Shown: in pieces, positions 1 through 64,000 of the stretch
Position numbering within the stretch: the stretch's first letter is position 1
Layout: the number at the start of each line of letters is the position of its first letter
Assembly: GCA_017404955.1 (NCBI GenBank)
Contig: JAFRBH010000011.1
Span: 45,453 to 109,452 of the forward strand
DNA length: 64,000 nt
Direction: 5' to 3'
From: Candidatus Saccharimonadota bacterium
Lineage (GTDB): Bacteria > Patescibacteriota > Saccharimonadia > Saccharimonadales > Saccharimonadaceae
Position numbers and translations under genes: made by a program
Notes under the pieces: generated by a model
What the model saw: the letters and a program-made list of their open reading frames with translations, nothing else
What the model was told of the DNA's origin: nothing
Database searches by the model: none

Positions 1-11
1 TTAGCCCTGCC

Positions 12-896
12 ATGAAATTGAAGGGCTATATGGTTGGTAAGTTTGAGGTCAAACATGTATCTCTAGATTACAATGCGTCAAATCTTAGCAAAATTATTGC
101 TGATGGTGACCTCGTCATTTCTGCTGGTGGCGATGGCACCAGTTCCGTTGCCCTAAATGGTATCTTATTATCAAAGAAGAGCGCTACTCTAGCCGTCCTT
201 GGCTATGGCAATTTTAATGACTTTGCTCACACTCTCGGCTATACCTCTTTTGCAGAAGTTATCTCTGATTTTGAGAATACTAACCCCACAATTCTTTACC
301 CACTTGAAGCATCTATTGATGATGCTCATTATCGTTATGCCGCCTGCTATTTTACTATTGGTATGTTTGCGGAAAGCACTGAACTCTTTGATACTAAGAA
401 AACTCGTGGCACTCTCAAATCTGGTAAAAAGGGAATTACCTACTCGCTAAAGGAACTCGCCAAGTGGTATTTTAAAAACAAAAAAAGGAGTTTCCTTCCA
501 GATAGTATTAGGTTGAATGATAAACCTCTAAATACTTTCGCAACTCTGAAATCGGGTAAAAAAGCGGCTCGTGCTAAAGGCGACAAAGTTTCTGATATTA
601 TCTTCGTTAATGGTGAGACCGTAGCTAAACTTATGAAAGGCGGAAATTTTTGGAAGCGAAAAAATGAGTTTTTGCTTAGTGTCTCAAAACTTTCCAGCTT
701 CCACCGTCTTACTAGATTCATGAGCCGCAGTCGTTTTAAGCGTATCCCCGGGAAGATCGTGAGTAATCCTCAGAGAATCACTTTTGATGATGTCTCTGAA
801 ATAGAAATTCAGGGCGAGGGTGAATATCAAAAACTGGTTATTAAAAACTTAACCGTCCAAAAATCTGATGTTGGCATAAAAGTTCTCGCAAAATAG
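12..896 (+). CDS. Diacylglycerol/lipid kinase family protein (YegS/BmrU-like), possibly 5'-truncated at the window edge
   Basis: 294-aa ORF with the DAGK catalytic-domain signature 'SAGGDGTSS' near the N-terminus. The frame stays open back to position 3, so the true start may lie upstream of the window. Confidence 0.65.
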   Translation: MKLKGYMVGKFEVKHVSLDYNASNLSKIIADGDLVISAGGDGTSSVALNGILLSKKSATLAVLGYGNFNDFAHTLGYTSFAEVISDFENTNPTILYPLEASIDDAHYRYAACYFTIGMFAESTELFDTKKTRGTLKSGKKGITYSLKELAKWYFKNKKRSFLPDSIRLNDKPLNTFATLKSGKKAARAKGDKVSDIIFVNGETVAKLMKGGNFWKRKNEFLLSVSKLSSFHRLTRFMSRSRFKRIPGKIVSNPQRITFDDVSEIEIQGEGEYQKLVIKNLTVQKSDVGIKVLAK

Positions 897-915
897 AGAC
901 ATTTTTCTCTATCTA

Positions 916-924
916 TGTTATAAT
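916..924 (+). promoter_or_regulatory. Extended -10 promoter box TGtTATAAT upstream of pilin paralog P1
   Basis: TGtTATAAT at 916-924, 26 nt before the ATG at 951. Unlike most first genes here, this one has a short leader. Confidence 0.45.
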
Positions 925-950
925 TATAGAAAATAAACTGCGAGAATTAA

Positions 951-1400
951 ATGAACAAAGCTCTTAAAACTTCAATTCAAATAATTACTGGCCTTGGTGC
1001 CACACTCGCCTTGAGTGCTGGTAAGGCCATGGCTCTCTCCGTCCAAGAAGGTGCGGAGGCTGCACGTGCTGAAGGTATGCCTACTATGCTCATTGGGCCA
1101 TCTGGTGTGTTCACCCAGATCACCAATACCGTGCTTTATATTGTTGGTATCATTTCTGTTATTATGTTAATTTACGGCGGCCTACGCTATGTCATTTCTG
1201 GTGGTGACAGCAAAAAAGTTACGGACGCCAAAAATACTATTCTTTATGCCATCATTGGTCTTATTGTTTCTATTCTCGCCTTCGCCATTGTTAACTTCGT
1301 CATCAATGCTATTACCGGCGATAACAACAGCGCTGCTCACGTGGAAGGCATCGTCGAACAGCATCAAGAGGAAAACGACGGTCAAAACCAAAACAGCTAA
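951..1400 (+). CDS. T4SS pilin-like small membrane protein, paralog P1 (TrbC/VirB2-type topology)
   Basis: 149 aa with a signal peptide (..AGKAMA), a variable region, then a conserved two-helix hairpin 'IYGGLRYVISGGDSKKVTDAKNTILYAIIGLIVSILAFAIVNFV' shared with the ORFs at 2718-4828. Acidic/Gln-rich C-terminal tail. Confidence 0.8.
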   Translation: MNKALKTSIQIITGLGATLALSAGKAMALSVQEGAEAARAEGMPTMLIGPSGVFTQITNTVLYIVGIISVIMLIYGGLRYVISGGDSKKVTDAKNTILYAIIGLIVSILAFAIVNFVINAITGDNNSAAHVEGIVEQHQEENDGQNQNS

Positions 1401-2072
1401 TTACTTCTTAGCAGTTAAAATCACAGCCGCGGCTAAATACTTAGCCCCGGCTTTTTTCATTAAATCAATAGCTGACTCCATTGAAGCACCAGTAGTCCAA
1501 ACGTCATCAATCAATAAATAGGTTCTATTAGCGTCAATTGCTCCAGATTTAACCAAATAGGCTTCTTTAGCTTGTTTTTTTCTAGTTTTTGCATTAGCTC
1601 CCACCTGTACGGTGTTTTTATTACGATAAAGAACCTGGCAAAAAGAAAACGCCTCTCTCCTCTTCGCCAACGCTTTAGCTAGTCTTAGAGTATGATCAAA
1701 CCCTCGCTCCCTAATATGTTTCGGTGCTGTCGGCAGGGGGACAATTACCGCTTCACCAAAATCTTTTGGCAAAGCTATATCCAACATTTCCGCTAAAATT
1801 TTATCAAGTCCTCTAATCGACTGATATTTGTAATCTTCCGTCAGCTCTTTCATTAACCCGTCCCTGTAAAAAGCTGTGTAGACCGGAACTTCACATTTGC
1901 ATTTTTCTATGTTTTGCTTACACCTAGAACATATTTTTACCATTCGTGATATGTTGTTTTTTTTACAACATTCACACAAAACTCTTCCCAAGTGCCCACA
2001 ACCCCTGCAAGAGTAAGGAGCAATTAGGTCTAAAATGTTAGAAAATGTTGTAATTTTTACATCAAAACCCAT
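1401..2072 (-). CDS. comFC: ComF family protein (ComFC-type phosphoribosyltransferase-fold competence protein)
   Basis: 223 aa with an N-terminal Cys-rich zinc-finger-like segment (CRGCG..CECC..CSRC) and the C-terminal PRTase motif 'LLIDDVWTTGASM'. Its stop codon directly abuts the stop of P1, with no intergenic space. Confidence 0.8.
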   Translation of the reverse strand: MGFDVKITTFSNILDLIAPYSCRGCGHLGRVLCECCKKNNISRMVKICSRCKQNIEKCKCEVPVYTAFYRDGLMKELTEDYKYQSIRGLDKILAEMLDIALPKDFGEAVIVPLPTAPKHIRERGFDHTLRLAKALAKRREAFSFCQVLYRNKNTVQVGANAKTRKKQAKEAYLVKSGAIDANRTYLLIDDVWTTGASMESAIDLMKKAGAKYLAAAVILTAKK

Positions 2073-2079
2073 ATTTTAC

Positions 2080-2108
2080 TTGATTTTAGCAAAAAAGTGC
2101 TTTATAAT
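2080..2108 (+). promoter_or_regulatory. Sigma70-type promoter of hsp20 (TTGATT-17-TATAAT)
   Basis: TTGATT at 2080-2085, a 17-nt spacer, TATAAT at 2103-2108, followed by a leader carrying GGAGG at 2131-2135. On the opposite strand TGcTAAAAT (2091-2083) lies 10 nt upstream of the comFC ATG, so the two promoters are overlapping and divergent. Confidence 0.55.
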
Positions 2109-2139
2109 AAAGCATAACAATAACAATTGTGGAGGTACA

Positions 2140-2622
2140 ATGGCCAAAAGTAATGATGACATGCTGATGGAAGACGAACTCGCTGCCGCTTTTTTGGATG
2201 ACAGCAACGCCGAAGCTCCTGTCGCAGAAGAACCTGTAGACGCAGAAGCAGCACCAGCAGACGACGACGGGTGGGATAACGCCGACGAATTTCCAGGACA
2301 GCTCGCTGTAGATGTCTACGAAACCGCCGACAAATTAGTAGTAAAAGCCCGCACTGCTGGCATTTCCAAGTCTGACTTGGACGTTAGCATTTCGGATAAC
2401 ATTCTAACCATCTCTGGTATCTTAAGCGGTGGTGAAGATGAGCACACTACTCGTTGGCACATTCAAGAGTGCTATTGGGGCGAATTCTCTCGTACCATCG
2501 CTCTTCCTGTTCAAGTTAAGGAAGACGAAAACAGTGTTAAAGCTGAACTAAAAGATGGTGTTCTTACTATTACCTTTGAGAAGGAAAAAGTAGAAGCTCC
2601 AAAGAAGATTCAGATTCAATAA
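2140..2622 (+). CDS. Hsp20/alpha-crystallin family small heat-shock protein
   Basis: Alpha-crystallin domain pattern ('PGQLAVDVYETADKLVVKARTAGISKSDLDVSISDNILTISG ... FSRTIALP..V....VKAELKDGVLTITFEK'). I chose the ATG at 2140, which is preceded by GGAGG, over the ORF-track start at 2035. Confidence 0.85.
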   Translation: MAKSNDDMLMEDELAAAFLDDSNAEAPVAEEPVDAEAAPADDDGWDNADEFPGQLAVDVYETADKLVVKARTAGISKSDLDVSISDNILTISGILSGGEDEHTTRWHIQECYWGEFSRTIALPVQVKEDENSVKAELKDGVLTITFEKEKVEAPKKIQIQ

Positions 2623-2642
2623 TCTGATTTCACCTAGAAATA

Positions 2643-2668
2643 AACCCCTAAGCGATTAGGGGTTTTCT
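2643..2668. terminator. Rho-independent terminator between convergent hsp20 and pilin P2
   Basis: Perfect 9-bp stem AACCCCTAA/TTAGGGGTT (2643-2651 and 2656-2664) with a 4-nt loop and a following T-run. Confidence 0.7.
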
Positions 2669-2717
2669 GATGCTATAATGTCACAATGAACTTCTTAGAG
2701 CAAAAGCTTATTATTTA

Positions 2718-3131
2718 TTACTCTCCGCCACCAAACACTTCAGTCAGCACAAAGTTGACAATTGCAAATGCAAGAAGTGCAATTACCAAGCCAATCACAC
2801 CATACAGTATAGTATTCTTTGCTTTAGCCGCTTTAGCAGGATCACCTTGAGAAGTAATATAGTTAACTCCACCAAGGATAATTACCAACACGGTTACAAT
2901 ACCAAGTACCGCCAAAATTACATTAATAATTACCTGAATAGTATCCATCAGGCCTTTGCCTTCTTCATCCGGCGCCACATTACATTCAGCCAAAGTATTA
3001 GCAGAAATACCTTTTTCAGCACGGATAGAGCCCGCAGGACAATCCACTGCCATTGCCGGCTGAGCTACAAAAAGGGAAAAGACGCCTGCCACTGCTACTG
3101 CCGCACTCGCTACCAAACTTTTTATTTTCAT
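2718..3131 (-). CDS. T4SS pilin-like small membrane protein, paralog P2
   Basis: 137 aa with signal peptide '..AQPAMA', a variable segment containing two Cys, and the conserved hairpin 'GGVNYITSQGDPAKAAKAKNTILYGVIGLVIALLAFAIVNFVL'. It has its own SD (AAGGAG) and a TGaTATAGT box upstream. Confidence 0.85.
   Translation of the reverse strand: MKIKSLVASAAVAVAGVFSLFVAQPAMAVDCPAGSIRAEKGISANTLAECNVAPDEEGKGLMDTIQVIINVILAVLGIVTVLVIILGGVNYITSQGDPAKAAKAKNTILYGVIGLVIALLAFAIVNFVLTEVFGGGE
2752..2786. repeat. 35-nt tract identical to 3251-3285 (pilin P2 and P3)
   Basis: aagttgacaattgcaaatgcaagaagtgcaattac occurs identically in both paralogs and encodes the 'ALLAFAIVNF' helix. The flanking bases differ. 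Confidence 0.9.
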
Positions 3132-3183
3132 TTATCATGCTCCTTAAAATTACTTACCTATACTATATCACATTTCTTATCAC

Positions 3184-3213
3184 AAAAAAAGCTCCCTAAG
3201 AAAGGGAGCTTTT
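3184..3213 (-). terminator. Rho-independent terminator downstream of pilin P3
   Basis: 10-bp stem AAAGCTCCCT/AGGGAGCTTT (3188-3197 and 3203-3212) with a 5-nt loop. The A7 run at 3184-3190 is a U-run on the minus strand. Confidence 0.75.
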
Positions 3214-3222
3214 GAAATTCTA

Positions 3223-3612
3223 TTAAGCATTGAATACGTTAGTAAGAATGAAGTTGACAATTGCAAATGCAAGAAGTGCAATTACAAGACCGACGACACC
3301 GTAGAGAATGGTATTCTTAGCCTTGGTAACCTTAGCGGCATCACCAGAAGAAGTAGTGTATTGAACACCACCCATGATAATCATGACAACAGCTACGAAG
3401 CCGATCACACCAAGAGCTACGTTAATGATAAGGTTGAGAATAGACATTAAATCGCGGCTATCACCAGTAGCTGCCTGTTGTGCGGCGGTACCAGTATATT
3501 TCTGTGCTGGGGTCTCTGCACTCACGGCAGGAGCAATCAAAGCAGAAGCAGTAAGAGTCGCTGTAGCTGCTAGACCCATTGTTACCATTTTGATTTTGTC
3601 TGTAATCTTCAT
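3223..3612 (-). CDS. T4SS pilin-like small membrane protein, paralog P3
   Basis: 129 aa with signal peptide '..APAVSA', a Cys-free variable segment and the hairpin 'GGVQYTTSSGDAAKVTKAKNTILYGVVGLVIALLAFAIVNFIL'. It has its own TGgTATAAT box (3652-3644, minus strand) and an SD. Confidence 0.85.
   Translation of the reverse strand: MKITDKIKMVTMGLAATATLTASALIAPAVSAETPAQKYTGTAAQQAATGDSRDLMSILNLIINVALGVIGFVAVVMIIMGGVQYTTSSGDAAKVTKAKNTILYGVVGLVIALLAFAIVNFILTNVFNA
3251..3285. repeat. 35-nt tract identical to 2752-2786
   Basis: See 2752-2786; the match was read directly from the sequence. Confidence 0.9.
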
Positions 3613-3685
3613 AGAATTTTTTCCTTTAGATTATTTTAATATAATTATACCACAAACTTATTTGTGAGCAAGATTTTTCTTTAAT

Positions 3686-4084
3686 TTACGTGGATGATCC
3701 AAAAATACCACCTAATACGAAGTTCACTATTGCAAATGCCAATATCGCTATAATTAAGCCCACCAGGGAATAAATCAACATATTTCGGGCTTGTTCTATC
3801 TGTCCAGGTTCCCCACTAGAGGTAGCGTATCTTTGGCCAGCTACGACAATCATAACTACTGCTACAATCCCTACTATCGTTATTGCACCATTTATTAACC
3901 CTTGAACTATATTCGGTGCCTGTCCGCTTTCACTACAACCAAGAGCCGCTTTTTGGGCTTCGTCCAAATCCGACGCACAAGCCTCTTTCGTGACCGCATT
4001 TTCTGCCATCACCGGTGTTATTGCCAAAAATCCTGCAAAAGCTGCTATTACTATTGCTAAAATTGCTACGCCTAATTTTCTCAT
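3686..4084 (-). CDS. T4SS pilin-like small membrane protein, paralog P4
   Basis: 132 aa with signal peptide '..TPVMA', a variable segment with two Cys, and the hairpin 'AGQRYATSSGEPGQIEQARNMLIYSLVGLIIAILAFAIVNFVL'. Its start overlaps the P5 stop (ATGA). Confidence 0.8.
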   Translation of the reverse strand: MRKLGVAILAIVIAAFAGFLAITPVMAENAVTKEACASDLDEAQKAALGCSESGQAPNIVQGLINGAITIVGIVAVVMIVVAGQRYATSSGEPGQIEQARNMLIYSLVGLIIAILAFAIVNFVLGGIFGSST

Positions 4085-4383
4085 TCTGCTCCTCCTGTCG
4101 TGGCCGCATCCCCAGCCAAATTAAATATGAAGTTCACAATCGCAAATGCTAATGCCACTATCACCAAACCAACAAGTGCATAAGCTACAATCTGTTTTGC
4201 TTGCTTAATCTTATCTGGTTGCCCTTGTGCAGCCAAAAACTTAATTGCGCCATAAATAATTACACCTACGGCAATCAATCCCGCCGCTGTTAATACCCAG
4301 TTCACAATATTACTAAGCCCTACTGCCGATGTGTCAGCCTTTGGCAAATTATCTAATGCTGTCAAATTACCGTCCATTTTCAT
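4081..4383 (-). CDS. T4SS pilin-like small membrane protein, paralog P5, with no recognisable signal peptide
   Basis: 100 aa with the hairpin 'YGAIKFLAAQGQPDKIKQAKQIVAYALVGLVIVALAFAIVNFIF'. The N-terminus 'MKMDGNLTALDNLPKADTS' is hydrophilic. The start lies 1 nt after the P6 stop. Confidence 0.75.
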   Translation of the reverse strand: MKMDGNLTALDNLPKADTSAVGLSNIVNWVLTAAGLIAVGVIIYGAIKFLAAQGQPDKIKQAKQIVAYALVGLVIVALAFAIVNFIFNLAGDAATTGGAE

Positions 4384-4384
4384 C

Positions 4385-4828
4385 CTAGCTTGCTCCCAAA
4401 ATTGTCATTATTGTATTCATAATTACGCTTGCGAATATCGAAATTAAAAGTCCAACTGTCGCAGCAATCAAAGTTTTCTTACCACGTTCAGCTCTATCTG
4501 GCAAACCTCTAGAAAACATATAAAGATAGCCGCCCCACGCCACCATTATGACTGCAATATAGCCGACCAAAACAGAGAGATCAATCAGAATATTGAGTAC
4601 AATTTTCCAAACGAAAGTCGGTAACTCATCTTGTGTTGGGGTTTTTATCTCACATTTACCATTAATATTGGTGGTTAAGCCCTCGTACCACGGCCTAAGC
4701 CCAAAAAATGCTGTCGAGCCACCACAACCACCACTGTCCCCATCATCGGCATAGACTGCGCCAGTTGTTGCCACCACCCCAGTTAGCATTGTCATTACCA
4801 ACATCAAACTTAAAATAATCTTTTTCAT
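4385..4828 (-). CDS. Divergent T4SS pilin-like membrane protein, paralog P6
   Basis: 147 aa with a signal peptide, a Gly/Cys-containing exposed segment (two Cys), and a two-helix hairpin 'WGGYLYMFSRGLPDRAERGKKTLIAATVGLLISIFASVIMN'. Topology matches the other paralogs but sequence is more distant. First gene of the P6-P5-P4 operon. Confidence 0.65.
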   Translation of the reverse strand: MKKIILSLMLVMTMLTGVVATTGAVYADDGDSGGCGGSTAFFGLRPWYEGLTTNINGKCEIKTPTQDELPTFVWKIVLNILIDLSVLVGYIAVIMVAWGGYLYMFSRGLPDRAERGKKTLIAATVGLLISIFASVIMNTIMTILGAS

Positions 4829-4834
4829 ACTTTT

Positions 4835-4843
4835 ATGATATCA
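4835..4843 (-). promoter_or_regulatory. Extended -10 box (TGaTATCAT) 6 nt upstream of the P6 ATG
   Basis: The minus strand reads TGTGATATCAT-AAAAGT-ATG. There is no SD, so the mRNA is predicted to be leaderless. Confidence 0.45.
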
Positions 4844-4931
4844 CACTTTTGGGGAAGACACTAGATTTTGCAGCCTAAAAACTAAACATAAACACAATCT
4901 AGACAAAAAAGCAAAAATATCTATTTTGCTC

Positions 4932-4960
4932 TTGACTATTTCGCTTATGTGTGCTATAAT
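4932..4960 (+). promoter_or_regulatory. Near-consensus sigma70 promoter of the T4SS structural operon
   Basis: TTGACT (4932-4937), a 17-nt spacer, and TGcTATAAT with the hexamer at 4955-4960. Confidence 0.7.
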
Positions 4961-4969
4961 TAACAGAGA

Positions 4970-4997
4970 TACCTGAAAAATCTCAGGTGTTTTAATT
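4970..4997 (+). promoter_or_regulatory. Small hairpin plus U-tract in the 5' leader of the VirB6-like gene
   Basis: Stem TACCTGA (4970-4976) pairs with TCAGGTG (4983-4989); that is 6 Watson-Crick pairs plus one G-U pair. The loop is 6 nt and is followed by TTTTAATT. Confidence 0.3.
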
Positions 4998-5008
4998 GGG
5001 CAAACAAA

Positions 5009-8000
5009 ATGAAATTATTCAAATCGCTTAAAGAACGTTTGAAGTTACCCCATTTTGATAGGGCAAAAATGCCATTTATTGGGGTAATTTTGGTCGCTTT
5101 CTTAGCGATTTTTGCTATTAACACTACCCCTGTTATGACCACCAACGTCTATGCTGAACCCGCTGAAGCCGTATCTGCAGCTGATGAAACTTGTTACACC
5201 CAAGTTGGTGCTCTTGGTTGGTTTATCTGTCCAGGGACCGGTGTTCTTGCTAAGGCTATTGATGCAGTTTATGGCATTATCAAAGAACTTCTTACTGTTC
5301 AACCTCTGTTTAATAACGATACTTCACCAATATTCCAAGTCTGGCAAATTATGCGGGATATTACGAATATTGTGTTTGTTATCATGTTGCTGATTATCAT
5401 TTATTCTCAGGTCACAGGGATAGGAATCGCCAACTACGGCATTAAAAAAGCCCTGCCAAAGTTGATTATTTCCGCCGTGTTAGTGAACTTATCTTTCTTA
5501 ATCTGTGCTCTGGCAGTCGATAGTAGCAACGTCATTGGTGCTAGCTTGCGTGAAGTTTTTGAAGGCATAGAAGTAAATGCTATCAACAGCGGTGGCCTTG
5601 GTACTGCCGCTCAAGTTACTTGGACCGATCTCGCTTCAGCACTTGTTAGTGGTGGTACCGTAGCCGGTGTTGCTATTGGGGTTGCCGGTGGTCTTGGCGC
5701 CTTCCTTTGGCCAGTACTTGCCGCTATGATTTGTGGCGTTCTTTCCGTGCTAGTTGGTCTTATTACTATTGGACTCCGTCAAGCACTCGTCGCTATGCTG
5801 GTGATGATTGCTCCACTAGCCTTCGTTGCCTATCTCTTGCCAAACACTGAGCAATACTTCAAAAAATGGAAAGATACCCTTATCGCTATGCTTATCTTTT
5901 ATCCAATGTTTAGTCTACTCTTTGGGGCATCACAACTCGCTGGCTGGGCAATCATTGCCTCTTCTGGAAACGCCGGTAATCTTGGCCCATTCTTCATTGT
6001 TCTCGGTATGGCAGTACAAGTATTTCCACTATTCTTGTCGGTTTCTCTTCTAAAGATGAGTAACACCATCCTTGGCACTGTCAGCAGCAAACTTGATAAT
6101 CTGTTCAACAAACCAAAAGAAGGAATTCGCGCTTTTGCCGATCAAAATCGTCAACTTGCTATGAATAGACACGTCAATAATTCCGCTCTCCCTAGTGCAC
6201 ATCTACGCAGATTTCTAGATGGTCAGAAACGCAAGCTAGACATTGGTGCCGAAAACGCTGAAAAAATCAGACGCGGTAACGCTGAAATCTGGGCTCAGAG
6301 AAGAATTGCTAATATGATGAAGTACGACCCGGCTGATTCCGAAAAATACACTAAGGGCGAAAAACAAGCAGACGGTAAGGTTAAGCAATACTACCTCAAA
6401 GCCGATGCTTTCACTAGAGATGCTAAAATGGCAGGGAACATCGAAATGGATGTCAAGACCGCTCAAGATGACGCAAAACATCTTATTGCTAATAGCTACG
6501 GCGAATATTATGGTAAAACCCATCAAGATAAAGCTCTCGCAGATCATGGCGCCAAGAGCTTCAAGGAAATGAACCGTGCCACCTTTACTACAGTCAATGA
6601 TGATGAAGCCGACTTTAACTATTTGACTAGTGAATATCTCAAAGCCGCCAATGCTGGCCACGACAGTTATCAATACAAGCACTTTGTTGAATCTGCTGGT
6701 GGTAGTCTTGGTGAGCTTGGTTCTACCAGTGTGCTTGGTCAGCTCATCGCTAAAGCCGCTGCTAATGAAGCTCGCCACCGTCACGACTTTGGCATTCTTG
6801 GTGCTAAATTCAATATTGATAAACGCGCTTTCCGCAATATGGTTACCGGTTACTATGTCAATGATGATGGTCTTGCTACTTATGCTCCAGATGCCGATGG
6901 TAATCAAAGTAAAGCCTACTATATCAACGATAAAAATGAGCGTGTCTATGAGCAATATCCAGGTGAATTCTTAAAATACCACCCAGAAGCTCTTCACCCA
7001 TACCAACTTCGCGATGAAAACGGTGCCTACTTTGTGATGAAAGATCTCAATGGCAACTTTGTCACTAGGATTTACAAACATAACACACCTGTTATGAAAG
7101 AAATTTTCCAAAACTTTGATACTGTTATTCAGGACCCAATCGATGGTCTTTACGGTATGTTGGCCGGTATCAAGGAAGGCACCTACACCGAAGTTAAAGA
7201 CGAAAATGGCAATGTTATTGCCCGCCTTCCAGACGTAGGCTTTAGTAATCTCCGCACCACAGTTGGTCGCTCTATTCAAGGCGCTAACTTCAAAGAGAAA
7301 GCTGCTTTTGCTGGACCAATGTATACCACCGCCGTTGCTCGTGGCTATATCAAAAACTTTACAGACAACAACATCCACCGCTTAGATGGCATTATCAAAG
7401 CCGTCAAAGCTGGTAACTTCAACATCCAGGATAAATTTGAGCTCGAACTTCTTGCCGACCTTATGAACCCAGAGAACTTCGTTAACGGGCGTCTTGAGTA
7501 TCTGTTCCCATATGAAGATCTAAAAACCGCCTTCGATGTTAATGGTAAACAGCTACGTGGTACTAAGATTAATGAAGATGGCAGCACTTCTGATGTCGAA
7601 CCAGAAAAAGCTACTTACGAACAATTGTTAAACACCGTCAAGAAGAAATATCTCTTCCCAGCCTCTCAGGCTATCGCCTATATGATGTCTCGCGCCACTA
7701 CGCCAAATGTCGCCGATGCTCAAAAATCTGGTTCTGCCGAAGCTTGGGGACTTCTTGCTAATTCCATCGATAAATGGACCGACCCTAAGCTTGCTAAAGA
7801 TGCCCATCTACCAAACCCATACAAGCGCAGCTCGAATACTGTTGACACAGCTTATGAAATGCAGAAAAAAATTCGTGAAAGTTCTACTCCAACAAAAGCT
7901 AAGAGTGCCTATAGTAATAACAATCCTGCCTCATCAGATGATATCATCAGAAACCACCAAAAAAATATTCCTGAACCAAATCCTATAGACCAATATAATC

Positions 8001-8233
8001 AAGCACTATCTGGAAAAGCTAACGCAATGCGCTCACAAATTGAGATGTTCAAGAGTGCTTATCTATATGATCCTGGAGCTTTCAGCCAAGCTGTTTTAAC
8101 ATTAATCGGTGAAGACCCAGAATTTGAAGATGTTTACTTCGAGTTCTCGAACTACGTAGACGACATCCCAACTGCTACAACTGAACAACTGTATCAGGCT
8201 ATCATCGAAAGCCTTTATCGCTTCGACATCTAA
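5009..8233 (+). CDS. VirB6/TrbL-like polytopic T4SS membrane protein with a large hydrophilic C-terminal domain
   Basis: 1074 aa. The first ~350 aa contain at least 6 hydrophobic helices (e.g. 'IVFVIMLLIIIYSQV', 'LIISAVLVNLSFLICALAV', 'LVAMLVMIAPLAFVAYLL'). The remaining ~700 aa are soluble and charged. It is the first gene downstream of the pilin block and precedes PrgI-like and VirB4. Confidence 0.6.
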   Translation: MKLFKSLKERLKLPHFDRAKMPFIGVILVAFLAIFAINTTPVMTTNVYAEPAEAVSAADETCYTQVGALGWFICPGTGVLAKAIDAVYGIIKELLTVQPLFNNDTSPIFQVWQIMRDITNIVFVIMLLIIIYSQVTGIGIANYGIKKALPKLIISAVLVNLSFLICALAVDSSNVIGASLREVFEGIEVNAINSGGLGTAAQVTWTDLASALVSGGTVAGVAIGVAGGLGAFLWPVLAAMICGVLSVLVGLITIGLRQALVAMLVMIAPLAFVAYLLPNTEQYFKKWKDTLIAMLIFYPMFSLLFGASQLAGWAIIASSGNAGNLGPFFIVLGMAVQVFPLFLSVSLLKMSNTILGTVSSKLDNLFNKPKEGIRAFADQNRQLAMNRHVNNSALPSAHLRRFLDGQKRKLDIGAENAEKIRRGNAEIWAQRRIANMMKYDPADSEKYTKGEKQADGKVKQYYLKADAFTRDAKMAGNIEMDVKTAQDDAKHLIANSYGEYYGKTHQDKALADHGAKSFKEMNRATFTTVNDDEADFNYLTSEYLKAANAGHDSYQYKHFVESAGGSLGELGSTSVLGQLIAKAAANEARHRHDFGILGAKFNIDKRAFRNMVTGYYVNDDGLATYAPDADGNQSKAYYINDKNERVYEQYPGEFLKYHPEALHPYQLRDENGAYFVMKDLNGNFVTRIYKHNTPVMKEIFQNFDTVIQDPIDGLYGMLAGIKEGTYTEVKDENGNVIARLPDVGFSNLRTTVGRSIQGANFKEKAAFAGPMYTTAVARGYIKNFTDNNIHRLDGIIKAVKAGNFNIQDKFELELLADLMNPENFVNGRLEYLFPYEDLKTAFDVNGKQLRGTKINEDGSTSDVEPEKATYEQLLNTVKKKYLFPASQAIAYMMSRATTPNVADAQKSGSAEAWGLLANSIDKWTDPKLAKDAHLPNPYKRSSNTVDTAYEMQKKIRESSTPTKAKSAYSNNNPASSDDIIRNHQKNIPEPNPIDQYNQALSGKANAMRSQIEMFKSAYLYDPGAFSQAVLTLIGEDPEFEDVYFEFSNYVDDIPTATTEQLYQAIIESLYRFDI

Positions 8234-8288
8234 CTTCTCTTTATTAACACTTCACACCATAAGCTTTTTGTGCTAATATATATTATAT

Positions 8289-9089
8289 ATGGCGCAGTAC
8301 AAGGTCCCACAAGACGTTGAGGCCGATGATAAGCTCCTCGGCCCATTCACTTTCCGCCAATTTGTCTATCTGATGATTATGGGTGGCTTTGTTGGTGTTG
8401 GTTTTGCACTCTTTCAAATTTTTCCACTCTTAGCTCTGCTCGCCGTACCCTTTGTAATTTTCTTCGCTGTCTTGGCTCTTCCGCTGAGAAAAGACCAACC
8501 AATGGAAACTTATCTTGCCGCAGTAGTCTCTTATCATCTAAAACCAAACAAGCGCTTCTGGAACCCCGGTCAGCGTGAATCTACTGTTGAGATTATCGCT
8601 CCGAAAAAAGTTGAGGCTCCACGTGCCCGCGACATCTCCGAAGAAGAAGCAGGGAACCGTCTTTCTTTTCTTGCTAATGTTATCGACACTGAAGGCTACG
8701 CTGTTCGTGGTGATCTAAACAACGCTCCGTTAAAATCACAATTTATCGAAGAGGCTAACGCTACACCAGACGTTCTAGACGCTAACGCCTCTCCAGTTAT
8801 TAATCAAATGCTTGCCAAACAGCAAAACAATCGTCACGAAGAACTTCTTAACGAGATGCGAAATGCTATCAATAAATCCGAAAGTACAGCTGCTCCAAGT
8901 ACTGCTTACTACAACCCAAATGGCCATGTTATCAACCCTATTTCCACAACGCAACCGGTTGACCCAGCTACTATGGCCAAGTTGCGGAATCTAGCCAACA
9001 ACACTGATTACTCTGTTGAAACCATCTCTAAAGAAGCTGCTAGGATGGAGAAGCAAGGAAATAATGAAGTTGTCGTGCCATTGCACTAA
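8289..9089 (+). CDS. PrgI-family (VirB3-like) T4SS membrane protein
   Basis: 266 aa. The N-terminus 'YKVPQDVEADDKLLGPFTFRQFVYLMIMGGFVGVGFALF..' followed by a second TM helix is the PrgI-family pattern. It sits directly upstream of VirB4-type genes. Confidence 0.7.
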   Translation: MAQYKVPQDVEADDKLLGPFTFRQFVYLMIMGGFVGVGFALFQIFPLLALLAVPFVIFFAVLALPLRKDQPMETYLAAVVSYHLKPNKRFWNPGQRESTVEIIAPKKVEAPRARDISEEEAGNRLSFLANVIDTEGYAVRGDLNNAPLKSQFIEEANATPDVLDANASPVINQMLAKQQNNRHEELLNEMRNAINKSESTAAPSTAYYNPNGHVINPISTTQPVDPATMAKLRNLANNTDYSVETISKEAARMEKQGNNEVVVPLH

Positions 9090-9104
9090 AGAGACTAAGG
9101 AGAA

Positions 9105-10145
9105 ATGATGAACCCACAAGCACAACCAAATCAACAAGCCTACAACCCATATAGTGGTGTCGGTATGCCAGTACAAAGCATGTCAGCTCAGCCAGCTCCA
9201 GCTCCTGCACAACCAATTGCACAACCAGCTCCTACTCCAGTCCAGCCGGCCCCTGCAGCGCAATCACTTTCTGCAGCCGTTGAAACCATGCCAGTACAGC
9301 CACAACCAGCGGCCACTCCAACACAACCTACAACGGTCGTCCAGCCAGCTCCAGCTCCTGCACAACCAACTCCTACTCCAGTCCAACAACCAAACCCTGC
9401 TATTGGTTCTGCCCAACAACCTGTCGGAAAAGCCAACCAAAATGTCACTCCTGACAATCCACTTTCCACCCAATCCACACTACTTATCTCTGAACTTCGC
9501 GATGGTCTCGTCATCATGAAAGACGGCTCCTTCCGTGCAGTTATTGCTTGCCAATCCATCAACTTTGATCTGATGTCAGAAACTGAACGCGAAGCTGTGG
9601 AGTACTCCTTCCAAAACTTCTTGAACTCCTTAAACTTCACCACTCAAATTCTCATCCGTTCTCAGCGTGTTGATATTGGACCATATCTAGAACGGCTCAC
9701 CGAAATTAGGAAAAATAATGACAACATGCTCCTCGGTGTCTTAATGGACGATTATATCAACTTTATTGACATCCTCTCTCAAGAGGCCAACATTATGGAT
9801 AAATCATTCTTTATCGTTATCCCATATTACGTATCTGCCGAAGCAGAAAAGGTTATGACTCAAACTCGCAATTTCTTCTCCAGCTTCTCGAAATCTAAAC
9901 AAGTAGAAGTTACTAAAATTGACCGTCCAACTTACGATAAAGCTATCACCGAAATTAACAACCGTGTAGAGTCTGTTATATCTGGTCTTTTCCAAATTGG
10001 TATCCATTCTGTTCGTCTTAACACTCGTGAGCTTGGCGCATTATACTACAACTTCAATAACCCTGATACTGCCGTAAGGGAGCCCCTAGTAGACTTTACT
10101 AAACTTGCCACCACCTATGTCAAGAAAGGAGATAAAAATGAGTAG
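9105..10145 (+). CDS. Pro/Gln/Ala-rich protein whose C-terminal ~200 aa resemble the extreme N-terminal domain of Gram-positive VirB4-family ATPases
   Basis: 346 aa with an AAGGAG SD. Residues ~20-110 are low-complexity (QPAPAPAQP.. repeats). The rest, 'LRDGLVIMKDGSFRAVIACQSINFDLMSETEREAVEYSFQNFLNSLNFTTQILIRSQRVD', matches the first conserved block of TrsE/PrgJ/Orf16-type ATPases as I remember it. The stop overlaps the next start by 8 nt (ATGAGTAG). Confidence 0.6.
   Translation: MMNPQAQPNQQAYNPYSGVGMPVQSMSAQPAPAPAQPIAQPAPTPVQPAPAAQSLSAAVETMPVQPQPAATPTQPTTVVQPAPAPAQPTPTPVQQPNPAIGSAQQPVGKANQNVTPDNPLSTQSTLLISELRDGLVIMKDGSFRAVIACQSINFDLMSETEREAVEYSFQNFLNSLNFTTQILIRSQRVDIGPYLERLTEIRKNNDNMLLGVLMDDYINFIDILSQEANIMDKSFFIVIPYYVSAEAEKVMTQTRNFFSSFSKSKQVEVTKIDRPTYDKAITEINNRVESVISGLFQIGIHSVRLNTRELGALYYNFNNPDTAVREPLVDFTKLATTYVKKGDKNE
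9189..9385 (+). repeat. Direct repeats inside the Pro-rich coding segment
   Basis: The 28-mer cagccagctccagctcctgcacaaccaa occurs at 9189-9216 and 9342-9369. The 16-mer ctcctactccagtcca occurs at 9229-9244 and 9370-9385. Copy 1 carries an extra 12 nt (ttgcacaaccag) that near-duplicates the preceding ctgcacaaccaa. Confidence 0.9.
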
Positions 10146-12009
10146 AAAAGATCGTAAGAATAAGAATCAACAGCTTTCTGCTGCTCAAATCGCCGCCCAA
10201 GCTGAAGCAATGGAAGAAGCTGAAATCCAAAAAGCGTTTGAACAGGGCATTACTACTCTTCGTGACCTCATCTCTCCATCTAGCATTGAAATCCATGCTG
10301 ATTATTTCCGTCTCGGTACCAAATATGGTCGTACTCTTTACGTCTATGGCTACCCACGTTCATTGTATACTGGCTGGCTCTCTCCGCTTATCAACATCGA
10401 CGAGGTGCTAGATATTTCCATGTTTATCTACCCAGTAGATACTACTATCGTCATGAAAAATCTTCAAAAGAAAGTAACTCAGCTTGAAGCATCTATCTCT
10501 GTAAACTCTGAAAAAGGCAAGATTCGCGACCCAGAACTTGAGGCTGCTATCGGTGATGCCGAGGAGCTCCGCGATCAACTCCAAGTCGGTGCCGAAAAAT
10601 TCTTCCGCTTTGGCCTTTACGTTACTCTTTGGGCCGACTCTCTTGATGAACTTGGATTCGTCCAGAGAAAAATTGAAACTCTCTTTGGCCAGCAGATGGT
10701 GTTCTCTAAAGTTGCATCAAGTCAACAAGAGCAGGGGATGAACAGCTGTATGCCACAATGTACCGATCAGCTCCTTATCCGCCGCAATATGAATACTGGT
10801 GCCATTTCTACTTCTTTCCCATTCACCTCCGCTGACCTTACCCAAGAAAAAGGTATTCTCTACGGTATCAATATGCACAATAATGGCTTAGTCATATTTG
10901 ATCGCTTCTCTCTAGAAAACGCCAACATGGTAGTCTTCGCTAAGTCTGGTTCTGGCAAATCATTTACTGTTAAACTTGAAGCTTTGCGTTCTATGATGGT
11001 TGGGACCGAAGTTCTTATCATCGACCCAGAAAATGAATACCAACGACTTTGTGATGCGGTAGGCGGTTCTTATATTAGACTCTCTCTCAATTCCGACGTG
11101 CGCATTAACCCATTTGATCTGCCAAAAGTAGTTGATGCTGAAGATGCCAACGATGCACTTCGCGCAAACCTTGTTACTCTACATGGTCTCTTCCGCTTAA
11201 TGTTAAGCTCTGGCACTTCCAATAAAACTTCCTCTGCCAATACTGTTATTGCGCCAGCTCTCACACCAAATGAGGAAGCCGATCTTGATCAAGCCTTAAT
11301 TGATACCTATGCTCGTGCTGGCATTACGTCCGATCCACTCACTCATCAATCAACCCCACCAACTATTGCTAACCTTTATGATACCTTGCTTCACATGGGT
11401 GGTACCGGTCCGAATTTGGCTCAACGTCTCCGCAAGTACACTACTGGTACCTTTGCCGGTATTTTCTCTCAACAATCTAATATTGACATCAACAACCAGA
11501 TGGTTGTGTTTAATATTCGCGATCTTGAGGACGAACTTCGCCCAGTTGCTATGTATATCGTCCTCTCTCACATCTGGAATATTGTTCGTGCTCAACAAAA
11601 ACGTCGCTTGCTCATCGTTGATGAGGCCTGGCAATTAATGGAGTACGAAGATTCTGCAAACTTCTTATTCTCACTTGCTAAACGTGCCCGTAAATATTAC
11701 CTTGGTCTTACGACTATTACCCAGGACGTTGAAGACTTCATGTCCTCCAAGATGGGCCGTGCTATTGTGGCAAACTCTTCCATGCAAATTCTCCTAAAAC
11801 AGTCTAGTTCCGCTGTTGACGTCCTTTCTGATGTCTTTAAACTCACCGAGGAAGAGAAAAAACGTCTTTCCAATTTCCCAGTCGGTCAAGGTCTCTTCTT
11901 TGCTGGTCAAAATCACGTTCATATTCAGGTTATCGCCTCAGAAACCGAGGAAGGACTCATCACTACTAATCCAGTTCAGCAACAAACTCAACAACAGAAC
12001 CAACAATAG
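10138..12009 (+). CDS. virB4: VirB4-family T4SS ATPase
   Basis: 623 aa from the ATG at 10138, with AAGGAG 7 nt upstream. Walker A 'FAKSGSGKSF' and Walker B 'RLLIVDEAWQLM' are present. The N-terminal block 'ISPSSIEIHADYFRLGTKYGRTLYVYGYPRSLYTGWLSPL' is typical of Gram-positive VirB4/TrsE proteins. Confidence 0.85.
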   Translation: MSRKDRKNKNQQLSAAQIAAQAEAMEEAEIQKAFEQGITTLRDLISPSSIEIHADYFRLGTKYGRTLYVYGYPRSLYTGWLSPLINIDEVLDISMFIYPVDTTIVMKNLQKKVTQLEASISVNSEKGKIRDPELEAAIGDAEELRDQLQVGAEKFFRFGLYVTLWADSLDELGFVQRKIETLFGQQMVFSKVASSQQEQGMNSCMPQCTDQLLIRRNMNTGAISTSFPFTSADLTQEKGILYGINMHNNGLVIFDRFSLENANMVVFAKSGSGKSFTVKLEALRSMMVGTEVLIIDPENEYQRLCDAVGGSYIRLSLNSDVRINPFDLPKVVDAEDANDALRANLVTLHGLFRLMLSSGTSNKTSSANTVIAPALTPNEEADLDQALIDTYARAGITSDPLTHQSTPPTIANLYDTLLHMGGTGPNLAQRLRKYTTGTFAGIFSQQSNIDINNQMVVFNIRDLEDELRPVAMYIVLSHIWNIVRAQQKRRLLIVDEAWQLMEYEDSANFLFSLAKRARKYYLGLTTITQDVEDFMSSKMGRAIVANSSMQILLKQSSSAVDVLSDVFKLTEEEKKRLSNFPVGQGLFFAGQNHVHIQVIASETEEGLITTNPVQQQTQQQNQQ

Positions 12010-12065
12010 CCTATCTCCATTCTAGCGCTAGTTTTTTTCACCATAATATGTTATAATTACAGAGT

Positions 12066-14702
12066 ATGGTAGGTGAAAAAACTTATTTCGGAAAAGACGA
12101 TTTAAAGCCTGATTTTTTGAAACCTAAAACTCCTTCCAAAACTCCTGCTGATTTTAGTACAAATAATCTCAAAAACTTAGAAGATTCCGCTACTCAGAAA
12201 TCCACTAGTAACCTTGATGCTAAGAACCTAGAAAATGCACCGCAAACTTCTTTGTATTCTAGTTCTAACCAAGAAGACAAAGACCACTATTCGATCAAGG
12301 TTTCAAAAAAATCTAGTAGTTCTAAATTATCTACTCTCATTAAATTTTCACCAGCCGTCTTGCTTATTATTGTTCTTGCCATTGGCGCCTTTATTATCTT
12401 TGGCGCACAATCATTTCTAGGCCCACATATTGAAGCTCTTTATACTGAAGCCACCGATACTGCCTATACCGGTTATAATCTTCGCGCTCAACATATGGCA
12501 GAAGAGATGCTTAAAGGTAAGGTCGGCATGACTGATTATATGAAACAACGCCTGGAAAAGGAGGGTATCGCAGTTGTATCAAACAGCGAACTGAATTTCA
12601 ATAACAAGTCTATCACTGCTGAAAATTTCAAAACTATGTATAACGGTGACGCACTTTTCCGCGAGGCCTATGATAATGCTATTGGTGGTCGCGGCGCCAA
12701 CTTCCTTGATGCTGCCGCCAATAAGTTTACCCAGAAATTGGGACTCTCTAAAGACGTCTTTCACAATTACAAAACTACTGGAAACAATGACACCGATACT
12801 GCTAACTATAATGAGCTCCTAACCGACTATTTCAAGGATAGCGCCGATGCTACCCTCGACTCAGCAGAGAAGAAAGAACAAAAGGATGAAAAAGGAAACA
12901 CTTTTTGGGAATTCTTCCAGATTGGCAACCCTGTTTCATCCAGCAATGACGAAGATAGCCCTGAAGATAAAGCAAAAAAATATCTTCATGACCTTGGAGA
13001 AAAAGTAGCCGAGGAAACAGCCGGTTGTACTACTCTCAAGATTGGCGATATGGTTTCTACGGCTATCTCTTCCAATCGTTTTTATCAAGCTATCCATGAA
13101 TTTATGACTAAAATGGAGACTATTAGTAAGGCTAAAGCCGGGGACGGCGACGCTTCTGCCGTGAACTCCGTCTTGAACTGGTTCACTACCCCAGCTACTA
13201 CTACTGTTTATGACCCGTATACTGAGGAAGAATATACGATTACCGGTTCACCATTAGAATCCGAGGGTGCCAAAGTTGTGCTTGGTGGAGTAACTGCTGA
13301 CTCTGGAAAAACTCCAAAATATTCTTTGGAAAGAAGTTATAAAGCTACTGACAAGATTGCTTTCTCCATGGGAGTGGGTGATACTTGCGTCGTTCAACGT
13401 GCTGGCGGCGTAGTATTAAGTATCCTCACTTCTGCTGTTCCAGGCTCAAAACTCATCACCTCTACCGTCGGGGTTCTTCTTGGCAACGCCTTTGAATTAG
13501 GTGTCAAAGTCGCCGCCGAAGCCGTGCTAAACCTCCTCGTTCCAACCATTGCTAAAGTAATGTACGAAAACCCTTTCACCAATGCTATCGGAATTGCTGG
13601 CGGAGAAGGTTTTACCATGGGTGCTGCTAACGCAAACATGCTCTTAGGACGTCAGACTTCTGGAGCCTCCACCGCTTCAAAAGGGCAAGTTCTAGCCTAC
13701 AACCAAGAAACTAACCAACTTATTGCCCGTGACGCAGAAGTCGATCGTATACATCACAGCCCGTTTGATGCTAGCTCTAAAAACACCTTTTTAGGCTCCA
13801 TAGTCAGCTCTTTGTTGCCGCTATCAACAATCTCTGCTGGCCTCTCGAACTCTATTTCTACTTTATCTAGTATTACTAATAGTTCACTTGCGTCATTGAA
13901 CTCTACTTATGCCGCTGGCGAAAATTCTTCACTCATGACTAGCTTTGGTAACTGTGATAAGACCGAAGAAATCGGTGCTTCCGGAAATTTCTATTGTAGT
14001 GCTATTTCCACTTTAGATCTCTCCACCGTTGATACTGATACCGACGATTCAGAATATCAGGAAGTAATATCGGAAAGTGTGGAAGTTAGAGAAAATGGAG
14101 AAGAGACTGTTAAAGAAGGCTCCCCGCTCGCCCACTATATCGCCTACCATATGGGTCGCTATTCTGCTCCAGGAATCCGCGATGCCAACATTGCTAAAGC
14201 CTGCAAAGAGGATACTAAAAGCTTACCTCATCTTACTAGTATTTCCGATATGCTAAAAGCCTTTGACTCCGAATATTGCGAGTCTGTTGCCGATGGTTCT
14301 CGCTACGTTAACTCGCCCGACAACCCTTATTGGGAAACGGAAAAATGGCATCAACTTTGGGTACTAACTTGGCGCGTTAAGTGTCACATGGGACTCTGTG
14401 CTGATGACGGTGGCCCAATAGTAGCCTATCAAGACAAATACGAAGCTACACATCCCTTTGACAATTCTACCTCTGGCTATCTTGCACGTATCTCTGGCTT
14501 AGAAAAAGATGAAGCCCAGGCTGTTATTGCAGTAATGAATTATCTGGACAAAGTCAATAATTATGATCCAAGTATTGCATATGATTTTACCAGCGACAAA
14601 TCAGAGAACAAGCTACACTTAGGAGGCAACAAAAGGGAAGAATATATTCTATTGAATAGATCTAACTATATCACTAGAAGAGATGCGGAGGTATTATCAT
14701 GA
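12066..14702 (+). CDS. Large membrane-anchored T4SS-associated protein of unknown function
   Basis: 878 aa. It has a disordered Ser/Lys-rich N-terminus, one TM helix ('AVLLIIVLAIGAFIIFGA'), a large extracytoplasmic portion, and a central Gly/Ala-rich hydrophobic stretch ('AGGVVLSILTSAVPG...IGIAGGEGFTMGAANANMLLG'). TGtTATAAT lies 8 nt before the ATG. The 3' end overlaps the next gene (ATGA). Confidence 0.6.
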   Translation: MVGEKTYFGKDDLKPDFLKPKTPSKTPADFSTNNLKNLEDSATQKSTSNLDAKNLENAPQTSLYSSSNQEDKDHYSIKVSKKSSSSKLSTLIKFSPAVLLIIVLAIGAFIIFGAQSFLGPHIEALYTEATDTAYTGYNLRAQHMAEEMLKGKVGMTDYMKQRLEKEGIAVVSNSELNFNNKSITAENFKTMYNGDALFREAYDNAIGGRGANFLDAAANKFTQKLGLSKDVFHNYKTTGNNDTDTANYNELLTDYFKDSADATLDSAEKKEQKDEKGNTFWEFFQIGNPVSSSNDEDSPEDKAKKYLHDLGEKVAEETAGCTTLKIGDMVSTAISSNRFYQAIHEFMTKMETISKAKAGDGDASAVNSVLNWFTTPATTTVYDPYTEEEYTITGSPLESEGAKVVLGGVTADSGKTPKYSLERSYKATDKIAFSMGVGDTCVVQRAGGVVLSILTSAVPGSKLITSTVGVLLGNAFELGVKVAAEAVLNLLVPTIAKVMYENPFTNAIGIAGGEGFTMGAANANMLLGRQTSGASTASKGQVLAYNQETNQLIARDAEVDRIHHSPFDASSKNTFLGSIVSSLLPLSTISAGLSNSISTLSSITNSSLASLNSTYAAGENSSLMTSFGNCDKTEEIGASGNFYCSAISTLDLSTVDTDTDDSEYQEVISESVEVRENGEETVKEGSPLAHYIAYHMGRYSAPGIRDANIAKACKEDTKSLPHLTSISDMLKAFDSEYCESVADGSRYVNSPDNPYWETEKWHQLWVLTWRVKCHMGLCADDGGPIVAYQDKYEATHPFDNSTSGYLARISGLEKDEAQAVIAVMNYLDKVNNYDPSIAYDFTSDKSENKLHLGGNKREEYILLNRSNYITRRDAEVLS

Positions 14703-15829
14703 AAAAGTTAGCTCTTACCTCCATCATCCTAGCGCTTCTAATCTCTACCCCAACCTCTGCACTTTCTACAAACCTTTTCGATTTTTTCTCTAAAAATGGT
14801 ATCTTTTATTATAATCCCGATGGCATCTCCTTAAATTGTCTACCTGGTACTGGTAGCTATGACGGTATTGCTTCAGCTGGTCTTACTGGTCTTCGTGCAG
14901 CTTTTGTAGATACATACCATAATATTGCTTCTACTCTCGGAGCACAGTATGGTATTCCTTGGGAAGCAGTGATGGCTCAGGGAATCTTAGAATCCGCCTC
15001 TGGCACCAGTCGCTTTGCTAGGGAACGCAATAACTTCTTTGGCATTGGTGCCGTTGACAGCAATCCAGACAATGCACACCACTTTAGTTCCGCCTCAGAA
15101 GGTTGGAAAGGATACTTTGATTTTATTAAAAACAATCCTCGCTATGCTTCCCATGGAGCTTTTAATCACGCTGGAGACCCAATTGGCTACATTGAAGCAG
15201 TTAAAGCAGCTGGTTACGCTACTGATCCAAATTATATTTCCAAATTAGTACCAATTGTTAAAGCCATTCAAAATCGTGCATCGGAAAAAGGTTGGGCCGC
15301 CTCTTCAGAGAATGCCTCCAATTATAGTACAAGTTTTAGTTATGATCTCTGTACTATCGACACTGGTGGAAATGGCGATCTTAATTCTACTGCACTTGCA
15401 CTTTCTTGGGGAGATCGCTCACATAGTCTTTACGATCCGAACAATGCTTATAGAAACGCTCTTGATGCAGTTGGGCTTTCTTCCTACGGTGAAAAGTTTG
15501 TTCAAATTGGGGCTAGTTGTGATGCTTTTGTCGCTACAGTATTACGTTTCTCTGGTGTAGATAGGAACGTCCCGTGCTGCGGAGCAGCTACTATGTTGAA
15601 TTACTTTGCCTCTCACCCAGAAAAATACATTGAGGTTCCTAATACTGGCAGTAGCGCCAACCTTCAGCCAGGAGACATACGCGCGTCCGCCAAGCATGTA
15701 GAAATGTATGTTGTTGATGAGGCCGGTACTGGACGCATCGCCTCCGCTTCTCATGGTGACCGTACGGCCGATCACGCTAGTAACTATTATGTAAATAATT
15801 CTATGCGCATTTTTAGACCGAGGAGCTAG
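14699..15829 (+). CDS. Secreted bifunctional peptidoglycan hydrolase H1 (GH73-type N-acetylglucosaminidase plus NlpC/P60- or CHAP-like cysteine peptidase); VirB1/PrgK-type function
   Basis: 376 aa with a signal peptide. Glucosaminidase block 'GIPWEAVMAQGILESASGTSRFARERNNFFGIGA ... AAGYATDPNYISKL'. The C-terminal domain has a candidate Cys ('GASCDAFVATV') and His ('KHVEMYV'). Confidence 0.75.
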   Translation: MKKLALTSIILALLISTPTSALSTNLFDFFSKNGIFYYNPDGISLNCLPGTGSYDGIASAGLTGLRAAFVDTYHNIASTLGAQYGIPWEAVMAQGILESASGTSRFARERNNFFGIGAVDSNPDNAHHFSSASEGWKGYFDFIKNNPRYASHGAFNHAGDPIGYIEAVKAAGYATDPNYISKLVPIVKAIQNRASEKGWAASSENASNYSTSFSYDLCTIDTGGNGDLNSTALALSWGDRSHSLYDPNNAYRNALDAVGLSSYGEKFVQIGASCDAFVATVLRFSGVDRNVPCCGAATMLNYFASHPEKYIEVPNTGSSANLQPGDIRASAKHVEMYVVDEAGTGRIASASHGDRTADHASNYYVNNSMRIFRPRS

Positions 15830-15831
15830 CT

Positions 15832-16479
15832 ATGGAAAAACTTTCAAGATATATTAAGAATCATCCTATTCCAGTAGTTATTATTGTGTCGCTCATCTTC
15901 TTCGCCTTAGTACTTGTTGTCACCGCTTTGAGTCTTAATCCTACGTCTGAAGTGGAGATCCTCGTTGCTCCAGAATCCGCCACAGTTTCCATTAACGGCA
16001 AAACTTATAAAAATGGCACCTATAAGCTGCCCAGTGGTGATGTTTCAGTCAAAATAGAAAAGGACGATTTCACTCCAAAAGAATACACTTTTAATACGCT
16101 AAAAAACAATAAATTATATGATTATCTCACTCAAAATGGCGACTTATCTTGGTACGATTCACATCCTGAAGATGCTATCATCTTAACCACTATTGGCGAT
16201 TATGAGGCCGACCTTACCGCCAACTCTTTCATAGAAAAGTATCCTATTTCCAAACACCTTCCCGTTATCATCGCCGAGTATGATAATGACGATAACTATA
16301 TCGAATTTCGTATTGATGGCGGAAAATTCGAAAATTGTGATCGTGATTTCTGTCTTAAAATCACTGATTCTACCGGCAATAATCTGGATTATGCTCGTGA
16401 GGAAATCCGCAAACTTGGCTTTGAGCCTAATAACTTTGAAATTATTTATGAATATGACCCAGTTATTCCACTAGAATAA
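15832..16479 (+). CDS. PEGA-domain single-pass membrane protein (module 1)
   Basis: 215 aa with an N-terminal TM helix and then a PEGA-like beta-sandwich motif 'VEILVAPESATVSINGKTYKNGTYKLPSGDVSVKIEKDDFTPKEYTF'. GAGGAG SD lies 6 nt upstream. Confidence 0.65.
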   Translation: MEKLSRYIKNHPIPVVIIVSLIFFALVLVVTALSLNPTSEVEILVAPESATVSINGKTYKNGTYKLPSGDVSVKIEKDDFTPKEYTFNTLKNNKLYDYLTQNGDLSWYDSHPEDAIILTTIGDYEADLTANSFIEKYPISKHLPVIIAEYDNDDNYIEFRIDGGKFENCDRDFCLKITDSTGNNLDYAREEIRKLGFEPNNFEIIYEYDPVIPLE

Positions 16480-16509
16480 ACACAAGTTTTTTGCTATAAT
16501 ATACACTAT

Positions 16510-17829
16510 ATGGCAGGAAGGTCGAGAGAAGGAAATCGTATATTTCACTCTTTCTTATGTTTTCTTTTTTTAACCTTAATTCTATCCTCATCTATCACCT
16601 TCAATGTTAGCGCGCTTTCCGATCTCCAAAAGGTGATTTTTAAAGAAAATAATATCATGTTTTGGAATCCGGACGAAAATCTTGTATATTGTCAACCAGT
16701 CTACGATGCAGACAGGTCCGATTCCACTGAAGATCCAGCAAACATTAGCAGTTCTGGCTATGGACGCCTTAAATGGGCGGTCGAACAATATGGTGAATAT
16801 GCTATGGAGATGCAACGCGAGTACGGAGTTCCTTGGGAAGTTGTTTTCGCACAAATGCAGCATGAATCCAGCGTCGGTACCGCAGGCATTGCTACAAGCG
16901 GTGCAACCAACAACTGGCTTGGTATAACTAAATCTGGCGATGCCGGCAGCTGGACGTCCAGCAGTGGTCGCCAATGGGCAGTATTCAGCAGTGTCGAATC
17001 ATCGATTAAGGCTTGGGCTGGCTCACGGGTGCTAAGAAATGGATATTATGACAAATCTTTCTCATACCTTTCCCCGAGTAGCTACAATCTAAAAGGCTTC
17101 CTCACAGAAATGATTCATCATTACGCTCCAGCAAGTGATGGAAACGATGAGTCTCATTACGTATCTACCGTGTTGGGGTTAATCAATGGACCTATTGCGG
17201 ATGTCAGGAAAAAGTTGGGCTGGCAATCATCAGAAGAATTAGCGAAATCAGAAAATATTCAACCAGGAGGCAAACACCCAATTGGAGATCGTATACCGAC
17301 AGATCAATCCATAAATACCGTAGATTCTAATAATAAATCTGTCATTTGTAACCGTTACGGCGAAGAGATAACTAATTACAATGGCAGCTCAATTGCAGAG
17401 GTCGGTAAAAAGCTAGCTTGGGGAGATGAGCAACATTATAATGCTGTTAACCCTGCTTTCGCAGAGGCTGCAAGAGCATTAGGTATCAATCCAACACTCG
17501 GTTGGTCTCAAGACTGTGGGCATTTTGCTTCCGTTGTTATTCGTTCAACAGGAATAGACCCATCCTTCCCAGAAACTGGATCTGGTAGAATGAAATCATA
17601 CCTGGAGAGTTCTTCAAGCTGGACACAAATAGAAAATCTAGGAAATACAAGCAACCTTGAATCTGGTGATGTCTTCGTAGTTAACGGACATATCATGATC
17701 TATACTGGTGGAACTGGAAAATATAATGCCGTATCAGCATCGCAAGGTGATTATACTGGAAAGATATCATCAATTTACTTTACACATAAAAGCGGACAAA
17801 AGTTTTCGATTTTCCGCCATAAAGGATAG
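16510..17829 (+). CDS. Secreted bifunctional peptidoglycan hydrolase H2, a paralog of 14699-15829
   Basis: 439 aa with an N-terminal hydrophobic signal or anchor. GH73-like block 'GVPWEVVFAQMQHESSVGTAGIATSGATNNWLGI'. C-terminal Cys/His peptidase-like domain ('QDCGHFASVVI', 'NGHIMIYTG'). TGcTATAAT lies 9 nt before the ATG. Confidence 0.7.
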   Translation: MAGRSREGNRIFHSFLCFLFLTLILSSSITFNVSALSDLQKVIFKENNIMFWNPDENLVYCQPVYDADRSDSTEDPANISSSGYGRLKWAVEQYGEYAMEMQREYGVPWEVVFAQMQHESSVGTAGIATSGATNNWLGITKSGDAGSWTSSSGRQWAVFSSVESSIKAWAGSRVLRNGYYDKSFSYLSPSSYNLKGFLTEMIHHYAPASDGNDESHYVSTVLGLINGPIADVRKKLGWQSSEELAKSENIQPGGKHPIGDRIPTDQSINTVDSNNKSVICNRYGEEITNYNGSSIAEVGKKLAWGDEQHYNAVNPAFAEAARALGINPTLGWSQDCGHFASVVIRSTGIDPSFPETGSGRMKSYLESSSSWTQIENLGNTSNLESGDVFVVNGHIMIYTGGTGKYNAVSASQGDYTGKISSIYFTHKSGQKFSIFRHKG

Positions 17830-17834
17830 CTATT

Positions 17835-18755
17835 ATGAAAGAATTTTTAAGTAAAAATATTAGACCTATCTTAATAATTGTCGTGATTACCTTCATTGGG
17901 GCTATTGCGATAATATTAACTCACTCTTTAATAAATTCCTCCACCATCAATGTTCTCGTTGCCCCGCAGTCCTCTACTATCTACATTGACAACAATCTGG
18001 TGAATAATGGTGAGGTTCGCGTAACTCCAGGTAGACACATTGTAAAAGCTGAGAAAGCGGGTTTTGAAGCTCAATCTATGGAGATAGATGCAAAGTCAGG
18101 CGAGACATCTAACGCTTTCATTATACTAAATTCAAACTCTGACAGTACCGCCAATTGGTATAATGAGAATCCAAAGGATGCCTTATTACGCGAGAAAATC
18201 GCTGGAAGGGAATATAATATCACTAGTCAAGAATATGAAAAGGATTTTCCTATTATTACCCAACTACCATACGAAACAATGAACTACACAATTAATTACG
18301 GCGAATGTGAGTATTCAAAGTTTTGTATATATATCGATGCACCAGCAGGCGCAAGAGATGTAGCGTTAAAAGTCATCTCGCAGTTTGATAGTAATCTTGG
18401 AAGATATTACTACATATTCAATGATTATATCAATCCGTTTTCAGAATACATCAAACCAAACAATATTGTTGAGGAGTCCATTGCATCTAAAGATATTGAT
18501 CGAGTAACCGAAGTTATCAGCGATATTTTCAAGAATCGTAAATATAAAGTCCAAAATGCACAAATATTAGATAATTATATTATCGCAACGGTTTCTCACA
18601 TTGTTGACGATTATGGTGATATAGATACCTATAGATTAGTGTTTCAGAAGAGTAACGATAGTTTCGTCTTACTTAACACTCCTGAGTTAGTTTTAACCTA
18701 TGCAAAATATCCTAACTTACCTCAAAAAATTATCGATGCCATCAATAATCTCTAA
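17835..18755 (+). CDS. PEGA-domain single-pass membrane protein (module 2)
   Basis: 306 aa with an N-terminal TM helix and then 'INVLVAPQSSTIYIDNNLVNNGEVRVTPGRHIVKAEKAGFEAQSMEI'. The architecture matches 15832-16479, with a longer C-terminal domain. Confidence 0.65.
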   Translation: MKEFLSKNIRPILIIVVITFIGAIAIILTHSLINSSTINVLVAPQSSTIYIDNNLVNNGEVRVTPGRHIVKAEKAGFEAQSMEIDAKSGETSNAFIILNSNSDSTANWYNENPKDALLREKIAGREYNITSQEYEKDFPIITQLPYETMNYTINYGECEYSKFCIYIDAPAGARDVALKVISQFDSNLGRYYYIFNDYINPFSEYIKPNNIVEESIASKDIDRVTEVISDIFKNRKYKVQNAQILDNYIIATVSHIVDDYGDIDTYRLVFQKSNDSFVLLNTPELVLTYAKYPNLPQKIIDAINNL

Positions 18756-19756
18756 GCCTTCTCTACACTCGTAATTACTACCTGGTTTTCAGAAAAGTTA
18801 GACGTCAAACTTCTTCTTCTTACGACATCTAGCTCGGAGAACACATCATCAAGTAATACAACCGGCTTTTTGCCGAGCTCCTCTTCAATTAATTCTGCCT
18901 CGATAAACTTCAGAGCTAGAACCATACTTCTAACCTCTCCCCTAGATGCACTGCCGTCAGCTACGGAACCATTAAACAGGAATTCAAAATCATCTTTATG
19001 AACACCAAAATTTGTATGCCCCAACATACTATCTCGTTCATAGTCCATCTGAAGTAATTTTAGATATTCACTCTCGGAAACCTCACTAGTATAACTCTTG
19101 TATCTAATCTCAACTTTATCCTTATTTTTTGCAATCTCTTGATACACTTTCGTCAACTTACTATTCAGCCTATTTACTATTTTCGTACGTTTTTTTCTGA
19201 TTTCTACTCCATATTTAGCTAGCATTATATCCCAGGAAAAGATTGCATCACGAGACAAAAATTCCTGTTTCAATAATTCGTTTCTTTGCTTTATAGCCTT
19301 ATTATATCTAGAAAGAGCACTGGAATAACCACTATCAAGTTGCCCTAATACTCTATCAAAATATTCTCGGCGTTTAGTTGGTGATGTTGCTACAATATGT
19401 AGGTCTTCAGGTAGGAAAAGCACTGCTGGATACTTATACATTTTCGGAAGTCTAGTAAATTTTTTATCTTTTATTAAGAACTGTTTTTTACCACCATCAT
19501 AAGATACTATCATCTTCTCACCACTAAAAAATTCCACTTCCACCCTGTAAAATCCAGCCTCCCTTTTCAAAATATCTCTATCGGTTGCCCGAAATGATTT
19601 TCCGGTAAGCGTAATATATATTGCCTCCAAAATAGAAGTCTTACCCCAACCATTTTTTCCTAAAATTAAAGTTGGATTCTTGGAAAACTCTAATGCATAA
19701 TTCTCGTGATTACGAAAATTATTTAACTTAATCGATTTTATTATATTACTATTCAT
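18752..19756 (-). CDS. recF: DNA replication and repair protein RecF
   Basis: 334 aa with 'NFRNHE', Walker A 'GKNGWGKTSILEAI' and the C-terminal 'VLLDDVFSELD'. It lies in the conserved dnaA-dnaN-recF order. Its stop overlaps the convergent PEGA gene by 4 nt. Confidence 0.9.
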   Translation of the reverse strand: MNSNIIKSIKLNNFRNHENYALEFSKNPTLILGKNGWGKTSILEAIYITLTGKSFRATDRDILKREAGFYRVEVEFFSGEKMIVSYDGGKKQFLIKDKKFTRLPKMYKYPAVLFLPEDLHIVATSPTKRREYFDRVLGQLDSGYSSALSRYNKAIKQRNELLKQEFLSRDAIFSWDIMLAKYGVEIRKKRTKIVNRLNSKLTKVYQEIAKNKDKVEIRYKSYTSEVSESEYLKLLQMDYERDSMLGHTNFGVHKDDFEFLFNGSVADGSASRGEVRSMVLALKFIEAELIEEELGKKPVVLLDDVFSELDVVRRRSLTSNFSENQVVITSVEKA

Positions 19757-20862
19757 TAATTATTAAGTGGCATAATTATATGACGGTATTTATCATCTTT
19801 TTCATTTTTTATAAGAACTGGCGAAACATCTTTAGAAAATCCAAAGATAACTTTATCTTCATCGAGTGCATTTAACGCATCCATAAGAAATCTTGAATCC
19901 AGCTTCACACTCCCATCCTCGGAAACTTTCGTATCGATCTCCGATTGATTTTCTCCAATTTCATTAGAAATCGATGAAACTATAAATTTACCTTTTTTAC
20001 TATCAGCCACACAATTTATCGCTCTATTAGATTCTCTGGCAAATAGTGCTGCTATCTTTACAATTCTAGTTAATTCTTCACGATTAACGGTAACTAATAT
20101 ATCACTATTGTTTGGAATTAATTGTCTATAATCAGGAAAAGTTCCTTCAATTAATTTTGATGTAATTTCAAGTTCTCCCATTCTAAAACGCACCTGTGTA
20201 TCATCAAATAAAATCTCAATCTCATCAATATCTTCAGGAATAGACCTAAGTACTTCTTGAACTGATGCAGTCGGTACTATTGCCGCTACCTCACTTTGAA
20301 CTTTCTCGATAAACTTTTTCTCTGCAAGTCTATAACCATCAGTTGCCGCAATATAAAGTGAACCTTTATCAGTATTAAAATACACACCGGTAAGAGCTGG
20401 TCTAGTCGTATCTCCAGACGCTGCAATTACTACTTCTGCTGCTCCAGTTTTAAATTCATCTACACCCATCTTGAAAATAACTGCCTTTTTTTCATCTATA
20501 TTTGGTAGTTCTGGAAAATCGGCAGCATCCGCACCATTAATAATGGAGGAATATTTACTGGTAGAGATTTTTACTTTATTTCCATTAGAGGTAAGTCTAA
20601 TATTTTCACCTTTTGGTAAATTCTGTACAAATTCTGCTAAAAGCCTTGCTGGGACAGTAATAGCACCATCCTTAGTGTTGGTAACCGGTACAAAATCTAC
20701 TACAGCCATATCTAAATTAGTAGCTGTTAGTGATACTTTTTCTTTATCAACTTTTATAAGGACATTTGATAGAATTGGAAGTGTTGATTTAGCACCCATA
20801 GCTACGCGAGAAACTGTACTAAGTGCTCTCGCTAATTTTTCTTGTAAAACCTCTATCTCCAT
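19756..20862 (-). CDS. dnaN: DNA polymerase III beta sliding clamp
   Basis: 368 aa, located between dnaA and recF, with the typical N-terminus 'L..AL..V.RV.....TLPILSNVLI' and the end 'MP'. AAAGGAAG SD upstream. Confidence 0.9.
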   Translation of the reverse strand: MEIEVLQEKLARALSTVSRVAMGAKSTLPILSNVLIKVDKEKVSLTATNLDMAVVDFVPVTNTKDGAITVPARLLAEFVQNLPKGENIRLTSNGNKVKISTSKYSSIINGADAADFPELPNIDEKKAVIFKMGVDEFKTGAAEVVIAASGDTTRPALTGVYFNTDKGSLYIAATDGYRLAEKKFIEKVQSEVAAIVPTASVQEVLRSIPEDIDEIEILFDDTQVRFRMGELEITSKLIEGTFPDYRQLIPNNSDILVTVNREELTRIVKIAALFARESNRAINCVADSKKGKFIVSSISNEIGENQSEIDTKVSEDGSVKLDSRFLMDALNALDEDKVIFGFSKDVSPVLIKNEKDDKYRHIIMPLNN

Positions 20863-21135
20863 AAATCTTCCTTTATTTATATTATAATAAATTTATTTAA
20901 TAATAGTAATAATAAGCTATGTGGAAAATGTGAAAAACTATAAAATAACAGAGAAAAATTAATAGAATTTTTAGTGGAAAAACTGTGGTAATTAATGTTT
21001 AAAAACTTGTGTAAATCTAGAATTTTCCACGAAGCTATAACATTAGACTTAAAATATTTCAAAAATGTGGAAACTTTTTCACCTTTTTCCCACATACTTT
21101 TACGCATAGTTTTTCGCAAATTTTTACACATAGTT
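20863..21135. other. Candidate oriC segment 1 (dnaA-dnaN spacer): DnaA boxes plus an AT-rich unwinding region
   Basis: A perfect TGTGGAAAA box lies at 20920-20928. One-mismatch copies lie at 20929-20937, 20973-20981, 21023-21031 (TTTTCCACG), 21066-21074 and 21086-21094. The block at about 20877-20919 is almost pure A/T. Confidence 0.65.
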
Positions 21136-22500
21136 TTAAGCATATAAACTCTCCCGAATAGAAGCAACTTGCTCACGTAAAGCAAAATCAAGCTTTAATT
21201 CGTTTTTGATTCTTTTAATTCCATGCATTACAGTAGTGTGGTCTTTCACCCCAACTTCTAAAGCGATCTTAGTAGTACTTAAGCCTAATTCTTCAGAAAG
21301 TAGATACATTGCTACTTGTCTCGCATTTTTAATATGGGAGATTCTACTCTTACTACATAATTCAGGGACCTTTAAATCGTAAAATCTAGCAACCGTCTCA
21401 ACTACTTGTTTAGGGGAAAGTAATCCCTGTCTTTTATTAGAGCTTGAACCAGAATACCCATCATGAATAACTTCAAGTGGGGAAATACCCTTCATTTCGG
21501 ACCAAGCTAAAATCATCTTATATTCACTCTCAAGATCTCTAATATTAGTCTTCACATTATCCGCGATATATTCAATGGCTTCATCCTCTATCTCAACACC
21601 ATCAAATTCTGCCTTCGCCCTTAGAATGGCGCACTTATCTTCAAAGTTTGGTTGTTGTAAGTCAAAAGCCCCAGCCCAAGACAATCTCGATCTTAAACGC
21701 TCTTCTAGAGTTTTAATCTCCTCTGGTAAGCGGTCTGATGTAATAATAATTTGTTTGTTGTGTTGATGGAGCTCATTAAAGATATTAAAGAATTCATTCT
21801 GGGTGCCAGGTTTTCCTTCCAGCATTTGGATGTCATCAATAATTAAGACATCAGCTTTGCGATATTTTCTGGAGAAACTATCAGACTTTCCATTCTTACC
21901 AATAGAATTAATAAAATCTGCTAAAAAGTCTCCAGTTGCTGCATAGACCACATTAAGCTCGGGATTATTCTTAAGTAGTTCATTTCCAATTGCTTGAACC
22001 AAGTGTGTCTTACCAAGACCCGGACTACTGTAAAGGAAAAATGGATTATATTTCCCACCAGGATTTTTGATAACAGCCTTTGCTACCGCTACAGAGAGAT
22101 TATTGTTAGACCCTACAACAAAATTATCCATCGTATATCTAGGGTTAGGTCTAGTACTGAAATCTCTTGAACTATGTCTAGACCCTATAAAATTAGAGAG
22201 CTTAGACTTTTTACTAATCTCACCTACAGAAACTTCACGGGAATGCGGCTTCACTCTTGCAGTACTAGAGACCACATATTCAATAGATTTAAACTCCACA
22301 TTGTTATGAGAAAAGGCATCTTTGATTAGGTTATTATATTTCGCCCTAATCTGAGCCTCTTTAAAGGTATTAGGAACTCCAATCAAGATGGCACCATCGT
22401 TATTTGATATAAGTTTTACGTCAGTGAACCAAGTCTGGAAGGCATCATGTGGAATAGCCTGCTCTATCTCTGATAAAACATTTTTCCACACATCAAACAT
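21136..22500 (-). CDS. dnaA: Chromosomal replication initiator protein DnaA
   Basis: 454 aa from the ATG at 22500, with GGAGG 10 nt upstream. AAA+ Walker A 'SSPGLGKTHLVQAI', 'VLIIDDIQ', and the C-terminal DNA-binding helix 'VAMYLLSEELGLSTTKIALEVGVKDHTTVMHGIKRI'. The ORF-track start at 22605 adds 35 implausible residues. Confidence 0.92.
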   Translation of the reverse strand: MFDVWKNVLSEIEQAIPHDAFQTWFTDVKLISNNDGAILIGVPNTFKEAQIRAKYNNLIKDAFSHNNVEFKSIEYVVSSTARVKPHSREVSVGEISKKSKLSNFIGSRHSSRDFSTRPNPRYTMDNFVVGSNNNLSVAVAKAVIKNPGGKYNPFFLYSSPGLGKTHLVQAIGNELLKNNPELNVVYAATGDFLADFINSIGKNGKSDSFSRKYRKADVLIIDDIQMLEGKPGTQNEFFNIFNELHQHNKQIIITSDRLPEEIKTLEERLRSRLSWAGAFDLQQPNFEDKCAILRAKAEFDGVEIEDEAIEYIADNVKTNIRDLESEYKMILAWSEMKGISPLEVIHDGYSGSSSNKRQGLLSPKQVVETVARFYDLKVPELCSKSRISHIKNARQVAMYLLSEELGLSTTKIALEVGVKDHTTVMHGIKRIKNELKLDFALREQVASIRESLYA

Positions 22501-22546
22501 AATGAGATTGCCTCCTTCTTCTTTACCTAAATAACTAATTAAATTT

Positions 22547-22555
22547 ATTATAGCA
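22547..22555 (-). promoter_or_regulatory. dnaA promoter extended -10 (TGcTATAAT)
   Basis: The minus strand reads TGTGGAAAA-GTCTAAGAATTT-TGCTATAAT. The perfect DnaA box at 22568-22576 occupies the -35 position. Confidence 0.5.
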
Positions 22556-22680
22556 AAATTCTTAGACTTTTCCACAACTTTTAACAAGATTTTTGAATAT
22601 TTCATAATAATAAAACGGAATTATAGAGGTGCACTTTTCCACAGGATATGGCGTTAACCTTGGAAAATGTGGAAAACTTA

Positions 22681-22709
22681 TTGGCTTTTGTGTAAAAAAA
22701 TGCTATACT
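22681..22709 (+). promoter_or_regulatory. rpmH promoter (TTGGCT-17-TGcTATACT)
   Basis: TTGGCT at 22681-22686, a 17-nt spacer, hexamer TATACT at 22704-22709 preceded by TGc. A leader with an AGGAAA SD precedes the ATG at 22753. Confidence 0.5.
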
Positions 22710-22752
22710 AAGAACAGAATTTTACAATATTAAAACTAATAGGAAATTATTT

Positions 22753-22890
22753 ATGCCAAAACGTACATATCAGCCGCATAAGAAACAGCGCAAGGTCGAG
22801 CATGGTTTTATGAAAAGAAATGCCACCAAAAATGGCCGCAAGGTGTTGAAGCGTCGTCGTATTAAAGGCCGCGCTCGCTTAACTGCTTAG
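22753..22890 (+). CDS. rpmH: 50S ribosomal protein L34
   Basis: 45-aa ORF absent from the ORF track because it is under 60 aa: [45 protein letters not shown]. This is the canonical L34 sequence pattern, in the canonical position next to dnaA. Confidence 0.92.
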
Positions 22891-22905
22891 TCCATAGATA
22901 TAGAT

Positions 22906-22936
22906 AAAGTCAGGATATATGCCTGACTTTATTTTT
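22906..22936 (+). terminator. Rho-independent terminator after rpmH
   Basis: 9-bp stem AAAGTCAGG/CCTGACTTT (22906-22914 and 22922-22930) with a 7-nt loop, followed by TTTATTTTT. Confidence 0.75.
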
Positions 22937-22970
22937 GAGGAGAACCCTTAACCATGCTATAATAAAGCTA

Positions 22971-24704
22971 ATGTTTAGGGAGCAGCACGAATACATCAAG
23001 CGTTATTTTAAGCTTGCTAACTTAAACCCCTGGCTTTTTGGGATCAACTTTTTTACGGCCGTTATCTATAAAGGAACGATGGTTGCTCGCAAGTTTGTTG
23101 CTGCGCTCATTATCAAGGGCTTAACTGACCAAAACCCTGAAGAAACCTGGAGATATATTCTTATCTATACTATTATCTATGTCGTTCATAAAGTGGCGCT
23201 TTTTCTAAATTATCGTGCGTATAGCTGGAATGTAAGTGATAGTTACCGCACGCTTCAAACTAAGGTATTTAAGAAAATAGTTTCTGTCGGCCCAGATTTC
23301 ACGCGTACCATTAATAAGGGACGCCTTATGAATACTATCAATAACGACATTCTAGAAATTGGCGAGATGAATGACGAAATTTCAGAGTATATTACCACTT
23401 TCTTCCAGATAGGTGCCATTTTTATTATTGTAATAATCTACAATGTCCCAGCTGCTATTATCCTGGCTATCTCTACTACCATTTATACTATAATTAGAAC
23501 TCGCGCCGATCGCAGGTATAATCACTACTGGTGGTATGCACAGTCTCAGAATGATCGCTATAGTGACTTCCTAGGACAAGTCCTTTCTGGACTTCAGGAG
23601 GTTAAGACTTTCAATCTACTTCCACCACTTAGAAGACGGCTTGACAAAATTCAAAGCACCTATAACCGAAACTACTTTGCTCAGCGGCGTCAAAATACTA
23701 TTCGCGATAATGATGTTAAGGCGATATATTATATCTTTCACGCAGCACTTTTTGCCTTTCTGACTCTTATGATGGCGATGGGCCATATGGAACTTGACAT
23801 TTTAGTCCTGATTATCTCTTATCACGAGGCAATAATTGGTTACACCAAAGATCTAACTGACGCTACAATTGAGATTCGTCTTACTAATGCTGCGATGCGT
23901 CGTGTGTCTGCTATTCTAAATTACAAACCAGGCGAGAAGTTAGAGTTTGGAAATCTTACCTTAGACCATCTGGAAGGGGAAATTACTTTTAAAAATGTTT
24001 CACTTTCCTTAAATCATCACCAAATTTTAAAAAACATCAGTTTCAAAGTCAAACCACGTGAATTTGTTGCCATAGTTGGCTATCCAGGCTCAGGTAAGAC
24101 TAAAATTTTTGATTTGATCCTGCGCCTGAACAAGCCTACCAAAGGAAAAGTTCTTCTGGACGATATTGATGTCAAAGAATTCTCTCGAGACATCTATACT
24201 AGCAACGTCGCAGTTGCCAATCAGGTTCCTTTTATCTTTAATACTAGCATCAGGAAAAATTTGAACTTTGTCGACACTAATATTAAACACCAAATCGAAG
24301 CCTGCAAAACTGCTGGCATTCATGATTTTATTGAAACTTTGCCACAGGGTTACAACACTATCCTAAGAGAAAACGCTACTAATGTTTCTGGTGGACAGAG
24401 GCAAATGATTTCCATTGCGCGCACTATTCTAACCGATGCCGAAGTTTTGTTGCTTGATGATGTCACCACCGCGCTTGATCCCGATACGGCTAAGCTGGTT
24501 CCGAGACTAATTAATAAGCTAAAAGATGACCGAACTATAATCATGATTACTAAAAAACCAGAACTTATGAAGTCTGCAGATCGTATTATCGTCCTAGATC
24601 ATGGCAGGATTTCGGATATTGGCACCCATGAGAAGCTCTTAGAAAGAAGCAAGCTCTATCGCTCCCTACAGGCCTTAAAGTCGGAAATGGAGTTAAAGGT
24701 ATGA
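22971..24704 (+). CDS. ABC exporter subunit (fused permease and ATPase, ABCB/MsbA-type) with a degenerate nucleotide-binding site
   Basis: 577 aa from the ATG at 22971, with TGcTATAAT 7 nt upstream. The TTG at 22935 lies inside the rpmH terminator. Six TM helices are followed by an NBD: Walker A 'GYPGSGKTK', signature 'VSGGQRQ', Walker B 'LLLDDVTTALD' (Asp where the catalytic Glu is expected), and an H-loop position 'ITKK' with no His. Confidence 0.85.
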   Translation: MFREQHEYIKRYFKLANLNPWLFGINFFTAVIYKGTMVARKFVAALIIKGLTDQNPEETWRYILIYTIIYVVHKVALFLNYRAYSWNVSDSYRTLQTKVFKKIVSVGPDFTRTINKGRLMNTINNDILEIGEMNDEISEYITTFFQIGAIFIIVIIYNVPAAIILAISTTIYTIIRTRADRRYNHYWWYAQSQNDRYSDFLGQVLSGLQEVKTFNLLPPLRRRLDKIQSTYNRNYFAQRRQNTIRDNDVKAIYYIFHAALFAFLTLMMAMGHMELDILVLIISYHEAIIGYTKDLTDATIEIRLTNAAMRRVSAILNYKPGEKLEFGNLTLDHLEGEITFKNVSLSLNHHQILKNISFKVKPREFVAIVGYPGSGKTKIFDLILRLNKPTKGKVLLDDIDVKEFSRDIYTSNVAVANQVPFIFNTSIRKNLNFVDTNIKHQIEACKTAGIHDFIETLPQGYNTILRENATNVSGGQRQMISIARTILTDAEVLLLDDVTTALDPDTAKLVPRLINKLKDDRTIIMITKKPELMKSADRIIVLDHGRISDIGTHEKLLERSKLYRSLQALKSEMELKV

Positions 24705-26401
24705 GATATTATTTTAAATTAATAAAAAGATTTTTTAGCTTTCACGCCACTGATAAGGTGCTATTGTTTCATCTCATTTTCTCTGCCTGTTTGAGAGAAG
24801 CCTCGTGGCTTGTGCTTCCTTTTATTACCGCAGAGATTATCGATAGGATCACAGAAGGGAATTTTAATTTAGCATTTCTATGCACCGGCGGGTTCTTACT
24901 AGTAGCACTATTATATATCTTGTGCCATCATTATAATTATTGGGCCTATGCTAAAAACGCCTGCTACATCCACAACACATTACAACGTAAGGTTCTAGAC
25001 AAAGTAGTGACTTTAGACCAAGATTATACCAAGAATATTTCTAAGGCTACTATTGTCAGTACTGCCTTCGAAGACATCACCCAGAACCAACGCATCCCAG
25101 ATTATCTTTTTGACTTTATTACTAATTTTGGTAGTATTTTCTTGAACGCAATCATTCTAATTTTCGTAGATCCGTTGATTGGGTGGACGTCACTAGGGCT
25201 TGCTTTATTCTCTGTAGTTGTTTTCGTCTTTCATATGAAAAGGCGTGATGAATATGCGCTTATTCAACGTTCGCACCAAGACGATATTTCCAGTCTTTAT
25301 AGTCAGATTCTAGACGGTAAAAAGGAAGTACATTCTTTTAATATGAAAGAGGATTTAGCTAAGCAACTCGAGGGGAAGAAAAAGCTTTGGAGAGCTGCCT
25401 ATGGAAAAGAAAGTATTCATTCCGATCTTGCTGATGTGGCCGTTTCCACTATTCTGAGCTCTGGCAGAATCCTGGTTTATGTTATTACGGCTGGTCTGAT
25501 CCTAAATGGCGAATATAGTATTGCTACACTAATCTTAGCAATTGGCTATTATGAAAATATTCTCGATAGCTACAACTCGACCACTGATGTCATCCACGAA
25601 CTTTCCAAATGTAATGTCGCCGTCAATCGCCTTTACAAGCTGCTAAACTATAAGCCGCCTAAACAACTTAAATTCGGTGAGAACAATACTGACGACATCA
25701 AAGGTCGCGTACATTTCGATAAAGTATCTTTCACTTATAGCAGAAAACCACTTATGCGCAACGTCAGCTTTACTATTGAGCCGCATTCATTGACTGGCAT
25801 CGTTGGCAAATCTGGTTCTGGTAAATCTACAATTTTTCGCCTACTCCTACGCCTTTATAAGCCAACGAGAGGGAAAATCTTGGTGGACGGTATTAATATT
25901 AATGACTATTCACAGGAAATTTATGCTAGTAATGTCTCTATTGTTACCCAAAAACCATTTGTCTTTGACATGACTATCAAGGAGAACCTAAGTTTGGTTG
26001 AGCCAGATGTTGAAAAGCAAATTGAAGCCTGCAAAACTGCTGGCATACACGAGACCATCATGCGTTTGGAAAAAGGCTATAATACTAAACTAATTTCTGA
26101 CGGACAGAACCTTTCTGCTGGCCAAAAACAATTACTGTCTCTTGCACGAACATTGCTCTCTCGCTCAGAAATATTATTATTTGATGAGGTCACTTCTGCG
26201 CTTGATGCTGATACCACTAAACAAATTGTAGAAGTTCTGCAGAAGCTGAAGAAAACACACACCGTGCTAGTAATCACCCATAAGCCAGAGATCATGCGCA
26301 AGATGGACGATATCTTAGTAATTGATGAAGGCCGCCTTGTTGGTCGTGGCACACCAAAAAACCTTTTACACAATAAGTATTACAAACTCTTGCAAAAATA
26401 G
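24701..26401 (+). CDS. ABC exporter subunit (fused permease and ATPase) with a canonical nucleotide-binding site
   Basis: 566 aa with an ATGA overlap onto the previous gene. Walker A 'GKSGSGKST', signature 'LSAGQKQ', Walker B plus catalytic Glu 'LLFDEVTSALD', H-loop 'ITHK'. Confidence 0.88.
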   Translation: MRYYFKLIKRFFSFHATDKVLLFHLIFSACLREASWLVLPFITAEIIDRITEGNFNLAFLCTGGFLLVALLYILCHHYNYWAYAKNACYIHNTLQRKVLDKVVTLDQDYTKNISKATIVSTAFEDITQNQRIPDYLFDFITNFGSIFLNAIILIFVDPLIGWTSLGLALFSVVVFVFHMKRRDEYALIQRSHQDDISSLYSQILDGKKEVHSFNMKEDLAKQLEGKKKLWRAAYGKESIHSDLADVAVSTILSSGRILVYVITAGLILNGEYSIATLILAIGYYENILDSYNSTTDVIHELSKCNVAVNRLYKLLNYKPPKQLKFGENNTDDIKGRVHFDKVSFTYSRKPLMRNVSFTIEPHSLTGIVGKSGSGKSTIFRLLLRLYKPTRGKILVDGININDYSQEIYASNVSIVTQKPFVFDMTIKENLSLVEPDVEKQIEACKTAGIHETIMRLEKGYNTKLISDGQNLSAGQKQLLSLARTLLSRSEILLFDEVTSALDADTTKQIVEVLQKLKKTHTVLVITHKPEIMRKMDDILVIDEGRLVGRGTPKNLLHNKYYKLLQK

Positions 26402-26414
26402 ATATAATATATAT

Positions 26415-26753
26415 ATGTTATCAAAGAAATATCGATTTCATTCCAGAGGCGGAGTTAAATACACCTACAGGCACGGAAAGACAATTAGGACACCAAAAAT
26501 CTCCTTAGTTTTTAATGATAACTCACGAGGATTCACACGCACCGCTGTAGTCGTTTCTAAGAAAGTGGAAAAAACCGCAGTTTCTCGTAATCGTATTAGA
26601 CGTCGCATCTATGAAGCAGTCAGGTTGGAATTGCCCAAATATCACAAAGCACGTGACTATGTTTTCGTAGTTTATTCTAAAGATTTGCTGAGTATGAGTT
26701 TTAAAAAGCTGTGCGAGCTAATAGATTCACTTTTCAAGAGAAGTATGATATAA
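26415..26753 (+). CDS. rnpA: Ribonuclease P protein component
   Basis: 112 aa from the ATG at 26415: 'MLSKKYRFHSRGG...TRTAVVVSKKVEKTAVSRNRIRRRIYEAVR'. This carries the RnpA basic motif. It lies upstream of yidC. TATAAT at 26403-26408 is 6 nt before the ATG. Confidence 0.88.
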   Translation: MLSKKYRFHSRGGVKYTYRHGKTIRTPKISLVFNDNSRGFTRTAVVVSKKVEKTAVSRNRIRRRIYEAVRLELPKYHKARDYVFVVYSKDLLSMSFKKLCELIDSLFKRSMI

Positions 26754-26763
26754 TTAACTGAAT

Positions 26764-27864
26764 ATGTTTGAGTTAATTGATCTTATCATTGTTCGCCCTA
26801 TCGTCAATATCCTTTTTGTAATTTATAATTTCGTTGGCGATTTTGGTCTCGCAATTATTTTGTTCACCATCGTGGTTAAATTTCTAATGTGGCCACTGGT
26901 TAAACGTCAACTTCATCAGACCAAATTAATGCGTAAAATCCAGCCAGAACTTGCTGAAATCAAAAAGAATTGTAAAGGCAATCGCCAGATGGAATCTTTG
27001 CAGACCATGGATCTCTATAAGAGGTACAATGTTAAGCCTTTTCGCTCTTTTCTGATGGTACTTATTCAATTGCCAATCTTTATCGCTCTCTATACCGCTA
27101 TCCGTGTAATGGTGATGCCAACCCCTGCCGACAATGTAGCTATGCGTGCCTATGAACCGGTTCAGAAACTTGATCGCATTTCCGAAATAATTGAGCTTCA
27201 AAATCCATACCTTGATAAACTTCAGCACCCAGAGAATATTCCAGAAGGGGAAGAAAATAAGTATGAATTTAGTCCAAAACTATTTGGCATAGTTGATTTG
27301 AATGCCTCAGCATCTGGTATTTTGCGTGGCCAAGTCAACCCTAGTGTCATTTGTGTAATCATCTTCGCACTTGCGGCTGCATTTTTACAGTATTGGCAAT
27401 CACGACAGCAACTTCCGTCTGGAAAATCAGAGAAGTCTAAGTCATTTCGTCAGTTATTAAAAGAGGCTTCATCCGGAGATGGTACAGAGCCGGATCAGTC
27501 TGACATCAATGCTCTTGCTACCAAACAAATGTCCCTGATGATGCCGCTGATGATGCTATTTATTATGTTTTACCTTCCAGGAGCGCTGGTGTTCTACTAC
27601 CTACTCTCTAGTGCCATAGCCGTTATTCAGCAAAAAATCGTCTTAAATAAAGCCGATGATGAGATGGAAATTGCCACTGACAAAACAATCTTAAAAGAGC
27701 TTAAAGATGTTAAAGAAGCTCAAGTAATCGAAAATAAAAAGACGGGTACTAAAATCACCCGTATCTCTGCTAAAGACATAAAGGGTGGCAAACCTAGCAA
27801 TTCTTCAAAAAACAAAAACACCATCAAAAAGTCTCCTAAAAATAATAAGAAAAGGAGAAAATAA
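26764..27864 (+). CDS. yidC: Membrane protein insertase YidC (Gram-positive-type, with a Lys-rich C-terminal tail)
   Basis: 366 aa with 'LAIILFTIVVKFLMWPLVKRQLHQTKLMRKIQPELAEIKK' and multiple TM helices. The tail is 'KPSNSSKNKNTIKKSPKNNKKRRK'. TGaTATAAT (hexamer 26749-26754) lies 9 nt before the ATG. Confidence 0.9.
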   Translation: MFELIDLIIVRPIVNILFVIYNFVGDFGLAIILFTIVVKFLMWPLVKRQLHQTKLMRKIQPELAEIKKNCKGNRQMESLQTMDLYKRYNVKPFRSFLMVLIQLPIFIALYTAIRVMVMPTPADNVAMRAYEPVQKLDRISEIIELQNPYLDKLQHPENIPEGEENKYEFSPKLFGIVDLNASASGILRGQVNPSVICVIIFALAAAFLQYWQSRQQLPSGKSEKSKSFRQLLKEASSGDGTEPDQSDINALATKQMSLMMPLMMLFIMFYLPGALVFYYLLSSAIAVIQQKIVLNKADDEMEIATDKTILKELKDVKEAQVIENKKTGTKITRISAKDIKGGKPSNSSKNKNTIKKSPKNNKKRRK

Positions 27865-27866
27865 TT

Positions 27867-28346
27867 ATGGATAGAGACGAATCAGTACGTTTCGCTACTA
27901 AATATTTGGAGGACTTATTAAGTTTCTTTGGTATTAATGTAGCAGTGGACTCAACTTTAGACGAAGAGGTAATCCAACTTTCCGTGCCATCAACTTCAAT
28001 GAACTCGCTTTTGATTGGCAGAAATGCCGATAACCTAAGGGCACTTCAGTTTATCGTATCGCAAGCACTGGCTGCAAAAAACGCAGAGGTAACTAGGGTT
28101 AATGTTGATGTGGCAGATTATAAACGTCAACGTGCAGATCGTATTGCCGAAAAAGCGGAGGGATGGATTAAAAAGGTTCGCGAAACTGGTGAGCCAATGC
28201 GACTTGATCTCTCTCCAGCCGATCGTCGTGTAGTCCATAAGCTGGCAGAGGATTATTATGGTATCTCCACTCATTCTGAGGGCGAGGGTAGGGAACGACA
28301 GCTCATTATTGAAAAGACTGCAAGTATTGATGATAATGAAGAATAA
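27867..28346 (+). CDS. jag: Jag/KhpB-family RNA-binding protein (KH plus R3H domains)
   Basis: 159 aa in the canonical position after yidC. The C-terminal R3H-like block is 'MRLDLSPADRRVVHKLAEDYYGISTHSEGEGRERQLII'. AAGGAG SD upstream. Confidence 0.8.
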   Translation: MDRDESVRFATKYLEDLLSFFGINVAVDSTLDEEVIQLSVPSTSMNSLLIGRNADNLRALQFIVSQALAAKNAEVTRVNVDVADYKRQRADRIAEKAEGWIKKVRETGEPMRLDLSPADRRVVHKLAEDYYGISTHSEGEGRERQLIIEKTASIDDNEE

Positions 28347-28350
28347 ATAA

Positions 28351-28384
28351 AAAAGAACCCCAATACTGAGGGTTCTTTTTTATT
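28351..28384. terminator. Bidirectional rho-independent terminator between jag and the LCP gene
   Basis: 10-bp stem AAAAGAACCC/GGGTTCTTTT (28351-28360 and 28370-28379) with a 9-nt loop, flanked by an A-run and a T-run. Confidence 0.75.
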
Positions 28385-30029
28385 GTTCTGCAGGTTTGCC
28401 AATTATTACCACTACATCAACACCAGTTGTGTCGATGTTTTCTGGCAACTCTTCACTTCCCCTAACAATAGTTTCGTATTTATCAGCTAACACTTCAGCT
28501 GTTCCAGGAGTCTTGCCACTTACGTGGTAGACGTAGTAACTTTCATTATAGTTACCATCTGGTGCATCGGCAGCTGTTACGTTTGTGTAGCCATCATTCA
28601 CTAGTTTTACTTTTTCTTGGCTGGCTACGCCCACTTCTCCAGAACCATTCAATACTGCAATATTAGCATCTTCGCGCACTGCAGGATTACTTGAGAACAT
28701 CTTAGCGATATACTCCTGAATCTCTTTATAATTGCTGTTGCCTGCACTTGGGACTACATAAGAAATACCGTTCATTTCAGCGGTCTTGACATAATATATA
28801 TTATTCTCGTAATCGACTAACGGGACCTGTCTCATTGAGCTAAGAGAGAGGTCTTTAGCAAGCGCTAGTAGGGTCTTAATCTCATCGATTGAAAAATTCA
28901 TACGCACATTGTCGCCGACTGCTTCAACTAACCCGAGCACTTTACCAAAATCAATGCCTCCACCTAAAATTTTATTCTGAATTGCCACTAAAATCTTCTG
29001 TTGGCTGTTACCACGAGAGAAATCACCAGCCTCAGTACCATGCCTTGCACGTGCAAGCGCTAAGGCCTGGACACCATTCAACTCTTTTGGCTCACCCGCC
29101 TTCATATAAGTTTCTGTCCAGGCATCGTTAACATCCTCATCAAGAGTAACAGTAATGCCGTCGATGCCATCAACTACTGAGACTAATGCCGCCCAATCAA
29201 GATGTACCCAGTATTGTATATCTACGCCCAAAATATCTTTAATTGTATTAGCTAAGGCTTCGGCACCAGCGGATTCATCAGTGCCATCAATATTGGCGCA
29301 CCAATAAACCTCGTTAACTTTGCCAGTAGAGGTGCAAGTCTTTCCGACATAAAGGTCACGTGGCAAATTCACCATTGCCAAATCATTAGTCTCCTGATCA
29401 AGAGATAATACCATAATAGAATCAGTGAGCATCGCTCCATCATGTGCATAATCGCCTTCAGATCCCTCCATATCATAACCTGAAGTCCCAAAAATCAAGA
29501 CATTTGTTCTGCCATTAGCATCAGTTTTTAACTTAACATTATTAGAGATGGCACCGATAAAATCAAATAGTCCGGAGCGACCACTAGTTAGTTTAGAAAT
29601 TAGAGTATTACCCCAGATTGCAAAAGCCCCAACTCCCAATGCTAAAATTACAAAAATAACAATCAATACTTTTAGTCCAGTACGTTTCTTCTTAATACCA
29701 GACTTTTTATGTTTTCCAGAAGAAGAGTTTGTCTTGTCGCGCTTCTTTAAGCTATAATCTGGTTTTAATTCCTTAGAAGATAAGTCAAAATCTAGAGTAG
29801 AAACAGGCTTCAAAAAATCTTCCTCCGCTTTTAATCTAGCCTTCTCTGCATCTGTTCCGCTCCTTGCCAAACCAAAATCTGCTTCATTTTTAGACTTATT
29901 TGAGCTCAATTGAGAAGGCCTAGTTCTATTAGATTGCCTTGTGCCATCAAAACCAACCACTCGACGATTCGTATTAGAACCTCTCGCCGGTTTCATCCCA
30001 TCAATAGTTCTCGCAGTATTATTAGCCAC
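28380..30029 (-). CDS. LytR-CpsA-Psr (LCP) family cell-wall glycopolymer ligase
   Basis: 549 aa with a basic cytoplasmic N-terminus, one TM helix ('LKVLIVIFVILALGVGAFAIWG'), LCP blocks 'TDSIMVLSLDQETNDLAMVNLPRDLYV' and 'ARARHGTEAGDFSRGNSQQKIL', and a C-terminal LytR_C-like domain. The start is uncertain. GTG at 30029 lies 9 nt after a minus-strand TGtTATAAT (30047-30039); the alternative is ATG at 29996. Confidence 0.8.
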   Translation of the reverse strand: MANNTARTIDGMKPARGSNTNRRVVGFDGTRQSNRTRPSQLSSNKSKNEADFGLARSGTDAEKARLKAEEDFLKPVSTLDFDLSSKELKPDYSLKKRDKTNSSSGKHKKSGIKKKRTGLKVLIVIFVILALGVGAFAIWGNTLISKLTSGRSGLFDFIGAISNNVKLKTDANGRTNVLIFGTSGYDMEGSEGDYAHDGAMLTDSIMVLSLDQETNDLAMVNLPRDLYVGKTCTSTGKVNEVYWCANIDGTDESAGAEALANTIKDILGVDIQYWVHLDWAALVSVVDGIDGITVTLDEDVNDAWTETYMKAGEPKELNGVQALALARARHGTEAGDFSRGNSQQKILVAIQNKILGGGIDFGKVLGLVEAVGDNVRMNFSIDEIKTLLALAKDLSLSSMRQVPLVDYENNIYYVKTAEMNGISYVVPSAGNSNYKEIQEYIAKMFSSNPAVREDANIAVLNGSGEVGVASQEKVKLVNDGYTNVTAADAPDGNYNESYYVYHVSGKTPGTAEVLADKYETIVRGSEELPENIDTTGVDVVVIIGKPAEQ

Positions 30030-30091
30030 TATTCATCTATTATAACATAAGCAGCACATAAAAACCATAAAAGTGTTATAATTAATACAAG

Positions 30092-30424
30092 ATGAGTGTT
30101 AAATTGACTAAAAAACAGCAGTTAGTTTACGATTATATTGCTGACTTTATCAATATACAAGGATATTCTCCTTCTTACAGAGATATCTGTGCGGGCTTAG
30201 GGCTTTCTTCAGTCTCCGCCGTGGCAGAGCATATTGATAATCTAGTAGCACTCGGCGCCCTTAGAAAAGTACCAGGTACTGCTCGCTCCCTAGAAGTAAT
30301 TGATTATACCTACCCGGAAACTATTGCACTTTTTCGTTCCAAAATGGAGAATGCTACAGAGGAAGAACTTGAGATTCTAAGAAAATGTGCTAAAATATTA
30401 GATATAGATATATCGGAGAGTTAG
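30092..30424 (+). CDS. LexA-like winged-helix DNA-binding protein lacking the S24 peptidase domain
   Basis: 110 aa. 'LTKKQQLVYDYIADFINIQGYSPSYRDICAGLGLSSVSAVAEHIDNLVALGALRKVPGTARSLEV' matches the LexA N-terminal DNA-binding domain pattern. The protein ends about 40 aa later without Ser/Lys dyad motifs. TGtTATAAT lies 9 nt before the ATG. Confidence 0.65.
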   Translation: MSVKLTKKQQLVYDYIADFINIQGYSPSYRDICAGLGLSSVSAVAEHIDNLVALGALRKVPGTARSLEVIDYTYPETIALFRSKMENATEEELEILRKCAKILDIDISES

Positions 30425-31387
30425 ATGAGTATTTTAGATCCTACAATTTCAATTGTTATACCAATTCATAACGAAGCAGAAGTTTTGCCAGAATTTTTGG
30501 ACAAAAAGCTTCTTCCTGAAATTGAAAAAATAAAGAATTATAAGATAGAAGTAATCTTTGTTGACGATGGTTCGACCGATAAATCGGCTGAAATCTTAGA
30601 GAATTATACTGAAAAATCCAGAAAGTTTAAACTAATTTCTCTTTCCCGAAATTTTGGCAAAGAACCAGCACTTTCTGCTGGCTTAAAGTATGCCAAGGGT
30701 GCGGCAGTAATTACTATTGATGCCGATGGTCAACAACCGCCAGAACTTATCCCTAAATTTATTGAGAAATGGGAAAATGGTGCAGAAATTGTCACAGGTG
30801 TGCGCGATCGTTTCACTAAGCATGGTTTTGTTCAGAAGACTGGTAGCAAGTTGTTTTATTGGATGCTTAGGAAAATGGGGAACAAACACACTGTCCCTGG
30901 TAGTACCGATTTTCGCCTTATTGACCGCACCGTTGTGGATGAGTTTAATAAACTTTCTGAACACAATCGTATCACTAGAGGTTTAATCGATTGGCTGGGT
31001 TTTAAGCAGGAATACATTAAATACACTTATGGCGCTCGTCTCGCTGGCAAGCCTTCATATAACATGTCGAAATTATTTCATCTAGCTATCGACAGCTTTG
31101 TTTCTATGTCCACCACGCCGCTGGTGATTTTTGGCTACATTGGCGCGATTATTACAGTTTTATCGTTCCTACTTGGAATCTTCGTAATTGTCCAACAATA
31201 CATTTTGGGTGATCCTTTAGGTCTATATTGGAATGGTGCCGTTCAGATGGCAATTTTCATCACCTTCTTAGTAGGCCTAGTGCTAATCTCTCAGGCTATT
31301 TCCGCACTTTATATTTCACATATTCACGCCGAAGCTCAAGGCCGCCCACTATATATTGTCGATAAGAAAAAGTCTAAAAATCTCTAG
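30425..31387 (+). CDS. GT2 polyprenol-phosphate glycosyltransferase (GtrB/ArnC/DPM1-like)
   Basis: 320 aa with 'ISIVIPIHNEAEVL', 'VDDGSTDKS', 'TIDADGQ', and two C-terminal TM helices typical of bactoprenol-phosphate sugar synthases. Confidence 0.8.
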   Translation: MSILDPTISIVIPIHNEAEVLPEFLDKKLLPEIEKIKNYKIEVIFVDDGSTDKSAEILENYTEKSRKFKLISLSRNFGKEPALSAGLKYAKGAAVITIDADGQQPPELIPKFIEKWENGAEIVTGVRDRFTKHGFVQKTGSKLFYWMLRKMGNKHTVPGSTDFRLIDRTVVDEFNKLSEHNRITRGLIDWLGFKQEYIKYTYGARLAGKPSYNMSKLFHLAIDSFVSMSTTPLVIFGYIGAIITVLSFLLGIFVIVQQYILGDPLGLYWNGAVQMAIFITFLVGLVLISQAISALYISHIHAEAQGRPLYIVDKKKSKNL

Positions 31388-31407
31388 AATAGATATATAA
31401 TATATAT

Positions 31408-32340
31408 ATGGATAAAGTTGCAATACTCATTCCTTGTTACAACGAGGAAAAAACTATCGAGCAGGTGGTAAAAGATTTTAAAAAGCATGTGCCAACTGCT
31501 AAGATTTATGTTTATGATAATAACTCCACCGATAAGACTGCTGAACTAGCTAAAGCGGCTGGCGCAATTGTTCGCCATGAATATTCCCGAGGGAAGGGAA
31601 ATGTTATTCGTAGAATGCTTCGGGAAATTAACGCCGAAATTTATGTCATGGTTGATGGTGATGCCACTTATTCCGCAGCTGACGCCCCAGCTATGATTAA
31701 GATGATAGAAGAAAAGCGTGCGGAGATGGTGGTAGGCGATCGCCTTTCCGGTGCATATTATACTGAAAACAAACGTCCATTTCACAATTTTGGCAATAAT
31801 TTAGTCCGCGGACTTATCAACAAGATTTTTAAGAGTGATATCTCTGACATTATGACTGGTTATCGCGCTATGAGCTATGAATTCGTAAAAACATTCCCGG
31901 TTCTTTCACGTGGCTTTGAAATTGAAACTGAAATGTCCATTCATGCCGCTTTCCGTCGTATGCGCACGGAAAATATTACGATCTCCTATAAAGATCGTCC
32001 AGAGGGAAGTGAAAGCAAGCTCAGCACTTTCTCCGATGGCTTCAAAGTGCTTGGCACAATTTTATATCTGTTAGTTGTTTATAAGCCAATGCTATTTTTC
32101 GGTACCCTAGCTACAATTTTATTAGCGCTAGGACTAATTTTCTTCATTCCAATTTTTATCGAATTTCTTTCTACCAGAGCAGTGCCGCGCTTCCCAACCC
32201 TTATTGTTTCGATATTCACAATGCTAATTGCACTAGTCTTTTATCTTGTTGGTTTCTTCTCAAAAATTTCACTAGTTAAAGATGCTCGCGAATTCGAATA
32301 TAAATTAGTTACCGTAGCGCTTCTTAAGGAGAAGTTGTAA
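31408..32340 (+). CDS. GT2 glycosyltransferase with C-terminal TM helices (polyprenol-phosphate sugar synthase-like)
   Basis: 310 aa with 'VAILIPCYNEEKTI', 'YDNNSTDKT', 'MVDGDATY' and two C-terminal hydrophobic helices. TATAAT lies 6 nt before the ATG. Confidence 0.75.
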   Translation: MDKVAILIPCYNEEKTIEQVVKDFKKHVPTAKIYVYDNNSTDKTAELAKAAGAIVRHEYSRGKGNVIRRMLREINAEIYVMVDGDATYSAADAPAMIKMIEEKRAEMVVGDRLSGAYYTENKRPFHNFGNNLVRGLINKIFKSDISDIMTGYRAMSYEFVKTFPVLSRGFEIETEMSIHAAFRRMRTENITISYKDRPEGSESKLSTFSDGFKVLGTILYLLVVYKPMLFFGTLATILLALGLIFFIPIFIEFLSTRAVPRFPTLIVSIFTMLIALVFYLVGFFSKISLVKDAREFEYKLVTVALLKEKL

Positions 32341-33512
32341 TGATGGGCTTTGAGTATCTAGACAAAAATGTAGTTTATGTTGATTCAGCCTGCCAGTCTC
32401 TCCGTCCGCAGCCGGTAATTGATGCTATAAATGAGTACTACAAGAAACACAACTCGTGTGGCGAACGTGTTAAATATGACTGGGGAATTATTACTGACGA
32501 AAAGGTCGAGGCGACGCGTGGTAAGGTTTTAAAGTATGTTAAAAAGAGCCCACGCCATTATTTTGTTTCTTTTACCTTGAATACTACTTATGGGCTGAAT
32601 CTTATTCTCTCTCAGATTGACATTAAAAAAGCTGGTATCAAAACCATCGTTACTTCCGATATTGAACACAATTCGCCGTTTCTTTCTACAATTTCTTGTG
32701 CTAAGAAGAATCATCTAAAAAGGGAAGTAATCACTAGAAATGAAGACGGCTCAATTAATCCAGACGATATCCCAGAAAGAGCACTCGTAGTGGTGAATTG
32801 CGCTTCCAATATTGACGGTAGATTATTAATTAATATCAAGGGAATTATCAAAAAAGTTCATAAAACTGGTGGCTATATCGTCATTGATGCTGCACAAGCG
32901 ATGGCTCACTCATCAGAAATTTTATATGATGTAGAGCCGGATGCGATCTGTTTTTCCGCACATAAAATGTATGCCCCATCTCTGGGCGGCATTATTATTC
33001 GTCACGATTTCGCTAAGCTCATCGACACTAACTTTATTGGCGGCGGTATGGTAGATGATGTTGATAAAGAAACATTCTTACTTTCTAAGGACAACAAAGA
33101 ACATAGCTACACTCAGTTTGAAGCGGGTCTCCAAGCTTGGGGAGAAATTATTGGTCTTGGTGCTTCAATTGACTGGCTAAATAGTCTGTCAAAAAAAGAT
33201 CATCAGATGCTTGAGAAAAACACTAAGGAGTTATTTGAGCTTTTGTCTAGTAAAGAAAAGTTACACTTGATAAATAAAGTACCGGCCACTACTATGTCTT
33301 TCTATGTTGATAAAAAGGAAATGGGTTATGACAGCCATGTGCTGGGGGCCGCTTTGGCGGACAGTGGTATTATGGCTCGCACTGGTTACTTCTGCGTTCA
33401 TTATTATCTAGATCATGTTAAACATTACCCTCCGCTGATTAGATTTTCTTTGGGCTACCATAATCGTCCAGAAGATATTAAGAAGATTGCCGAAGCCCTC
33501 AAGAATTTTTAA
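32340..33512 (+). CDS. Class V aminotransferase-fold PLP-dependent enzyme (cysteine desulfurase/SufS-like family)
   Basis: 390 aa with 'YVDSACQSLRPQPVIDAINEYY' and the PLP-lysine context 'FSAHKMYAPSLGGIII'. AAGGAG SD upstream. Confidence 0.65.
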   Translation: MMGFEYLDKNVVYVDSACQSLRPQPVIDAINEYYKKHNSCGERVKYDWGIITDEKVEATRGKVLKYVKKSPRHYFVSFTLNTTYGLNLILSQIDIKKAGIKTIVTSDIEHNSPFLSTISCAKKNHLKREVITRNEDGSINPDDIPERALVVVNCASNIDGRLLINIKGIIKKVHKTGGYIVIDAAQAMAHSSEILYDVEPDAICFSAHKMYAPSLGGIIIRHDFAKLIDTNFIGGGMVDDVDKETFLLSKDNKEHSYTQFEAGLQAWGEIIGLGASIDWLNSLSKKDHQMLEKNTKELFELLSSKEKLHLINKVPATTMSFYVDKKEMGYDSHVLGAALADSGIMARTGYFCVHYYLDHVKHYPPLIRFSLGYHNRPEDIKKIAEALKNF

Positions 33513-33534
33513 TCTGTGCTATTATATATAATAT

Positions 33535-34554
33535 ATGGTTTGTATTGCAGCATTTATCGTTTTACTTCTAATTGGTATTTTTGTTGCAATCATCTCAATC
33601 TTTAAAAGAGATTTTGGGAAAAAATACCTAAAGGTTTTAAAAAAATCATTCCATTGTTTTGGCAAAAAAATTCGTTTGCAAAAATGTGATACCAATTTTT
33701 CTGACGATGTCAAAACCTTGCTTCTTCGAAAAGTTATTATCAAGAAACCAAAACTAGTAAGGCCCCTTAGTATCACCATTGAAATTGCTAGTATTCTTTT
33801 AGTCATCTTGACCGCTTGGTCCATCATCGAAGCAGCCAAAGCTGGTCTCTCACTTTGGGTTTTTGGCACCTGTAATGTTTCCCAGCCAAGTAATTGCGCG
33901 CTTGGTGCTGATTCGTGTGGGCTCGATGAAGACAATCTAAACTGGTTCACTGAATGGGGAGAAATCTTTGGCAATATTCCAGACAGGGTTAAAACATGGA
34001 ATGTGAACGACTTTAATCTAAACATAGCTTTCACTACCGGTGATGGAGAAGCTGCGCTGTCAATTATTGACCCAGGATGCTCCGTTTGCTTACAGTCGTA
34101 TAAAAATATCAAAAACAATCCAGAATTTTTGAAAAAGCATCAGCTCAAAGTTGTACTATACCCAATCAAGAATACTAATGGGGAATTAAGGTTCAAGAAC
34201 TCCGAAGTTATCACTCGCTATAGTCTAGCTGTAAATAAAGTTGCTGGCACCGATGAATACTCGGCCAAAATCATCAATCGTATTTTTACCGAGTTTGACG
34301 AGAACGGTACCATCTATCAATCACTATTTAATAATGAACTAGATGAAGGCCAAGCTAAGGCATTACTTGATAATTGGTTAGTGGAGTGGGGAATGAGTAA
34401 AGACAACCTAAAACAAACTCAAAAACTTGTCTCTAGCGAGGAAATCACCAAGGAACTAGATAATAATATTAAGATTATAGAAGAGCAAATCAAACCAAAA
34501 GGCATTCCAACCATGATTTATGATGGGGAAAAACACCTAGGGCTGTTTAAGTAA
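33535..34554 (+). CDS. Membrane-anchored thioredoxin-fold thiol:disulfide oxidoreductase (DsbA-like, CSVC motif)
   Basis: 339 aa with two N-terminal TM helices and Cys-rich loops. The thioredoxin-like domain has 'IIDPGCSVCLQSY' (CxxC) and a cis-Pro-type 'GIPTMIYDG' near the C-terminus. Confidence 0.55.
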   Translation: MVCIAAFIVLLLIGIFVAIISIFKRDFGKKYLKVLKKSFHCFGKKIRLQKCDTNFSDDVKTLLLRKVIIKKPKLVRPLSITIEIASILLVILTAWSIIEAAKAGLSLWVFGTCNVSQPSNCALGADSCGLDEDNLNWFTEWGEIFGNIPDRVKTWNVNDFNLNIAFTTGDGEAALSIIDPGCSVCLQSYKNIKNNPEFLKKHQLKVVLYPIKNTNGELRFKNSEVITRYSLAVNKVAGTDEYSAKIINRIFTEFDENGTIYQSLFNNELDEGQAKALLDNWLVEWGMSKDNLKQTQKLVSSEEITKELDNNIKIIEEQIKPKGIPTMIYDGEKHLGLFK

Positions 34555-34630
34555 TAGAATCTTGAATTTCTCTTAAAATAAGCGTATACATATTGCCAGA
34601 AATAGCTTAATATGATAAAATTATACCTAT

Positions 34631-35230
34631 ATGGTACAGAAAACAAACGTCGTCAAACACAGACCAAGCGAATATCGTAAAAAGAAGCATACAGGTTTAA
34701 TCGTGGTAATTGTTTTGGCTGTGGTAGCATTAATTGCGGCAGGTGTTTTACTGTTCTTAAACAGAGACAAAATTTTCCAAAATGAACCAGTCAAAAATCA
34801 AGACACGACTAGCAAGCAGGAGAAAAAAGAAGAAAAATCTGACGAAAAATCAGATAAAAAAGAAGAAAAACAAAGTTCAGAAACTCGCGAGGCGGAAAAA
34901 TCATCTATCAATCAGAATGACGGCGAAGATCCAAACGCTCTGGAGAATATTACAGGTGTAATCAATTTCGCCGGCATCTCTGAAGGTGATTTCATAGTGA
35001 CAGCATCCTTAGACCAGGCTCTCGGCGATGCTGGCAACTGTAAGTTCACTATTGTGCATAGCTCTGGGGCCACGATTGTCTCGAGCGCAGCAACTTCTGC
35101 TGGTCCAACCACTAGCTTCTGTACTTATTCCGCACCAGCTTCTGGAATGAACTCTGGCCACTACAGCATCAATGTCGAGATTTCTGCCAATGGTAAGAAA
35201 GGTACGATTACTGGGGAGGCCAATATCTAA
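34631..35230 (+). CDS. N-terminally anchored surface protein with a Lys/Glu-rich linker and a small beta-rich domain
   Basis: 199 aa with TM 'LIVVIVLAVVALIAAGVLLFL', linker 'KQEKKEEKSDEKSDKKEEKQ', and a C-terminal ~90-aa domain with two Cys. The stop overlaps the next gene's ATG by 1 nt (TAATG). Confidence 0.55.
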   Translation: MVQKTNVVKHRPSEYRKKKHTGLIVVIVLAVVALIAAGVLLFLNRDKIFQNEPVKNQDTTSKQEKKEEKSDEKSDKKEEKQSSETREAEKSSINQNDGEDPNALENITGVINFAGISEGDFIVTASLDQALGDAGNCKFTIVHSSGATIVSSAATSAGPTTSFCTYSAPASGMNSGHYSINVEISANGKKGTITGEANI

Positions 35231-37350
35231 TGAAAAGAAGGCTCACTTTCCCTAACAAACTTTTCCTTATCTTTACTTTTGGCATGATGGCCACACTCGG
35301 CTTTTTGGCATTTAAAAATATGAGCGAATCTGCTGCGATCAATGCAGCATATAATGGTTTCCAGGCAGGGAATATTATCACCGATTACGTGATGAGCGAT
35401 TATAGCTCTATGTCCGAAGCTCAAATCCAAGCGTTTTTGAAATCTAAGAATCCATGTAATGACACAAACACCAGTAAAGCTAGGTACTATTCTAATCATA
35501 ATTATCACATTGAAAACGGCCACTTCGTTTGTATGGCTGACGAAAGATTTAATGGGGAATCAGCCGCCCACATTATTTGGCAGGCAGCTCAAGACTATCG
35601 TATCAACCCTAAAGTTTTGATTGTGCTCCTGGAGAAGGAACAAGGTTTAGTTACTGACACTTGGCCAAACTCTGATCTTCAGTATCGTTCTGCTACCGGT
35701 TATGGTTGTCCAGACACTGCAGCTTGCGATTCAAAATACTATGGGTTCAAAAATCAAATTAGAAATGCTGCTGAACTTTATCGCTATATTCTAGATCATG
35801 GCTCACGCTATTACCCAGTAGGGAATAACTATGTTAAATATAATCCAGATGGCAACTGCGGTGGCTCTACTGTATATATCCAAAACCGTGCTACGTCTGC
35901 CTTGTATCAGTATACTCCATATCAGCCAAACGCCGCCGTCTTGAACGCCAATCCAGGCACAGTGGTTCACTGTGGCGCTCATGGTAACAGCAACTTCTAT
36001 TATTATTATACTAAGTGGTTCGGTGATCCGCGCATTTCAGTTTCTAGTTCTTACCTCCAAGAAAGTGATAAATTTGCTATCCAAACTCTAGGAAATCTTT
36101 ATCTCACACCAGAATCTAATGCGAAGGGCGCTAGGATTTCCTTATCTAAAAATGCTGCTGAATATCGTTTTGAAAGAACCGGAGATTATTATATTATTCG
36201 CCATATCGCTTCGAGTTTAGTTTTAGACGTGGTTGGTGGTAGTGTCGCAAACGGCGCCCAAATCCAACTTTATGATTTTAATGATTCCTGTGCTCAAAAG
36301 TGGTATTTTGCCGTTGATGGAGATAAGTACACTATCAAATCGGTATGTTCTAATAAATCCCTTGACGTCCCGGATAATAAATCCAATGTGGCTGGCATAA
36401 AAGTACAAATGTATAATAGTAATAATTCTAACGCCCAAAGATTTATCATAAAAGACTTATCAGCCGCTCCACTAGCGAATAATATTTATGTTTTAAAAAC
36501 TACTGGTGGCAAGGTGTTAGACGCAGAGGGTGGACTTGTTAGCAACGGTACAAAATTGCAAATTTATAACGTTAATTACGACAGAGGACAAATATATAAG
36601 GTATCAAGAATGGCCGATGGTTTGTACACTATCGGAAACACAACTTCCGGAAGAGTTGTGGACGTATCAGGTGGTAGAAAAGATGATGGTACTCCTTTGC
36701 AGCTCTACAATTATAATGGTTCTTGTGCGCAAAAGTGGATTGTAGAAAAAAGTGGTAATGGCTACAGATTTCTCTCTGCTTGCACCAAAAAGGCTATTGA
36801 TGTATCCGGTGGACTTGTGAGCACGCCTAGTCGAAAGCTCCAGATTTATACCGCTAATGGAAGCAATGCGCAAGTTTGGATTCCAGCCACCACCTATGAC
36901 GAAGTGGCAGAGGGTAATTACACTGTAACTTCAGCAGTTAACTCAAAATTTGCGGTCGATATTACTAATGGTGTTGCCGCTGCAAAAAATGGAACAAATA
37001 TACAAGCTTGGGATAAGAATGGTACAGCGGCCCAAGAATGGAAACTTATAAAAAACAGTGACAATACGTATACCTTTAAAAACCCTAAAACTGATCGTGT
37101 GTTAGATATTGCCGGGGGCATTGCTAGATCGAGCACGAATGTTCAGCTTTATGCCAGTAACTCTACCTGTGCGCAAAAGTGGTATTTAAAAAAGAATGAC
37201 GATGGCACCTATCGTATTTCTTCTGCATGTGGGGCAGTAGTACTGGACCTATCTGGCGGCGTAGCTAAAAATGGTGGCAACATCCAAGTTTGGGAGAACA
37301 ATGGCACTAAAGCTCAGAAGTGGGTCCTCACACTGAAAAACTCCAATTAA
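35230..37350 (+). CDS. Secreted multi-ricin-type (beta-trefoil, QxW) lectin protein with a conserved N-terminal domain
   Basis: 706 aa with an N-terminal signal or anchor. There are about 8 subrepeats of the form 'LDV.GG...NG..IQLY..N.S.AQKW' (AQKWYF, AQRFII, AQKWIV, AQVWIP, AQEWKL, AQKWYL, AQKWVL). The N-terminal ~270 aa contain 'INPKVLIVLLEKEQGLV' and 'GYGCPDTAAC'. Confidence 0.7.
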   Translation: MKRRLTFPNKLFLIFTFGMMATLGFLAFKNMSESAAINAAYNGFQAGNIITDYVMSDYSSMSEAQIQAFLKSKNPCNDTNTSKARYYSNHNYHIENGHFVCMADERFNGESAAHIIWQAAQDYRINPKVLIVLLEKEQGLVTDTWPNSDLQYRSATGYGCPDTAACDSKYYGFKNQIRNAAELYRYILDHGSRYYPVGNNYVKYNPDGNCGGSTVYIQNRATSALYQYTPYQPNAAVLNANPGTVVHCGAHGNSNFYYYYTKWFGDPRISVSSSYLQESDKFAIQTLGNLYLTPESNAKGARISLSKNAAEYRFERTGDYYIIRHIASSLVLDVVGGSVANGAQIQLYDFNDSCAQKWYFAVDGDKYTIKSVCSNKSLDVPDNKSNVAGIKVQMYNSNNSNAQRFIIKDLSAAPLANNIYVLKTTGGKVLDAEGGLVSNGTKLQIYNVNYDRGQIYKVSRMADGLYTIGNTTSGRVVDVSGGRKDDGTPLQLYNYNGSCAQKWIVEKSGNGYRFLSACTKKAIDVSGGLVSTPSRKLQIYTANGSNAQVWIPATTYDEVAEGNYTVTSAVNSKFAVDITNGVAAAKNGTNIQAWDKNGTAAQEWKLIKNSDNTYTFKNPKTDRVLDIAGGIARSSTNVQLYASNSTCAQKWYLKKNDDGTYRISSACGAVVLDLSGGVAKNGGNIQVWENNGTKAQKWVLTLKNSN

Positions 37351-37369
37351 TGTGTTATAATTAACTAAT

Positions 37370-39226
37370 ATGAAAGATAGAGTAGTGAATTTTGGCGTGA
37401 CCCTTTATCGTGGGTCAAAGTCCGTTTGGAAAAAGTATCATTTTCTTATTCCACCTCGACTCTGGAAGAAATATATAAAACTACTATTGGGAATTAGGCA
37501 TGTTGAATTATTCTATGATCCAATGAGCAAAAAAGAGTACAATGAGTGGCTTCAAGAGAAATCTGAAAAAAGTACAAAAAAGATTCTAGCAAAGCTTATT
37601 TATAAGCCTCTGATTTCTGTAGTCATTCCGGTTTATAATGCCGAACCACAATATCTTAGAGAGTGTATCGAGTCCATCTTAGCCCAAACTTATGATAATT
37701 TCGAAATCTGTATAGCTGATGATGCGTCCACATCTAAAGAAACAAAAGAAGTCCTTAAGTCTTATGAGAGCAATAAAAAAATTAGGATAAAGTATCGCAA
37801 GAAAAATGGTCATATTTCTAGAGCTACAAATGATGCCTTGAATTTGGCTAAAGGCGAATTCGTCGCACTCATGGATAATGATGATACCATTTCAGAAATT
37901 GCACTATATGAGGTCGTAAAAGTCTTAAACGAAAACAAAAAGATTGACATGATCTATACTGATGAAGACAAAATCGATGAAAACGGCGCATTTTGCTACC
38001 CTAACTTCAAACCAGATTATGCACCGGATACTTTCATGAGTGTCAACTATATTTCTCACCTTGGCGTTCTAAGGAAATCTATCATTGACAAAATTGGTGG
38101 ATTCAGAGCGGGATTTGAAGGTGCGCAGGATTACGACCTATACCTTCGTTTCTTCGAGAAAACCAACCGCATTTATCATATTCCGCAGGTTTTGTATCAT
38201 TGGCGTATGACCGAAGGTTCTACCGCGAAGAACATTAGCAAAAAGAATTATGCTCTAGAAAATGGCAAAAAAGCCTTGAAGGACGCCTTAAGAAGAAGAA
38301 AAATTAAAGGCAAAGTTCATATCGCCAAAAATTGCCCATACTATTATATCGAATATGCTGTAACGGGTAATCCAAAGGCTACTATTATTATCCCTACGAG
38401 AGACTTGGCAGATGTTACCGAGGTTTGCTTAAAATCTATTTATGAAAAAACCACATACAAAAATTTTGAAGTCGTAGTTGTAAACAACAATAGTAAAGAA
38501 GCCAAGACTTTTGAATTGTTTGACAGATACAAGAAGAAATATGATAACTTCAAAGTGTTGGATGCAAATTTCGAGTTCAATTATTCGAAGATAAATAATT
38601 ATGCGGTGGAAAATACAAACTCTGATTATATTGTCCTACTCAACAATGATATCGAAGTTATTACCCCAAATTGGCTGTCACAAATGCTTGGATATGCTTC
38701 GCAAAAACATATCGGAGCAGTTGGTGCGAAGCTGCTATATCCAAATGAAACAGTGCAGCATGCCGGCGTAGTCTTAGGAGTTGGCGTTGCTTCTCATCTT
38801 TATTGCGGGATACAGAGAGATGTAGTTGCCTGGTGTGGACAACTTGCGGTTCCACAAAATTTTAGCGCAGTGACCGGGGCATGTCTAGTAGTAGATAGGA
38901 AAAAATGGAATGAAGTTGGAGGCCTAGAGGAGAAACTAAAAGTTGCTTATAACGATATTGATTTTAACATAAAGCTGCTAGAAAAAGGATACTACAATGT
39001 ATGTCTATCTAATATTGAGCTATATCATCACGAATCAGTATCTCGTGGCTCCGATACTTCGGGAAAAAAGAAGGAACGTTTTGATGCCGAACAGGCCTTT
39101 ATGTATAAAAAGTGGAAAAATAGGATTAAAAACGACCCATTCCTCAATTCTAATCTTACTAGGAAGACCGCCGGCTATCTTTTAGATAGAGCCGATAAAG
39201 AGCAAGATAGCAAGTCTAAGAAGTAG
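37370..39226 (+). CDS. Two-domain GT2 glycosyltransferase
   Basis: 618 aa. Domain 1 has 'ISVVIPVYNAEPQYLRECIESILAQTY..ICIADDAS' and 'LMDNDD'. Domain 2 has 'ATIIIPTRDL..VVVNNNS' and 'LLNNDIE'. TGtTATAAT lies 8 nt before the ATG. Confidence 0.8.
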   Translation: MKDRVVNFGVTLYRGSKSVWKKYHFLIPPRLWKKYIKLLLGIRHVELFYDPMSKKEYNEWLQEKSEKSTKKILAKLIYKPLISVVIPVYNAEPQYLRECIESILAQTYDNFEICIADDASTSKETKEVLKSYESNKKIRIKYRKKNGHISRATNDALNLAKGEFVALMDNDDTISEIALYEVVKVLNENKKIDMIYTDEDKIDENGAFCYPNFKPDYAPDTFMSVNYISHLGVLRKSIIDKIGGFRAGFEGAQDYDLYLRFFEKTNRIYHIPQVLYHWRMTEGSTAKNISKKNYALENGKKALKDALRRRKIKGKVHIAKNCPYYYIEYAVTGNPKATIIIPTRDLADVTEVCLKSIYEKTTYKNFEVVVVNNNSKEAKTFELFDRYKKKYDNFKVLDANFEFNYSKINNYAVENTNSDYIVLLNNDIEVITPNWLSQMLGYASQKHIGAVGAKLLYPNETVQHAGVVLGVGVASHLYCGIQRDVVAWCGQLAVPQNFSAVTGACLVVDRKKWNEVGGLEEKLKVAYNDIDFNIKLLEKGYYNVCLSNIELYHHESVSRGSDTSGKKKERFDAEQAFMYKKWKNRIKNDPFLNSNLTRKTAGYLLDRADKEQDSKSKK

Positions 39227-39263
39227 TGCACATCTAGTCTCTTGGTTATGGTATAATAATAAT

Positions 39264-39776
39264 ATGTCTAAAGAACATATTAAGACCCGTTTTGTCGGCC
39301 TTTATAGCGTAGGGCGAGCCGTCCGTAACGCTACTAAAAATAGCAAAAAACTGAAAGAGGCCGCCAAGCTTTATGATGTCACCCACGATAACAATGTGAA
39401 GGTAGATTCTCCACTTGCAACGATTTGTGTTAATGAAGGTCCCAAACGCCTAAATATAGTTTTTGAGAAATTTGACGCCAAAGCTTTAGAAAATGATACA
39501 CTAAAAGAATTCTTAGTAGCCAGCACCAACTTTGCTAAAAAAGAAGATTATGAACTTAGAATTATTTCTAGAAACAACTTGGCAAACCCAAAAGATTACA
39601 CTGATTTTCTAAAAAAGCATGGGCTCACCACCCCAAAGAACTACTCTTTCTATACTGATAGTAACCACCGCGTTTCCGGAAGAACCTATCGTCTAAGCAT
39701 CGCCAAAAATGATGTTTTCTTCACCGAGCAAGAATTAGAAAAACTAAAAGATTGGATTAAAAATGGAAGACACTAA
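39264..39776 (+). CDS. Hypothetical protein in the glycan locus
   Basis: 170-aa ORF with no recognisable motif. TGgTATAAT lies 6 nt before the ATG. It overlaps the next gene by 14 nt. Confidence 0.5.
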   Translation: MSKEHIKTRFVGLYSVGRAVRNATKNSKKLKEAAKLYDVTHDNNVKVDSPLATICVNEGPKRLNIVFEKFDAKALENDTLKEFLVASTNFAKKEDYELRIISRNNLANPKDYTDFLKKHGLTTPKNYSFYTDSNHRVSGRTYRLSIAKNDVFFTEQELEKLKDWIKNGRH

Positions 39777-40911
39777 TTCAGAACCCTGGAATATGCCCCT
39801 AGAAAAGAGAATAGTAGAGTTAGAAGAAGCAAAAAGATCTCACAAAAAAGTCGCAGTTATTTTGTATCCAGAAGAAGATAAAGCCTCTTCTTTCCGCTAT
39901 CGTGGCTATAATATCTATCAAACAACCAAGAAGAGTAATAAATGGCAACTTATATATTTCTTCTTAAATGAAATTGACGCGGTTTTTAAAATCATACCAG
40001 AGGTAGAAATTCTAATTTTTGGCAGAATCACTAGGTGGTCACCGCAATTTGACGAATTGGCAAAAATCGCAAGAGAAAATAATGTATGCATTTTGCAGGA
40101 TTTGGATGATTGTGTTTGTGGGACAAAATATATCAAAGATATGTTCAATGTAGTCTCGCCAGATTTTATCGACCAAGAATACTGGATTAACACTTGTGCA
40201 CATTACGAGCTCATTTCTTACCTTACAGATGGCTTTATTGTCACTAACGAGTATTTAGGAGAAAAACTATCTAAAGCTCACGATAACAAGCCATATAAAG
40301 TTATCAAAAATTTCTTAAACGAAGAGCAGATTAGTCTAGCCTCCACAATCAAGAAAGAGGAAACTAGTGATTTTACGATTGGCTATTTTAGTGGCTCGCA
40401 CACGCATTTGACAGATTTTGAAGTAGCCTGCCCAGAGTTATTTCAACTCCTAAATGACTATAGAGATATAAAGCTTGAGATAGTTGGTATGTTAGAACTT
40501 CCAAAATCTGCAGAAAAATTTGTCAAAAATGGGCAGATTATATATCACCCAATGGTTGATTTTCTAACACTCGAGAAAATGCAGGCATCAGTTGATGTTA
40601 ATATTGCACCACTAGCAGATAACATTTTTGCAAACTGCAAATCTGACTTGAAATTCTTTGAAGCAGGTTTAGTTAAAACCCCAACCGTTGCTAGTCCAAC
40701 TTTCGCTTTCGCAGGATCAATCAAAAACGGTGAGAACGGATTTTTGTGCAGACCGGGCGAGTGGTATGAAACAATCTTGAAAATGTATCAGGACAAAAAA
40801 CTTAGAGTAGAAATAGCCGAGAATGCATATCGATACACTATAGAAAATTACACTCCAGAGAGTAATCTCAAACAAATAGAAGAGGTGTATGACTACTATG
40901 TTAAAAAATAA
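39763..40911 (+). CDS. Glycosyltransferase, GT-B fold (GT1/GT4-like)
   Basis: 382 aa. The C-terminal half, 'FFEAGLVKTPTVASPTFAFAGSIKNGENGFLC', resembles the nucleotide-sugar-binding E-x7-E region of GT4 enzymes. The exact start is uncertain. Confidence 0.55.
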   Translation: MEDTNSEPWNMPLEKRIVELEEAKRSHKKVAVILYPEEDKASSFRYRGYNIYQTTKKSNKWQLIYFFLNEIDAVFKIIPEVEILIFGRITRWSPQFDELAKIARENNVCILQDLDDCVCGTKYIKDMFNVVSPDFIDQEYWINTCAHYELISYLTDGFIVTNEYLGEKLSKAHDNKPYKVIKNFLNEEQISLASTIKKEETSDFTIGYFSGSHTHLTDFEVACPELFQLLNDYRDIKLEIVGMLELPKSAEKFVKNGQIIYHPMVDFLTLEKMQASVDVNIAPLADNIFANCKSDLKFFEAGLVKTPTVASPTFAFAGSIKNGENGFLCRPGEWYETILKMYQDKKLRVEIAENAYRYTIENYTPESNLKQIEEVYDYYVKK

Positions 40912-41761
40912 AACAGTCTCTGTAATTTTGCCAAATTATAATTATGCGAACTATCTAAAATCTCGCATTAACGAAGTCTTGTCTCAAACTTACCCCATTT
41001 CTGAAATTATCATTTTGGATGATGCCTCTACTGACGGTAGCCAAGACTTAATTAAAGGAGAAATTAGCAGAATTAAGGAACAATATCCAGAAGTTGTAGC
41101 TAAATATGTATTTAACGAAAAAAATTCTGGAAACGTTTTTTCACAGTGGCAAAAGGGAATCGAACTTGCCACATCGGAATATATTTGGATTTGCGAGCTT
41201 GATGATGTGTCCGAGCAGAATTTTTTGGAAACAGTAATGGCTAGTTTTGACGATAAAGATGTGGTGCTTTCATATTGCAATTCGAAGATTATCGACACCA
41301 ATGGCAAAATGACTTTGAAGGACAATTTGCGTAGAATAAAAGACGTTTTTCGCAAAAAACATAATGTTGGTAGTTATGTCATAGACGGAATAAAAGAGAT
41401 AGATAATAACTTAGCAGTTTTCAATTCGATGCCGAATGTTTCCGCTATAGTTTTCAAAAATCAACCAAGCCTTGGCACCTTTCTGGAAGATGCTAAAAAA
41501 TATAAGCTTTGTGGGGATTGGTATTTCTATTTGAAAGTGGCCACAACTGGTAAAATTGCATTTTCTAATAAAGTCTTAAACTCTCATCGTGTTCACCAAA
41601 AGAGCGTTACTAAGGGTACTAGTTTAAAAGAGCGTTTTAAGGAAATGCAAGAAATTCACAAATTTGCCAAGAATAGCATTGAGCTCAATGAGACTACTAT
41701 TGATAGAATGAATAAGATAGAGTCAGACCTTGCTAAAAAATGGAAAATAAAGGATAATTAA
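40889..41761 (+). CDS. GT2 glycosyltransferase
   Basis: 290 aa with 'VSVILPNYNYANYLKSRINEVLSQTYPISEIIILDDASTDGS' and 'ICELDD'. The start could instead be the ATG at 40898. Confidence 0.8.
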   Translation: MTTMLKNKTVSVILPNYNYANYLKSRINEVLSQTYPISEIIILDDASTDGSQDLIKGEISRIKEQYPEVVAKYVFNEKNSGNVFSQWQKGIELATSEYIWICELDDVSEQNFLETVMASFDDKDVVLSYCNSKIIDTNGKMTLKDNLRRIKDVFRKKHNVGSYVIDGIKEIDNNLAVFNSMPNVSAIVFKNQPSLGTFLEDAKKYKLCGDWYFYLKVATTGKIAFSNKVLNSHRVHQKSVTKGTSLKERFKEMQEIHKFAKNSIELNETTIDRMNKIESDLAKKWKIKDN

Positions 41762-41763
41762 GT

Positions 41764-43290
41764 ATGGCAAAAAAACTTTTAGACTTCATAAAAAAGAACT
41801 ACAAGTACCTGCTTTTTTGTTTGGTTTTTCTGGTAGTTAATTCATTTTTCGTTTTAAGGCTACGTAGCAATGTCGGTGGGTGGAAGGTTCTGATGCTTGC
41901 TGGCTTTCTAGTTGTGCAGGCTATACTTTGCGTACTGGGCTTTTATCTCAAGAAGGTTAAAGGTTGGCAACATCACCAGCTGTTTTTATTGTTTTCAATC
42001 ATAATTGGTTTAATTTATGTTTTTGCCATGCCGCCGGGAGTAGCTCCAGATGAACCGAATCATTTTAAACGCGCTTACGAAGTGTCTGAGGGAAAATTTA
42101 TTTCTTCCAGAGAGCAAGCTGACGGTGAGGGTGGAAATATTCTGCCAAATTCCATTAACGAACTGTTCAGAGTAGCTCCAGATCAAATAAAATATAATGA
42201 TATGCCAGGAATTATTTCTGAATCAAGTCAGAAATCTAGCGAGGAATTCCAGAATTTTGGCAATACCGCTTTATATTCACCAGTAGTTTACGCCCCACAG
42301 GCCACAGGTATTCTCATTGGCAGAATTTTACATCTACCAATGATAGCTATTTTCTACCTAGCGCGTATTTTCAATCTGGCATTTTGGATTCTGCTTGGAT
42401 ATTATGCGATCAAAAAATTACCATTTGGCAAAAACGTTTTGCTTTTGATTCTATTCCTGCCAATTTCTATGCAAGCAGCCGCCTCTTGCCAGGCAGATGC
42501 CATCACCAATGCCTCTACCATTGCATTGTTTGCATTCACGCTGAATAAAATTAAAACCGAGAAGCTACTAACTACGAAAGAATACGTTATCGCTGCAGTG
42601 CTAGCCTTCCTAGTCTCCATGAGTAAAATCGTTTATCTTCCGTTTTGTTTTCTATTATTGCTTCTACCTAAAAAATGTTTCAAATCAAAGAACGAGAAGT
42701 TTTTCAAGATTGGCGGGCTACTTCTAGCTATTGTCATAATTAATTTACTGTGGTTAGCGATTTCCGCAGGTTTTCTAGTACAGTTTAGGGAAGGTGTAAA
42801 TTCTGGAGAGCAAGTTAAATTTATCTTGTCTAATCCACTTAAATATACCATGATTGTTGGAAGTTCTATCGTTGAACAGGGAATTTTCTATTTCTTCTCA
42901 TTCTTTGGCTCTAATCTAGCTCACTTTAATATTGGCCTAGCTGAACCATATATTTTATTCTTAGCATTCTTTATATTCTACACTTATATGCAGGAAAACC
43001 AAAAAGAATTCGCGCTCACTGTAAAACAAAAATTATTTATTACTATAATAGTAATTATCTGTTCTGCGCTAATCTTTACTAGCATCTACGTGCAATGGAC
43101 TGCAGTTGGCCTCTCGCTGATTGAAGGTGTTCAGGGTAGATATTTCATCCCACTAGCTCTACCAATTCTGTTTTTGCTGAAGCCAGCTTCTACTCAGACT
43201 AGGAAAGATTTTGCTCCGTATGCTTTCGCAATGCTTACAGCAATAAATATCTATGCTATTGTCTCAATCATCGCTCACTATATGGTGTAG
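41764..43290 (+). CDS. Polytopic GT-C-like membrane protein (DUF2142-like)
   Basis: 508 aa with at least 10 predicted TM helices and a first periplasmic loop 'PPGVAPDEPNHFKRAYEVSEG', typical of DUF2142/GT-C glycan-modifying enzymes. Confidence 0.55.
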   Translation: MAKKLLDFIKKNYKYLLFCLVFLVVNSFFVLRLRSNVGGWKVLMLAGFLVVQAILCVLGFYLKKVKGWQHHQLFLLFSIIIGLIYVFAMPPGVAPDEPNHFKRAYEVSEGKFISSREQADGEGGNILPNSINELFRVAPDQIKYNDMPGIISESSQKSSEEFQNFGNTALYSPVVYAPQATGILIGRILHLPMIAIFYLARIFNLAFWILLGYYAIKKLPFGKNVLLLILFLPISMQAAASCQADAITNASTIALFAFTLNKIKTEKLLTTKEYVIAAVLAFLVSMSKIVYLPFCFLLLLLPKKCFKSKNEKFFKIGGLLLAIVIINLLWLAISAGFLVQFREGVNSGEQVKFILSNPLKYTMIVGSSIVEQGIFYFFSFFGSNLAHFNIGLAEPYILFLAFFIFYTYMQENQKEFALTVKQKLFITIIVIICSALIFTSIYVQWTAVGLSLIEGVQGRYFIPLALPILFLLKPASTQTRKDFAPYAFAMLTAINIYAIVSIIAHYMV

Positions 43291-44988
43291 CTATTTCTTC
43301 TTTTCTTTCTTATATAGATAAATACAAAATCCTGTGAAGGCTATGATCGTTATCCCAGACACCCAATATGATACACGCTGGATTCTGGTGCCAGGATAGG
43401 TGACTTTTATTTCCGCATTTTTATTGATGGTGATATCAATAAAGCCCAACTCTGACATCAAGTATGGAAGTTCTTCCTCAGAACCATCAGGATATTTGGC
43501 CTCAATTTTGTAGCCAAGATAATAGATGCGTGGCAAGGTAAGTGTTGTCTCACCATCGACGTCGGAAACGGTGAAGCTCATATCCGGAACTCGATTAGTA
43601 ATGTCAGAAATTTTTGCGTTGCCTTTAGCCACTAGCACATCGTGTGAAGGATAATCATTAATGAAAGTATTTGTATGCGTGGCTGGATTAGCAGTTGGTA
43701 AATAATCAATAATTATGGAAGATGTATGATGAAGCTCACCTGCTGGAACTGCAGCTTTTAAATTTTCTTGAGCAAAAGTATTAACCCTTGCGATCCCAAA
43801 TAAGCCAGATATAGCTATCAGTATAATAATAACTGTGTCCACATTAGTATTTTTAAATTTCGCTACAATAAACCCGATAATTATGGCAGAGCCTAATCCC
43901 ACGAAGGTTAATAATCTCCAAGGGAATTGTAACATCAGTAATGTATTTGGCAGTCCTCTCCAAGAAAAGAGTGTTGTAGTACAGAAGAAACTAATGATAG
44001 TAATAATAAGTGCAAACATTAGAAACATTTTATTTTCTTTTGTCTTAATATCTTTATAACGGAAAATTGCGTAAATAACTGCAATTAACCCAAGGAAGGT
44101 GATAATAATTGGAACATTAAGTATCATACCGTTCATTGAAAAATACTGGCTGATTGGCACTCGCCACATTTCTACGCCATTAATATTGGCCATGAAGTTT
44201 TCTTCAAACACTCGATAGTCAGCGTGAGCTTTATTTTCTAACATTGGCAAAAGAAATGGCAGGCTAATTAGTGCGGTAATTAGTGCGCTCAGAAGAAAAT
44301 ATAATATGCGCTTTTTCTTGAAGAAGGACTTAATGTTTGGCAAAAATCCGATAATTGTAAGCCCTACAAAAAACAGTGTCATTACGAGGTGCGAATGCAC
44401 CATCCCAACACAACCAATAGTGAAATAAATTAAAAACTTCCTATAATCATCATGGATCAGATGATAAAGCCCAATCAGGACTATTGGCATAAAAATGAAA
44501 AATGTCGCCTCGGCCATTGCGCTGCGCACAATCATATCTATTAAGAAGTAAGGGAAAGTCATATAGAAAATTGCAGATGCCATTGCTGCTTTTTTGTTCT
44601 TCGTTACTAGAAGAATGAATTTTCGCATAAATACACCGGCGAAGAATATAATCAAGAAATATGATATCCTCATTGCGAGATAAATTCCACCAATCCCTAA
44701 GCGATTTACGACTTTAAAAATCAGGGCAGCCCCAATATGGGATAATTGTGGGTAGAATAGTCCTTCTCCGTTGCCAAGTTCGTTTGAAAGTACGCCATAA
44801 ATTTTGCCAGTGAATATATCTGTTACACTACCATTTGCCATACCTTCAGCAGTAGCCGCATGGTAATAAAAATCATGCCCCTGGATATAATCTTTATCTA
44901 TAAAAATAGACATAGAAATGAGTGCTACAACAGCAATCACTAGATAGGGAATTGATTTTTTCCAAATGGTTTTTAGCTTTTCCTTCAT
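43291..44988 (-). CDS. Polytopic GT-C-like membrane protein with a C-terminal extracytoplasmic domain
   Basis: 565 aa with at least 10 TM helices, an early loop 'QGHDFYYHAATAEGMANG', a C-terminal beta-rich ~140 aa and a final TM helix. Convergent with 41764-43290, with no gap between their stops. Confidence 0.5.
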   Translation of the reverse strand: MKEKLKTIWKKSIPYLVIAVVALISMSIFIDKDYIQGHDFYYHAATAEGMANGSVTDIFTGKIYGVLSNELGNGEGLFYPQLSHIGAALIFKVVNRLGIGGIYLAMRISYFLIIFFAGVFMRKFILLVTKNKKAAMASAIFYMTFPYFLIDMIVRSAMAEATFFIFMPIVLIGLYHLIHDDYRKFLIYFTIGCVGMVHSHLVMTLFFVGLTIIGFLPNIKSFFKKKRILYFLLSALITALISLPFLLPMLENKAHADYRVFEENFMANINGVEMWRVPISQYFSMNGMILNVPIIITFLGLIAVIYAIFRYKDIKTKENKMFLMFALIITIISFFCTTTLFSWRGLPNTLLMLQFPWRLLTFVGLGSAIIIGFIVAKFKNTNVDTVIIILIAISGLFGIARVNTFAQENLKAAVPAGELHHTSSIIIDYLPTANPATHTNTFINDYPSHDVLVAKGNAKISDITNRVPDMSFTVSDVDGETTLTLPRIYYLGYKIEAKYPDGSEEELPYLMSELGFIDITINKNAEIKVTYPGTRIQRVSYWVSGITIIAFTGFCIYLYKKEKKK

Positions 44989-45089
44989 ATAACCTCTTTT
45001 TAATACTATATATTATATGTTATGGGGTATCTTTTTGCAACGTACCCCAATCTGTGCTAAAATATACCTATAAATAACAGGAGTTTTTC

Positions 45090-45974
45090 ATGAAAGGAAT
45101 TATTCTAGCGGGTGGTTCTGGTACTAGGCTATACCCTTTAACTTTGGCTACTTCTAAGCAGATGTTACCAGTCTATGACAAGCCAATGATCTATTATCCA
45201 TTAGCAACCTTGATGCTTGCTGGCATTCGTGATATTTTGATCATCTCTACCCCAGCAGATTTGCCAAATTTTGAAAGGCTCCTTGGTGATGGCAAAAAAA
45301 TGGGTGTTAATCTGTCCTATAAAGTTCAGCCCTCTCCAGACGGTCTAGCTCAAGCCTTTACTCTCGGTGAAGAATTCATTAATGGCGAACCTTGTGCAAT
45401 GATTCTTGGTGATAATATTTTCTACGGTCATGGTTTTGTCAGCTCTCTGCAGCAATCAGTGGAAAATGCTAAAAACGGCCGTGCTACAGTTTTTGGCTAC
45501 TATGTCAATGATCCAGAACGTTTTGGCGTGGTTGAATTCGATGATGATTGGCACGCTCTTTCTATCGAAGAAAAGCCAGAGCATCCAAAGAGTAACTATG
45601 CAGTTACTGGTCTTTATTTCTACCCAGCTGGTGTCTCAGAAAAAGCCAAGACCATTCAGCCTTCCGCTAGAGGCGAGTTAGAAATCACTTCGCTTAATGA
45701 GATTTATCTAAATGAGGGTAACCTTGATGTTCAGGTGTTAGGTCGTGGCTTTGCCTGGCTTGATACCGGCACTATGGACTCACTCGCTGATGCTGCTGAT
45801 TTCGTGAGAGTAATTCAAAAACGCCAAGGCGTAGAAATTTCCGCTCCAGAGGAAATTGCCTTCAAAAATGGTTGGATTTCCAAAGAAGAGCTTCTCGAAT
45901 CTGCTGAAAAATATGGTAAATCAAGTTATGGCAAGCACTTAAAGCGTGCGGCAGAAAGGGCAATTAAAGACTAA
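45090..45974 (+). CDS. rmlA: Glucose-1-phosphate thymidylyltransferase
   Basis: 294 aa with '[38 protein letters not shown]'. AGGAG SD upstream. Confidence 0.93.
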
Positions 45975-46534
45975 TGTTCACTTTTGAAAAAACCAAAATT
46001 GACGGCGTATTTGTCATCACCCCAAAAGTCTTCGGTGACGAACGTGGCTATTTTATGGAAACGTATAGCGAAAAGGATTTTAAGGAAGCTGGACTGAATT
46101 ACACCTTCGTCCAAGATAACCAATCTAGTTCCAAAAAAGGCGTGTTACGCGGTCTTCACTTCCAAACTGGGCACCCACAGGCAAAACTTGTACGTGTATT
46201 AAAGGGCGAAGTATTTGACGTTGCTGTAGATTTAAGGGAGAACAGCTCTACTTATGGACAGTGGGTCGGCGAAAAATTATCCGAAGAAAATAAGAAACAA
46301 TTATTGATCCCACGTGGTTTTGCACACGGTTTTCTGGTTTTGTCTGATACTGCAGAATTCGCTTATAAATGTGACGATTTTTACCATCCAGAAGAAGAAG
46401 GTGGCATCATGTATAACGACGAAGATATCAAGATTGAATGGCCGGAAGTTGATGCGGAATATACTTTGAGTGAGAAAGATCAAAATCATCCAGTATTGAG
46501 AGAAGCAAACATAAAATTTAAAGGAGAAAATTAA
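45974..46534 (+). CDS. rmlC: dTDP-4-dehydrorhamnose 3,5-epimerase
   Basis: 186 aa with 'FGDERGYFMETY', 'VLRGLHFQ' and 'KLVRVLKGEVFDVAVDLR'. Confidence 0.92.
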   Translation: MFTFEKTKIDGVFVITPKVFGDERGYFMETYSEKDFKEAGLNYTFVQDNQSSSKKGVLRGLHFQTGHPQAKLVRVLKGEVFDVAVDLRENSSTYGQWVGEKLSEENKKQLLIPRGFAHGFLVLSDTAEFAYKCDDFYHPEEEGGIMYNDEDIKIEWPEVDAEYTLSEKDQNHPVLREANIKFKGEN

Positions 46535-47539
46535 ATGGGAAAAACTATTGTTGTAACTGGCGGCGCTGGCTTTATCGGTTCAAACTTTGTTTATTATATG
46601 CTGAATAAGTATCCAGACTATCGCATTGTCTGTCTAGATTGCTTAACTTACGCTGGCAATATCCATACCCTAAATAAAGCCAAAGAAAACCCAAACTTCC
46701 GTTTCGCCAAAATCAATATTTGTGACAAAGAAGCAGTTAGAAAATTATTTGAAGAAGAAAAGCCAGATATCGTAGTAAATTTTGCCGCAGAAAGCCACGT
46801 TGACCGTTCAATCACTGGCCCAGAAATCTTTATCAAGACTAACGTTGAAGGTACTCAAACTTTGATGGAAGTTTGTCGTGAATTAAATATTCCACGCTAT
46901 CACCAGGTATCTACTGATGAGGTCTACGGTGATCTACCGCTTGATCGCCCAGACTTATTCTTCACTGAAAAGACCCCACTTCATGCTAGTAGCCCATACA
47001 GTGCGTCAAAAGCTGGTGCTGATATGTTGGTAATGGCTTACCATAGAACTTTCAATTTTCCAGCCACTATTTCTCGCTGTTCTAACAACTATGGCCCATA
47101 CCATTTCCCAGAGAAACTTATTCCGTTGACCATCATCAACGCGTTAAATGACAAACCTTTGCCGGTTTATGGTGATGGTAAAAACGTGCGTGACTGGCTT
47201 TATGTTGAAGACCACTGTCGTGCGATTGACCTCATCATTCATAATGGTAAAATCGGAGAGATTTACAATGTTGGTGGTCATAATGAAATGGCAAACATTG
47301 ATATCGTAAAACTCATCTGCAAAGAATTAGGCAAACCAGAAAGTCTAATTGAATTTGTCGAAGATAGAAAAGGCCATGATAGACGTTATGCTATTGACCC
47401 AACCTTTATCCACGATGAGCTTGGTTGGCTTCCAGAAACTAAGTTTGCAGATGGCATCAAGAAAACTATTCAGTGGTATGTTGAGAATAAAGATTGGTGG
47501 CAAGATATTTTAGATGGCACCTACAGAGAGGAGAATTAA
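46535..47539 (+). CDS. rmlB: dTDP-glucose 4,6-dehydratase
   Basis: 334 aa with 'VTGGAGFIGSNF', 'YSASKAGAD' (YxxxK) and 'DRRYAID'. Confidence 0.93.
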   Translation: MGKTIVVTGGAGFIGSNFVYYMLNKYPDYRIVCLDCLTYAGNIHTLNKAKENPNFRFAKINICDKEAVRKLFEEEKPDIVVNFAAESHVDRSITGPEIFIKTNVEGTQTLMEVCRELNIPRYHQVSTDEVYGDLPLDRPDLFFTEKTPLHASSPYSASKAGADMLVMAYHRTFNFPATISRCSNNYGPYHFPEKLIPLTIINALNDKPLPVYGDGKNVRDWLYVEDHCRAIDLIIHNGKIGEIYNVGGHNEMANIDIVKLICKELGKPESLIEFVEDRKGHDRRYAIDPTFIHDELGWLPETKFADGIKKTIQWYVENKDWWQDILDGTYREEN

Positions 47540-48427
47540 ATGAAGGTTTTAGTTACCGGAACATCTGGCCAACTTGGTCACGATACAATGCTAGAACTCG
47601 AGAAGCGTGACATCGATTGTCTTGGTGCAGATCGTCAAGGTGGGGAGAACTATGAGTTCAAGACCACCACACTTGATATTACTGATAAAGACATGGTAGA
47701 AAAGGTAATTACCGATTACCATCCAGACGCAGTTATTCACTGTGCAGCTTGGACCAACGTCGATGCTGCTGAAGACCCAGCTAATCTTGAGGCCGTTAGA
47801 AAAGTAAACGTCGAAGGAACAGAGAATCTTGCAAAAGCCTGTGCTAAGATTGGCGCAAAGATGGTTTATATCTCTACTGATTATGTCTTTGATGGACAAG
47901 GCGAAAGACCTTGGCAACCTGATGACAAAAACTATGCTCCGCTTAATGTCTATGGTCAGTCTAAACTAGACGGGGAAAAGGCTGTTACGAATAATACTGA
48001 CAAGTACTTTATCGTACGTATTGCTTGGGTATTTGGTAAAAATGGTAAAAACTTTGTCAAAACCATGCTTGAAGTTGGCAATAATCACGATGAGGTTCGT
48101 GTAGTAAATGACCAAATTGGTACCCCAACCTATACTCCAGATTTATCGAGATTGCTTGTTGATATGATTTTGACCGACAAATATGGCTTCTATCATGCAA
48201 CAAACGAAGGTGGCTATATTTCTTGGGCAGATTTCACCAAAGAAATTTTCAAACAGGCTGGTATTAATTCTAAGGTCATTCCAGTTACTACTGCAGAATA
48301 CGGGGCTTCTGTGGCTAAACGCCCATTCAATTCTCGTCTAGACAAGTCTAAGCTAAAAGAAAATGGTTTTGAGCCACTCCCATCCTGGCAAGATGCACTT
48401 TCTCGCTATCTAAAAGAATTACAATAA
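47540..48427 (+). CDS. rmlD: dTDP-4-dehydrorhamnose reductase
   Basis: 295 aa with 'MKVLVTGTSGQLG', 'YGQSKLDGE' and 'NDQIGTPTYT'. Confidence 0.9.
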   Translation: MKVLVTGTSGQLGHDTMLELEKRDIDCLGADRQGGENYEFKTTTLDITDKDMVEKVITDYHPDAVIHCAAWTNVDAAEDPANLEAVRKVNVEGTENLAKACAKIGAKMVYISTDYVFDGQGERPWQPDDKNYAPLNVYGQSKLDGEKAVTNNTDKYFIVRIAWVFGKNGKNFVKTMLEVGNNHDEVRVVNDQIGTPTYTPDLSRLLVDMILTDKYGFYHATNEGGYISWADFTKEIFKQAGINSKVIPVTTAEYGASVAKRPFNSRLDKSKLKENGFEPLPSWQDALSRYLKELQ

Positions 48428-48450
48428 ATTTGATAGTTTTAGGTCAGGAA

Positions 48451-49479
48451 ATGGCGGAAGAAGACACAGAAGTTGAACTAGAAAGCCCAGAGGGGGTGCG
48501 AGTTTCTGTGCTTTTAATGGTAAGAGAATCTGATTTAGAACTTACCAGATGTTTAAAGAGTCTTAGTAATCAAATTTTAGACGATATGGAGGTCCTATGT
48601 CTTGTTAGTGTTCCGGAGAATGAAACGGACCTTTATAAGAATCAACTTTCAATTTTAAGTGATTTTGCCAAAAAAGATTCGCGTCTTAGAATTGTACGCA
48701 CCAAAATGACTGATTACGGTGTAATCATGAATGCTGGCATTAAAATTGCCAGAGGGGAATATCTCGGTGTTGTTAATACCAACGATTTCATCGACCCAGA
48801 AATGTATATTGAGCTATTTGCTTTAGCCAAGAAACATGATGCCGACATTGTTCGTAGTAATTATTTTGAATACCTAAATGAAACTGACAGGTTGCACGAA
48901 TCATTTCTCGCGGAAGATGCGGACAAATTGAAAAACCCAGAAGAAGACACTAGCATTTTTTATCAACCGCCAATTTTGGGCTGCGGCTTATATCGAAGAG
49001 GATTTCTTATAGATAAAAAGCTCGCATTTTTTAATTCATTAAGTAGTAAACCACAAGATGCTAGCTATAATTTCAAGTTATTATCCAGCACCGATAAACT
49101 TGTTTTGACCAATAAAGCCTATCTACACCACCCAGAGGATGATGCTAAAAGTATAATCAAGACTGAAGAAATGTATTTAATAAATATGGAATACGCTGAA
49201 ACTGAAAAATTCCTAAAATCTCGCGGAACTTGGGAGACCTATGGCAAACTTTTTGAAGCAGTTAAATTCGCGAGCTATTTCTTAAATATGTTGAGACTAG
49301 AAAATAAAAATCTAGAACCATACGTGCTACGCACGCGCGCAGAATTCCACGATGCCGAAGACAGAGGCTATATTGATAAGAAGTATTTTCCAAAAGAGCA
49401 TTGGAAAACTTTGCAATCGATTCTGAAATATCCACCAAGTATCTTCCTGTTGTCATTCAAAAAATATCGTAAAAAATAA
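48451..49479 (+). CDS. GT2-like protein with degenerate catalytic motifs
   Basis: 342 aa from the ATG at 48451; the ORF track uses TTG at 48430. The GT2 fold pattern is 'VSVLLMVRESDLELTRCLKSLSNQ'. The usual 'DDGS' position reads 'VSVPENE' and the DxD position reads 'VNTNDF'. Confidence 0.6.
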   Translation: MAEEDTEVELESPEGVRVSVLLMVRESDLELTRCLKSLSNQILDDMEVLCLVSVPENETDLYKNQLSILSDFAKKDSRLRIVRTKMTDYGVIMNAGIKIARGEYLGVVNTNDFIDPEMYIELFALAKKHDADIVRSNYFEYLNETDRLHESFLAEDADKLKNPEEDTSIFYQPPILGCGLYRRGFLIDKKLAFFNSLSSKPQDASYNFKLLSSTDKLVLTNKAYLHHPEDDAKSIIKTEEMYLINMEYAETEKFLKSRGTWETYGKLFEAVKFASYFLNMLRLENKNLEPYVLRTRAEFHDAEDRGYIDKKYFPKEHWKTLQSILKYPPSIFLLSFKKYRKK

Positions 49480-49500
49480 TCCCCAAATGGGGATTATTTT
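49474..49500. terminator. Bidirectional terminator between convergent GT2-like and ABC ATPase genes
   Basis: 9-bp stem ATAATCCCC/GGGGATTAT (49476-49484 and 49489-49497) with a 4-nt loop, flanked by an A-run and a T-run. Both stop codons lie in or next to the hairpin. Confidence 0.7.
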
Positions 49501-50299
49501 AGTCCCAAAGTTTCATGTATTCTTTTGTAACCTTTGCAGGCTTTCCATCACAAGCAATTTTGCCGTCTTCAATCAGAATTGCACGGTCACAAAATCTTTC
49601 TACATTTTCCATGCTATGAGTAACGAGAACTACGGTTTGATTGCCATGTAGACTCTTAAAGTAATCATTACACTTTTCCTGGAAAGCTGCATCACCAACA
49701 GCCAATACTTCATCAAGTACCAAGATGTCGCCACGCGCACGAATTGCGATAGAGAACGCCAAACGTACCTGCATGCCAGAAGAATAGTTTTTCAATTTTT
49801 GATCCATAAATTGATCTAGCTCTGCAAAGCGCACAATTTCATCATACATCTCATCCATTTCTTTATTGGAAAATCCAAGCAGAGCGCCATTGAGATAGAC
49901 ATTTTCGCGCCCAGTTAATTCTGGGTTAAAGCCTACGCCAAGCTCAATAAACGGCACTAAAGTCCCATTGACCTTAACAGAACCTTTGTCTGGCAAGTAA
50001 ATTTCAGAAAGAATCTTCAAAAGGGTTGATTTACCGCTACCATTTCGGCCAACAATGCCAAGAAATTCGCCTTTTTTGATATCAAATGATATTCCTTTTA
50101 AAACTTCCTGCTTTTTGTATCCCTTGATGCCACGTAAACGGTTGAATATAGCTTGCTTTAATCCCCAGGATTTTTCGGTAGGCAACTTAAAGCTTTTATA
50201 CAAATCTTTCACAGAAATAGCGATGTTTGCATCTTCATTGCGCTCTTTAACTTCGTTTCGCATTTTCTTTAGGTATTTTTCTGACCAGTTCATACGCAT
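49499..50299 (-). CDS. Polysaccharide/teichoic-acid ABC exporter ATP-binding protein (Wzt/TagH family)
   Basis: 266 aa with Walker A 'GRNGSGKSTL', signature 'YSSGMQVRL' and Walker B 'LVLDEVLAVGD'. Paired with an ABC-2 permease. Confidence 0.88.
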   Translation of the reverse strand: MRMNWSEKYLKKMRNEVKERNEDANIAISVKDLYKSFKLPTEKSWGLKQAIFNRLRGIKGYKKQEVLKGISFDIKKGEFLGIVGRNGSGKSTLLKILSEIYLPDKGSVKVNGTLVPFIELGVGFNPELTGRENVYLNGALLGFSNKEMDEMYDEIVRFAELDQFMDQKLKNYSSGMQVRLAFSIAIRARGDILVLDEVLAVGDAAFQEKCNDYFKSLHGNQTVVLVTHSMENVERFCDRAILIEDGKIACDGKPAKVTKEYMKLWD

Positions 50300-51105
50300 T
50301 ACAACTCCTCCGCAAAATACTTAGAACGTTTCTTGAAGAACAACACAGAAACAACAAATACTATGGCTACAGCGCCAACTGAAATCAATCCCCAAACTGG
50401 CCCAGACAGCTCCCAGCCAGTAATAGTAGCAGGGGTGATGAGATTTTCTCTGACATCTTGGATAATCTGTGCGACAGGGTTTAGCATCATTATTTTACCA
50501 ACTAACATTGAAGTTTCGGTAACCATTGAAAGTGGGTAAATAATTGGCACTGCGTAAAACATTGCTTGCATCAGAACATCCCAAATATTTCCAACATCAC
50601 GGTATTTGATATTGATAGAGCTAAGAAGCAAGGAAATACCAAGAGCAAAAATGTAAAGCTCAAGAAGGAGTGGCAGAATCATCAGCCAAGAAAGTGATGG
50701 CATGACACCATTTATGAGCGTGAAAACTATTACTACACAAAGATTAATCAAGACATTAATAACTGCAGTACTGGTAGCGGAAACCACCACGATATATTTT
50801 GGAAAACTAATCTTCCTGAGCAATTCACCACGTTGCTCAATAGAATGAATACCCTGTTGAGTGCATTCTGTAAAGAAATTCCAGAGTACAGTACCAGTCA
50901 AAAGATAAACTGGATAATGTGGAATAGCATCACCAAATCTCAAAACTTTCGCAAAGACTACATAAAGAATCGCGAACATCAAAAGTGGTTTAATTACTGC
51001 CCACATATAGCCAAGTACCGAGCCTTGATAGCGTAGCTTAAAATCGGTTTTGACTAATTCTTTAAGCAGAATCCGATTTTTCTTTCCAAAAAGAGAAAAA
51101 CTCAT
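50299..51105 (-). CDS. ABC-2 type polysaccharide exporter permease (Wzm/TagG family)
   Basis: 268 aa with six TM helices and the N-terminus 'LVKTDFKLRYQGSVLGYMWAVIKPL'. A minus-strand TGcTATAAT lies 6 nt before the ATG. Confidence 0.85.
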   Translation of the reverse strand: MSFSLFGKKNRILLKELVKTDFKLRYQGSVLGYMWAVIKPLLMFAILYVVFAKVLRFGDAIPHYPVYLLTGTVLWNFFTECTQQGIHSIEQRGELLRKISFPKYIVVVSATSTAVINVLINLCVVIVFTLINGVMPSLSWLMILPLLLELYIFALGISLLLSSINIKYRDVGNIWDVLMQAMFYAVPIIYPLSMVTETSMLVGKIMMLNPVAQIIQDVRENLITPATITGWELSGPVWGLISVGAVAIVFVVSVLFFKKRSKYFAEEL

Positions 51106-51111
51106 AGGTTT

Positions 51112-51134
51112 ATTATAGCATATTATTGTACAAT
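51112..51134. promoter_or_regulatory. Back-to-back divergent -10 boxes in a 36-bp intergenic region
   Basis: The minus-strand TGCTATAAT (51120-51112) lies 6 nt from the ATG at 51105. The plus-strand TACAAT (51129-51134) lies 7 nt from the ATG at 51142. Confidence 0.5.
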
Positions 51135-51141
51135 AAGATAT

Positions 51142-52122
51142 ATGGAAACACCGTTAATCTCAGTAATTGTTCCCGTATATAATGTTAAGCCATATATTAA
51201 CGATTGCATTGAATCTATTCTTCGTCAAAGCTATCCTAAGCTAGAGATAATCTTGATTGATGATGGTTCTACCGATGGTAGTGGCGCCGACTGCGATAAC
51301 TACGCTAGAACCAACCCACGTATCAAAGTTATTCACCAGGAAAACCAAGGCTTATCAGCTGCCAGAAATCGTGGCATTCAAGAATCTACTGGCGCTTACA
51401 TCACCTTTGTCGATTCGGATGACTATGTTGCACCAGATTATATTCAGTACCTATTCTCACTCTGCAACAAGTATCAGTCCAACATGTCAATTTGCGCTCT
51501 CAGAGAGATCACCATTAAAAATCAAGAAATTAATTACGGTGAAGATTATGTAGAAAAAGTAATGAGTACTGAAGAGACACTTGGCCGTATGCTTAGAGAA
51601 GATGGTTTTACAGTAGTTACCTATGCAAAATTGTATAAAAGGGAATTATGGAATGATATTATCTTCCCGGTAGGTACCGTTCATGAGGATCTTGGTACAA
51701 CTTATAAGTTGGTAGAAAAATGTCCGCGTATCGCTTATGGACCAGAGCCAAAATATATTTATAGAAAACGAGAAGCATCAATATCAAATAGCGATTTTAG
51801 CGATCAGAAATTCGACATTATTACTTTGACAGATGAGATGTGTGACACCATTGATAAAACTCATCCATATCTCAAAAACACTACCAATCTTAGACGTTGC
51901 CATGCGCGATTTAGTGTACTCAGACAGATGACTGGCAAACAGCTAACACCAGTTCAAGCAGGTAGGGAACAGGAAATTGTAAAGTATTTGAGAGAGCACA
52001 AAAAAGATGTCATTAAAAATCCGGTTGCTAAAAAACGTGACAAACTTGCCATGTATGCGGTATTGACAAACAAAGAATTTTTTAAATCTGCCTGGAAAGT
52101 TTACGCTAAAGCTCGTAAGTAG
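51142..52122 (+). CDS. GT2 glycosyltransferase
   Basis: 326 aa with 'ISVIVPVYNVKPYINDCIESILRQSYPKLEIILIDDGSTDGS' and 'FVDSDDY'. Confidence 0.85.
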   Translation: METPLISVIVPVYNVKPYINDCIESILRQSYPKLEIILIDDGSTDGSGADCDNYARTNPRIKVIHQENQGLSAARNRGIQESTGAYITFVDSDDYVAPDYIQYLFSLCNKYQSNMSICALREITIKNQEINYGEDYVEKVMSTEETLGRMLREDGFTVVTYAKLYKRELWNDIIFPVGTVHEDLGTTYKLVEKCPRIAYGPEPKYIYRKREASISNSDFSDQKFDIITLTDEMCDTIDKTHPYLKNTTNLRRCHARFSVLRQMTGKQLTPVQAGREQEIVKYLREHKKDVIKNPVAKKRDKLAMYAVLTNKEFFKSAWKVYAKARK

Positions 52123-53099
52123 TTAATCGTATCTCTCATTGCATCGTCAATAGTGAGCTCAGTTTTCCAACCGAGTTCGCGAAAAGCTTTTTCTGGTATT
52201 GCATGCATTTCCGGTAAATCGCCGGTTCTGCGACCGACAATTTTATATGGTAATTTTTTACCGCTGGCCTTTTCGAAAGCTGCAACCATCTCTAAAACGC
52301 TGGTGCCTTTGCCTGAGCCAAGGTTGTAGACTGAGATACCTGGCTTAATATGTTGTAAAGCCGCCAGGTGCCCCTTAGCAAGATCTACTACATGAATGTA
52401 ATCACGAATACAGGTGCCATCAGAAGTTGGGTAATCATCACCGTAGATAGATAGCTCTGGATATTCTCCTTGTGCAACTTTCATAATAATTGGCATCAAA
52501 TTATTAGGACGACCATTCGGGTCTTCGCCAATGAACCCAGATGGATGTGCGCCCACCGGATTGAAATATCTGAGAATCGTAGCAGAAAATTCCGGTTTTG
52601 ACATAGCGATATCTTTCAGAATTTCTTCGATCATATACTTAGTTTTGCCATATGGGCTTGTAATATTTTGACCAGTTGGCAAATCCTCAGTATAAGCAGT
52701 GACACCCGGGTCTCCATAAACGGTCGCAGAAGAAGAAAAGATAATATTATCGACGCCAGTGTTCAGCATCGCATTTAACAAATTGATAGTTCCTTCAACG
52801 TTATTTTCATAGTACTTTAGTGGTTGTTCTACGCTTTCTGCCACAGCCTTTAAGCCTGCAAAATGAATGACCACATCATACTTCGTCCCACTAAAAATCT
52901 CGGTTAAGCGTGCTTTGTCTAAAATGTCTGCCTTATAGAATTTTGGGCTCACGCCAGTTAGCTTAGAAATAGCATCAAGGACAGACTCTTTACTATTAGA
53001 AAGGTTGTCCAAAATTTCCACCTCGTGTCCAGCAGAAATTAATTCCACCACAGTATGCGAACCGATAAAACCCGTGCCCCCAGTTACTAAAATTTTCAT
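52101..53099 (-). CDS. galE: UDP-glucose 4-epimerase
   Basis: 332 aa with 'MKILVTGGTGFIGSHT', 'YGKTKYMIE' (YxxxK) and 'RDYIHVVDLA'. Its 3' end overlaps the convergent GT2 gene by 22 nt. Confidence 0.88.
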   Translation of the reverse strand: MKILVTGGTGFIGSHTVVELISAGHEVEILDNLSNSKESVLDAISKLTGVSPKFYKADILDKARLTEIFSGTKYDVVIHFAGLKAVAESVEQPLKYYENNVEGTINLLNAMLNTGVDNIIFSSSATVYGDPGVTAYTEDLPTGQNITSPYGKTKYMIEEILKDIAMSKPEFSATILRYFNPVGAHPSGFIGEDPNGRPNNLMPIIMKVAQGEYPELSIYGDDYPTSDGTCIRDYIHVVDLAKGHLAALQHIKPGISVYNLGSGKGTSVLEMVAAFEKASGKKLPYKIVGRRTGDLPEMHAIPEKAFRELGWKTELTIDDAMRDTINYLRALA

Positions 53100-53105
53100 A
53101 CCTTT

Positions 53106-53131
53106 ATTATAACACTAAAAAATGATATAAT
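53106..53131. promoter_or_regulatory. Back-to-back divergent extended -10 boxes in a 38-bp intergenic region
   Basis: The minus-strand TGTTATAAT (53114-53106) lies 6 nt from the galE ATG at 53099. The plus-strand TGATATAAT (53123-53131) lies 6 nt from the ATG at 53138. Confidence 0.5.
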
Positions 53132-53137
53132 ATAAGT

Positions 53138-54562
53138 ATGAAAAAAGACCCAGGTCTTAAGTTTAGAATTAGTCTAATTTTTGGCGATATGATTGCCATC
53201 GTTCTGGCTTTTCTGTTTGCCTATCTTTTCCGCATTCACATTGATAAGCGTCCATATTTCTTTGAAGCTGAACCAGGCGCTTTCGTATTGTTTATTTTAT
53301 TTTCTATACCAGTCTGGACTGTTATTCTAGCGATTCTTGGCGTGTACAAGAAATCAATTTTTATGAATCGCTCCAGGATGCCAGAGATAACACGCCTCTT
53401 TGCCGGTTCAATTATTGGCACAATGGCGCTTATTTCTTATATTTTTTTCACCGATAAGAATATTTTCCCAACTCGCTTAGTTGCCGTCTATTCATTGGCA
53501 CTTTGCTTTCTCATGCTCCTTCTGGTTAGATGGCTTGTCCATACAATACATGCTTTCTTTGTACGCAGGAACCATGATACCTTAAGAGCTATTGTTATCG
53601 GCAATAACGACAATACTGCGAGATTGCTTGATCACTTCGCTGATTTTCCAGAAGACGGCTACACCTTGTCCGCGGTAGTCGCTAACAAGAAATACATCCC
53701 TATAGAGTTTCAAGGTAAAAGGTTCACATCGTTAAAAGAAGCCTTGAAATGGGTAGAGGCTGATGTAATATTCCAAACTGATGATGAACAAACTGAGTAT
53801 GTGTATAGCCAAGCTATTAAGTATCATACATTTTATTATTTCGTCCCATCAGAAGCTACATTTTCTTCTCATGTTGGCGACTTAGAATTAATTGGCGATA
53901 CCCCAGCGATTTCTGTTAGAATTACACCTCTTATAGGTGGTGCTAGGTTCATGAAACGTGCAGTTGATATTATTGTTGGAACATTAGCCTTTATCATTGC
54001 GCTCATCCCAATGGCTATTATCTGGATAGCAGTTAAACTTTCAGACATTCATTCTCCGGTATTCTATAGTGAGTATAGATTATCCCGGTACAATCGCAAA
54101 GTCAAAATCTTTAAGTTCCGTTCTATGAAGCCAAAATATTCTGGTCTATCTCCTGAACAAGCATTTACCAAAATGGGTAAGCCGGAACTAATTAAAAAAT
54201 ATCGTGACAATGGTGATTTCTTGCCAGATGACCCACGTATTACTGGTATAGGTAGGGTACTTCGTGCTACATCGCTAGATGAACTACCGCAGCTCTTTAA
54301 TGTCATTCGTGGCGATATTTCTCTAGTTGGTCCTAGAGCGCTTGTCCCAGGAGAATTGCGCGATTATGGTGATCGCTCTTTGCTACTCTCAGTCAAATCA
54401 GGTCTTACTGGCCTTGCTCAGGTTTCTGGCCGTCGCGATATCAGTTTTGAAGAGCGTCGCGCACTCGATCTTTATTATGTTCAGAATTGGTCTCTTAAAC
54501 TTGATTTCAGTATTATGCTTCGCACTATTGGGGTAGTGTTCACAAGGAAAGGCGCCAAATAA
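53138..54562 (+). CDS. Undecaprenyl-phosphate sugar phosphotransferase (WbaP/CpsE-type initiating enzyme)
   Basis: 474 aa with N-terminal TM helices and the C-terminal bacterial sugar transferase block 'DELPQLFNVIRGDISLVGPRAL ... GLTGLAQVSGR'. Confidence 0.88.
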   Translation: MKKDPGLKFRISLIFGDMIAIVLAFLFAYLFRIHIDKRPYFFEAEPGAFVLFILFSIPVWTVILAILGVYKKSIFMNRSRMPEITRLFAGSIIGTMALISYIFFTDKNIFPTRLVAVYSLALCFLMLLLVRWLVHTIHAFFVRRNHDTLRAIVIGNNDNTARLLDHFADFPEDGYTLSAVVANKKYIPIEFQGKRFTSLKEALKWVEADVIFQTDDEQTEYVYSQAIKYHTFYYFVPSEATFSSHVGDLELIGDTPAISVRITPLIGGARFMKRAVDIIVGTLAFIIALIPMAIIWIAVKLSDIHSPVFYSEYRLSRYNRKVKIFKFRSMKPKYSGLSPEQAFTKMGKPELIKKYRDNGDFLPDDPRITGIGRVLRATSLDELPQLFNVIRGDISLVGPRALVPGELRDYGDRSLLLSVKSGLTGLAQVSGRRDISFEERRALDLYYVQNWSLKLDFSIMLRTIGVVFTRKGAK

Positions 54563-54564
54563 GG

Positions 54565-55761
54565 ATGGGCCTAGAAGCGCCGTCAACTATCGACAAAAAG
54601 CCAAAAGTGGCTTTAGTTTGCGATTGGCTGACTACTGTGGGCGGTGCTGAAAGCGTACTCTTAGAGCTCCATAAGATGTATCCAAATGCCCCGATTTATA
54701 CTTCAAAATATAACAAAAAGGGAATCGACTGGTTTCTAGATGCCGATGTTAGAACTGGTTGGCTTCAAATCTTTCCGACTTGTTTTCGCCGCTTTATTAG
54801 CCCACTCAGACAGCACTACTTTTCTCATTTAGATTTATCAAACTACGATTTAGTGATTTCAGTCACTGGCGCCGAGGCCAAATCTGTTAAAACCGAACAA
54901 AAAACTAAATCTTCCGAACAACCCGAACACAAATGCGTACACCTCTGTTATTGCCATGTCCCTACGCAATATTATTGGCAGATGTATGATGAATATCTAA
55001 AAAATCCAGGTTTTGGTATCTTAAACCCCTTGGCTCGTGTCGGCTTAAAATTGTTTGTTAATCCTATGAGAAAGCGCGATTTTGCCGCTGCTCAGCGTCC
55101 AGATGAATTCATTACTATCTCCGAGCACGCGAAAAAACAAATTAAAAGATATTATAAGAGGGAAGCGAAAATCATCTATCCTCCGGTGAATCTGGAAAAG
55201 TTTTCCACAGAATTATCCACAGATAAGAAAATAAAATCAAAAGAAAATCAAGCAGAAAATCAATATAATTACATCACAACTTCGCGCCAAGTCAACTGGA
55301 AACGATTGGATCTAGCAATTTTGGCCTGTATCAAGACCAATCAAAAATTGACCGTTATAGGTGATGGCCCAGAGCACAATAAGCTAGTAAAACTAGCGAA
55401 CAATTCTTCACTTATTAAGTTTTTGCCGCAGATGTCTCAAGATGAACTAAAAACTCATCTAGAAGAAGCTGACGCTTACATTTTTCCAAGCTTAGAACCC
55501 TTTGGTATTGCCCCAATTGAAGCTATGGCTTTAGGCCTTCCGGTAGTTGCTTATGGTGAAGGTGGAGCACTAGATTATGTTAAACCAGGAGTAAGCGGTG
55601 CTTTATTTGAGAAACAAACTGTAGATTCTCTGGCCGAAGTGATTAAAGATTTCAACCCAAATAAGTTCTCCAAGACTGATATTAGAAACTCCGTTAAGAA
55701 GTTTGACAAATCTGTTTTTGTAGAAAAAATGCGAGAGGAAATTCATGAAAAACTTAGTTAA
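54565..55761 (+). CDS. GT4-family (GT-B fold) glycosyltransferase
   Basis: 398 aa with 'LVCDWLTTVGGAESV' and the C-terminal 'PSLEPFGIAPIEAMALGLPVVAYGEGGALDYV'. Confidence 0.8.
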   Translation: MGLEAPSTIDKKPKVALVCDWLTTVGGAESVLLELHKMYPNAPIYTSKYNKKGIDWFLDADVRTGWLQIFPTCFRRFISPLRQHYFSHLDLSNYDLVISVTGAEAKSVKTEQKTKSSEQPEHKCVHLCYCHVPTQYYWQMYDEYLKNPGFGILNPLARVGLKLFVNPMRKRDFAAAQRPDEFITISEHAKKQIKRYYKREAKIIYPPVNLEKFSTELSTDKKIKSKENQAENQYNYITTSRQVNWKRLDLAILACIKTNQKLTVIGDGPEHNKLVKLANNSSLIKFLPQMSQDELKTHLEEADAYIFPSLEPFGIAPIEAMALGLPVVAYGEGGALDYVKPGVSGALFEKQTVDSLAEVIKDFNPNKFSKTDIRNSVKKFDKSVFVEKMREEIHEKLS

Positions 55762-57205
55762 ATATTCTGCCAAAGCCTGCACAATTCTCCTATACTTCTT
55801 ACCTGCGATATTATTCTTTTCGTATTATCCAATAATTACCGTTGGTAGAAGCGACTATATGAATCTCGAATTTTCCTTGCCGGAAATTTGGCTGATTATT
55901 TTCGCGATTCTTGCCTTGCCACAACTTAAGAAACTCTATAAATTCTATGGTCCAAAAAAGCTCGCTATTACTGCAGTAATTCCAGTTTTTTGTTTTCTTT
56001 CTAGCATCTGGTCTGCTAACCATCTAAGAGCGATTCTAACTTCAGGTATTTTATCCCTCCTCATATTCACAGTACTAAACACGGTAGTTCTGTTTAAAGA
56101 ACATAAAAACTTGAGGACCGATTTAATTAAAGTGCTTTTGTTCTCATCTGCGGCCATTTCCGTTATCTGTTGGCTTCAATGCATTCTCGATATTTTAGGA
56201 GTTCCTAGGAGTGTTACTTTGTTGTGCGAAGGTGGTACCTATACAGCCTTTGGCTTCCCACACCCAAATGGTTTTGCAATCGAGCCACAGTTCATGGGTA
56301 ATCTTTTATTGGTGCCAGTTTTACTTAGCTTTTATGCTATTTTTGCCCATGCTTATAAGAACCGTGGGCAAAAGGCAACACTCATTTTGCTTACAACCTT
56401 TCTTTCTGCAACTCTATTCTTGACTTTGTCTCGTGGTGCGATTTTCTCTTTTGGAATTGGTGCTATTGTTCTCGCAATCTATTGCGGGATAAAAAAATAC
56501 AATCATTTTATAAAAAGTCTCATTACAGCGATTATTATCTTAGTAGCCAGCCTTGGTTTGACTCTCACAGCCGATGGCATTTTTGCTAGTACCAGTCCTA
56601 CTAATGACACCTTCATTTCCGGCGTCACCAAAGCTGTACATCAGTTATCTCTAGGTGTGATTGATATACGCCCGGAAGAATACAAGGCTGAAGAATCTAC
56701 CGTATCAGCCACCACAGAGACCACCGCATCGGAAACTGCAGCGGGAACTATATCAGAGCCGGAAACATCGACTTTCTCCGGCTACGTCGCCGAATCTACC
56801 GACACTAGGCTAAATCTCAACGCATTAGCTTTTGGCACTTGGAGATCGGACCCACAATACACCTTCATCGGCACCGGTCTTGGTTCTGCCGGTATTGCCA
56901 TGAGCAAAACTTACCCCGAAGAAATTGGCCCCAAAGAAATTGTCCAAAACGAATATGTCAGCCTACTCTTAGAACTTGGACTAATTGGCTGTGCTATTAT
57001 CCTCGCAGTAGCAATCTATGCCGCAATCAAACTTCCTAAAAACCCACTATTTGTCGCCGTGATCTTCGCGTTTGCCTTTAGCCTTTTGTTCTTTTCTGGA
57101 CTTCCCAACGCTCTTCACGTCTACATTTTCCCCCTGCTTTTTGCTACCAAAGACAAACTTCTCGTAGAAAATAAAGTTAAGCGTCATTGTAATAATCGTA
57201 ATTAG
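55745..57205 (+). CDS. O-antigen ligase/polymerase-like (Wzy_C-type) polytopic membrane protein
   Basis: 486 aa with at least 10 TM helices and 'LTLSRGAIFSFGIGAIVL', typical of the O-antigen ligase family loop region. It also has a Thr/Ser/Glu-rich external loop. Confidence 0.65.
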   Translation: MKNLVKYSAKACTILLYFLPAILFFSYYPIITVGRSDYMNLEFSLPEIWLIIFAILALPQLKKLYKFYGPKKLAITAVIPVFCFLSSIWSANHLRAILTSGILSLLIFTVLNTVVLFKEHKNLRTDLIKVLLFSSAAISVICWLQCILDILGVPRSVTLLCEGGTYTAFGFPHPNGFAIEPQFMGNLLLVPVLLSFYAIFAHAYKNRGQKATLILLTTFLSATLFLTLSRGAIFSFGIGAIVLAIYCGIKKYNHFIKSLITAIIILVASLGLTLTADGIFASTSPTNDTFISGVTKAVHQLSLGVIDIRPEEYKAEESTVSATTETTASETAAGTISEPETSTFSGYVAESTDTRLNLNALAFGTWRSDPQYTFIGTGLGSAGIAMSKTYPEEIGPKEIVQNEYVSLLLELGLIGCAIILAVAIYAAIKLPKNPLFVAVIFAFAFSLLFFSGLPNALHVYIFPLLFATKDKLLVENKVKRHCNNRN

Positions 57206-57622
57206 CACATAGCTAGTAGTAGAACTTACAAATACATAAGATGAAAATAGTGGCACCCAGCCAACTATCATATAGACAAACTGATAAAAATTATGGAAAA
57301 ATTCTAAATCAAACAACACTGTAAGCTGTGGACGCAGAATCTCAATAATCAGAATATTCCAGAGGAAAAATTTAAAAATACCAAATTTTCCTGGGTCGCG
57401 TTCTTTCCAAGTAATATTGCTATGCAAGAAAAACGCTACAATTGTAGAAACGGCGCCGGCTACCACGATGGACAGTGGCTGTTTAAACGATAACTCGCTA
57501 AAAATAGTAAGCACGCAAACTTCATAGACTGCGTAGTCTATAACAGCCGCCAAAAAACCGACCCCTGCAAATTTCAAAATTCTGGAAGCGCTTACATCGG
57601 CGTCTTTGTTACTATTTCCCAT
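57047..57622 (-). CDS. GtrA-family membrane protein
   Basis: 191 aa from the ATG at 57622, with a GAAAGG SD. 'ILKFAGVGFLAAVIDYAVYEV' and the terminal 'LNFIFYEKFVFG' match the GtrA pattern. A Lys-rich 32-aa tail lies in a 159-nt convergent overlap with 55745-57205. Confidence 0.7.
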   Translation of the reverse strand: MGNSNKDADVSASRILKFAGVGFLAAVIDYAVYEVCVLTIFSELSFKQPLSIVVAGAVSTIVAFFLHSNITWKERDPGKFGIFKFFLWNILIIEILRPQLTVLFDLEFFHNFYQFVYMIVGWVPLFSSYVFVSSTTSYVLITIITMTLNFIFYEKFVFGSKKQGENVDVKSVGKSRKEQKAKGKREDHGDK

Positions 57623-58940
57623 CAAATACCTTTCTGAGCCATGCATCGGCCGGCCCTGCTGTCATTAATAATATCAAATAGTTCTGTTTTTGAAAATCAC
57701 GCAATTTCTCTGCTAGTTCTTCGTTTGCTTCTGCCGGCTCGCCAATAGAAGAATTGGAAAGGGAAGCGATAAACTCGGCCGGTGTAATCACTTTAAGAGA
57801 GGGGTCCTCGCGCACTAAGTAAGTTGGTAGCCAATATAGTTTATCAGCGCCAACGAAGGCATCTTTATAATCTTCAAATATTTCATGCTGACGTACATTT
57901 TGGTGGGGCTCATATACCGCTACTACCCCAGAGAGCCCCAGTCTAGAAGCTTCTTCTTTTGCCACTTCCAAAGTTGCAGCGATCTCTTCTGGGTGGTGAC
58001 CATAATCAGAATAAACATTTTCGTAGATTCTCTCAAAACGTCTGCCAACACCAGGAAAATCATCAAGAATTTCAACCAAGAGCTCCTCGTTGATCTTACG
58101 GCCAGCATAGTTTTTATCACCAGGGATTAAATTGTTGGAAGCGATTTCCATGTCTATCTCTTCCACCATCTCAAAGATGGCTTGCATCGCTAGACTAGCA
58201 TCGTAACGACGCGCCTTCCCAGCCAGAGAAAATTTATCAGATAAGTCTATAGCTTCAGTATTCTGAGAAACTGCTGAGGCCTCTAATTTGACACCGCGAA
58301 TCACATTTTCACTCTGCCCTTCAAACTTAGAAAAAGCTCGCATGTAGTCTAGTTTTGTCGGGTAGATATCAGGGTGATCATAAGATACGGTCGTAATCAC
58401 CGAAAGCCATGGGAAAAAGTGCAAGAAATTGCGGTCATATTCATCGGCTTCATAAATCAAGAAATCGGATTTAGTATCATAGCGTCCTGCTTCTGCAAAG
58501 GGAAGAGTAGTCCCTACCAAGTATGATACTGGCAATCCTAGGTTAAGTGCTGTCCAGGTTATCATTGCTGTAGTGGTAGTTTTGCCATGGGTCCCGGCGA
58601 CAGCTACCATCTTTAGGCCTAATTTATCTACAAGATAAGCAATTAGTTCATCTCGCTTAGATATTCTTATCCCCAGCTTCTTGGCTAAGTTAAGCTCAGG
58701 GTGATCAGCAGGTAAAGCGGAAGTATAAACAAACCAATCAACTCCAGAGGTGTCATACATCTCCTGCAAAAATTTGCCATCCTGCTTGCCAAATTTTACA
58801 GGAATATTTTTGCGTGCCAATTCTGAAGCTACTGCTCCTTCAGACAAATCAGAACCAGAAACTAGGAGCCCAGCATCGCGAGCCATGAGCGCTAGTGGCC
58901 CAAGCCCAGTTCCGGAAATACCAGAAATATAGATATTCAT
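57612..58940 (-). CDS. murC: UDP-N-acetylmuramate--L-alanine ligase (MurC/Mpl family Mur ligase)
   Basis: 442 aa from the ATG at 58940, with a minus-strand TGaTACAAT 8 nt upstream. 'ISGISGTGLGPLALMARDAGLLVSGSD', 'VAGTHGKTTTTAMI' and 'SDYGHHPEEIAATL' are present. Confidence 0.78.
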   Translation of the reverse strand: MNIYISGISGTGLGPLALMARDAGLLVSGSDLSEGAVASELARKNIPVKFGKQDGKFLQEMYDTSGVDWFVYTSALPADHPELNLAKKLGIRISKRDELIAYLVDKLGLKMVAVAGTHGKTTTTAMITWTALNLGLPVSYLVGTTLPFAEAGRYDTKSDFLIYEADEYDRNFLHFFPWLSVITTVSYDHPDIYPTKLDYMRAFSKFEGQSENVIRGVKLEASAVSQNTEAIDLSDKFSLAGKARRYDASLAMQAIFEMVEEIDMEIASNNLIPGDKNYAGRKINEELLVEILDDFPGVGRRFERIYENVYSDYGHHPEEIAATLEVAKEEASRLGLSGVVAVYEPHQNVRQHEIFEDYKDAFVGADKLYWLPTYLVREDPSLKVITPAEFIASLSNSSIGEPAEANEELAEKLRDFQKQNYLILLMTAGPADAWLRKVFDGK

Positions 58941-58958
58941 ACCTATATATTGTATCAC

Positions 58959-58988
58959 AAAAAACCAACTCAGATTTCTCTGAGTTGG
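58959..58988 (-). terminator. Rho-independent terminator downstream of the small basic protein gene
   Basis: 9-bp stem CCAACTCAG/CTGAGTTGG (58965-58973 and 58980-58988) with a 6-nt loop. The A6 run at 58959-58964 is a U-run on the minus strand. Confidence 0.75.
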
Positions 58989-59019
58989 CCTAGATTTGAG
59001 TTTTAATTTTGGCCCAAGA

Positions 59020-59223
59020 TTATTTCTTCTTGAGAGTCAAGAAACCGTTGCGTGGGTTTTCGTTGACAACACGATCTGCTGGAAGATCAATAGGGGTACC
59101 TTTGCCACCTTCTGCAGTCTTAGTGAAGAAGTAGATAGTTTGCTTCTTGCCGCCACGAAGAGTAACTTCTGACTGACGTAGGTAGTAAGTAACACCTTTG
59201 CTGTTAGTATGTTGGTAGGCCAT
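59020..59223 (-). CDS. Small basic conserved-looking protein of unknown function
   Basis: 67 aa (MAYQHTNSKGVTYYLRQSEVTLRGGKKQTIYFFTKTAEGGKG...). It has a strong SD (AAGGAGG), a consensus -35 TTGACA (59280-59275), a 17-nt spacer and a TAAGAT -10 (59257-59252), plus its own terminator. Confidence 0.7.
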   Translation of the reverse strand: MAYQHTNSKGVTYYLRQSEVTLRGGKKQTIYFFTKTAEGGKGTPIDLPADRVVNENPRNGFLTLKKK

Positions 59224-59289
59224 ATTTCCTCCTTAATTGATATATATTCTTATCTTATGACCTCAAGAGGCAGATGTCAAGAGGTTTTT

Positions 59290-59991
59290 CTATTTTTTTA
59301 TAAAAATTAAGGCAAGATGCAGCACGCACCAGAGGAAGGCCCTGATTAAGATTACAAAGATTAAGATAAGACAGATGATGGCAATTAGCCCAGACAATGT
59401 TGGTGTCCAGATTGGAGATGCAAAATCATAGCGAAAGAGCGCCGTAGAGGGAAGAGAAGCCATAAAACTATCTTCTATTGTTTCTGTGGTAGGGTATTTA
59501 GCAATCTCCCCAGTCATACAATCAAGGTATCCTTGGCTATTCCAAGCCCAACCGTTTTGAATAGCAAGCGGCTTACAAACTTCCATCGCCTTCGCAAAAA
59601 CATTGCCGTTAGGATTTTCGTCAGTGCTTGCCTGCTGTTCGGCCGCCGCTAATGCTTCGGATGCCTTTCTTTCGTATTGGTGTTCCAGGTAAATCGGCCC
59701 TGTCCCAAAGGTTACATTGGAAGTGCCATTTTTTTCTGTTATGTTTATTACAGTGTGGTTAATCGCAAAATCTCTGAGATTAGAGAGCGCGGTAGCTATT
59801 TCCTCATCACTACCGGATTCGTCGGCAGTAGTTACTGCTGCCTTTAAATCTGTCATTTTGATATGATCAAATCTAAGGAGAGTAGCGTAGATGAAAAGCA
59901 AAAGCACCAAAATAATCAGAAGCTGCCAAGTTTTCACCTGCCTTAAGGACTTCAGAGACTTTTTTATCTCGTATTTGTTTAGCCCACTCAT
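59290..59991 (-). CDS. Membrane protein with N- and C-terminal TM helices flanking an external domain
   Basis: 233 aa with TM helices 'TWQLLIILVLLLFIYATLL' and 'LSGLIAIICLILIFVILI'. A minus-strand TGaTATAAT (60009-60001) lies 9 nt before the ATG. Confidence 0.6.
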   Translation of the reverse strand: MSGLNKYEIKKSLKSLRQVKTWQLLIILVLLLFIYATLLRFDHIKMTDLKAAVTTADESGSDEEIATALSNLRDFAINHTVINITEKNGTSNVTFGTGPIYLEHQYERKASEALAAAEQQASTDENPNGNVFAKAMEVCKPLAIQNGWAWNSQGYLDCMTGEIAKYPTTETIEDSFMASLPSTALFRYDFASPIWTPTLSGLIAIICLILIFVILIRAFLWCVLHLALIFIKK

Positions 59992-60012
59992 GTTGCATCT
60001 ATTATATCACAT

Positions 60013-60046
60013 AGAAAATACCCCCGGAATTACTTCCGAGGGCTTT
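60013..60046 (-). terminator. Probable terminator downstream of the GC-rich lipoprotein gene
   Basis: Imperfect hairpin CCCTCGGAA-GTAA-TTCCGGGGG on the minus strand, with one bulge, followed by TATTTTCT. Confidence 0.45.
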
Positions 60047-60062
60047 TCGTTGCACATCAAGA

Positions 60063-60776
60063 TTAGTACTGGATGGTTTCATCCATGGGATCGCAAGGTT
60101 TGAAGTCTGTACCAGACACGTCGGGTGCGACATCGACTCCGTTCTCATCAACAAAGTCGACGATATCCTTCAGGTGAATGATGCATTCGACGGGAACGTT
60201 TATGCTCTTCGCCTCGTCGCTTATATTGATATCTCCTCCACTGGCGAAAAGGTAACTATAGGTGCACAGATTATGTCTCCCAGGGTTCGACTCGTCCCAC
60301 TTGCCTATTGTCACGTATCCAATGTCAGGGTGCGAATCACCATTTCCTGCTTGCACGAACCAATCATCATAGATAAGCGCAAATGAGTAACTAGTGACCG
60401 CCCAAAACGATGCCCCTGCGTCCCCTGCAAATTGTTCGATGTCGAACTCCCCATCGGAGATATACTTACCCATATTGCTCTCCATCAGCGCTTCCATCGG
60501 ATCAACTTCTTCCGGTTCTTCGGCTTCTTCAGGTTCCTCCGTTGCTTCCTCCGTTGCGGGCTCCTCTGTGGGCTCTTCCACCATTTCCGGTTCCTCAGAA
60601 GATGCTTCCACCTCCGGTTCTTTGACCGGTTCCGGAGCCGGCTCAACCTCAGCAGACGCTTCCACAGTAGGCTGGGGCGCAGGCTCTGGGGTTACCGCCT
60701 GCGTACCACACGCGGTAAGTGAGAGTGCTAAAATCGCACTCATAACAACTGCCACAACTGCATGTATCTTCTTCAT
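60063..60776 (-). CDS. Lipoprotein with an acidic Glu/Pro-rich linker; compositionally atypical (GC-rich)
   Basis: 237 aa from the ATG at 60776, with an AGGAGG SD. The lipobox is 'LALSLTAC'. The linker is 'EPAPEPVKEPEVEASSEEPEMVEEPTEEPATEEATEEPEEAEEPEEVDP', followed by a C-terminal ~130-aa domain. GC content is visibly above the surrounding DNA. Confidence 0.7.
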   Translation of the reverse strand: MKKIHAVVAVVMSAILALSLTACGTQAVTPEPAPQPTVEASAEVEPAPEPVKEPEVEASSEEPEMVEEPTEEPATEEATEEPEEAEEPEEVDPMEALMESNMGKYISDGEFDIEQFAGDAGASFWAVTSYSFALIYDDWFVQAGNGDSHPDIGYVTIGKWDESNPGRHNLCTYSYLFASGGDINISDEAKSINVPVECIIHLKDIVDFVDENGVDVAPDVSGTDFKPCDPMDETIQY

Positions 60777-60873
60777 AGTCTTTTCCTCCTTGATGTAAGA
60801 ATGAGATGTAAATGTGCAACTTATCTTATTATACCACACTTTGCCAAAAAAGTAAAGATGCTAGCACAAAAAA

Positions 60874-60949
60874 TGGTGCGGGCGGTTGGGTTCGAACCAA
60901 CGACCAAGCGGTTATGAGCCGCCTGCTCTAACCCCTGAGCTACGCCCGC
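60874..60949 (-). tRNA. tRNA with anticodon CAU (elongator Met, or Ile2 if lysidine-modified), CCA encoded
   Basis: The reverse complement folds as a cloverleaf: GCGGGCG-TA-GCTC-AGGGGTTA-GAGC-A-GGCGG-CTCATAA-CCGCT-TGGTC-GTTGG-TTCGAAC-CCAAC-CGCCCGC-A-CCA. The G1-C72 pair argues against an initiator tRNA. Confidence 0.9.
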
Positions 60950-61007
60950 AACTTTTGAGATTAACTGGACTTATTTTAACACGGAATGTTATAATAAAAA
61001 AGCGTAA

Positions 61008-61430
61008 ATGGAAAGAATAAAAACAAGTTTTAGACGCCTCGGCTACCGTATCAAGCGTTGGTTTTCTCAGGAGCACGCTATTTTTCTGGTGGGCGTCGGA
61101 CTCTGTCTAATTTGGACCTGGGGTGCCATTTCTGCCATGAGTAGAAACTGGGAACTAGAGCAACGTCTTGATGCGCGTAGAAACGAGCTTGCCGTCCTAG
61201 AAGTAGAAATCGAAGAGCTAGAATTAGAGAACAAATACTATGCTTCAGAAGAATATCAAGAACTTGCGGCTCGTGATCTGCGTAATAAAATTGGTGATGG
61301 GGAAGTGCTAATTTATCTCCCAGAAAATTCCGATATCGCTAAGCACAAGCACGGGAACATCATCGTAGAAGATAAGGTTGAAGAACCAGATAATTTTGAA
61401 CAGTGGATGTCATTTATTTTTGGCGCTTAA
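61008..61430 (+). CDS. Septum formation initiator family protein (FtsB/DivIC-like)
   Basis: 140 aa with one TM helix, a coiled coil 'LEQRLDARRNELAVLEVEIEELELENKYY', and 'SEEYQELAARDLRNKIGDGEVLIYLP', typical of DivIC/FtsB. Confidence 0.7.
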   Translation: MERIKTSFRRLGYRIKRWFSQEHAIFLVGVGLCLIWTWGAISAMSRNWELEQRLDARRNELAVLEVEIEELELENKYYASEEYQELAARDLRNKIGDGEVLIYLPENSDIAKHKHGNIIVEDKVEEPDNFEQWMSFIFGA

Positions 61431-61481
61431 GATAGCGAGACTATTTTAAGTCACTTATGCTTTTTGTGTTATAATTAGCGT

Positions 61482-62252
61482 ATGGAAAAGAAATCTGGAA
61501 AAAACGTTAAGTCAAAAACTGACACTAAAACTCGCAGCCGTTCAAAGAAAATCATACACTCTTTGCCAATAGTTGGCCTTATCGTGCTCATTATCGCGCT
61601 TGTAGCAACTTTAGTAATTACTCTAATTAATTTCAATACCACCCCAATGAAGGAGATTGCGCCAGATGCGGAAATCATTGGCGTGCCAATGGAAAGGTAC
61701 TTTTTTGATGCAAAGGGTGGATGTACAAATTCTGAAGACATTTCGCTTGCAGATGGGAAAGTCAACGCCAAAGATTTTAGCGATGAGCTAAGAGAACGTA
61801 TAGTAATAAACTTTTTAGTTTCCCAAAAATACAACGGTTACCCATACGACTATATTAACGAAGTTTATCAATCATTCTTTGGTAGCGACAAAAACATCAC
61901 TGAAAGAGACACTTACGAAACGGTCGACGGCAAGATTTCTAAAAACGAAGATGGTATCTATGTGGCCTCAAGTAACTGTGCTGCGCCAGAGGTTTATACT
62001 TGTGTAGTGCTGGATAAAGCCTACCAATCTGAGAAAAATGACACCCTAAAAGCGACCGTAGGCGTCTTTACCGTAACCTCAGAAAATGGAAATATTTATC
62101 CAGGTTTGGCGCGTGATGGTGAAGCCCTAGGTCTTAGAACCGACTTTAACGCGGCAGAAAGAATGAACGATTTACCAAAATGGGAATTAACCTTTAAGAT
62201 TGATAAAAGCACCGGCCTTTATCAATTAGTTTCTACAAACAAACTAGCATAA
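61482..62252 (+). CDS. N-terminally anchored protein of unknown function
   Basis: 256 aa with a basic N-terminus, TM 'LPIVGLIVLIIALVATLVITLI' and an external domain with three Cys. TGtTATAAT lies 6 nt before the ATG. Confidence 0.6.
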   Translation: MEKKSGKNVKSKTDTKTRSRSKKIIHSLPIVGLIVLIIALVATLVITLINFNTTPMKEIAPDAEIIGVPMERYFFDAKGGCTNSEDISLADGKVNAKDFSDELRERIVINFLVSQKYNGYPYDYINEVYQSFFGSDKNITERDTYETVDGKISKNEDGIYVASSNCAAPEVYTCVVLDKAYQSEKNDTLKATVGVFTVTSENGNIYPGLARDGEALGLRTDFNAAERMNDLPKWELTFKIDKSTGLYQLVSTNKLA

Positions 62253-62257
62253 TTTTC

Positions 62258-62286
62258 TTGACCATTTTTCCGCTTACGTTTATAAT
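62258..62286 (+). promoter_or_regulatory. Sigma70-type promoter TTGACC-17-TATAAT, 6 nt upstream of the ATG at 62293
   Basis: TTGACC at 62258-62263, a 17-nt spacer, TATAAT at 62281-62286. There is no room for a leader or an SD. Confidence 0.55.
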
Positions 62287-62292
62287 AAAAGC

Positions 62293-63027
62293 ATGGACAA
62301 AGAAGGTCAAAATTCTACGGGTGCCAAAGTTTTTGAATCGAAAGATATTGGCAGTAGGGAAAAACCAGATTATTTTATCAATGTAAACGATTCTGAGAAG
62401 AAGGCTAAAGAGCGAGAAAAGCAAGCTCAGCCCCACAGAAAACGCTTAATCATCATCTTAGCAAGCATTGCTGGAATTTTGATTCTAGCAATTTTAATTA
62501 CAATCATTGTGAACGTGACTAAGAAAGACCGCCACGAAGTTTATGATGGCCTCGGTCTTCCTTCTGCTATTGATGAGATTGAGGAAAGGGCCTATAACTT
62601 TGTTTACGATGGTAATGGCAATGCTACTGCCGAAGGCTACAAAAACGCCCTATACTTTATGAACACTGTCATCATGGACATGACTGATGAAGATTATGAT
62701 ATGGACTTAATCTTTGCAGCTCGCGCCTTCCGTTCAAAACTAGCTTACGAAGCTGGCGGACATGACGCAGCCTTAAGTGATGCCTTGACTCTAGCCAATG
62801 TCGCAGTGACTGACGCGCAGAAGTTTAGCGCTTATGATGCACTTGCTTGGATTTATATGTGGAGAGGGGAGTTAGATGAATCCAATAAATACGAGGGCTT
62901 GATGGATACGCTAGATGTACCAGAAAACCAGAACGGTGGCGTAGGCGGTTTGGTTACTGATGAAGAGATCAATGCGGATATTGAAGCAGGCGTAAATGAA
63001 TTGACGGAGAGGGCAAATGAAGAATAA
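62293..63027 (+). CDS. N-terminally anchored protein of unknown function (helical, possibly TPR-like external domain)
   Basis: 244 aa with a charged N-terminus, TM 'LIIILASIAGILILAILITIIV' and a helical-looking C-terminal domain. Confidence 0.6.
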   Translation: MDKEGQNSTGAKVFESKDIGSREKPDYFINVNDSEKKAKEREKQAQPHRKRLIIILASIAGILILAILITIIVNVTKKDRHEVYDGLGLPSAIDEIEERAYNFVYDGNGNATAEGYKNALYFMNTVIMDMTDEDYDMDLIFAARAFRSKLAYEAGGHDAALSDALTLANVAVTDAQKFSAYDALAWIYMWRGELDESNKYEGLMDTLDVPENQNGGVGGLVTDEEINADIEAGVNELTERANEE

Positions 63028-64000
63028 GAAAATGGCTTTTAGAGCAACCATTATACTATTTGAAATAGCCCTATTTTGGCTCTGGCCTAACGTGAGTCAA
63101 CAGGTGTGGGCAGACGAACTTTCTGGTACATCAACTGACTACCACCCAGTAGAGACGACTAGTAGGGCTACTCAGGGCGAAGGACAAAGTAGCAGTAATA
63201 GCGGAACTGCAAGAAATTGTGTCGGGACATGTAATGGCATAATCAATAGCCGAGATACCGGTTGGGTGGCAATGACCGTTCCAGCATCTGGCTATATTGA
63301 TTTTTCTGGATACAGTTATGGTGCCATCCAGATACCAGCGACTAGAATGACTTTTGATGCTCCTGCAGGTACAACAGTTTATGTATATGGTGTTTTTGCG
63401 GGAAGAAATGGTTCTCTAAATTCAACTAATGGTAGAGTTCCAGTGAGTGAAGGTCAATTTCTTGCGCCAATCTCAGTCGCTGGTATTTCTAAGGCTGATG
63501 GTACTTGGATGAAGGAGTTTGCCGCTGCGTATTATGCAACTAAAGTATACGGGACGTCCTACCGTAAGAACGCTAGAGGATTGAACGAGCCAAGCCTTCT
63601 TGCGAAATACGAGCAATTATTAGCATCAGGCGCATTGACTATAGATGATTTATTAAATTCATCATTCAATTACTTTGGCGATTTCAATGGTCTCGTTGCG
63701 AATCTTACCGATGCAGAGGTTGCCGAAATCCTCGCCGAACTTCCTGCCATCACCGTCCCACCAGTTCCACTCATGAGCTGTCATATCGGCACGCACGCCG
63801 GTTGGGCAGAAGGCAAGGCTCAGGTCCAGAACATGACCACCGGCACCGGTTGGACCGACGAAGTTTGGGCTCGCCCAGGTGACACTGTGCAATTCATGAT
63901 TCAATATTGTTGGGGTGTCGGCGCAGTTGGCGGTAGTCGTGGTAACTCGTCTAGCCCTTATGCAATCTATCCAGGCGCCAATGCAAGGGTCTTTGGTAAA
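63017..64000 (+). CDS. Secreted protein of unknown function, 3'-partial (runs off the window)
   Basis: I translated this frame codon by codon from the ATG at 63017 to position 64000: 328 sense codons and no stop. The N-terminus 'MKNKKMAFRATIILFEIALFWLWPNVSQQVWADE' looks like a signal peptide. The ORF is absent from the supplied track, presumably because it has no stop codon. It overlaps the previous gene by 11 nt. Confidence 0.6.
   Translation, partial: MKNKKMAFRATIILFEIALFWLWPNVSQQVWADELSGTSTDYHPVETTSRATQGEGQSSSNSGTARNCVGTCNGIINSRDTGWVAMTVPASGYIDFSGYSYGAIQIPATRMTFDAPAGTTVYVYGVFAGRNGSLNSTNGRVPVSEGQFLAPISVAGISKADGTWMKEFAAAYYATKVYGTSYRKNARGLNEPSLLAKYEQLLASGALTIDDLLNSSFNYFGDFNGLVANLTDAEVAEILAELPAITVPPVPLMSCHIGTHAGWAEGKAQVQNMTTGTGWTDEVWARPGDTVQFMIQYCWGVGAVGGSRGNSSSPYAIYPGANARVFGK

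Follow-up and report, generated by a model that had tools for sequence, protein, structure and literature searches.

T4SS of this kind are already known from publications of 2023-2025, in which the system was described and its essentiality established in a cultured relative. In Southlakia epibionticum ML1, the genes SEML1_0006-0019 were reported by Wang et al. (2023, Cell) to encode an apparent T4SS that is essential by Tn-seq and contains pilins, with no recognizable relaxase or coupling protein (PMC10633639). Nearly all genes of the interval SEML1_0004-0021 (roughly) are essential in co-culture (Tables S1/S2, PMC10633639), and protein export was suggested as a possible role of the system (PMC10633639). 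Quinonero-Coronel et al. (2025) described a Patescibacteria-wide clade of T4SS that is related to MPF_FATA, lacks a relaxase and is located near dnaA (PMC12102498). Many Patescibacteria, ML1 among them, carry VirD4-like genes at a great distance from virB4, and in ML1 the gene is non-essential (PMC12102498).

The locus described here occupies positions 951-18755 of the window, which is the whole 64-kb stretch of DNA that was analysed. The source genome is that of a Nanosyncoccus-like saccharibacterium from an animal gut, and 592 Saccharibacteria relatives were confirmed among the scanned stretches, which bears out the Saccharibacteria-like origin proposed in an earlier note on this DNA. The locus is very probably a chromosomal, vertically inherited and non-conjugative T4SS/pilus gene cluster of the Saccharibacteria/Patescibacteria. 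Its gene content and order are those of the ML1 locus, gene for gene (roughly SEML1_0004-0021), the orthology being based on gene order, size and domain content. The novelty implied by the earlier note does not hold, since the system is already published (PMC10633639, PMC12102498).

Organization and gene products of the locus

The locus encodes six VirB2-type pilins, a VirB6-like protein, PrgI/VirB3, a TrsD-like protein, VirB4, an 878-aa protein and two hydrolase and PEGA pairs. All components listed previously are present at the positions assigned to them. The TrsD-like ORF (9105-10145) had been overlooked, and comF and hsp20 are located inside the block, within the pilin array. The features of the locus and its flanks are:

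1 to 896, plus strand: DAGK-type lipid kinase, left flank (PF00781 DAGK_cat, E 9e-10)
951 to 1400, plus strand: VirB2-type pilin 1, two TM helices, with comF and hsp20 between it and the main array (PF18895, 45.9 bits)
1401 to 2072, minus strand: ComF(C)-type phosphoribosyltransferase, a competence protein (TIGR00201 comF, E 2.6e-19)
2137 to 2622, plus strand: Hsp20 small heat-shock protein, inside the locus (PF00011, E 1.1e-19)
2718-3131, 3223-3612, 3686-4084, 4081-4383 and 4385-4828, minus strand: five divergent VirB2-type pilins (PF18895, 30.5-45.7 bits each)
4932 to 4960, plus strand: closest sigma-70-like promoter match within bases 1-19900, ahead of the 10-gene operon; a consensus match only
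5009 to 8233, plus strand: extended VirB6-like protein; N-terminal domain polytopic (about residues 100-350), then a hydrophilic domain of ~720 aa
8289 to 9089, plus strand: PrgI/VirB3-like membrane protein (PF12666 PrgI, 47.2 bits, cut-off 27)
9105 to 10145, plus strand: TrsD/TraD-like protein (NF041427 TrsD, E 7.8e-7, below the curated cut-off)
10138 to 12009, plus strand: VirB4 ATPase of the CD1110/MPF_FATA type (NCBIfam NF045971 conju_CD1110, 376.7 bits, cut-off 325)
12066 to 14702, plus strand: large single-pass (bitopic) membrane protein, 878 aa, TM at residues 86-120, about 760 aa extracellular (TM scan)
14699 to 15829, plus strand: secreted bifunctional cell-wall hydrolase 1, GH73 glucosaminidase and NlpC/P60/CHAP-like cysteine peptidase (PF01832, 93.7 bits)
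15832 to 16479, plus strand: membrane-anchored PEGA/prealbumin-like beta-sandwich protein 1 (paralogous to 17835-18755, E 2e-17)
16510 to 17829, plus strand: secreted bifunctional cell-wall hydrolase 2 (PF01832, 42.5 bits)
17835 to 18755, plus strand: membrane-anchored PEGA-like protein 2 (PEGA, E 9e-4)
18752 to 22605, minus strand: recF, dnaN and dnaA, right flank (translations; DnaA-box-like TTTTCCACA cluster around dnaA)

Two arms are predicted, with a divergent promoter region (4829-5008) between them: a pilin operon, and a rightward 10-gene operon that runs from the VirB6-like gene through PrgI/VirB3, the TrsD-like protein, VirB4 and the 878-aa surface protein to the two hydrolase and PEGA pairs. 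The promoter match at 4932-4960 consists of TTGACT, a 17-nt spacer and TG-TATAAT, and agrees with the consensus at 11 of 12 positions. A promoter-like site (896-924) is located ahead of pilin 1, and a terminator-like hairpin (3213-3187) within the pilin array. All six pilin ORFs, previously noted as pilin-like, exceed the Pfam gathering cut-off for PF18895 T4SS_pilin (30.5-45.9 bits, cut-off 26.6 bits) and show the VirB2 pattern of a signal peptide, two TM helices and a charged loop. Pairwise identity between the array and pilin 1 is 27-37%, and related loci contain 3-7 pilins each. The comF gene is found at the same position in 52 related loci; the embedded ComF is probably not part of the T4SS, and its ML1 orthologue SEML1_0021 is non-essential (PMC10633639). 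The position of hsp20 is that of SEML1_0020 in ML1.

The VirB6-like protein has about 6-7 TM segments (TM scan), and its AlphaFold model has a pLDDT of 69. The top four Foldseek PDB matches of the model are to TrwI/VirB6 of plasmid R388 with a probability of 0.99-1.0, weak E-values (0.026-0.05) and target-normalised TM-scores of 0.37-0.49. No Pfam or NCBIfam match was obtained for 5009-8233, and comparison with PrgH by hhalign was negative. Fold and topology only, in a model of moderate confidence, point to a VirB6-like protein; the earlier call is upheld in this respect, but not by the profile searches. The assignments of PrgI, which has a hydrophobic hairpin at residues 24-69, and of VirB4 are both supported by profile searches (PF12666 and NF045971, respectively).

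VirB4 matches positions 158-732 of NF045971, the first ~157 model positions being absent, whereas the TrsD-like protein aligns to positions 19-173 of 792 in the VirB4_CagE model (TIGR00929), approximately the first 170. The latter also matches TraC_F_IV (E 0.0021) and has a Pro/Gln/Ala-rich N-terminal stretch ahead of this module; its L082 orthologue matches PF26593 TraC-like. The trsD stop codon overlaps the ATG of virB4, which is preceded by the ribosome-binding site AAGGAG. Judged from the sequence, the TrsD-like protein is a predicted detached copy of the VirB4 N-terminal module that is translationally coupled to virB4. The VirB4 translation contains a Walker A motif (KSGSGKS) and a Walker B motif (LLIVDEAW), and matches the solved VirB4 C-terminal domain PDB 4AG5 (E 7.8e-47). 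It also has weak NCBIfam matches, far under the cut-offs, to CedB and CedD, ATPases of archaeal DNA import.

The 878-aa protein occupies the position of SEML1_0007 in ML1. It is the membrane-anchored protein noted earlier, but it is not an orphan, as its family comprises 1,417 clusters; the gene is located directly 3' of virB4 in 30 of 71 related loci. No fold match was found in the PDB or in the BFVD viral structure library. Rare family members carry GDSL-type or metallophosphoesterase domains, enzyme fusions accounting for 2 of the 45 long members. Both hydrolases contain a Glucosaminidase domain and a C-terminal domain in which a Cys and a His are invariant, in agreement with their earlier description as bifunctional peptidoglycan hydrolases. 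Hydrolase 1 has PDB matches to FlgJ, and hydrolase 2 is its full-length paralogue (26% identity, E 3e-25). Members of the C-terminal-domain family match NlpC/P60 (7 of 34) or CHAP (4 of 34), and the L082 orthologue of hydrolase 2 carries PF18013 and PF13529. The PEGA assignment of 17835-18755 is supported by its profile match (E 9e-4), and that of both PEGA proteins by PEGA matches in 16 of 32 family members. The stop codon of 17835-18755 overlaps that of the convergent recF. No HMM candidate was found for a VirB8-like (NTF2-fold; PrgL/TraM) component, and comparison of the PEGA family with PrgL by hhalign was negative.

Comparison with described systems

In both ML1 and the window the locus lies beside dnaA-dnaN-recF in the same relative orientation, and the common order is PEGA, lysozyme/cysteine-peptidase hydrolase, large single-pass protein, VirB4, TrsD-like, PrgI, VirB6-like, pilins, hsp20 and comF, with six pilins in each. 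The window differs in having one extended VirB6-like gene, compared to two in ML1; in lacking the NTF2-like (TraM/VirB8-like) gene that is present, and non-essential, in ML1; in the duplication of the hydrolase and PEGA module; in the size of the large protein (878 aa, whereas the ML1 protein has 1,113 aa and carries a DD-peptidase domain at its C terminus); and in having one pilin beyond comF and hsp20. The clade of Quinonero-Coronel et al. shares with the window an MPF_FATA-related VirB4, TrsD beside VirB4, a PrgI-type VirB3 and VirB6. The surveyed Patescibacteria T4SS have VirB2 arrays of 2-11 genes, no relaxase, dnaA/dnaN nearby and, in some loci, comF (PMC12102498), and the window is alike. 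No essential difference from this clade is seen, and the window represents one more Saccharimonadia member.

With the Gram-positive MPF_FATA systems (TrsC-TrsD-TrsE-TrsG of pGO1/pIP501; pCF10) the window shares a CD1110-family VirB4, PrgI, a polytopic VirB6 analogue and a bifunctional wall hydrolase. TrsD and VirB4 are split as in pGO1, and the gene order parallels PrgH-PrgI-PrgJ-PrgK-PrgL of plasmid pCF10. Unlike these conjugative systems, the T4SS of the window is chromosomal and not mobile, has no relaxase, T4CP or oriT in view, lacks a recognisable VirB8-like protein or LPXTG adhesin, and includes VirB2-type pilins, which are absent from Gram-positive MPF_FATA systems. In all likelihood the locus descends from Gram-positive (monoderm) MPF_FATA conjugation machinery, with loss of the DNA-processing half. 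Helicobacter pylori ComB, which takes up DNA, and Bordetella Ptl, which exports a toxin, likewise need neither a coupling protein nor a relaxase, and have VirB2, VirB3, VirB4 and VirB6 in common with the window. However, both are of the diderm type, with an outer-membrane core of VirB7-VirB10 and known substrates, and show no close sequence relationship to the locus.

Flanks and inheritance

The locus is bracketed by core genes, as previously described: the DAGK-type lipid kinase upstream and recF-dnaN-dnaA downstream. The lipid kinase frame is open to base 3, and the gene thus begins upstream of the window; the L082 orthologue is 321 aa long. DnaA-box-like motifs at 20920, 22482, 22568, 22635 and 22668 form a cluster around dnaA that is a probable oriC, and the distance from dnaA to virB4 is 9 kb. 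The earlier statement that transfer and mobility genes are missing was confirmed: Pfam scanning of about 55 ORFs in the 64-kb window revealed no relaxase, coupling protein (T4CP), VirB11, integrase or transposase, the sole TraG-type P-loop/AAA_10 match being VirB4 itself, and no bounding or att-like direct repeats were found around the locus. In one close relative, a further 5 kb upstream contains no transfer or integration genes, but rpoD, dnaG, MscL and another pilin.

Among related loci with sufficient flank, essentially all retain the order pilins, virB6L, prgI, trsD, virB4 (virB6L in 72, prgI in 78 and trsD in all of 80 loci), and the core synteny spans about 80 related species-level genomes, which argues that the locus is inherited and not mobile. 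Taken with the absence of transfer and integration genes from the 64 kb, this synteny points to a vertically inherited housekeeping machine and not an ICE, as the earlier note had proposed and in accordance with the published conclusion. Among the 36 related genomes with virB4 and dnaN, the median identity of VirB4 is 86.8%, compared to 55-59% for DnaA, DnaN and RecF, while the surface parts of the T4SS show 26-64% identity. The G+C content of the T4SS block is 40-44%, compared to 34% for recF-dnaA, and falls among the values seen elsewhere in the window.

Proposed function

The locus does not resemble a conjugation system, since the window contains no coupling ATPase or relaxase, and its most likely product is a pilus or tube where epibiont and host meet. 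A mechanism can be proposed from the known roles of the component families. The VirB4 hexamer would dock at the membrane via PrgI/VirB3 and the detached N-terminal module (TrsD-like), and would supply the energy for pulling VirB2-type pilins out of the membrane and polymerising them on a VirB6 platform. The secreted glucosaminidase/cysteine-peptidase enzymes would open the cell wall, allowing the structure to cross, and those extracellular parts that evolve fast (the pilins, the C-terminal domain of VirB6, the 878-aa protein and the PEGA proteins) may contact the host bacterium. The resulting pilus or tube would serve for contact and for moving material, be it outward, as two-step export of Sec-exported factors, or inward, as import of macromolecules from the host. 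Host contact, effector delivery and nutrient or DNA uptake, listed as functions in the earlier note, had already been proposed (PMC11665869, PMC12857230).

A contact-dependent translocator that injects effector proteins into the host bacterium, in order to subvert or feed on it, is conceivable but doubtful. The essentiality of the ML1 T4SS in co-culture, the protein export suggested by Wang et al. and the fast evolution of surface components, as expected at a host interface, are consistent with it, and protein-secreting T4SS without T4CP exist (Bordetella Ptl and Brucella VirB, PMC12102498). However, the window yielded neither effector candidates nor recognisable secretion signals, and it has no coupling protein to recruit cytoplasmic substrates. 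The GDSL-type and metallophosphoesterase domains of the 878-aa family and the DD-peptidase domain of the ML1 orthologue would fit such a role, although the enzyme fusions are sporadic.

It is unlikely that the locus encodes a machine for DNA (or RNA/nucleotide) uptake like ComB, in which host nucleic acid would be imported, with ComF and other competence proteins acting next. The component set (VirB2, VirB3, VirB4 and VirB6, with no T4CP, relaxase or VirB11 in view) would suit this role, nucleic-acid uptake has already been raised (PMC11665869), and a 2026 preprint describes a parasite of the Patescibacteria group that feeds on the RNA of its host, the interface showing possible T4SS pili. The conserved place of comF within the locus is countered by the non-essentiality of the ML1 orthologue, and the CedB/CedD matches by their low scores. 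Transformation of ML1 requires comEC and has been ascribed to type IV pili; deletion of comEC abolished competence and left growth unaffected, whereas the T4SS is essential (PMC12857230), and the essential role is therefore argued to be ComEC-independent. A decayed or cryptic integrative conjugative element with its relaxase, T4CP and integrase outside the window, as the conjugative CD1110 family of VirB4 and the slightly higher G+C of the block might suggest, is highly improbable and largely refuted by the housekeeping flanks without att-like repeats, the position and order conserved across about 80 species and a constraint on VirB4 much stronger than that on DnaA, the G+C being unexceptional for the window.

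A pilus or tube between epibiont and host is the preferred reading. The addition of the window to the known T4SS is minor lineage-specific detail only; by orthology with S. epibionticum ML1, the T4SS is probably required for growth on the host.

Composition of the locus

[quoted passage not shown] The features assigned by profile and similarity searches are as follows.

951-1400, + strand: pilin 1, PF18895 (T4SS_pilin) above the Pfam gathering threshold
1401-2072, - strand: comF, TIGR00201 at E 2.6e-19
2137-2622: hsp20, by profile search
2718-3131, 3223-3612, 3686-4084, 4081-4383 and 4385-4828, - strand: five pilins, PF18895 above the gathering threshold
8289-9089: PrgI/VirB3 protein, PrgI family at 47.2 bits
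9105-10145: TrsD-like ORF (346 aa) between prgI and virB4, NCBIfam TrsD/TraD at E 7.8e-7
10138-12009: VirB4 ATPase, NCBIfam conju_CD1110 at 376.7 bits (curated cut-off 325)
12066-14702: 878-aa single-pass (bitopic) membrane protein, transmembrane segment at 86-120
14699-15829: hydrolase 1, GH73 Glucosaminidase domain
15832-16479: PEGA protein 1, membrane-anchored, paralogue of PEGA protein 2 (E 2e-17)
16510-17829: hydrolase 2, GH73 Glucosaminidase domain
17835-18755: PEGA protein 2, membrane-anchored

The six VirB2-type pilins named in an earlier note are confirmed, all six ORFs exceeding the PF18895 threshold, and several also give sub-threshold TrbC/VirB2 matches in Pfam. Alignment revealed two hydrophobic helices and a charged loop in all six and a signal peptide in most; the other pilins are only 27-37% identical to the first. 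The genes comF and hsp20, which that note did not mention, are located within the pilin array. A seventh, longer T4SS_pilin gene (234 aa) is present in the close relative GCA_045578525.1 (locus L082, 4069-4773), upstream of the lipid kinase gene and beside rpoD and dnaG. The pilin set of the window's genome probably extends past the left window edge.

The PrgI/VirB3-like protein was recovered as proposed. VirB4 is confirmed as well: besides passing the CD1110 cut-off, the protein aligns with a VirB4 C-terminal domain of known structure (4AG5, E 7.8e-47), and its translation contains the Walker A and B motifs. The TrsD-like ORF had been overlooked in the earlier inventory. It also matches TraC_F_IV and, after a Pro/Gln/Ala-rich stretch, positions 19-173 of 792 in the VirB4_CagE model (TIGR00929), i.e., its first ~170 positions. 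As the CD1110 alignment of the VirB4 protein begins only at model position 158, and the stop codon of the TrsD-like ORF overlaps the virB4 ATG, VirB4 is split in the manner of the pGO1 TrsD/TrsE subclass. The virB4 ATG is preceded by a ribosome-binding site (AAGGAG). The low-complexity N-terminus of the TrsD-like protein (9105-9520, ~120 aa, Pro/Gln/Ala-rich) is encoded by imperfect direct repeats.

The VirB6-like protein (5009-8233) has an N-terminal hydrophobic segment, about 6-7 further transmembrane segments in residues 111-350, and ~720 hydrophilic residues thereafter, the same layout as the 'extended VirB6' described in PMC12857230. Neither the whole protein nor its N-terminal 400 aa matched a Pfam or NCBIfam model. 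PF19590, listed in the records of two homologues, was not reproduced on re-scan, and a literature search turned up no paper mentioning that family. Comparison of the VirB6-like family with pCF10 PrgH by hhalign was not significant (probability 0.6%). An AlphaFold2 model built from 30 homologues (pLDDT 69) has as its top four Foldseek PDB matches the TrwI/VirB6 chains 7o3v_G, 7o3v_F, 8rtd_L and 8rt9_F of the R388 T4SS (probability 0.99-1.0, E 0.026-0.05, target-normalised TM-score 0.37-0.49). Topology and modelled fold favor the VirB6 assignment, whereas the HMM searches and the PrgH comparison do not; it is the weakest of the claims and is accepted at the level of the predicted fold.

The two hydrolases are full-length paralogues (26% identity, E 3e-25). 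FlgJ structures are among the PDB matches of hydrolase 1; a phmmer search of hydrolase 2 against PDB sequences gave no match. The C-terminal domain common to both has invariant Trp, Cys, Gly-Asp and His; among 34 family members it matches NlpC/P60 in 7 (best E 2.4e-6) and CHAP in 4, and weak NlpC/P60 matches were found among PDB sequences. Together with the GH73 domain, these features justify the term bifunctional, and two bifunctional peptidoglycan hydrolases are predicted, as had been claimed. The PEGA domain is matched by 16 of the 32 members of the PEGA-protein family (best E 8.2e-9); hhalign comparison of this family with the VirB8-like PrgL was negative. Since both the hydrolases and the PEGA proteins form paralogue pairs, each hydrolase with its PEGA protein represents one copy of a tandemly duplicated two-gene module. 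The copies (14699-18755) are old, being 26-27% identical, and ML1 (Southlakia epibionticum ML1, a cultured relative) and many other relatives have a single pair.

Conservation among relatives and the 878-aa family

VirB4 of the window shares 96% identity with its counterpart in a metagenome-assembled Saccharibacteria genome from sheep ileum and 82-92% with the VirB4 proteins of 79 further species-level genomes (Saccharibacteria, Nanosyncoccus, Nanosyncoccaceae). In a tblastn comparison of all window proteins with the related loci, the order pilin1, comF, hsp20, pilins, virB6L, prgI, trsD, virB4 was kept in essentially every locus with enough flank, and the TrsD-like ORF was found in 80 of 80 loci. 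Downstream of virB4 the locus varies. Among 36 related genomes with both virB4 and dnaN, the median identity is 86.8% for VirB4, 55.2% for DnaA, 58.7% for DnaN and 58.1% for RecF, a contrast somewhat inflated because the loci were chosen by VirB4 similarity. The corresponding values are 39-64% for the pilins, 35% for the VirB6-like protein, 32% for the 878-aa protein and 26-59% for the hydrolases and PEGA proteins; all of these evolve fast. In this gut-associated Nanosyncoccus-like lineage it is confirmed that core content and order are fixed, that the ATPase is exceptionally constrained, and that the parts outside the cell vary, among them the 878-aa protein and the hydrolase and PEGA modules.

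The 878-aa protein, described earlier as an orphan, is not one. A word-indexed search gave 27 clusters, and an exhaustive profile search gave 1,417 clusters with E-values of 1e-3 or lower, 599 of them reaching 1e-30 or lower. Several near-invariant cysteines are common to the long members. The protein has no Pfam match and one NCBIfam match at chance level (E 0.064); its model (pLDDT 65, pTM 0.68) has no significant fold match in the PDB or the BFVD viral structure library. The family lies directly after virB4 in 30 of 71 related loci and was detected, HMM included, in 35 of 71 within the fetched 10 kb downstream of virB4, and is thus undetectable in about half of them. The genes recF-dnaN-dnaA are within 10 kb in ~38 loci, largely the same as those with the family; among close relatives, the family either follows virB4 immediately or goes undetected, and its presence coincides with a T4SS adjoining recF-dnaN-dnaA. 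A GDSL-type esterase or metallophosphoesterase domain occurs in rare long members. The family as a general carrier of enzyme domains was rejected, and such carriage is a minor point, because an additional Pfam domain was found in only 2 of the 45 long members.

Genomic context

Pfam scans of the other window ORFs identified no relaxase, VirD4/TcpA, VirB11, integrase or transposase, in agreement with the earlier reading. These ORFs encode ABC exporters, YidC, a Jag/KhpB-like protein, LytR, a LexA-like protein, a large glycosyltransferase/rhamnose cluster, a ricin-lectin protein, Wzy and a Mur ligase; the only Rfam match is tRNA-Met. Flanking direct repeats are likewise absent, the repeats in bases 1-24000 being only pilin paralogy, Pro-rich codon repeats and short DnaA-box-like motifs. 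The lipid kinase gene continues beyond the left window edge, and upstream of it the close relative has, in place of a relaxase or integrase arrangement, the seventh pilin, rpoD, dnaG, a hypothetical gene and MscL. With housekeeping genes on both flanks, no att-like repeats in bases 1-24000, and position and order conserved across about 80 species, an integrative conjugative element is rejected.

Five of the six exact copies of TTTTCCACA in the window are clustered around dnaA, which supports an origin there. Transcription of the 10-gene T4SS operon (5009-18755) runs in the direction of dnaA and the DnaA-box cluster (20920-22676), with the same orientation in ML1, and is therefore head-on to forks from the putative origin, an uncommon arrangement for essential genes whose expression is probably high. 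The stop codons of pega2 and recF overlap (18752-18755). Within a ~27-kb cell-surface polysaccharide cluster (30.4-57.6 kb; glycosyltransferases, rmlABCD, Wzy, ABC-2 exporter), 35230-37350 encodes a candidate host-glycan adhesin of 706 aa, in which ricin-B lectin repeats occur about eight times (PF14200, E 5e-86). A secreted protein of >328 aa without Pfam match (63010-64000) continues past the right window edge.

Known systems and possible function

The reading as a non-conjugative chromosomal T4SS is supported, the same system being found in PMC10633639 and PMC12102498. In ML1, an 'apparent T4SS (SEML1_0006-0019)' resembling Gram-positive conjugative systems was reported essential in Tn-seq (Wang et al. 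2023, PMC10633639), with a series of essential pilins and without recognizable coupling and relaxase proteins. The ML1 order (PMC10633639 Tables S1, S2) is dnaA, dnaN, recF, a prealbumin-like protein, a PEGA protein, a hydrolase with two lysozyme-like domains and a cysteine-proteinase domain, a 1,113-aa protein with a C-terminal DD-peptidase fold, VirB4 (K12063), a 293-aa protein, PrgI, a 998-aa 'type IV secretion system protein', a non-essential NTF2-like protein, a 1,088-aa TrbL/VirB6-like protein, six pilins, Hsp20 and ComF. Small differences aside, this is the mirror image of the window locus, which differs in having a single VirB6-like gene, in lacking an NTF2-like gene, in carrying the hydrolase and PEGA module twice, and in its shorter large protein and one displaced pilin. 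A survey of 2,474 virB4 genes (Quinonero-Coronel et al. 2025, PMC12102498) described in Patescibacteria an MPF_FATA-related clade with TrsD, PrgI, VirB6 and VirB2 arrays of 2-11 genes, located close to dnaA/dnaN and with comF in some loci; relaxases are nearly absent and VirD4 homologues distant.

The operon genes are tightly spaced, with reading frames that overlap or nearly abut, and a strong promoter-like site (4932-4960) precedes virB6L. A sequence scan indicated export signals or membrane anchors in the extracytoplasmic parts. By analogy with the family, VirB4 would dock through PrgI/VirB3 and its detached N-terminal module and would drive pilin extraction and pilus growth, with VirB6 as the platform; the hydrolases would open the cell wall, and the variable surface parts would engage the host. 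Because no coupling protein is in view, cytoplasmic substrates are unlikely to be recruited in the canonical way. The system may serve as a pilus or tube for contact, in two-step export, or in import; a 2025 FEMS review (PMC12857230) and a 2024 PNAS perspective (PMC11665869) had already considered the delivery of effectors and a ComB-like uptake of nucleic acids as candidate functions. A 2026 preprint described possible T4SS pili at a Patescibacteria-host interface and feeding on host RNA. A feeding tube is an improbable form of import, in which the VirB4 motor would assemble a VirB2 pilus, and this pilus would penetrate the host envelope and take in host macromolecules (RNA/nucleotides), with the 878-aa family as a host-range or envelope-breaching module. 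The conservation of VirB4, far above that of DnaA, points to a cytoplasmic motor under strong constraint; the 878-aa family is fast-evolving and present-or-absent, with occasional peptidase, GDSL-esterase or phosphoesterase domains. If the feeding tube were true, the 878-aa family would represent a T4SS accessory protein of a new class. ML1 genetics (PMC12857230) speak against an essential role in DNA uptake through ComEC.

The distinction between a conserved core and variable surface parts could guide the choice of targets for host-range studies. For the epibiotic life of a very large and mostly uncultured bacterial branch, few machines have a demonstrated essential role, and the Patescibacteria T4SS is one of them.

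Follow-up and report, generated by a model that had tools for sequence, protein, structure and literature searches.

A total of 441 VirB2-like gene arrays have been published for Patescibacteria, and such genes are found near virB4 in 1,135 Patescibacteria assemblies (PMC12102498). In Southlakia epibionticum, which belongs to a different family of Saccharibacteria from the host studied here, SEML1_0014-0019 are six pilin genes, each essential by Tn-seq, and a further 'pilin', SEML1_0024, is non-essential (PMC10633639 Table S1); SEML1_0013 is annotated as TrbL/VirB6-like by structure (PMC10633639 Table S2). VirB2-like proteins without a signal peptide are normal in Gram-positive T4SSs, an example being the essential PrgF of pCF10, for which a labelling-supported model places a pilus on a VirB6-like pentamer (bioRxiv 10.64898/2025.12.18.695078). 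A T4SS pilus has never been seen on any Saccharibacterium, although reviews continue to treat one as possible (PMC12857230).

Here, we analysed a 64-kb stretch of DNA (the window) from a Nanosyncoccaceae Saccharibacterium of the ruminant gut. Its pilin array is a further example of the gene array already published, the syntenic form of which is essential in a cultured relative. Beyond the published array accounts, the locus reveals a split double pilin, concerted evolution of two paralogs, a candidate leaderless-type promoter and distinctive codon usage in two genes. With a probability of roughly 0.6, we consider the six genes to encode a VirB2/PrgF-like pilin set whose members are non-redundant parts of one heteromeric, chromosomal T4SS assembly of the Gram-positive type (MPF-FATA-related).

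A pilin array adjoining an origin-proximal T4SS locus

The initial annotation had assigned six ORFs with a shared C-terminal two-helix hairpin to a T4SS pilin family near VirB4, and inspection of the window recovered all six at the same coordinates and on the same strands, with the hairpin and its core motif common to every paralog. A profile built from the six matched only those ORFs within the 64-kb window. All six exceeded the PF18895 (T4SS_pilin) gathering score of 26.6 bits (30.5-45.9 bits, E 4e-7 to 6e-12), a similarity far beyond chance, while P2, P3 and P4 also passed the cutoff of NCBIfam NF045849 ('pilin-like conjugal transfer protein') and PF04956 (TrbC/VirB2) matched all six below threshold. 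Together with their physical linkage to the VirB4 locus, these matches identify the six small genes as paralogous VirB2-like T4SS pilin genes adjoining an origin-proximal T4SS locus, with dnaA at 21136-22605, ~16 kb from the array.

Divergent from the array and preceded by a promoter-like site (4932-4960) lies a gene for a polytopic membrane protein of 1074 aa (5009-8233, plus strand), which had no Pfam or NCBIfam match and is VirB6-like by synteny, its position and size matching SEML1_0013. It is followed on the same strand by a PrgI-family (VirB3-like) protein (8289-9089; PF12666, 47.2 bits) and by VirB4, present as two overlapping ORFs (9105-12009) that comprise a TraC/TrsD-like N-terminal part (9105-10145) and an ATPase (10105-12009). 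VirB4 was assigned from Pfam P-loop_TraG/AAA_10 matches and the NCBIfam CD1110-family VirB4 model (376.9 bits, cutoff 325); the first of the two ORFs corresponds to the N-terminal region of VirB4, and its ortholog in the related locus L081 matches TraC-like PF26593. Two glucosaminidase-domain proteins (PF01832), VirB1-like cell-wall hydrolases, flank a 215-aa ORF further along the plus strand (14699-17829).

The array adjoins the VirB6-like gene in essentially all of ~65 related loci and also in Southlakia, where SEML1_0013-0024 follow the same order as here (VirB6-like gene, pilin array, Hsp20, ComF-like gene and outlying pilin). This arrangement bears on the proposal that the six are generic small membrane proteins, functionally unrelated to the adjoining T4SS, as might be read from the weak and promiscuous matches of their hairpins to Yip1, DUF202 and DUF350 profiles and from the want of a significant structural match (see below). 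Since the linkage to the T4SS is conserved, however, that proposal is largely refuted, and it becomes very improbable when the curated family threshold passed by all six ORFs, the many assemblies with such genes near virB4 and the essential phenotype shared by Southlakia array genes and T4SS genes are also considered.

Exposed segments of the six paralogs

The outlying paralog, P1 (149 aa; 951-1400, plus strand; PF18895, 45.9 bits), comprises a signal peptide, a short conserved ecto segment, the two-helix hairpin and a variable C-terminal tail, which is rich in acidic, Gln and Ser residues, in line with its earlier description as acidic and Gln-rich. Among 12 orthologs its ecto segment is 62% identical and its hairpin 82%, and the segment 'SVQEGAEAARAEGMP' is kept across ~12 species. 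By synteny, P1 may be the equivalent of the non-essential SEML1_0024. The remaining five genes lie on the minus strand. P2 (137 aa; 2718-3131; PF18895, 43.7 bits; NF045849, 51.2 bits, cutoff 40) has an ecto loop with a conserved Cys pair (C-P-x-G-S ... L-A-E-C-N), which is retained in all 12 orthologs compared, the pair in L010 differing in position and surrounding motif. In P3 (129 aa; 3223-3612; PF18895, 44.7 bits) the ecto segment varies more than in any other paralog, with 22% identity among orthologs against 76% in the hairpin, and P4 (132 aa; 3686-4084; PF18895, 42.4 bits) carries the conserved Cys-pair motif AC...QKAALGC. P5 (100 aa; 4081-4383; PF18895, 45.7 bits) is a hairpin without a signal peptide, whilst P6 (147 aa; 4385-4828; PF18895, 30.5 bits; PF04956, 21.3 bits, sub-threshold), the first gene of its operon, has a signal peptide, the conserved ecto motif C..FFGLRPWY.GL...G.C and a divergent hairpin. 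P6 had been singled out as much more divergent, and its 27% identity to P1 and lowest Pfam score of the six agree; many of its 100 orthologs have precomputed PF04956 matches. P2, P4 and P6 each contain two Cys residues, whereas P1 and P3 contain none, as previously described; P5 likewise lacks Cys. The segments between signal peptide and helix 1 are indeed unalignable between copies.

These differences had been read as a possible repertoire of alternative pilins whose hypervariable tips would allow antigenic variation or a switchable specificity for host surfaces. Proposals of this kind exist for the Bartonella TrwL and Anaplasma VirB2 paralog arrays, and arrays like the present one have prompted the same speculation (PMC12102498). 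Several features accord with such a repertoire: the ecto segments evolve faster than the hairpins, as segment identities among orthologs show, above all in P3; array size ranges from 3 to 7 among species; and in L010 three copies combine one and the same 68-aa hairpin with heads unrelated to each other, in a cassette-like manner. Yet the ecto segments, divergent as they are between paralogs, are conserved inside each orthologous group across ~12 species, including the motifs of P1, P2, P4 and P6 and the Cys pairs of the latter three. Moreover, the pilin coding sequence (~2.4 kb) of a 99.63%-identical strain differs by 10 SNPs and by no indel, a rate matching that of the flanks, so that the supposedly variable regions are near-identical across strains; five other metagenome contigs have identities of 99.3-100%. 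The promoters are separate and constitutive-looking, and the sequence showed no features of silent cassettes or invertible elements. Finally, as each of the six Southlakia array genes is essential, they do not behave as redundant alternatives, which is incompatible with interchangeable copies. We therefore regard switchable or antigenically variable pilins as decidedly unlikely, and non-redundant subunits of one assembly as the better fit.

A double pilin split into P6 and P5

Most relatives encode a fused double pilin, in which P6 corresponds to the first hairpin and P5 to the second. Of 67 loci that could be classified, the window and 66 related ones, 50 have one two-hairpin ORF at the P6+P5 position and 16 have it split, the split state occurring in at least three clades of the VirB4 tree and the fused forms reaching distant relatives. 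The absence of a signal peptide from P5, reported in the initial annotation, holds in 12/12 orthologs; upstream of the ATG its frame stays open for just 7 codons, so no start codon has been missed. Rather than marking a special assembly or base component, as had been suggested, this absence is explained by P6 and P5 being the split form of a tandem two-hairpin pilin. Concatenation extends further among relatives, where polypeptides of 2, 3, 6 and 7 hairpins were found.

Concerted evolution of P2 and P3

The perfectly identical 35-nt tract noted earlier in P2 (2752-2786, minus strand) and P3 (3251-3285, minus strand) was verified, and encodes VIALLAFAIVN(F) of helix 2. It contains 11 identical codons in a row, compared with about half of same-amino-acid codons being identical elsewhere (permutation p=0.008). 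Concerted evolution of the two genes is confined to the tract coding for helix 2 (0.523 vs 0.410±0.037, p=0.001), and these results lend statistical support to the gene conversion previously proposed.

Expression signals and codon usage

P1 is preceded by a promoter-like site (896-924, plus strand) of the form GAGACA-17-TATAAT with an upstream TG. P2 and P3 had each been credited with a TGnTATAAT box, an SD sequence and a terminator. For P3 all three are present, namely TGgTATAAT (3652-3644) and SD AAAGGA (3627-3622) within 3622-3652 on the minus strand, and downstream a strong intrinsic terminator (3187-3213, minus strand; 11-bp stem, then a T-run). For P2, the sequence (3140-3170, minus strand) reads as SD AAGGAG (3145-3140) with an extended -10 box that departs from the described form (TGaTATAGT, 3170-3162), and its terminator is shared: a hairpin at 2642-2666, between the convergent Hsp20 (plus strand) and P2 (minus strand) genes, is probably a bidirectional terminator for both. 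The terminator scan did not report this hairpin, which failed the T-tail rule because its T-run pairs into the stem.

The proposed tight coupling of P6-P5-P4 is evident in the sequence, with 1 nt between P6 and P5, an ATGA overlap of the P5 stop and P4 start, and SD sequences located within upstream ORFs (that of P4, AGGAGG, inside P5). No terminator was found in the P4-P3 interval, making read-through from the P6-P5-P4 transcript into P3 possible. Upstream of P6, an extended -10 box (TGaTATCAT, 4835-4843, minus strand) ends 6 nt before the ATG, with no SD. In most of 19 other species inspected by eye, a TGnTAnnAT box precedes the first pilin ATG by 6-8 nt; this conserved box is a candidate start site for a leaderless mRNA.

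Preference for C-ending codons reaches 0.65 in P1 and 0.59 in P3, whereas the genes of the window average 0.34±0.09. Promoters and codon usage, from which any division into major and minor pilins is drawn here, suggest that P1 and P3 are probably the abundant subunits, and P3, with its consensus promoter, own terminator and biased codons, is a candidate major subunit.

Structure and proposed assembly

An AF2 model of P6 shows a signal-peptide helix, a small beta-hairpin and a long helical hairpin (69-107, 110-146). AF2 confidence is moderate (pLDDT 69 and 61). A PDB sequence search gave no match, Foldseek gave no significant match, and hhalign to PrgF reached only E=0.006 and 6% probability; sequence and fold ties of the six paralogs to solved VirB2 pilins are thus weak.

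In the heteromeric assembly that we favour, each protein would insert into the membrane so that its helical hairpin leaves a basic loop in the cytoplasm and exposes both termini outside; five pilins would do so with a Sec signal peptide cut at an AxA-type site, and P5 via a short acidic N-tail. A VirB4-powered machine would then extract the hairpins and stack them on the VirB6-like platform into a wall-spanning tube or pilus, the loop lining the lumen and the N-terminal ecto segments and C-tails occupying the outer surface. P3, and perhaps P1, could be the abundant building blocks, since each has a consensus promoter of its own and codon usage typical of high expression, with P2, P4 and the P6-P5 pair as low-abundance specialised subunits bearing conserved disulfide-looped heads. 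P6 and P5 would work as one two-hairpin unit, kept stoichiometric by translational coupling on a leaderless operon transcript, and short-tract gene conversion would keep the helix-2 packing surfaces of P2 and P3 matched.

Alternatively, the hairpins might form no extended pilus at all, but a membrane- or wall-spanning T4SS ring or channel of fixed stoichiometry. Rotary-ATPase c-rings offer an analogue, their hairpin subunits being likewise duplicated and fused, and the weak, non-significant Foldseek matches include ATP-synthase subunit c. The recurrent fusions into multi-hairpin polypeptides, the repeated fission or fusion of P6/P5, the several distinct subunits that are each essential, the lack of a VirB5-like tip protein among the neighbouring genes scanned and the so far unobserved pilus (PMC12857230) all accord with a ring. 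Proteins with up to 6-7 covalently joined hairpins might be easier to reconcile with a closed ring than with an open-ended filament. However, C-out to N-out linkage also fits neighbouring subunits of a helical filament, the family-level relatives of the six are pilin-like conjugation proteins (PF18895, NF045849), and P6 orthologs carry sub-threshold or precomputed TrbC/VirB2 matches. In labelling experiments, moreover, PrgF of the related class of Gram-positive T4SSs behaves like a pilus with a lined lumen (bioRxiv 10.64898/2025.12.18.695078). A ring or channel is therefore unlikely, though a stronger contender than interchangeable pilins.

Six pilin paralogs at an origin-proximal T4SS locus

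All six pilin genes proposed in the initial annotation were recovered by ORF listing, with P1 (951-1400) on the plus strand and P2 (2718-3131), P3 (3223-3612), P4 (3686-4084), P5 (4081-4383) and P6 (4385-4828) on the minus strand, and a search with a profile built from these six paralogs detected no further copy in the 64-kb window. Rfam models returned nothing in the pilin array and one tRNA in the whole window. The assignment as T4SS pilins was borne out, with every paralog exceeding the curated gathering threshold (26.6 bits) of PF18895 (T4SS_pilin; P1 45.9, P2 43.7, P3 44.7, P4 42.4, P5 45.7 and P6 30.5 bits). Multiple alignment agreed with the annotation in showing a common C-terminal two-helix hairpin and core motif, upstream segments that could not be aligned between paralogs, and P6 as the outlier; the cysteine pair confined to P2, P4 and P6, the acidic/Gln tail of P1, the 1-nt gap between P6 and P5 and the ATGA overlap of P5 with P4 were likewise as described. 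P5 indeed has no signal peptide, and none can have been missed since the frame upstream of its ATG is open for just seven codons.

Both the alignment and an AF2 model of P6 conform to the layout of a small protein whose two transmembrane helices are linked through a short, charged loop. This loop is Lys-rich (SxGDxxKxxxAKNT), and under the positive-inside rule the N and C termini of the hairpins would lie outside. In the P6 model (33-sequence alignment, pLDDT 69), the signal-peptide helix is followed by a small β-hairpin, which lies in the exposed segment between signal peptide and helix 1 (the ecto segment, or head), and then by a long helical hairpin (helices 69-107 and 110-146). An hmmsearch of PDB sequences with the 33-sequence P6 profile gave no match even at E≤10, and Foldseek of the model against the PDB returned unrelated helical hairpins at best (E=3.4), simple hairpins being poorly discriminated by this comparison.

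P2 (51.2 bits), P3 (46.5 bits) and P4 (40.5 bits) also passed the curated 40-bit cutoff of NCBIfam NF045849, the Mbov_0395 family that, with MMCAP2_0565, represents the Mycoplasma ICE pilin-like proteins, whereas P1 (31.3 bits), P5 (33.9 bits) and P6 (19.5 bits) fell under it. The window VirB4 similarly resembles the Mycoplasma ICE VirB4 model (270 bits). In Mycoplasma, a host that has no cell wall, the pilin-like protein comes from an ICE gene present in one copy. Because three paralogs pass this Mycoplasma-ICE model, their sequences suggest that the pilin is an original component of monoderm (MPF-FATA) T4SSs rather than one borrowed from diderm systems, a question (native to monoderms or co-opted from Gram-negative systems) left open by PMC12102498 (Quiñonero-Coronel et al. 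2025). The paralogs share with TrbC/VirB2 pilins (F TraA, Ti VirB2, R388 TrwL) a signal peptide and a two-helix hairpin with termini out and loop in, but differ in belonging to a monoderm host, in lacking a sequence or fold match in the PDB and in scoring below the PF04956 gathering threshold of 27.9 bits (P6 21.3 bits, E 3e-4; P2 17.1 bits; no match for P1, P3, P4 or P5). Many P6 orthologs carry precomputed PF04956 matches, and remote homology to TrbC/VirB2 is plausible at scores short of family membership.

Transcribed divergently from the pilin operon is a gene for a 1074-aa membrane protein (5009-8233), beyond which lie a PrgI/VirB3-like gene and VirB4 as two overlapping ORFs, encoding a TraC/TrsD-like N-terminal domain protein (9105-10145) and the ATPase (10105-12009), the latter passing the NCBIfam CD1110-family cutoff. 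The locus also encodes an 878-aa protein without a family assignment and two glucosaminidase-domain proteins; VirB5, VirB7, VirB9 and VirB10 were not identified among the neighbouring genes scanned. With five tandem pilin genes plus P1 at 5-9 kb from VirB4, the window falls within the array definition of PMC12102498 (at least two pilin genes, tandem or interrupted, near virB4 in Patescibacteria). Since dnaA (21136-22605, minus strand) is ~16 kb from the pilin array, the T4SS locus is origin-proximal, matching the Patescibacteria pattern in the same study. With no relaxase and no obvious coupling protein, the system probably has a substrate other than conjugative DNA. Of the 80 closest VirB4 loci, from species-representative genomes, nearly all were labelled Candidatus Saccharibacteria, Nanosyncoccus or Nanosyncoccaceae, with a few other or generic labels, and titles naming a source mostly indicated ruminant gut. 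Across these species the VirB4 ATPase part is exceptionally conserved (84-96% identity, vs 30-80% for neighbouring genes).

Correspondence to the essential Southlakia array

Pilin arrays are a documented feature of Saccharibacteria, and there is nothing new in the mere existence of this one. VirB2-like pilins (PF18895/PF04956) have been reported near virB4 in 1,135 Patescibacteria assemblies, including 441 arrays of 2-11 genes with a mean identity of about 25%, and a role in antigenic variation or host range has already been speculated upon (PMC12102498). We compared the window with these arrays, with that of Southlakia epibionticum (PMC10633639; Wang et al. 2023) and with the TM7x 'Sec-secreted array', all of which share with it the Pfam family and low identity between paralogs. 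According to PMC10633639, the pilin series of the S. epibionticum T4SS cluster is essential: its Tn-seq table runs from SEML1_0013 (VirB6-like) through pilins SEML1_0014-0019, of which all six are essential and 0015/0016 overlap by 4 nt, to Hsp20 and ComF-like genes and, further on, SEML1_0024, a non-essential 'pilin' on the other strand.

By the ML1 coordinates and annotations, the window order is identical (VirB6-like, P6-P5-P4-P3-P2, Hsp20, ComF-like, P1). The two loci thus share the position beside a VirB6-like gene of an origin-proximal T4SS without relaxase, the flanking Hsp20 and ComF-like genes, the outlying pilin on the opposite strand and an overlapped pair in which a longer pilin is accompanied by one of roughly 100 aa (SEML1_0015/0016 vs P6/P5). 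They differ in that the window derives from another family (Nanosyncoccaceae, ruminant gut) and that ML1 has six in-array pilins plus one, compared with five plus P1 in the window and a seventh gene just outside. By homology and synteny, the pilin array of the window would be essential for epibiotic growth, a property known solely from the S. epibionticum Tn-seq. Orthology of P1 and SEML1_0024 was not confirmed by sequence: a P1 homologue search gave 3,948 matches, and the best 120 of these 3,948 were all close Nanosyncoccaceae orthologs.

The seventh PF18895 gene was seen in L081, a metagenome contig from a 99.6%-identical strain, where it occupies 14909-15637, just past the left end of the window and beyond a DAGK-like gene (window 12-896), and encodes 242 aa with a long Cys-/Ser-rich ecto domain and one hairpin. 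The P1 stop codon (1398-1400) directly abuts, with zero spacing, the stop of the convergent ComF-like gene (1401-2072, minus strand), within the 3' end of which lies a terminator-like hairpin for P1 (1431-1446).

Pilin heads are conserved within ortholog groups

The initial annotation had suggested that the array could be a repertoire of alternative or minor pilins with variable tips. In the Bartonella Trw and Anaplasma phagocytophilum systems, too, the T4SS locus contains several divergent virB2-like genes arranged in tandem; these arrays differ between strains and have been connected with antigenic variation or host range. Pilin ORFs were located in all 80 loci with the six-paralog profile, and positional orthologs were aligned from 12 genomes of the six-gene layout. 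The ecto segments differed between paralogs and were recognisably conserved inside each ortholog group, with the motifs 'SVQEGAEAARAEGMP..LIG..GVF' in P1, 'CP.GS...LAECN' in P2, 'AC....QKAALGC' in P4 and 'C..FFGLRPWY.GL...G.C' in P6. Mean pairwise ortholog identities for ecto segment and hairpin, respectively, were 62% and 82% for P1, 36% and 63% for P2, 22% and 76% for P3, 32% and 51% for P4, and 31% and 53% for P6, with P5, to which an ecto value does not apply, at 50% in the hairpin. Amino-acid identity of the pilins to their counterparts in the nearest species (L001) was 56-87%, inside the range of neighbouring genes (59-91%); VirB4 was the exception, at 96%. Synonymous sites of the pilins are saturated at this between-species divergence.

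Between closely related strains, excess variation of the ecto segments, as in Bartonella and Anaplasma, was not found in L081 or in five further contigs. L081 (223 kb) covers window positions 1-14828 at 99.63% identity and has 55 SNPs in these 14.8 kb; the ~2.4 kb of pilin coding sequence contain 10 of the SNPs and no indels, and P1 and P5 are identical. The five others were 99.3-100% identical, and the only notable differences were a gap in a scaffold and the deletion of 15 nt from the signal peptide of P3; it is this gap (a run of Ns) and this deletion that account for the P2/P3 length differences of one contig, L083, which we rejected as head variation. The 98-aa P5 of L081, compared with 100 aa in the window, merely reflects another choice of start codon in the same sequence, judging by its coordinates.

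The copies are thus stable between strains and conserved as orthologs, unlike those of Bartonella and Anaplasma. Because the heads are conserved, strain variation is at background and the Southlakia genes are individually essential (PMC10633639), the repertoire reading is not upheld, and these features point to non-redundant, specialised subunits rather than alternatives. Our best reading, to which we assign a probability of roughly 60%, is a heteromeric set of specialised subunits. Its main rival is a ring or channel of fixed stoichiometry; an extracellular T4SS pilus of Saccharibacteria is itself stated as hypothetical in the literature (PMC12857230).

P6 and P5 correspond to a split double pilin

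At the position held in the window by P6 and P5, 50 of 67 classifiable loci (66 related loci and the window) encode a double pilin, a single ORF of about 220-280 aa with two hairpin domains, and one of the classifiable loci has three. The missing signal peptide of P5 is explained by its being the second half of such a protein. Domain 1 was P6-like in nearly all fused loci and domain 2 most often P5-like, the best match among the window paralogs being weakly discriminated for the latter. Distant P6 homologs are likewise fused (217-255 aa). For a fused double pilin, AF2 predicted four helices with low confidence (pLDDT 61). On a VirB4 neighbour-joining tree, genomes with the split fall into at least three distinct clades, and Southlakia has it as well. 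These genomes differ at the P6/P5 junction, where the two genes lie 1, 7 or 9 nt apart or overlap by 8 nt; the split is therefore real and neither a sequencing error nor a frameshift device. Programmed frameshifting or read-through joining P6 to P5 was rejected, given that spacing and frame vary among split-clade species and that P5 has its own SD and ATG. From this gene fusion and fission, as 'Rosetta stone' evidence, P6 and P5 almost certainly touch physically.

When searched against 1.84 billion representative proteins, the fused-form profile matched 68,356 clusters at E≤1e-3, 11,554 at E≤1e-10 and 336 at E≤1e-30, among them proteins in which one signal peptide is followed by 3, 6 or 7 hairpins in tandem. 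The two-hairpin double pilin is the majority state in Nanosyncoccaceae, with 3, 6 or 7 hairpins per chain elsewhere. Concatenated hairpins can be seen at L008 3352-4137, L013 3503-4192, L063 2903-3907 and about 47 other loci, and in proteins P0090-P0100, P0101, P0131 and P0232. Hairpins with both ends outside could be chained in this manner, and the short acidic N-tail of P5 would cross the membrane without a signal peptide; PrgF, a Gram-positive VirB2-like protein, likewise has none (bioRxiv 10.64898/2025.12.18.695078).

Concerted evolution of P2 and P3

The perfectly identical 35-nt tract of P2 and P3 was present as described. It represents 11 identical codons running, against 33 of 64 same-amino-acid codons identical overall (p=0.008), and synonymous choices agree inside a genome and differ across genomes (GCA TTT GCA ATT in the window vs GCT TTC GCT ATC in L001). 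Nucleotide identity in the helix-2 tract was 0.771 for within-genome P2-P3 pairs, 0.748 for orthologs and 0.716 for cross-genome paralogs. Label permutation gave 0.523 vs 0.410±0.037 (p=0.001) in helix 2. Helix 1 and the loop, used as internal controls for genome-wide codon usage, showed no effect. The gene conversion put forward in the initial annotation is supported by this permutation result and is confined to helix 2, sharpening the hypothesis to one in which the packing helix of P2 and P3 may be homogenised by conversion. In L010 (2667-4005), three adjacent paralogs combine unrelated heads with a 68-aa hairpin whose protein sequence is the same in all three (100% identity) despite 12-28 nucleotide differences, all of them necessarily synonymous, a constant module held identical by either selection or repeated conversion.

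Expression signals and subunit abundance

P3 has the full set of signals ascribed to it (TGgTATAAT, SD and a strong terminator). Of those ascribed to P2, an extended box (TGaTATAGT) and an SD (AAGGAG) are present, but the box is not TATAAT and the terminator is a hairpin that P2 shares with Hsp20, the gene converging on it. The promoter of P1 is a TG-extended TATAAT, the P4-P3 interval is without a terminator, and the SD sequences of P5 and P4 lie within the preceding ORFs. P6 has no SD, and a TG-extended -10 box, TGaTATCAT (4843-4835, minus strand), ends 6 nt upstream of its ATG. By eye, a TGnTAnnAT box precedes the first pilin ATG by 6-8 nt in most of 19 other species, whether the first operon gene is split or fused (loci L001, L008, L013, L017, L020, L024, L040, L044, L052, L072 and others). 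A -10 box at 6-8 nt from the ATG, together with the missing SD, suggests that the first gene of the pilin operon is read from a conserved leaderless mRNA.

Preference for C-ending two-fold codons was 0.65 in P1, 0.59 in P3 and 0.62 in Hsp20, compared with 0.34±0.09 in the other 49 genes and 0.12-0.29 in P2, P4, P5 and P6. Codon usage of P1 and P3 is therefore typical of highly expressed genes and that of the other four is at or below average. Codon usage, together with the consensus promoter that each of them has to itself, makes P1 and P3 candidates for the abundant subunits, and P2, P4 and P6-P5 are probably specialised ones.

Implications for T4SS assembly

A further parallel is pCF10 PrgF(B2), an essential protein of Enterococcus faecalis (ter Beek et al. 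2025; bioRxiv 10.64898/2025.12.18.695078). It, too, is a small hairpin of two helices whose charged loop faces the cytoplasm, and its gene directly precedes those for a VirB6-like protein (PrgH), PrgI and a CD1110-family VirB4. By hhalign, the similarity of the six-paralog profile to PrgF was weak and not significant (E=0.0058, probability 6%), with register kept in helix 1 and the loop. PrgF differs in being a single 75-aa gene of a conjugative T4SS, whereas the window has six paralogs, all but P5 carrying a signal peptide and an added ecto segment, at a locus without a relaxase or obvious coupling protein.

A joint reading, which we regard as tentative and rather doubtful, is that Saccharibacteria T4SS hairpins act as coupled multi-hairpin units building a heteromeric assembly of defined order, instead of the classical homopolymeric VirB2 pilus. 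Coupling would be covalent or translational, with P6-P5 as an obligate two-hairpin module, repeatedly split and re-fused, and relatives bearing 3-7 hairpins per chain. The assembly might be an initiator or adaptor seated on the VirB6-like platform, or it might close into a ring, and the packing helices of its abundant subunits would be kept alike through gene conversion.

Few machines are known to be indispensable to Saccharibacteria as epibionts, the T4SS being one of them, and the comparative details (abundant vs specialised subunits, P6-P5 contact, heads conserved per ortholog and the homogenised P2/P3 helix) sharpen hypotheses on how a Gram-positive-type T4SS builds its conduit. In the available parts of PMC12102498 and PMC10633639 we found no mention of covalently concatenated hairpins, split or fused double pilins, concerted evolution, a leaderless promoter or ortholog-level conservation. 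The split double pilin, helix-2 concerted evolution, conserved leaderless promoter and codon-usage hierarchy are new details of moderate specialist interest. Elsewhere in the window, beside glycosyltransferase genes, a 706-aa protein (35230-37350, plus strand) consists of ~7 ricin-type β-trefoil lectin repeats and may serve the epibiont as a surface adhesin or in binding glycans.
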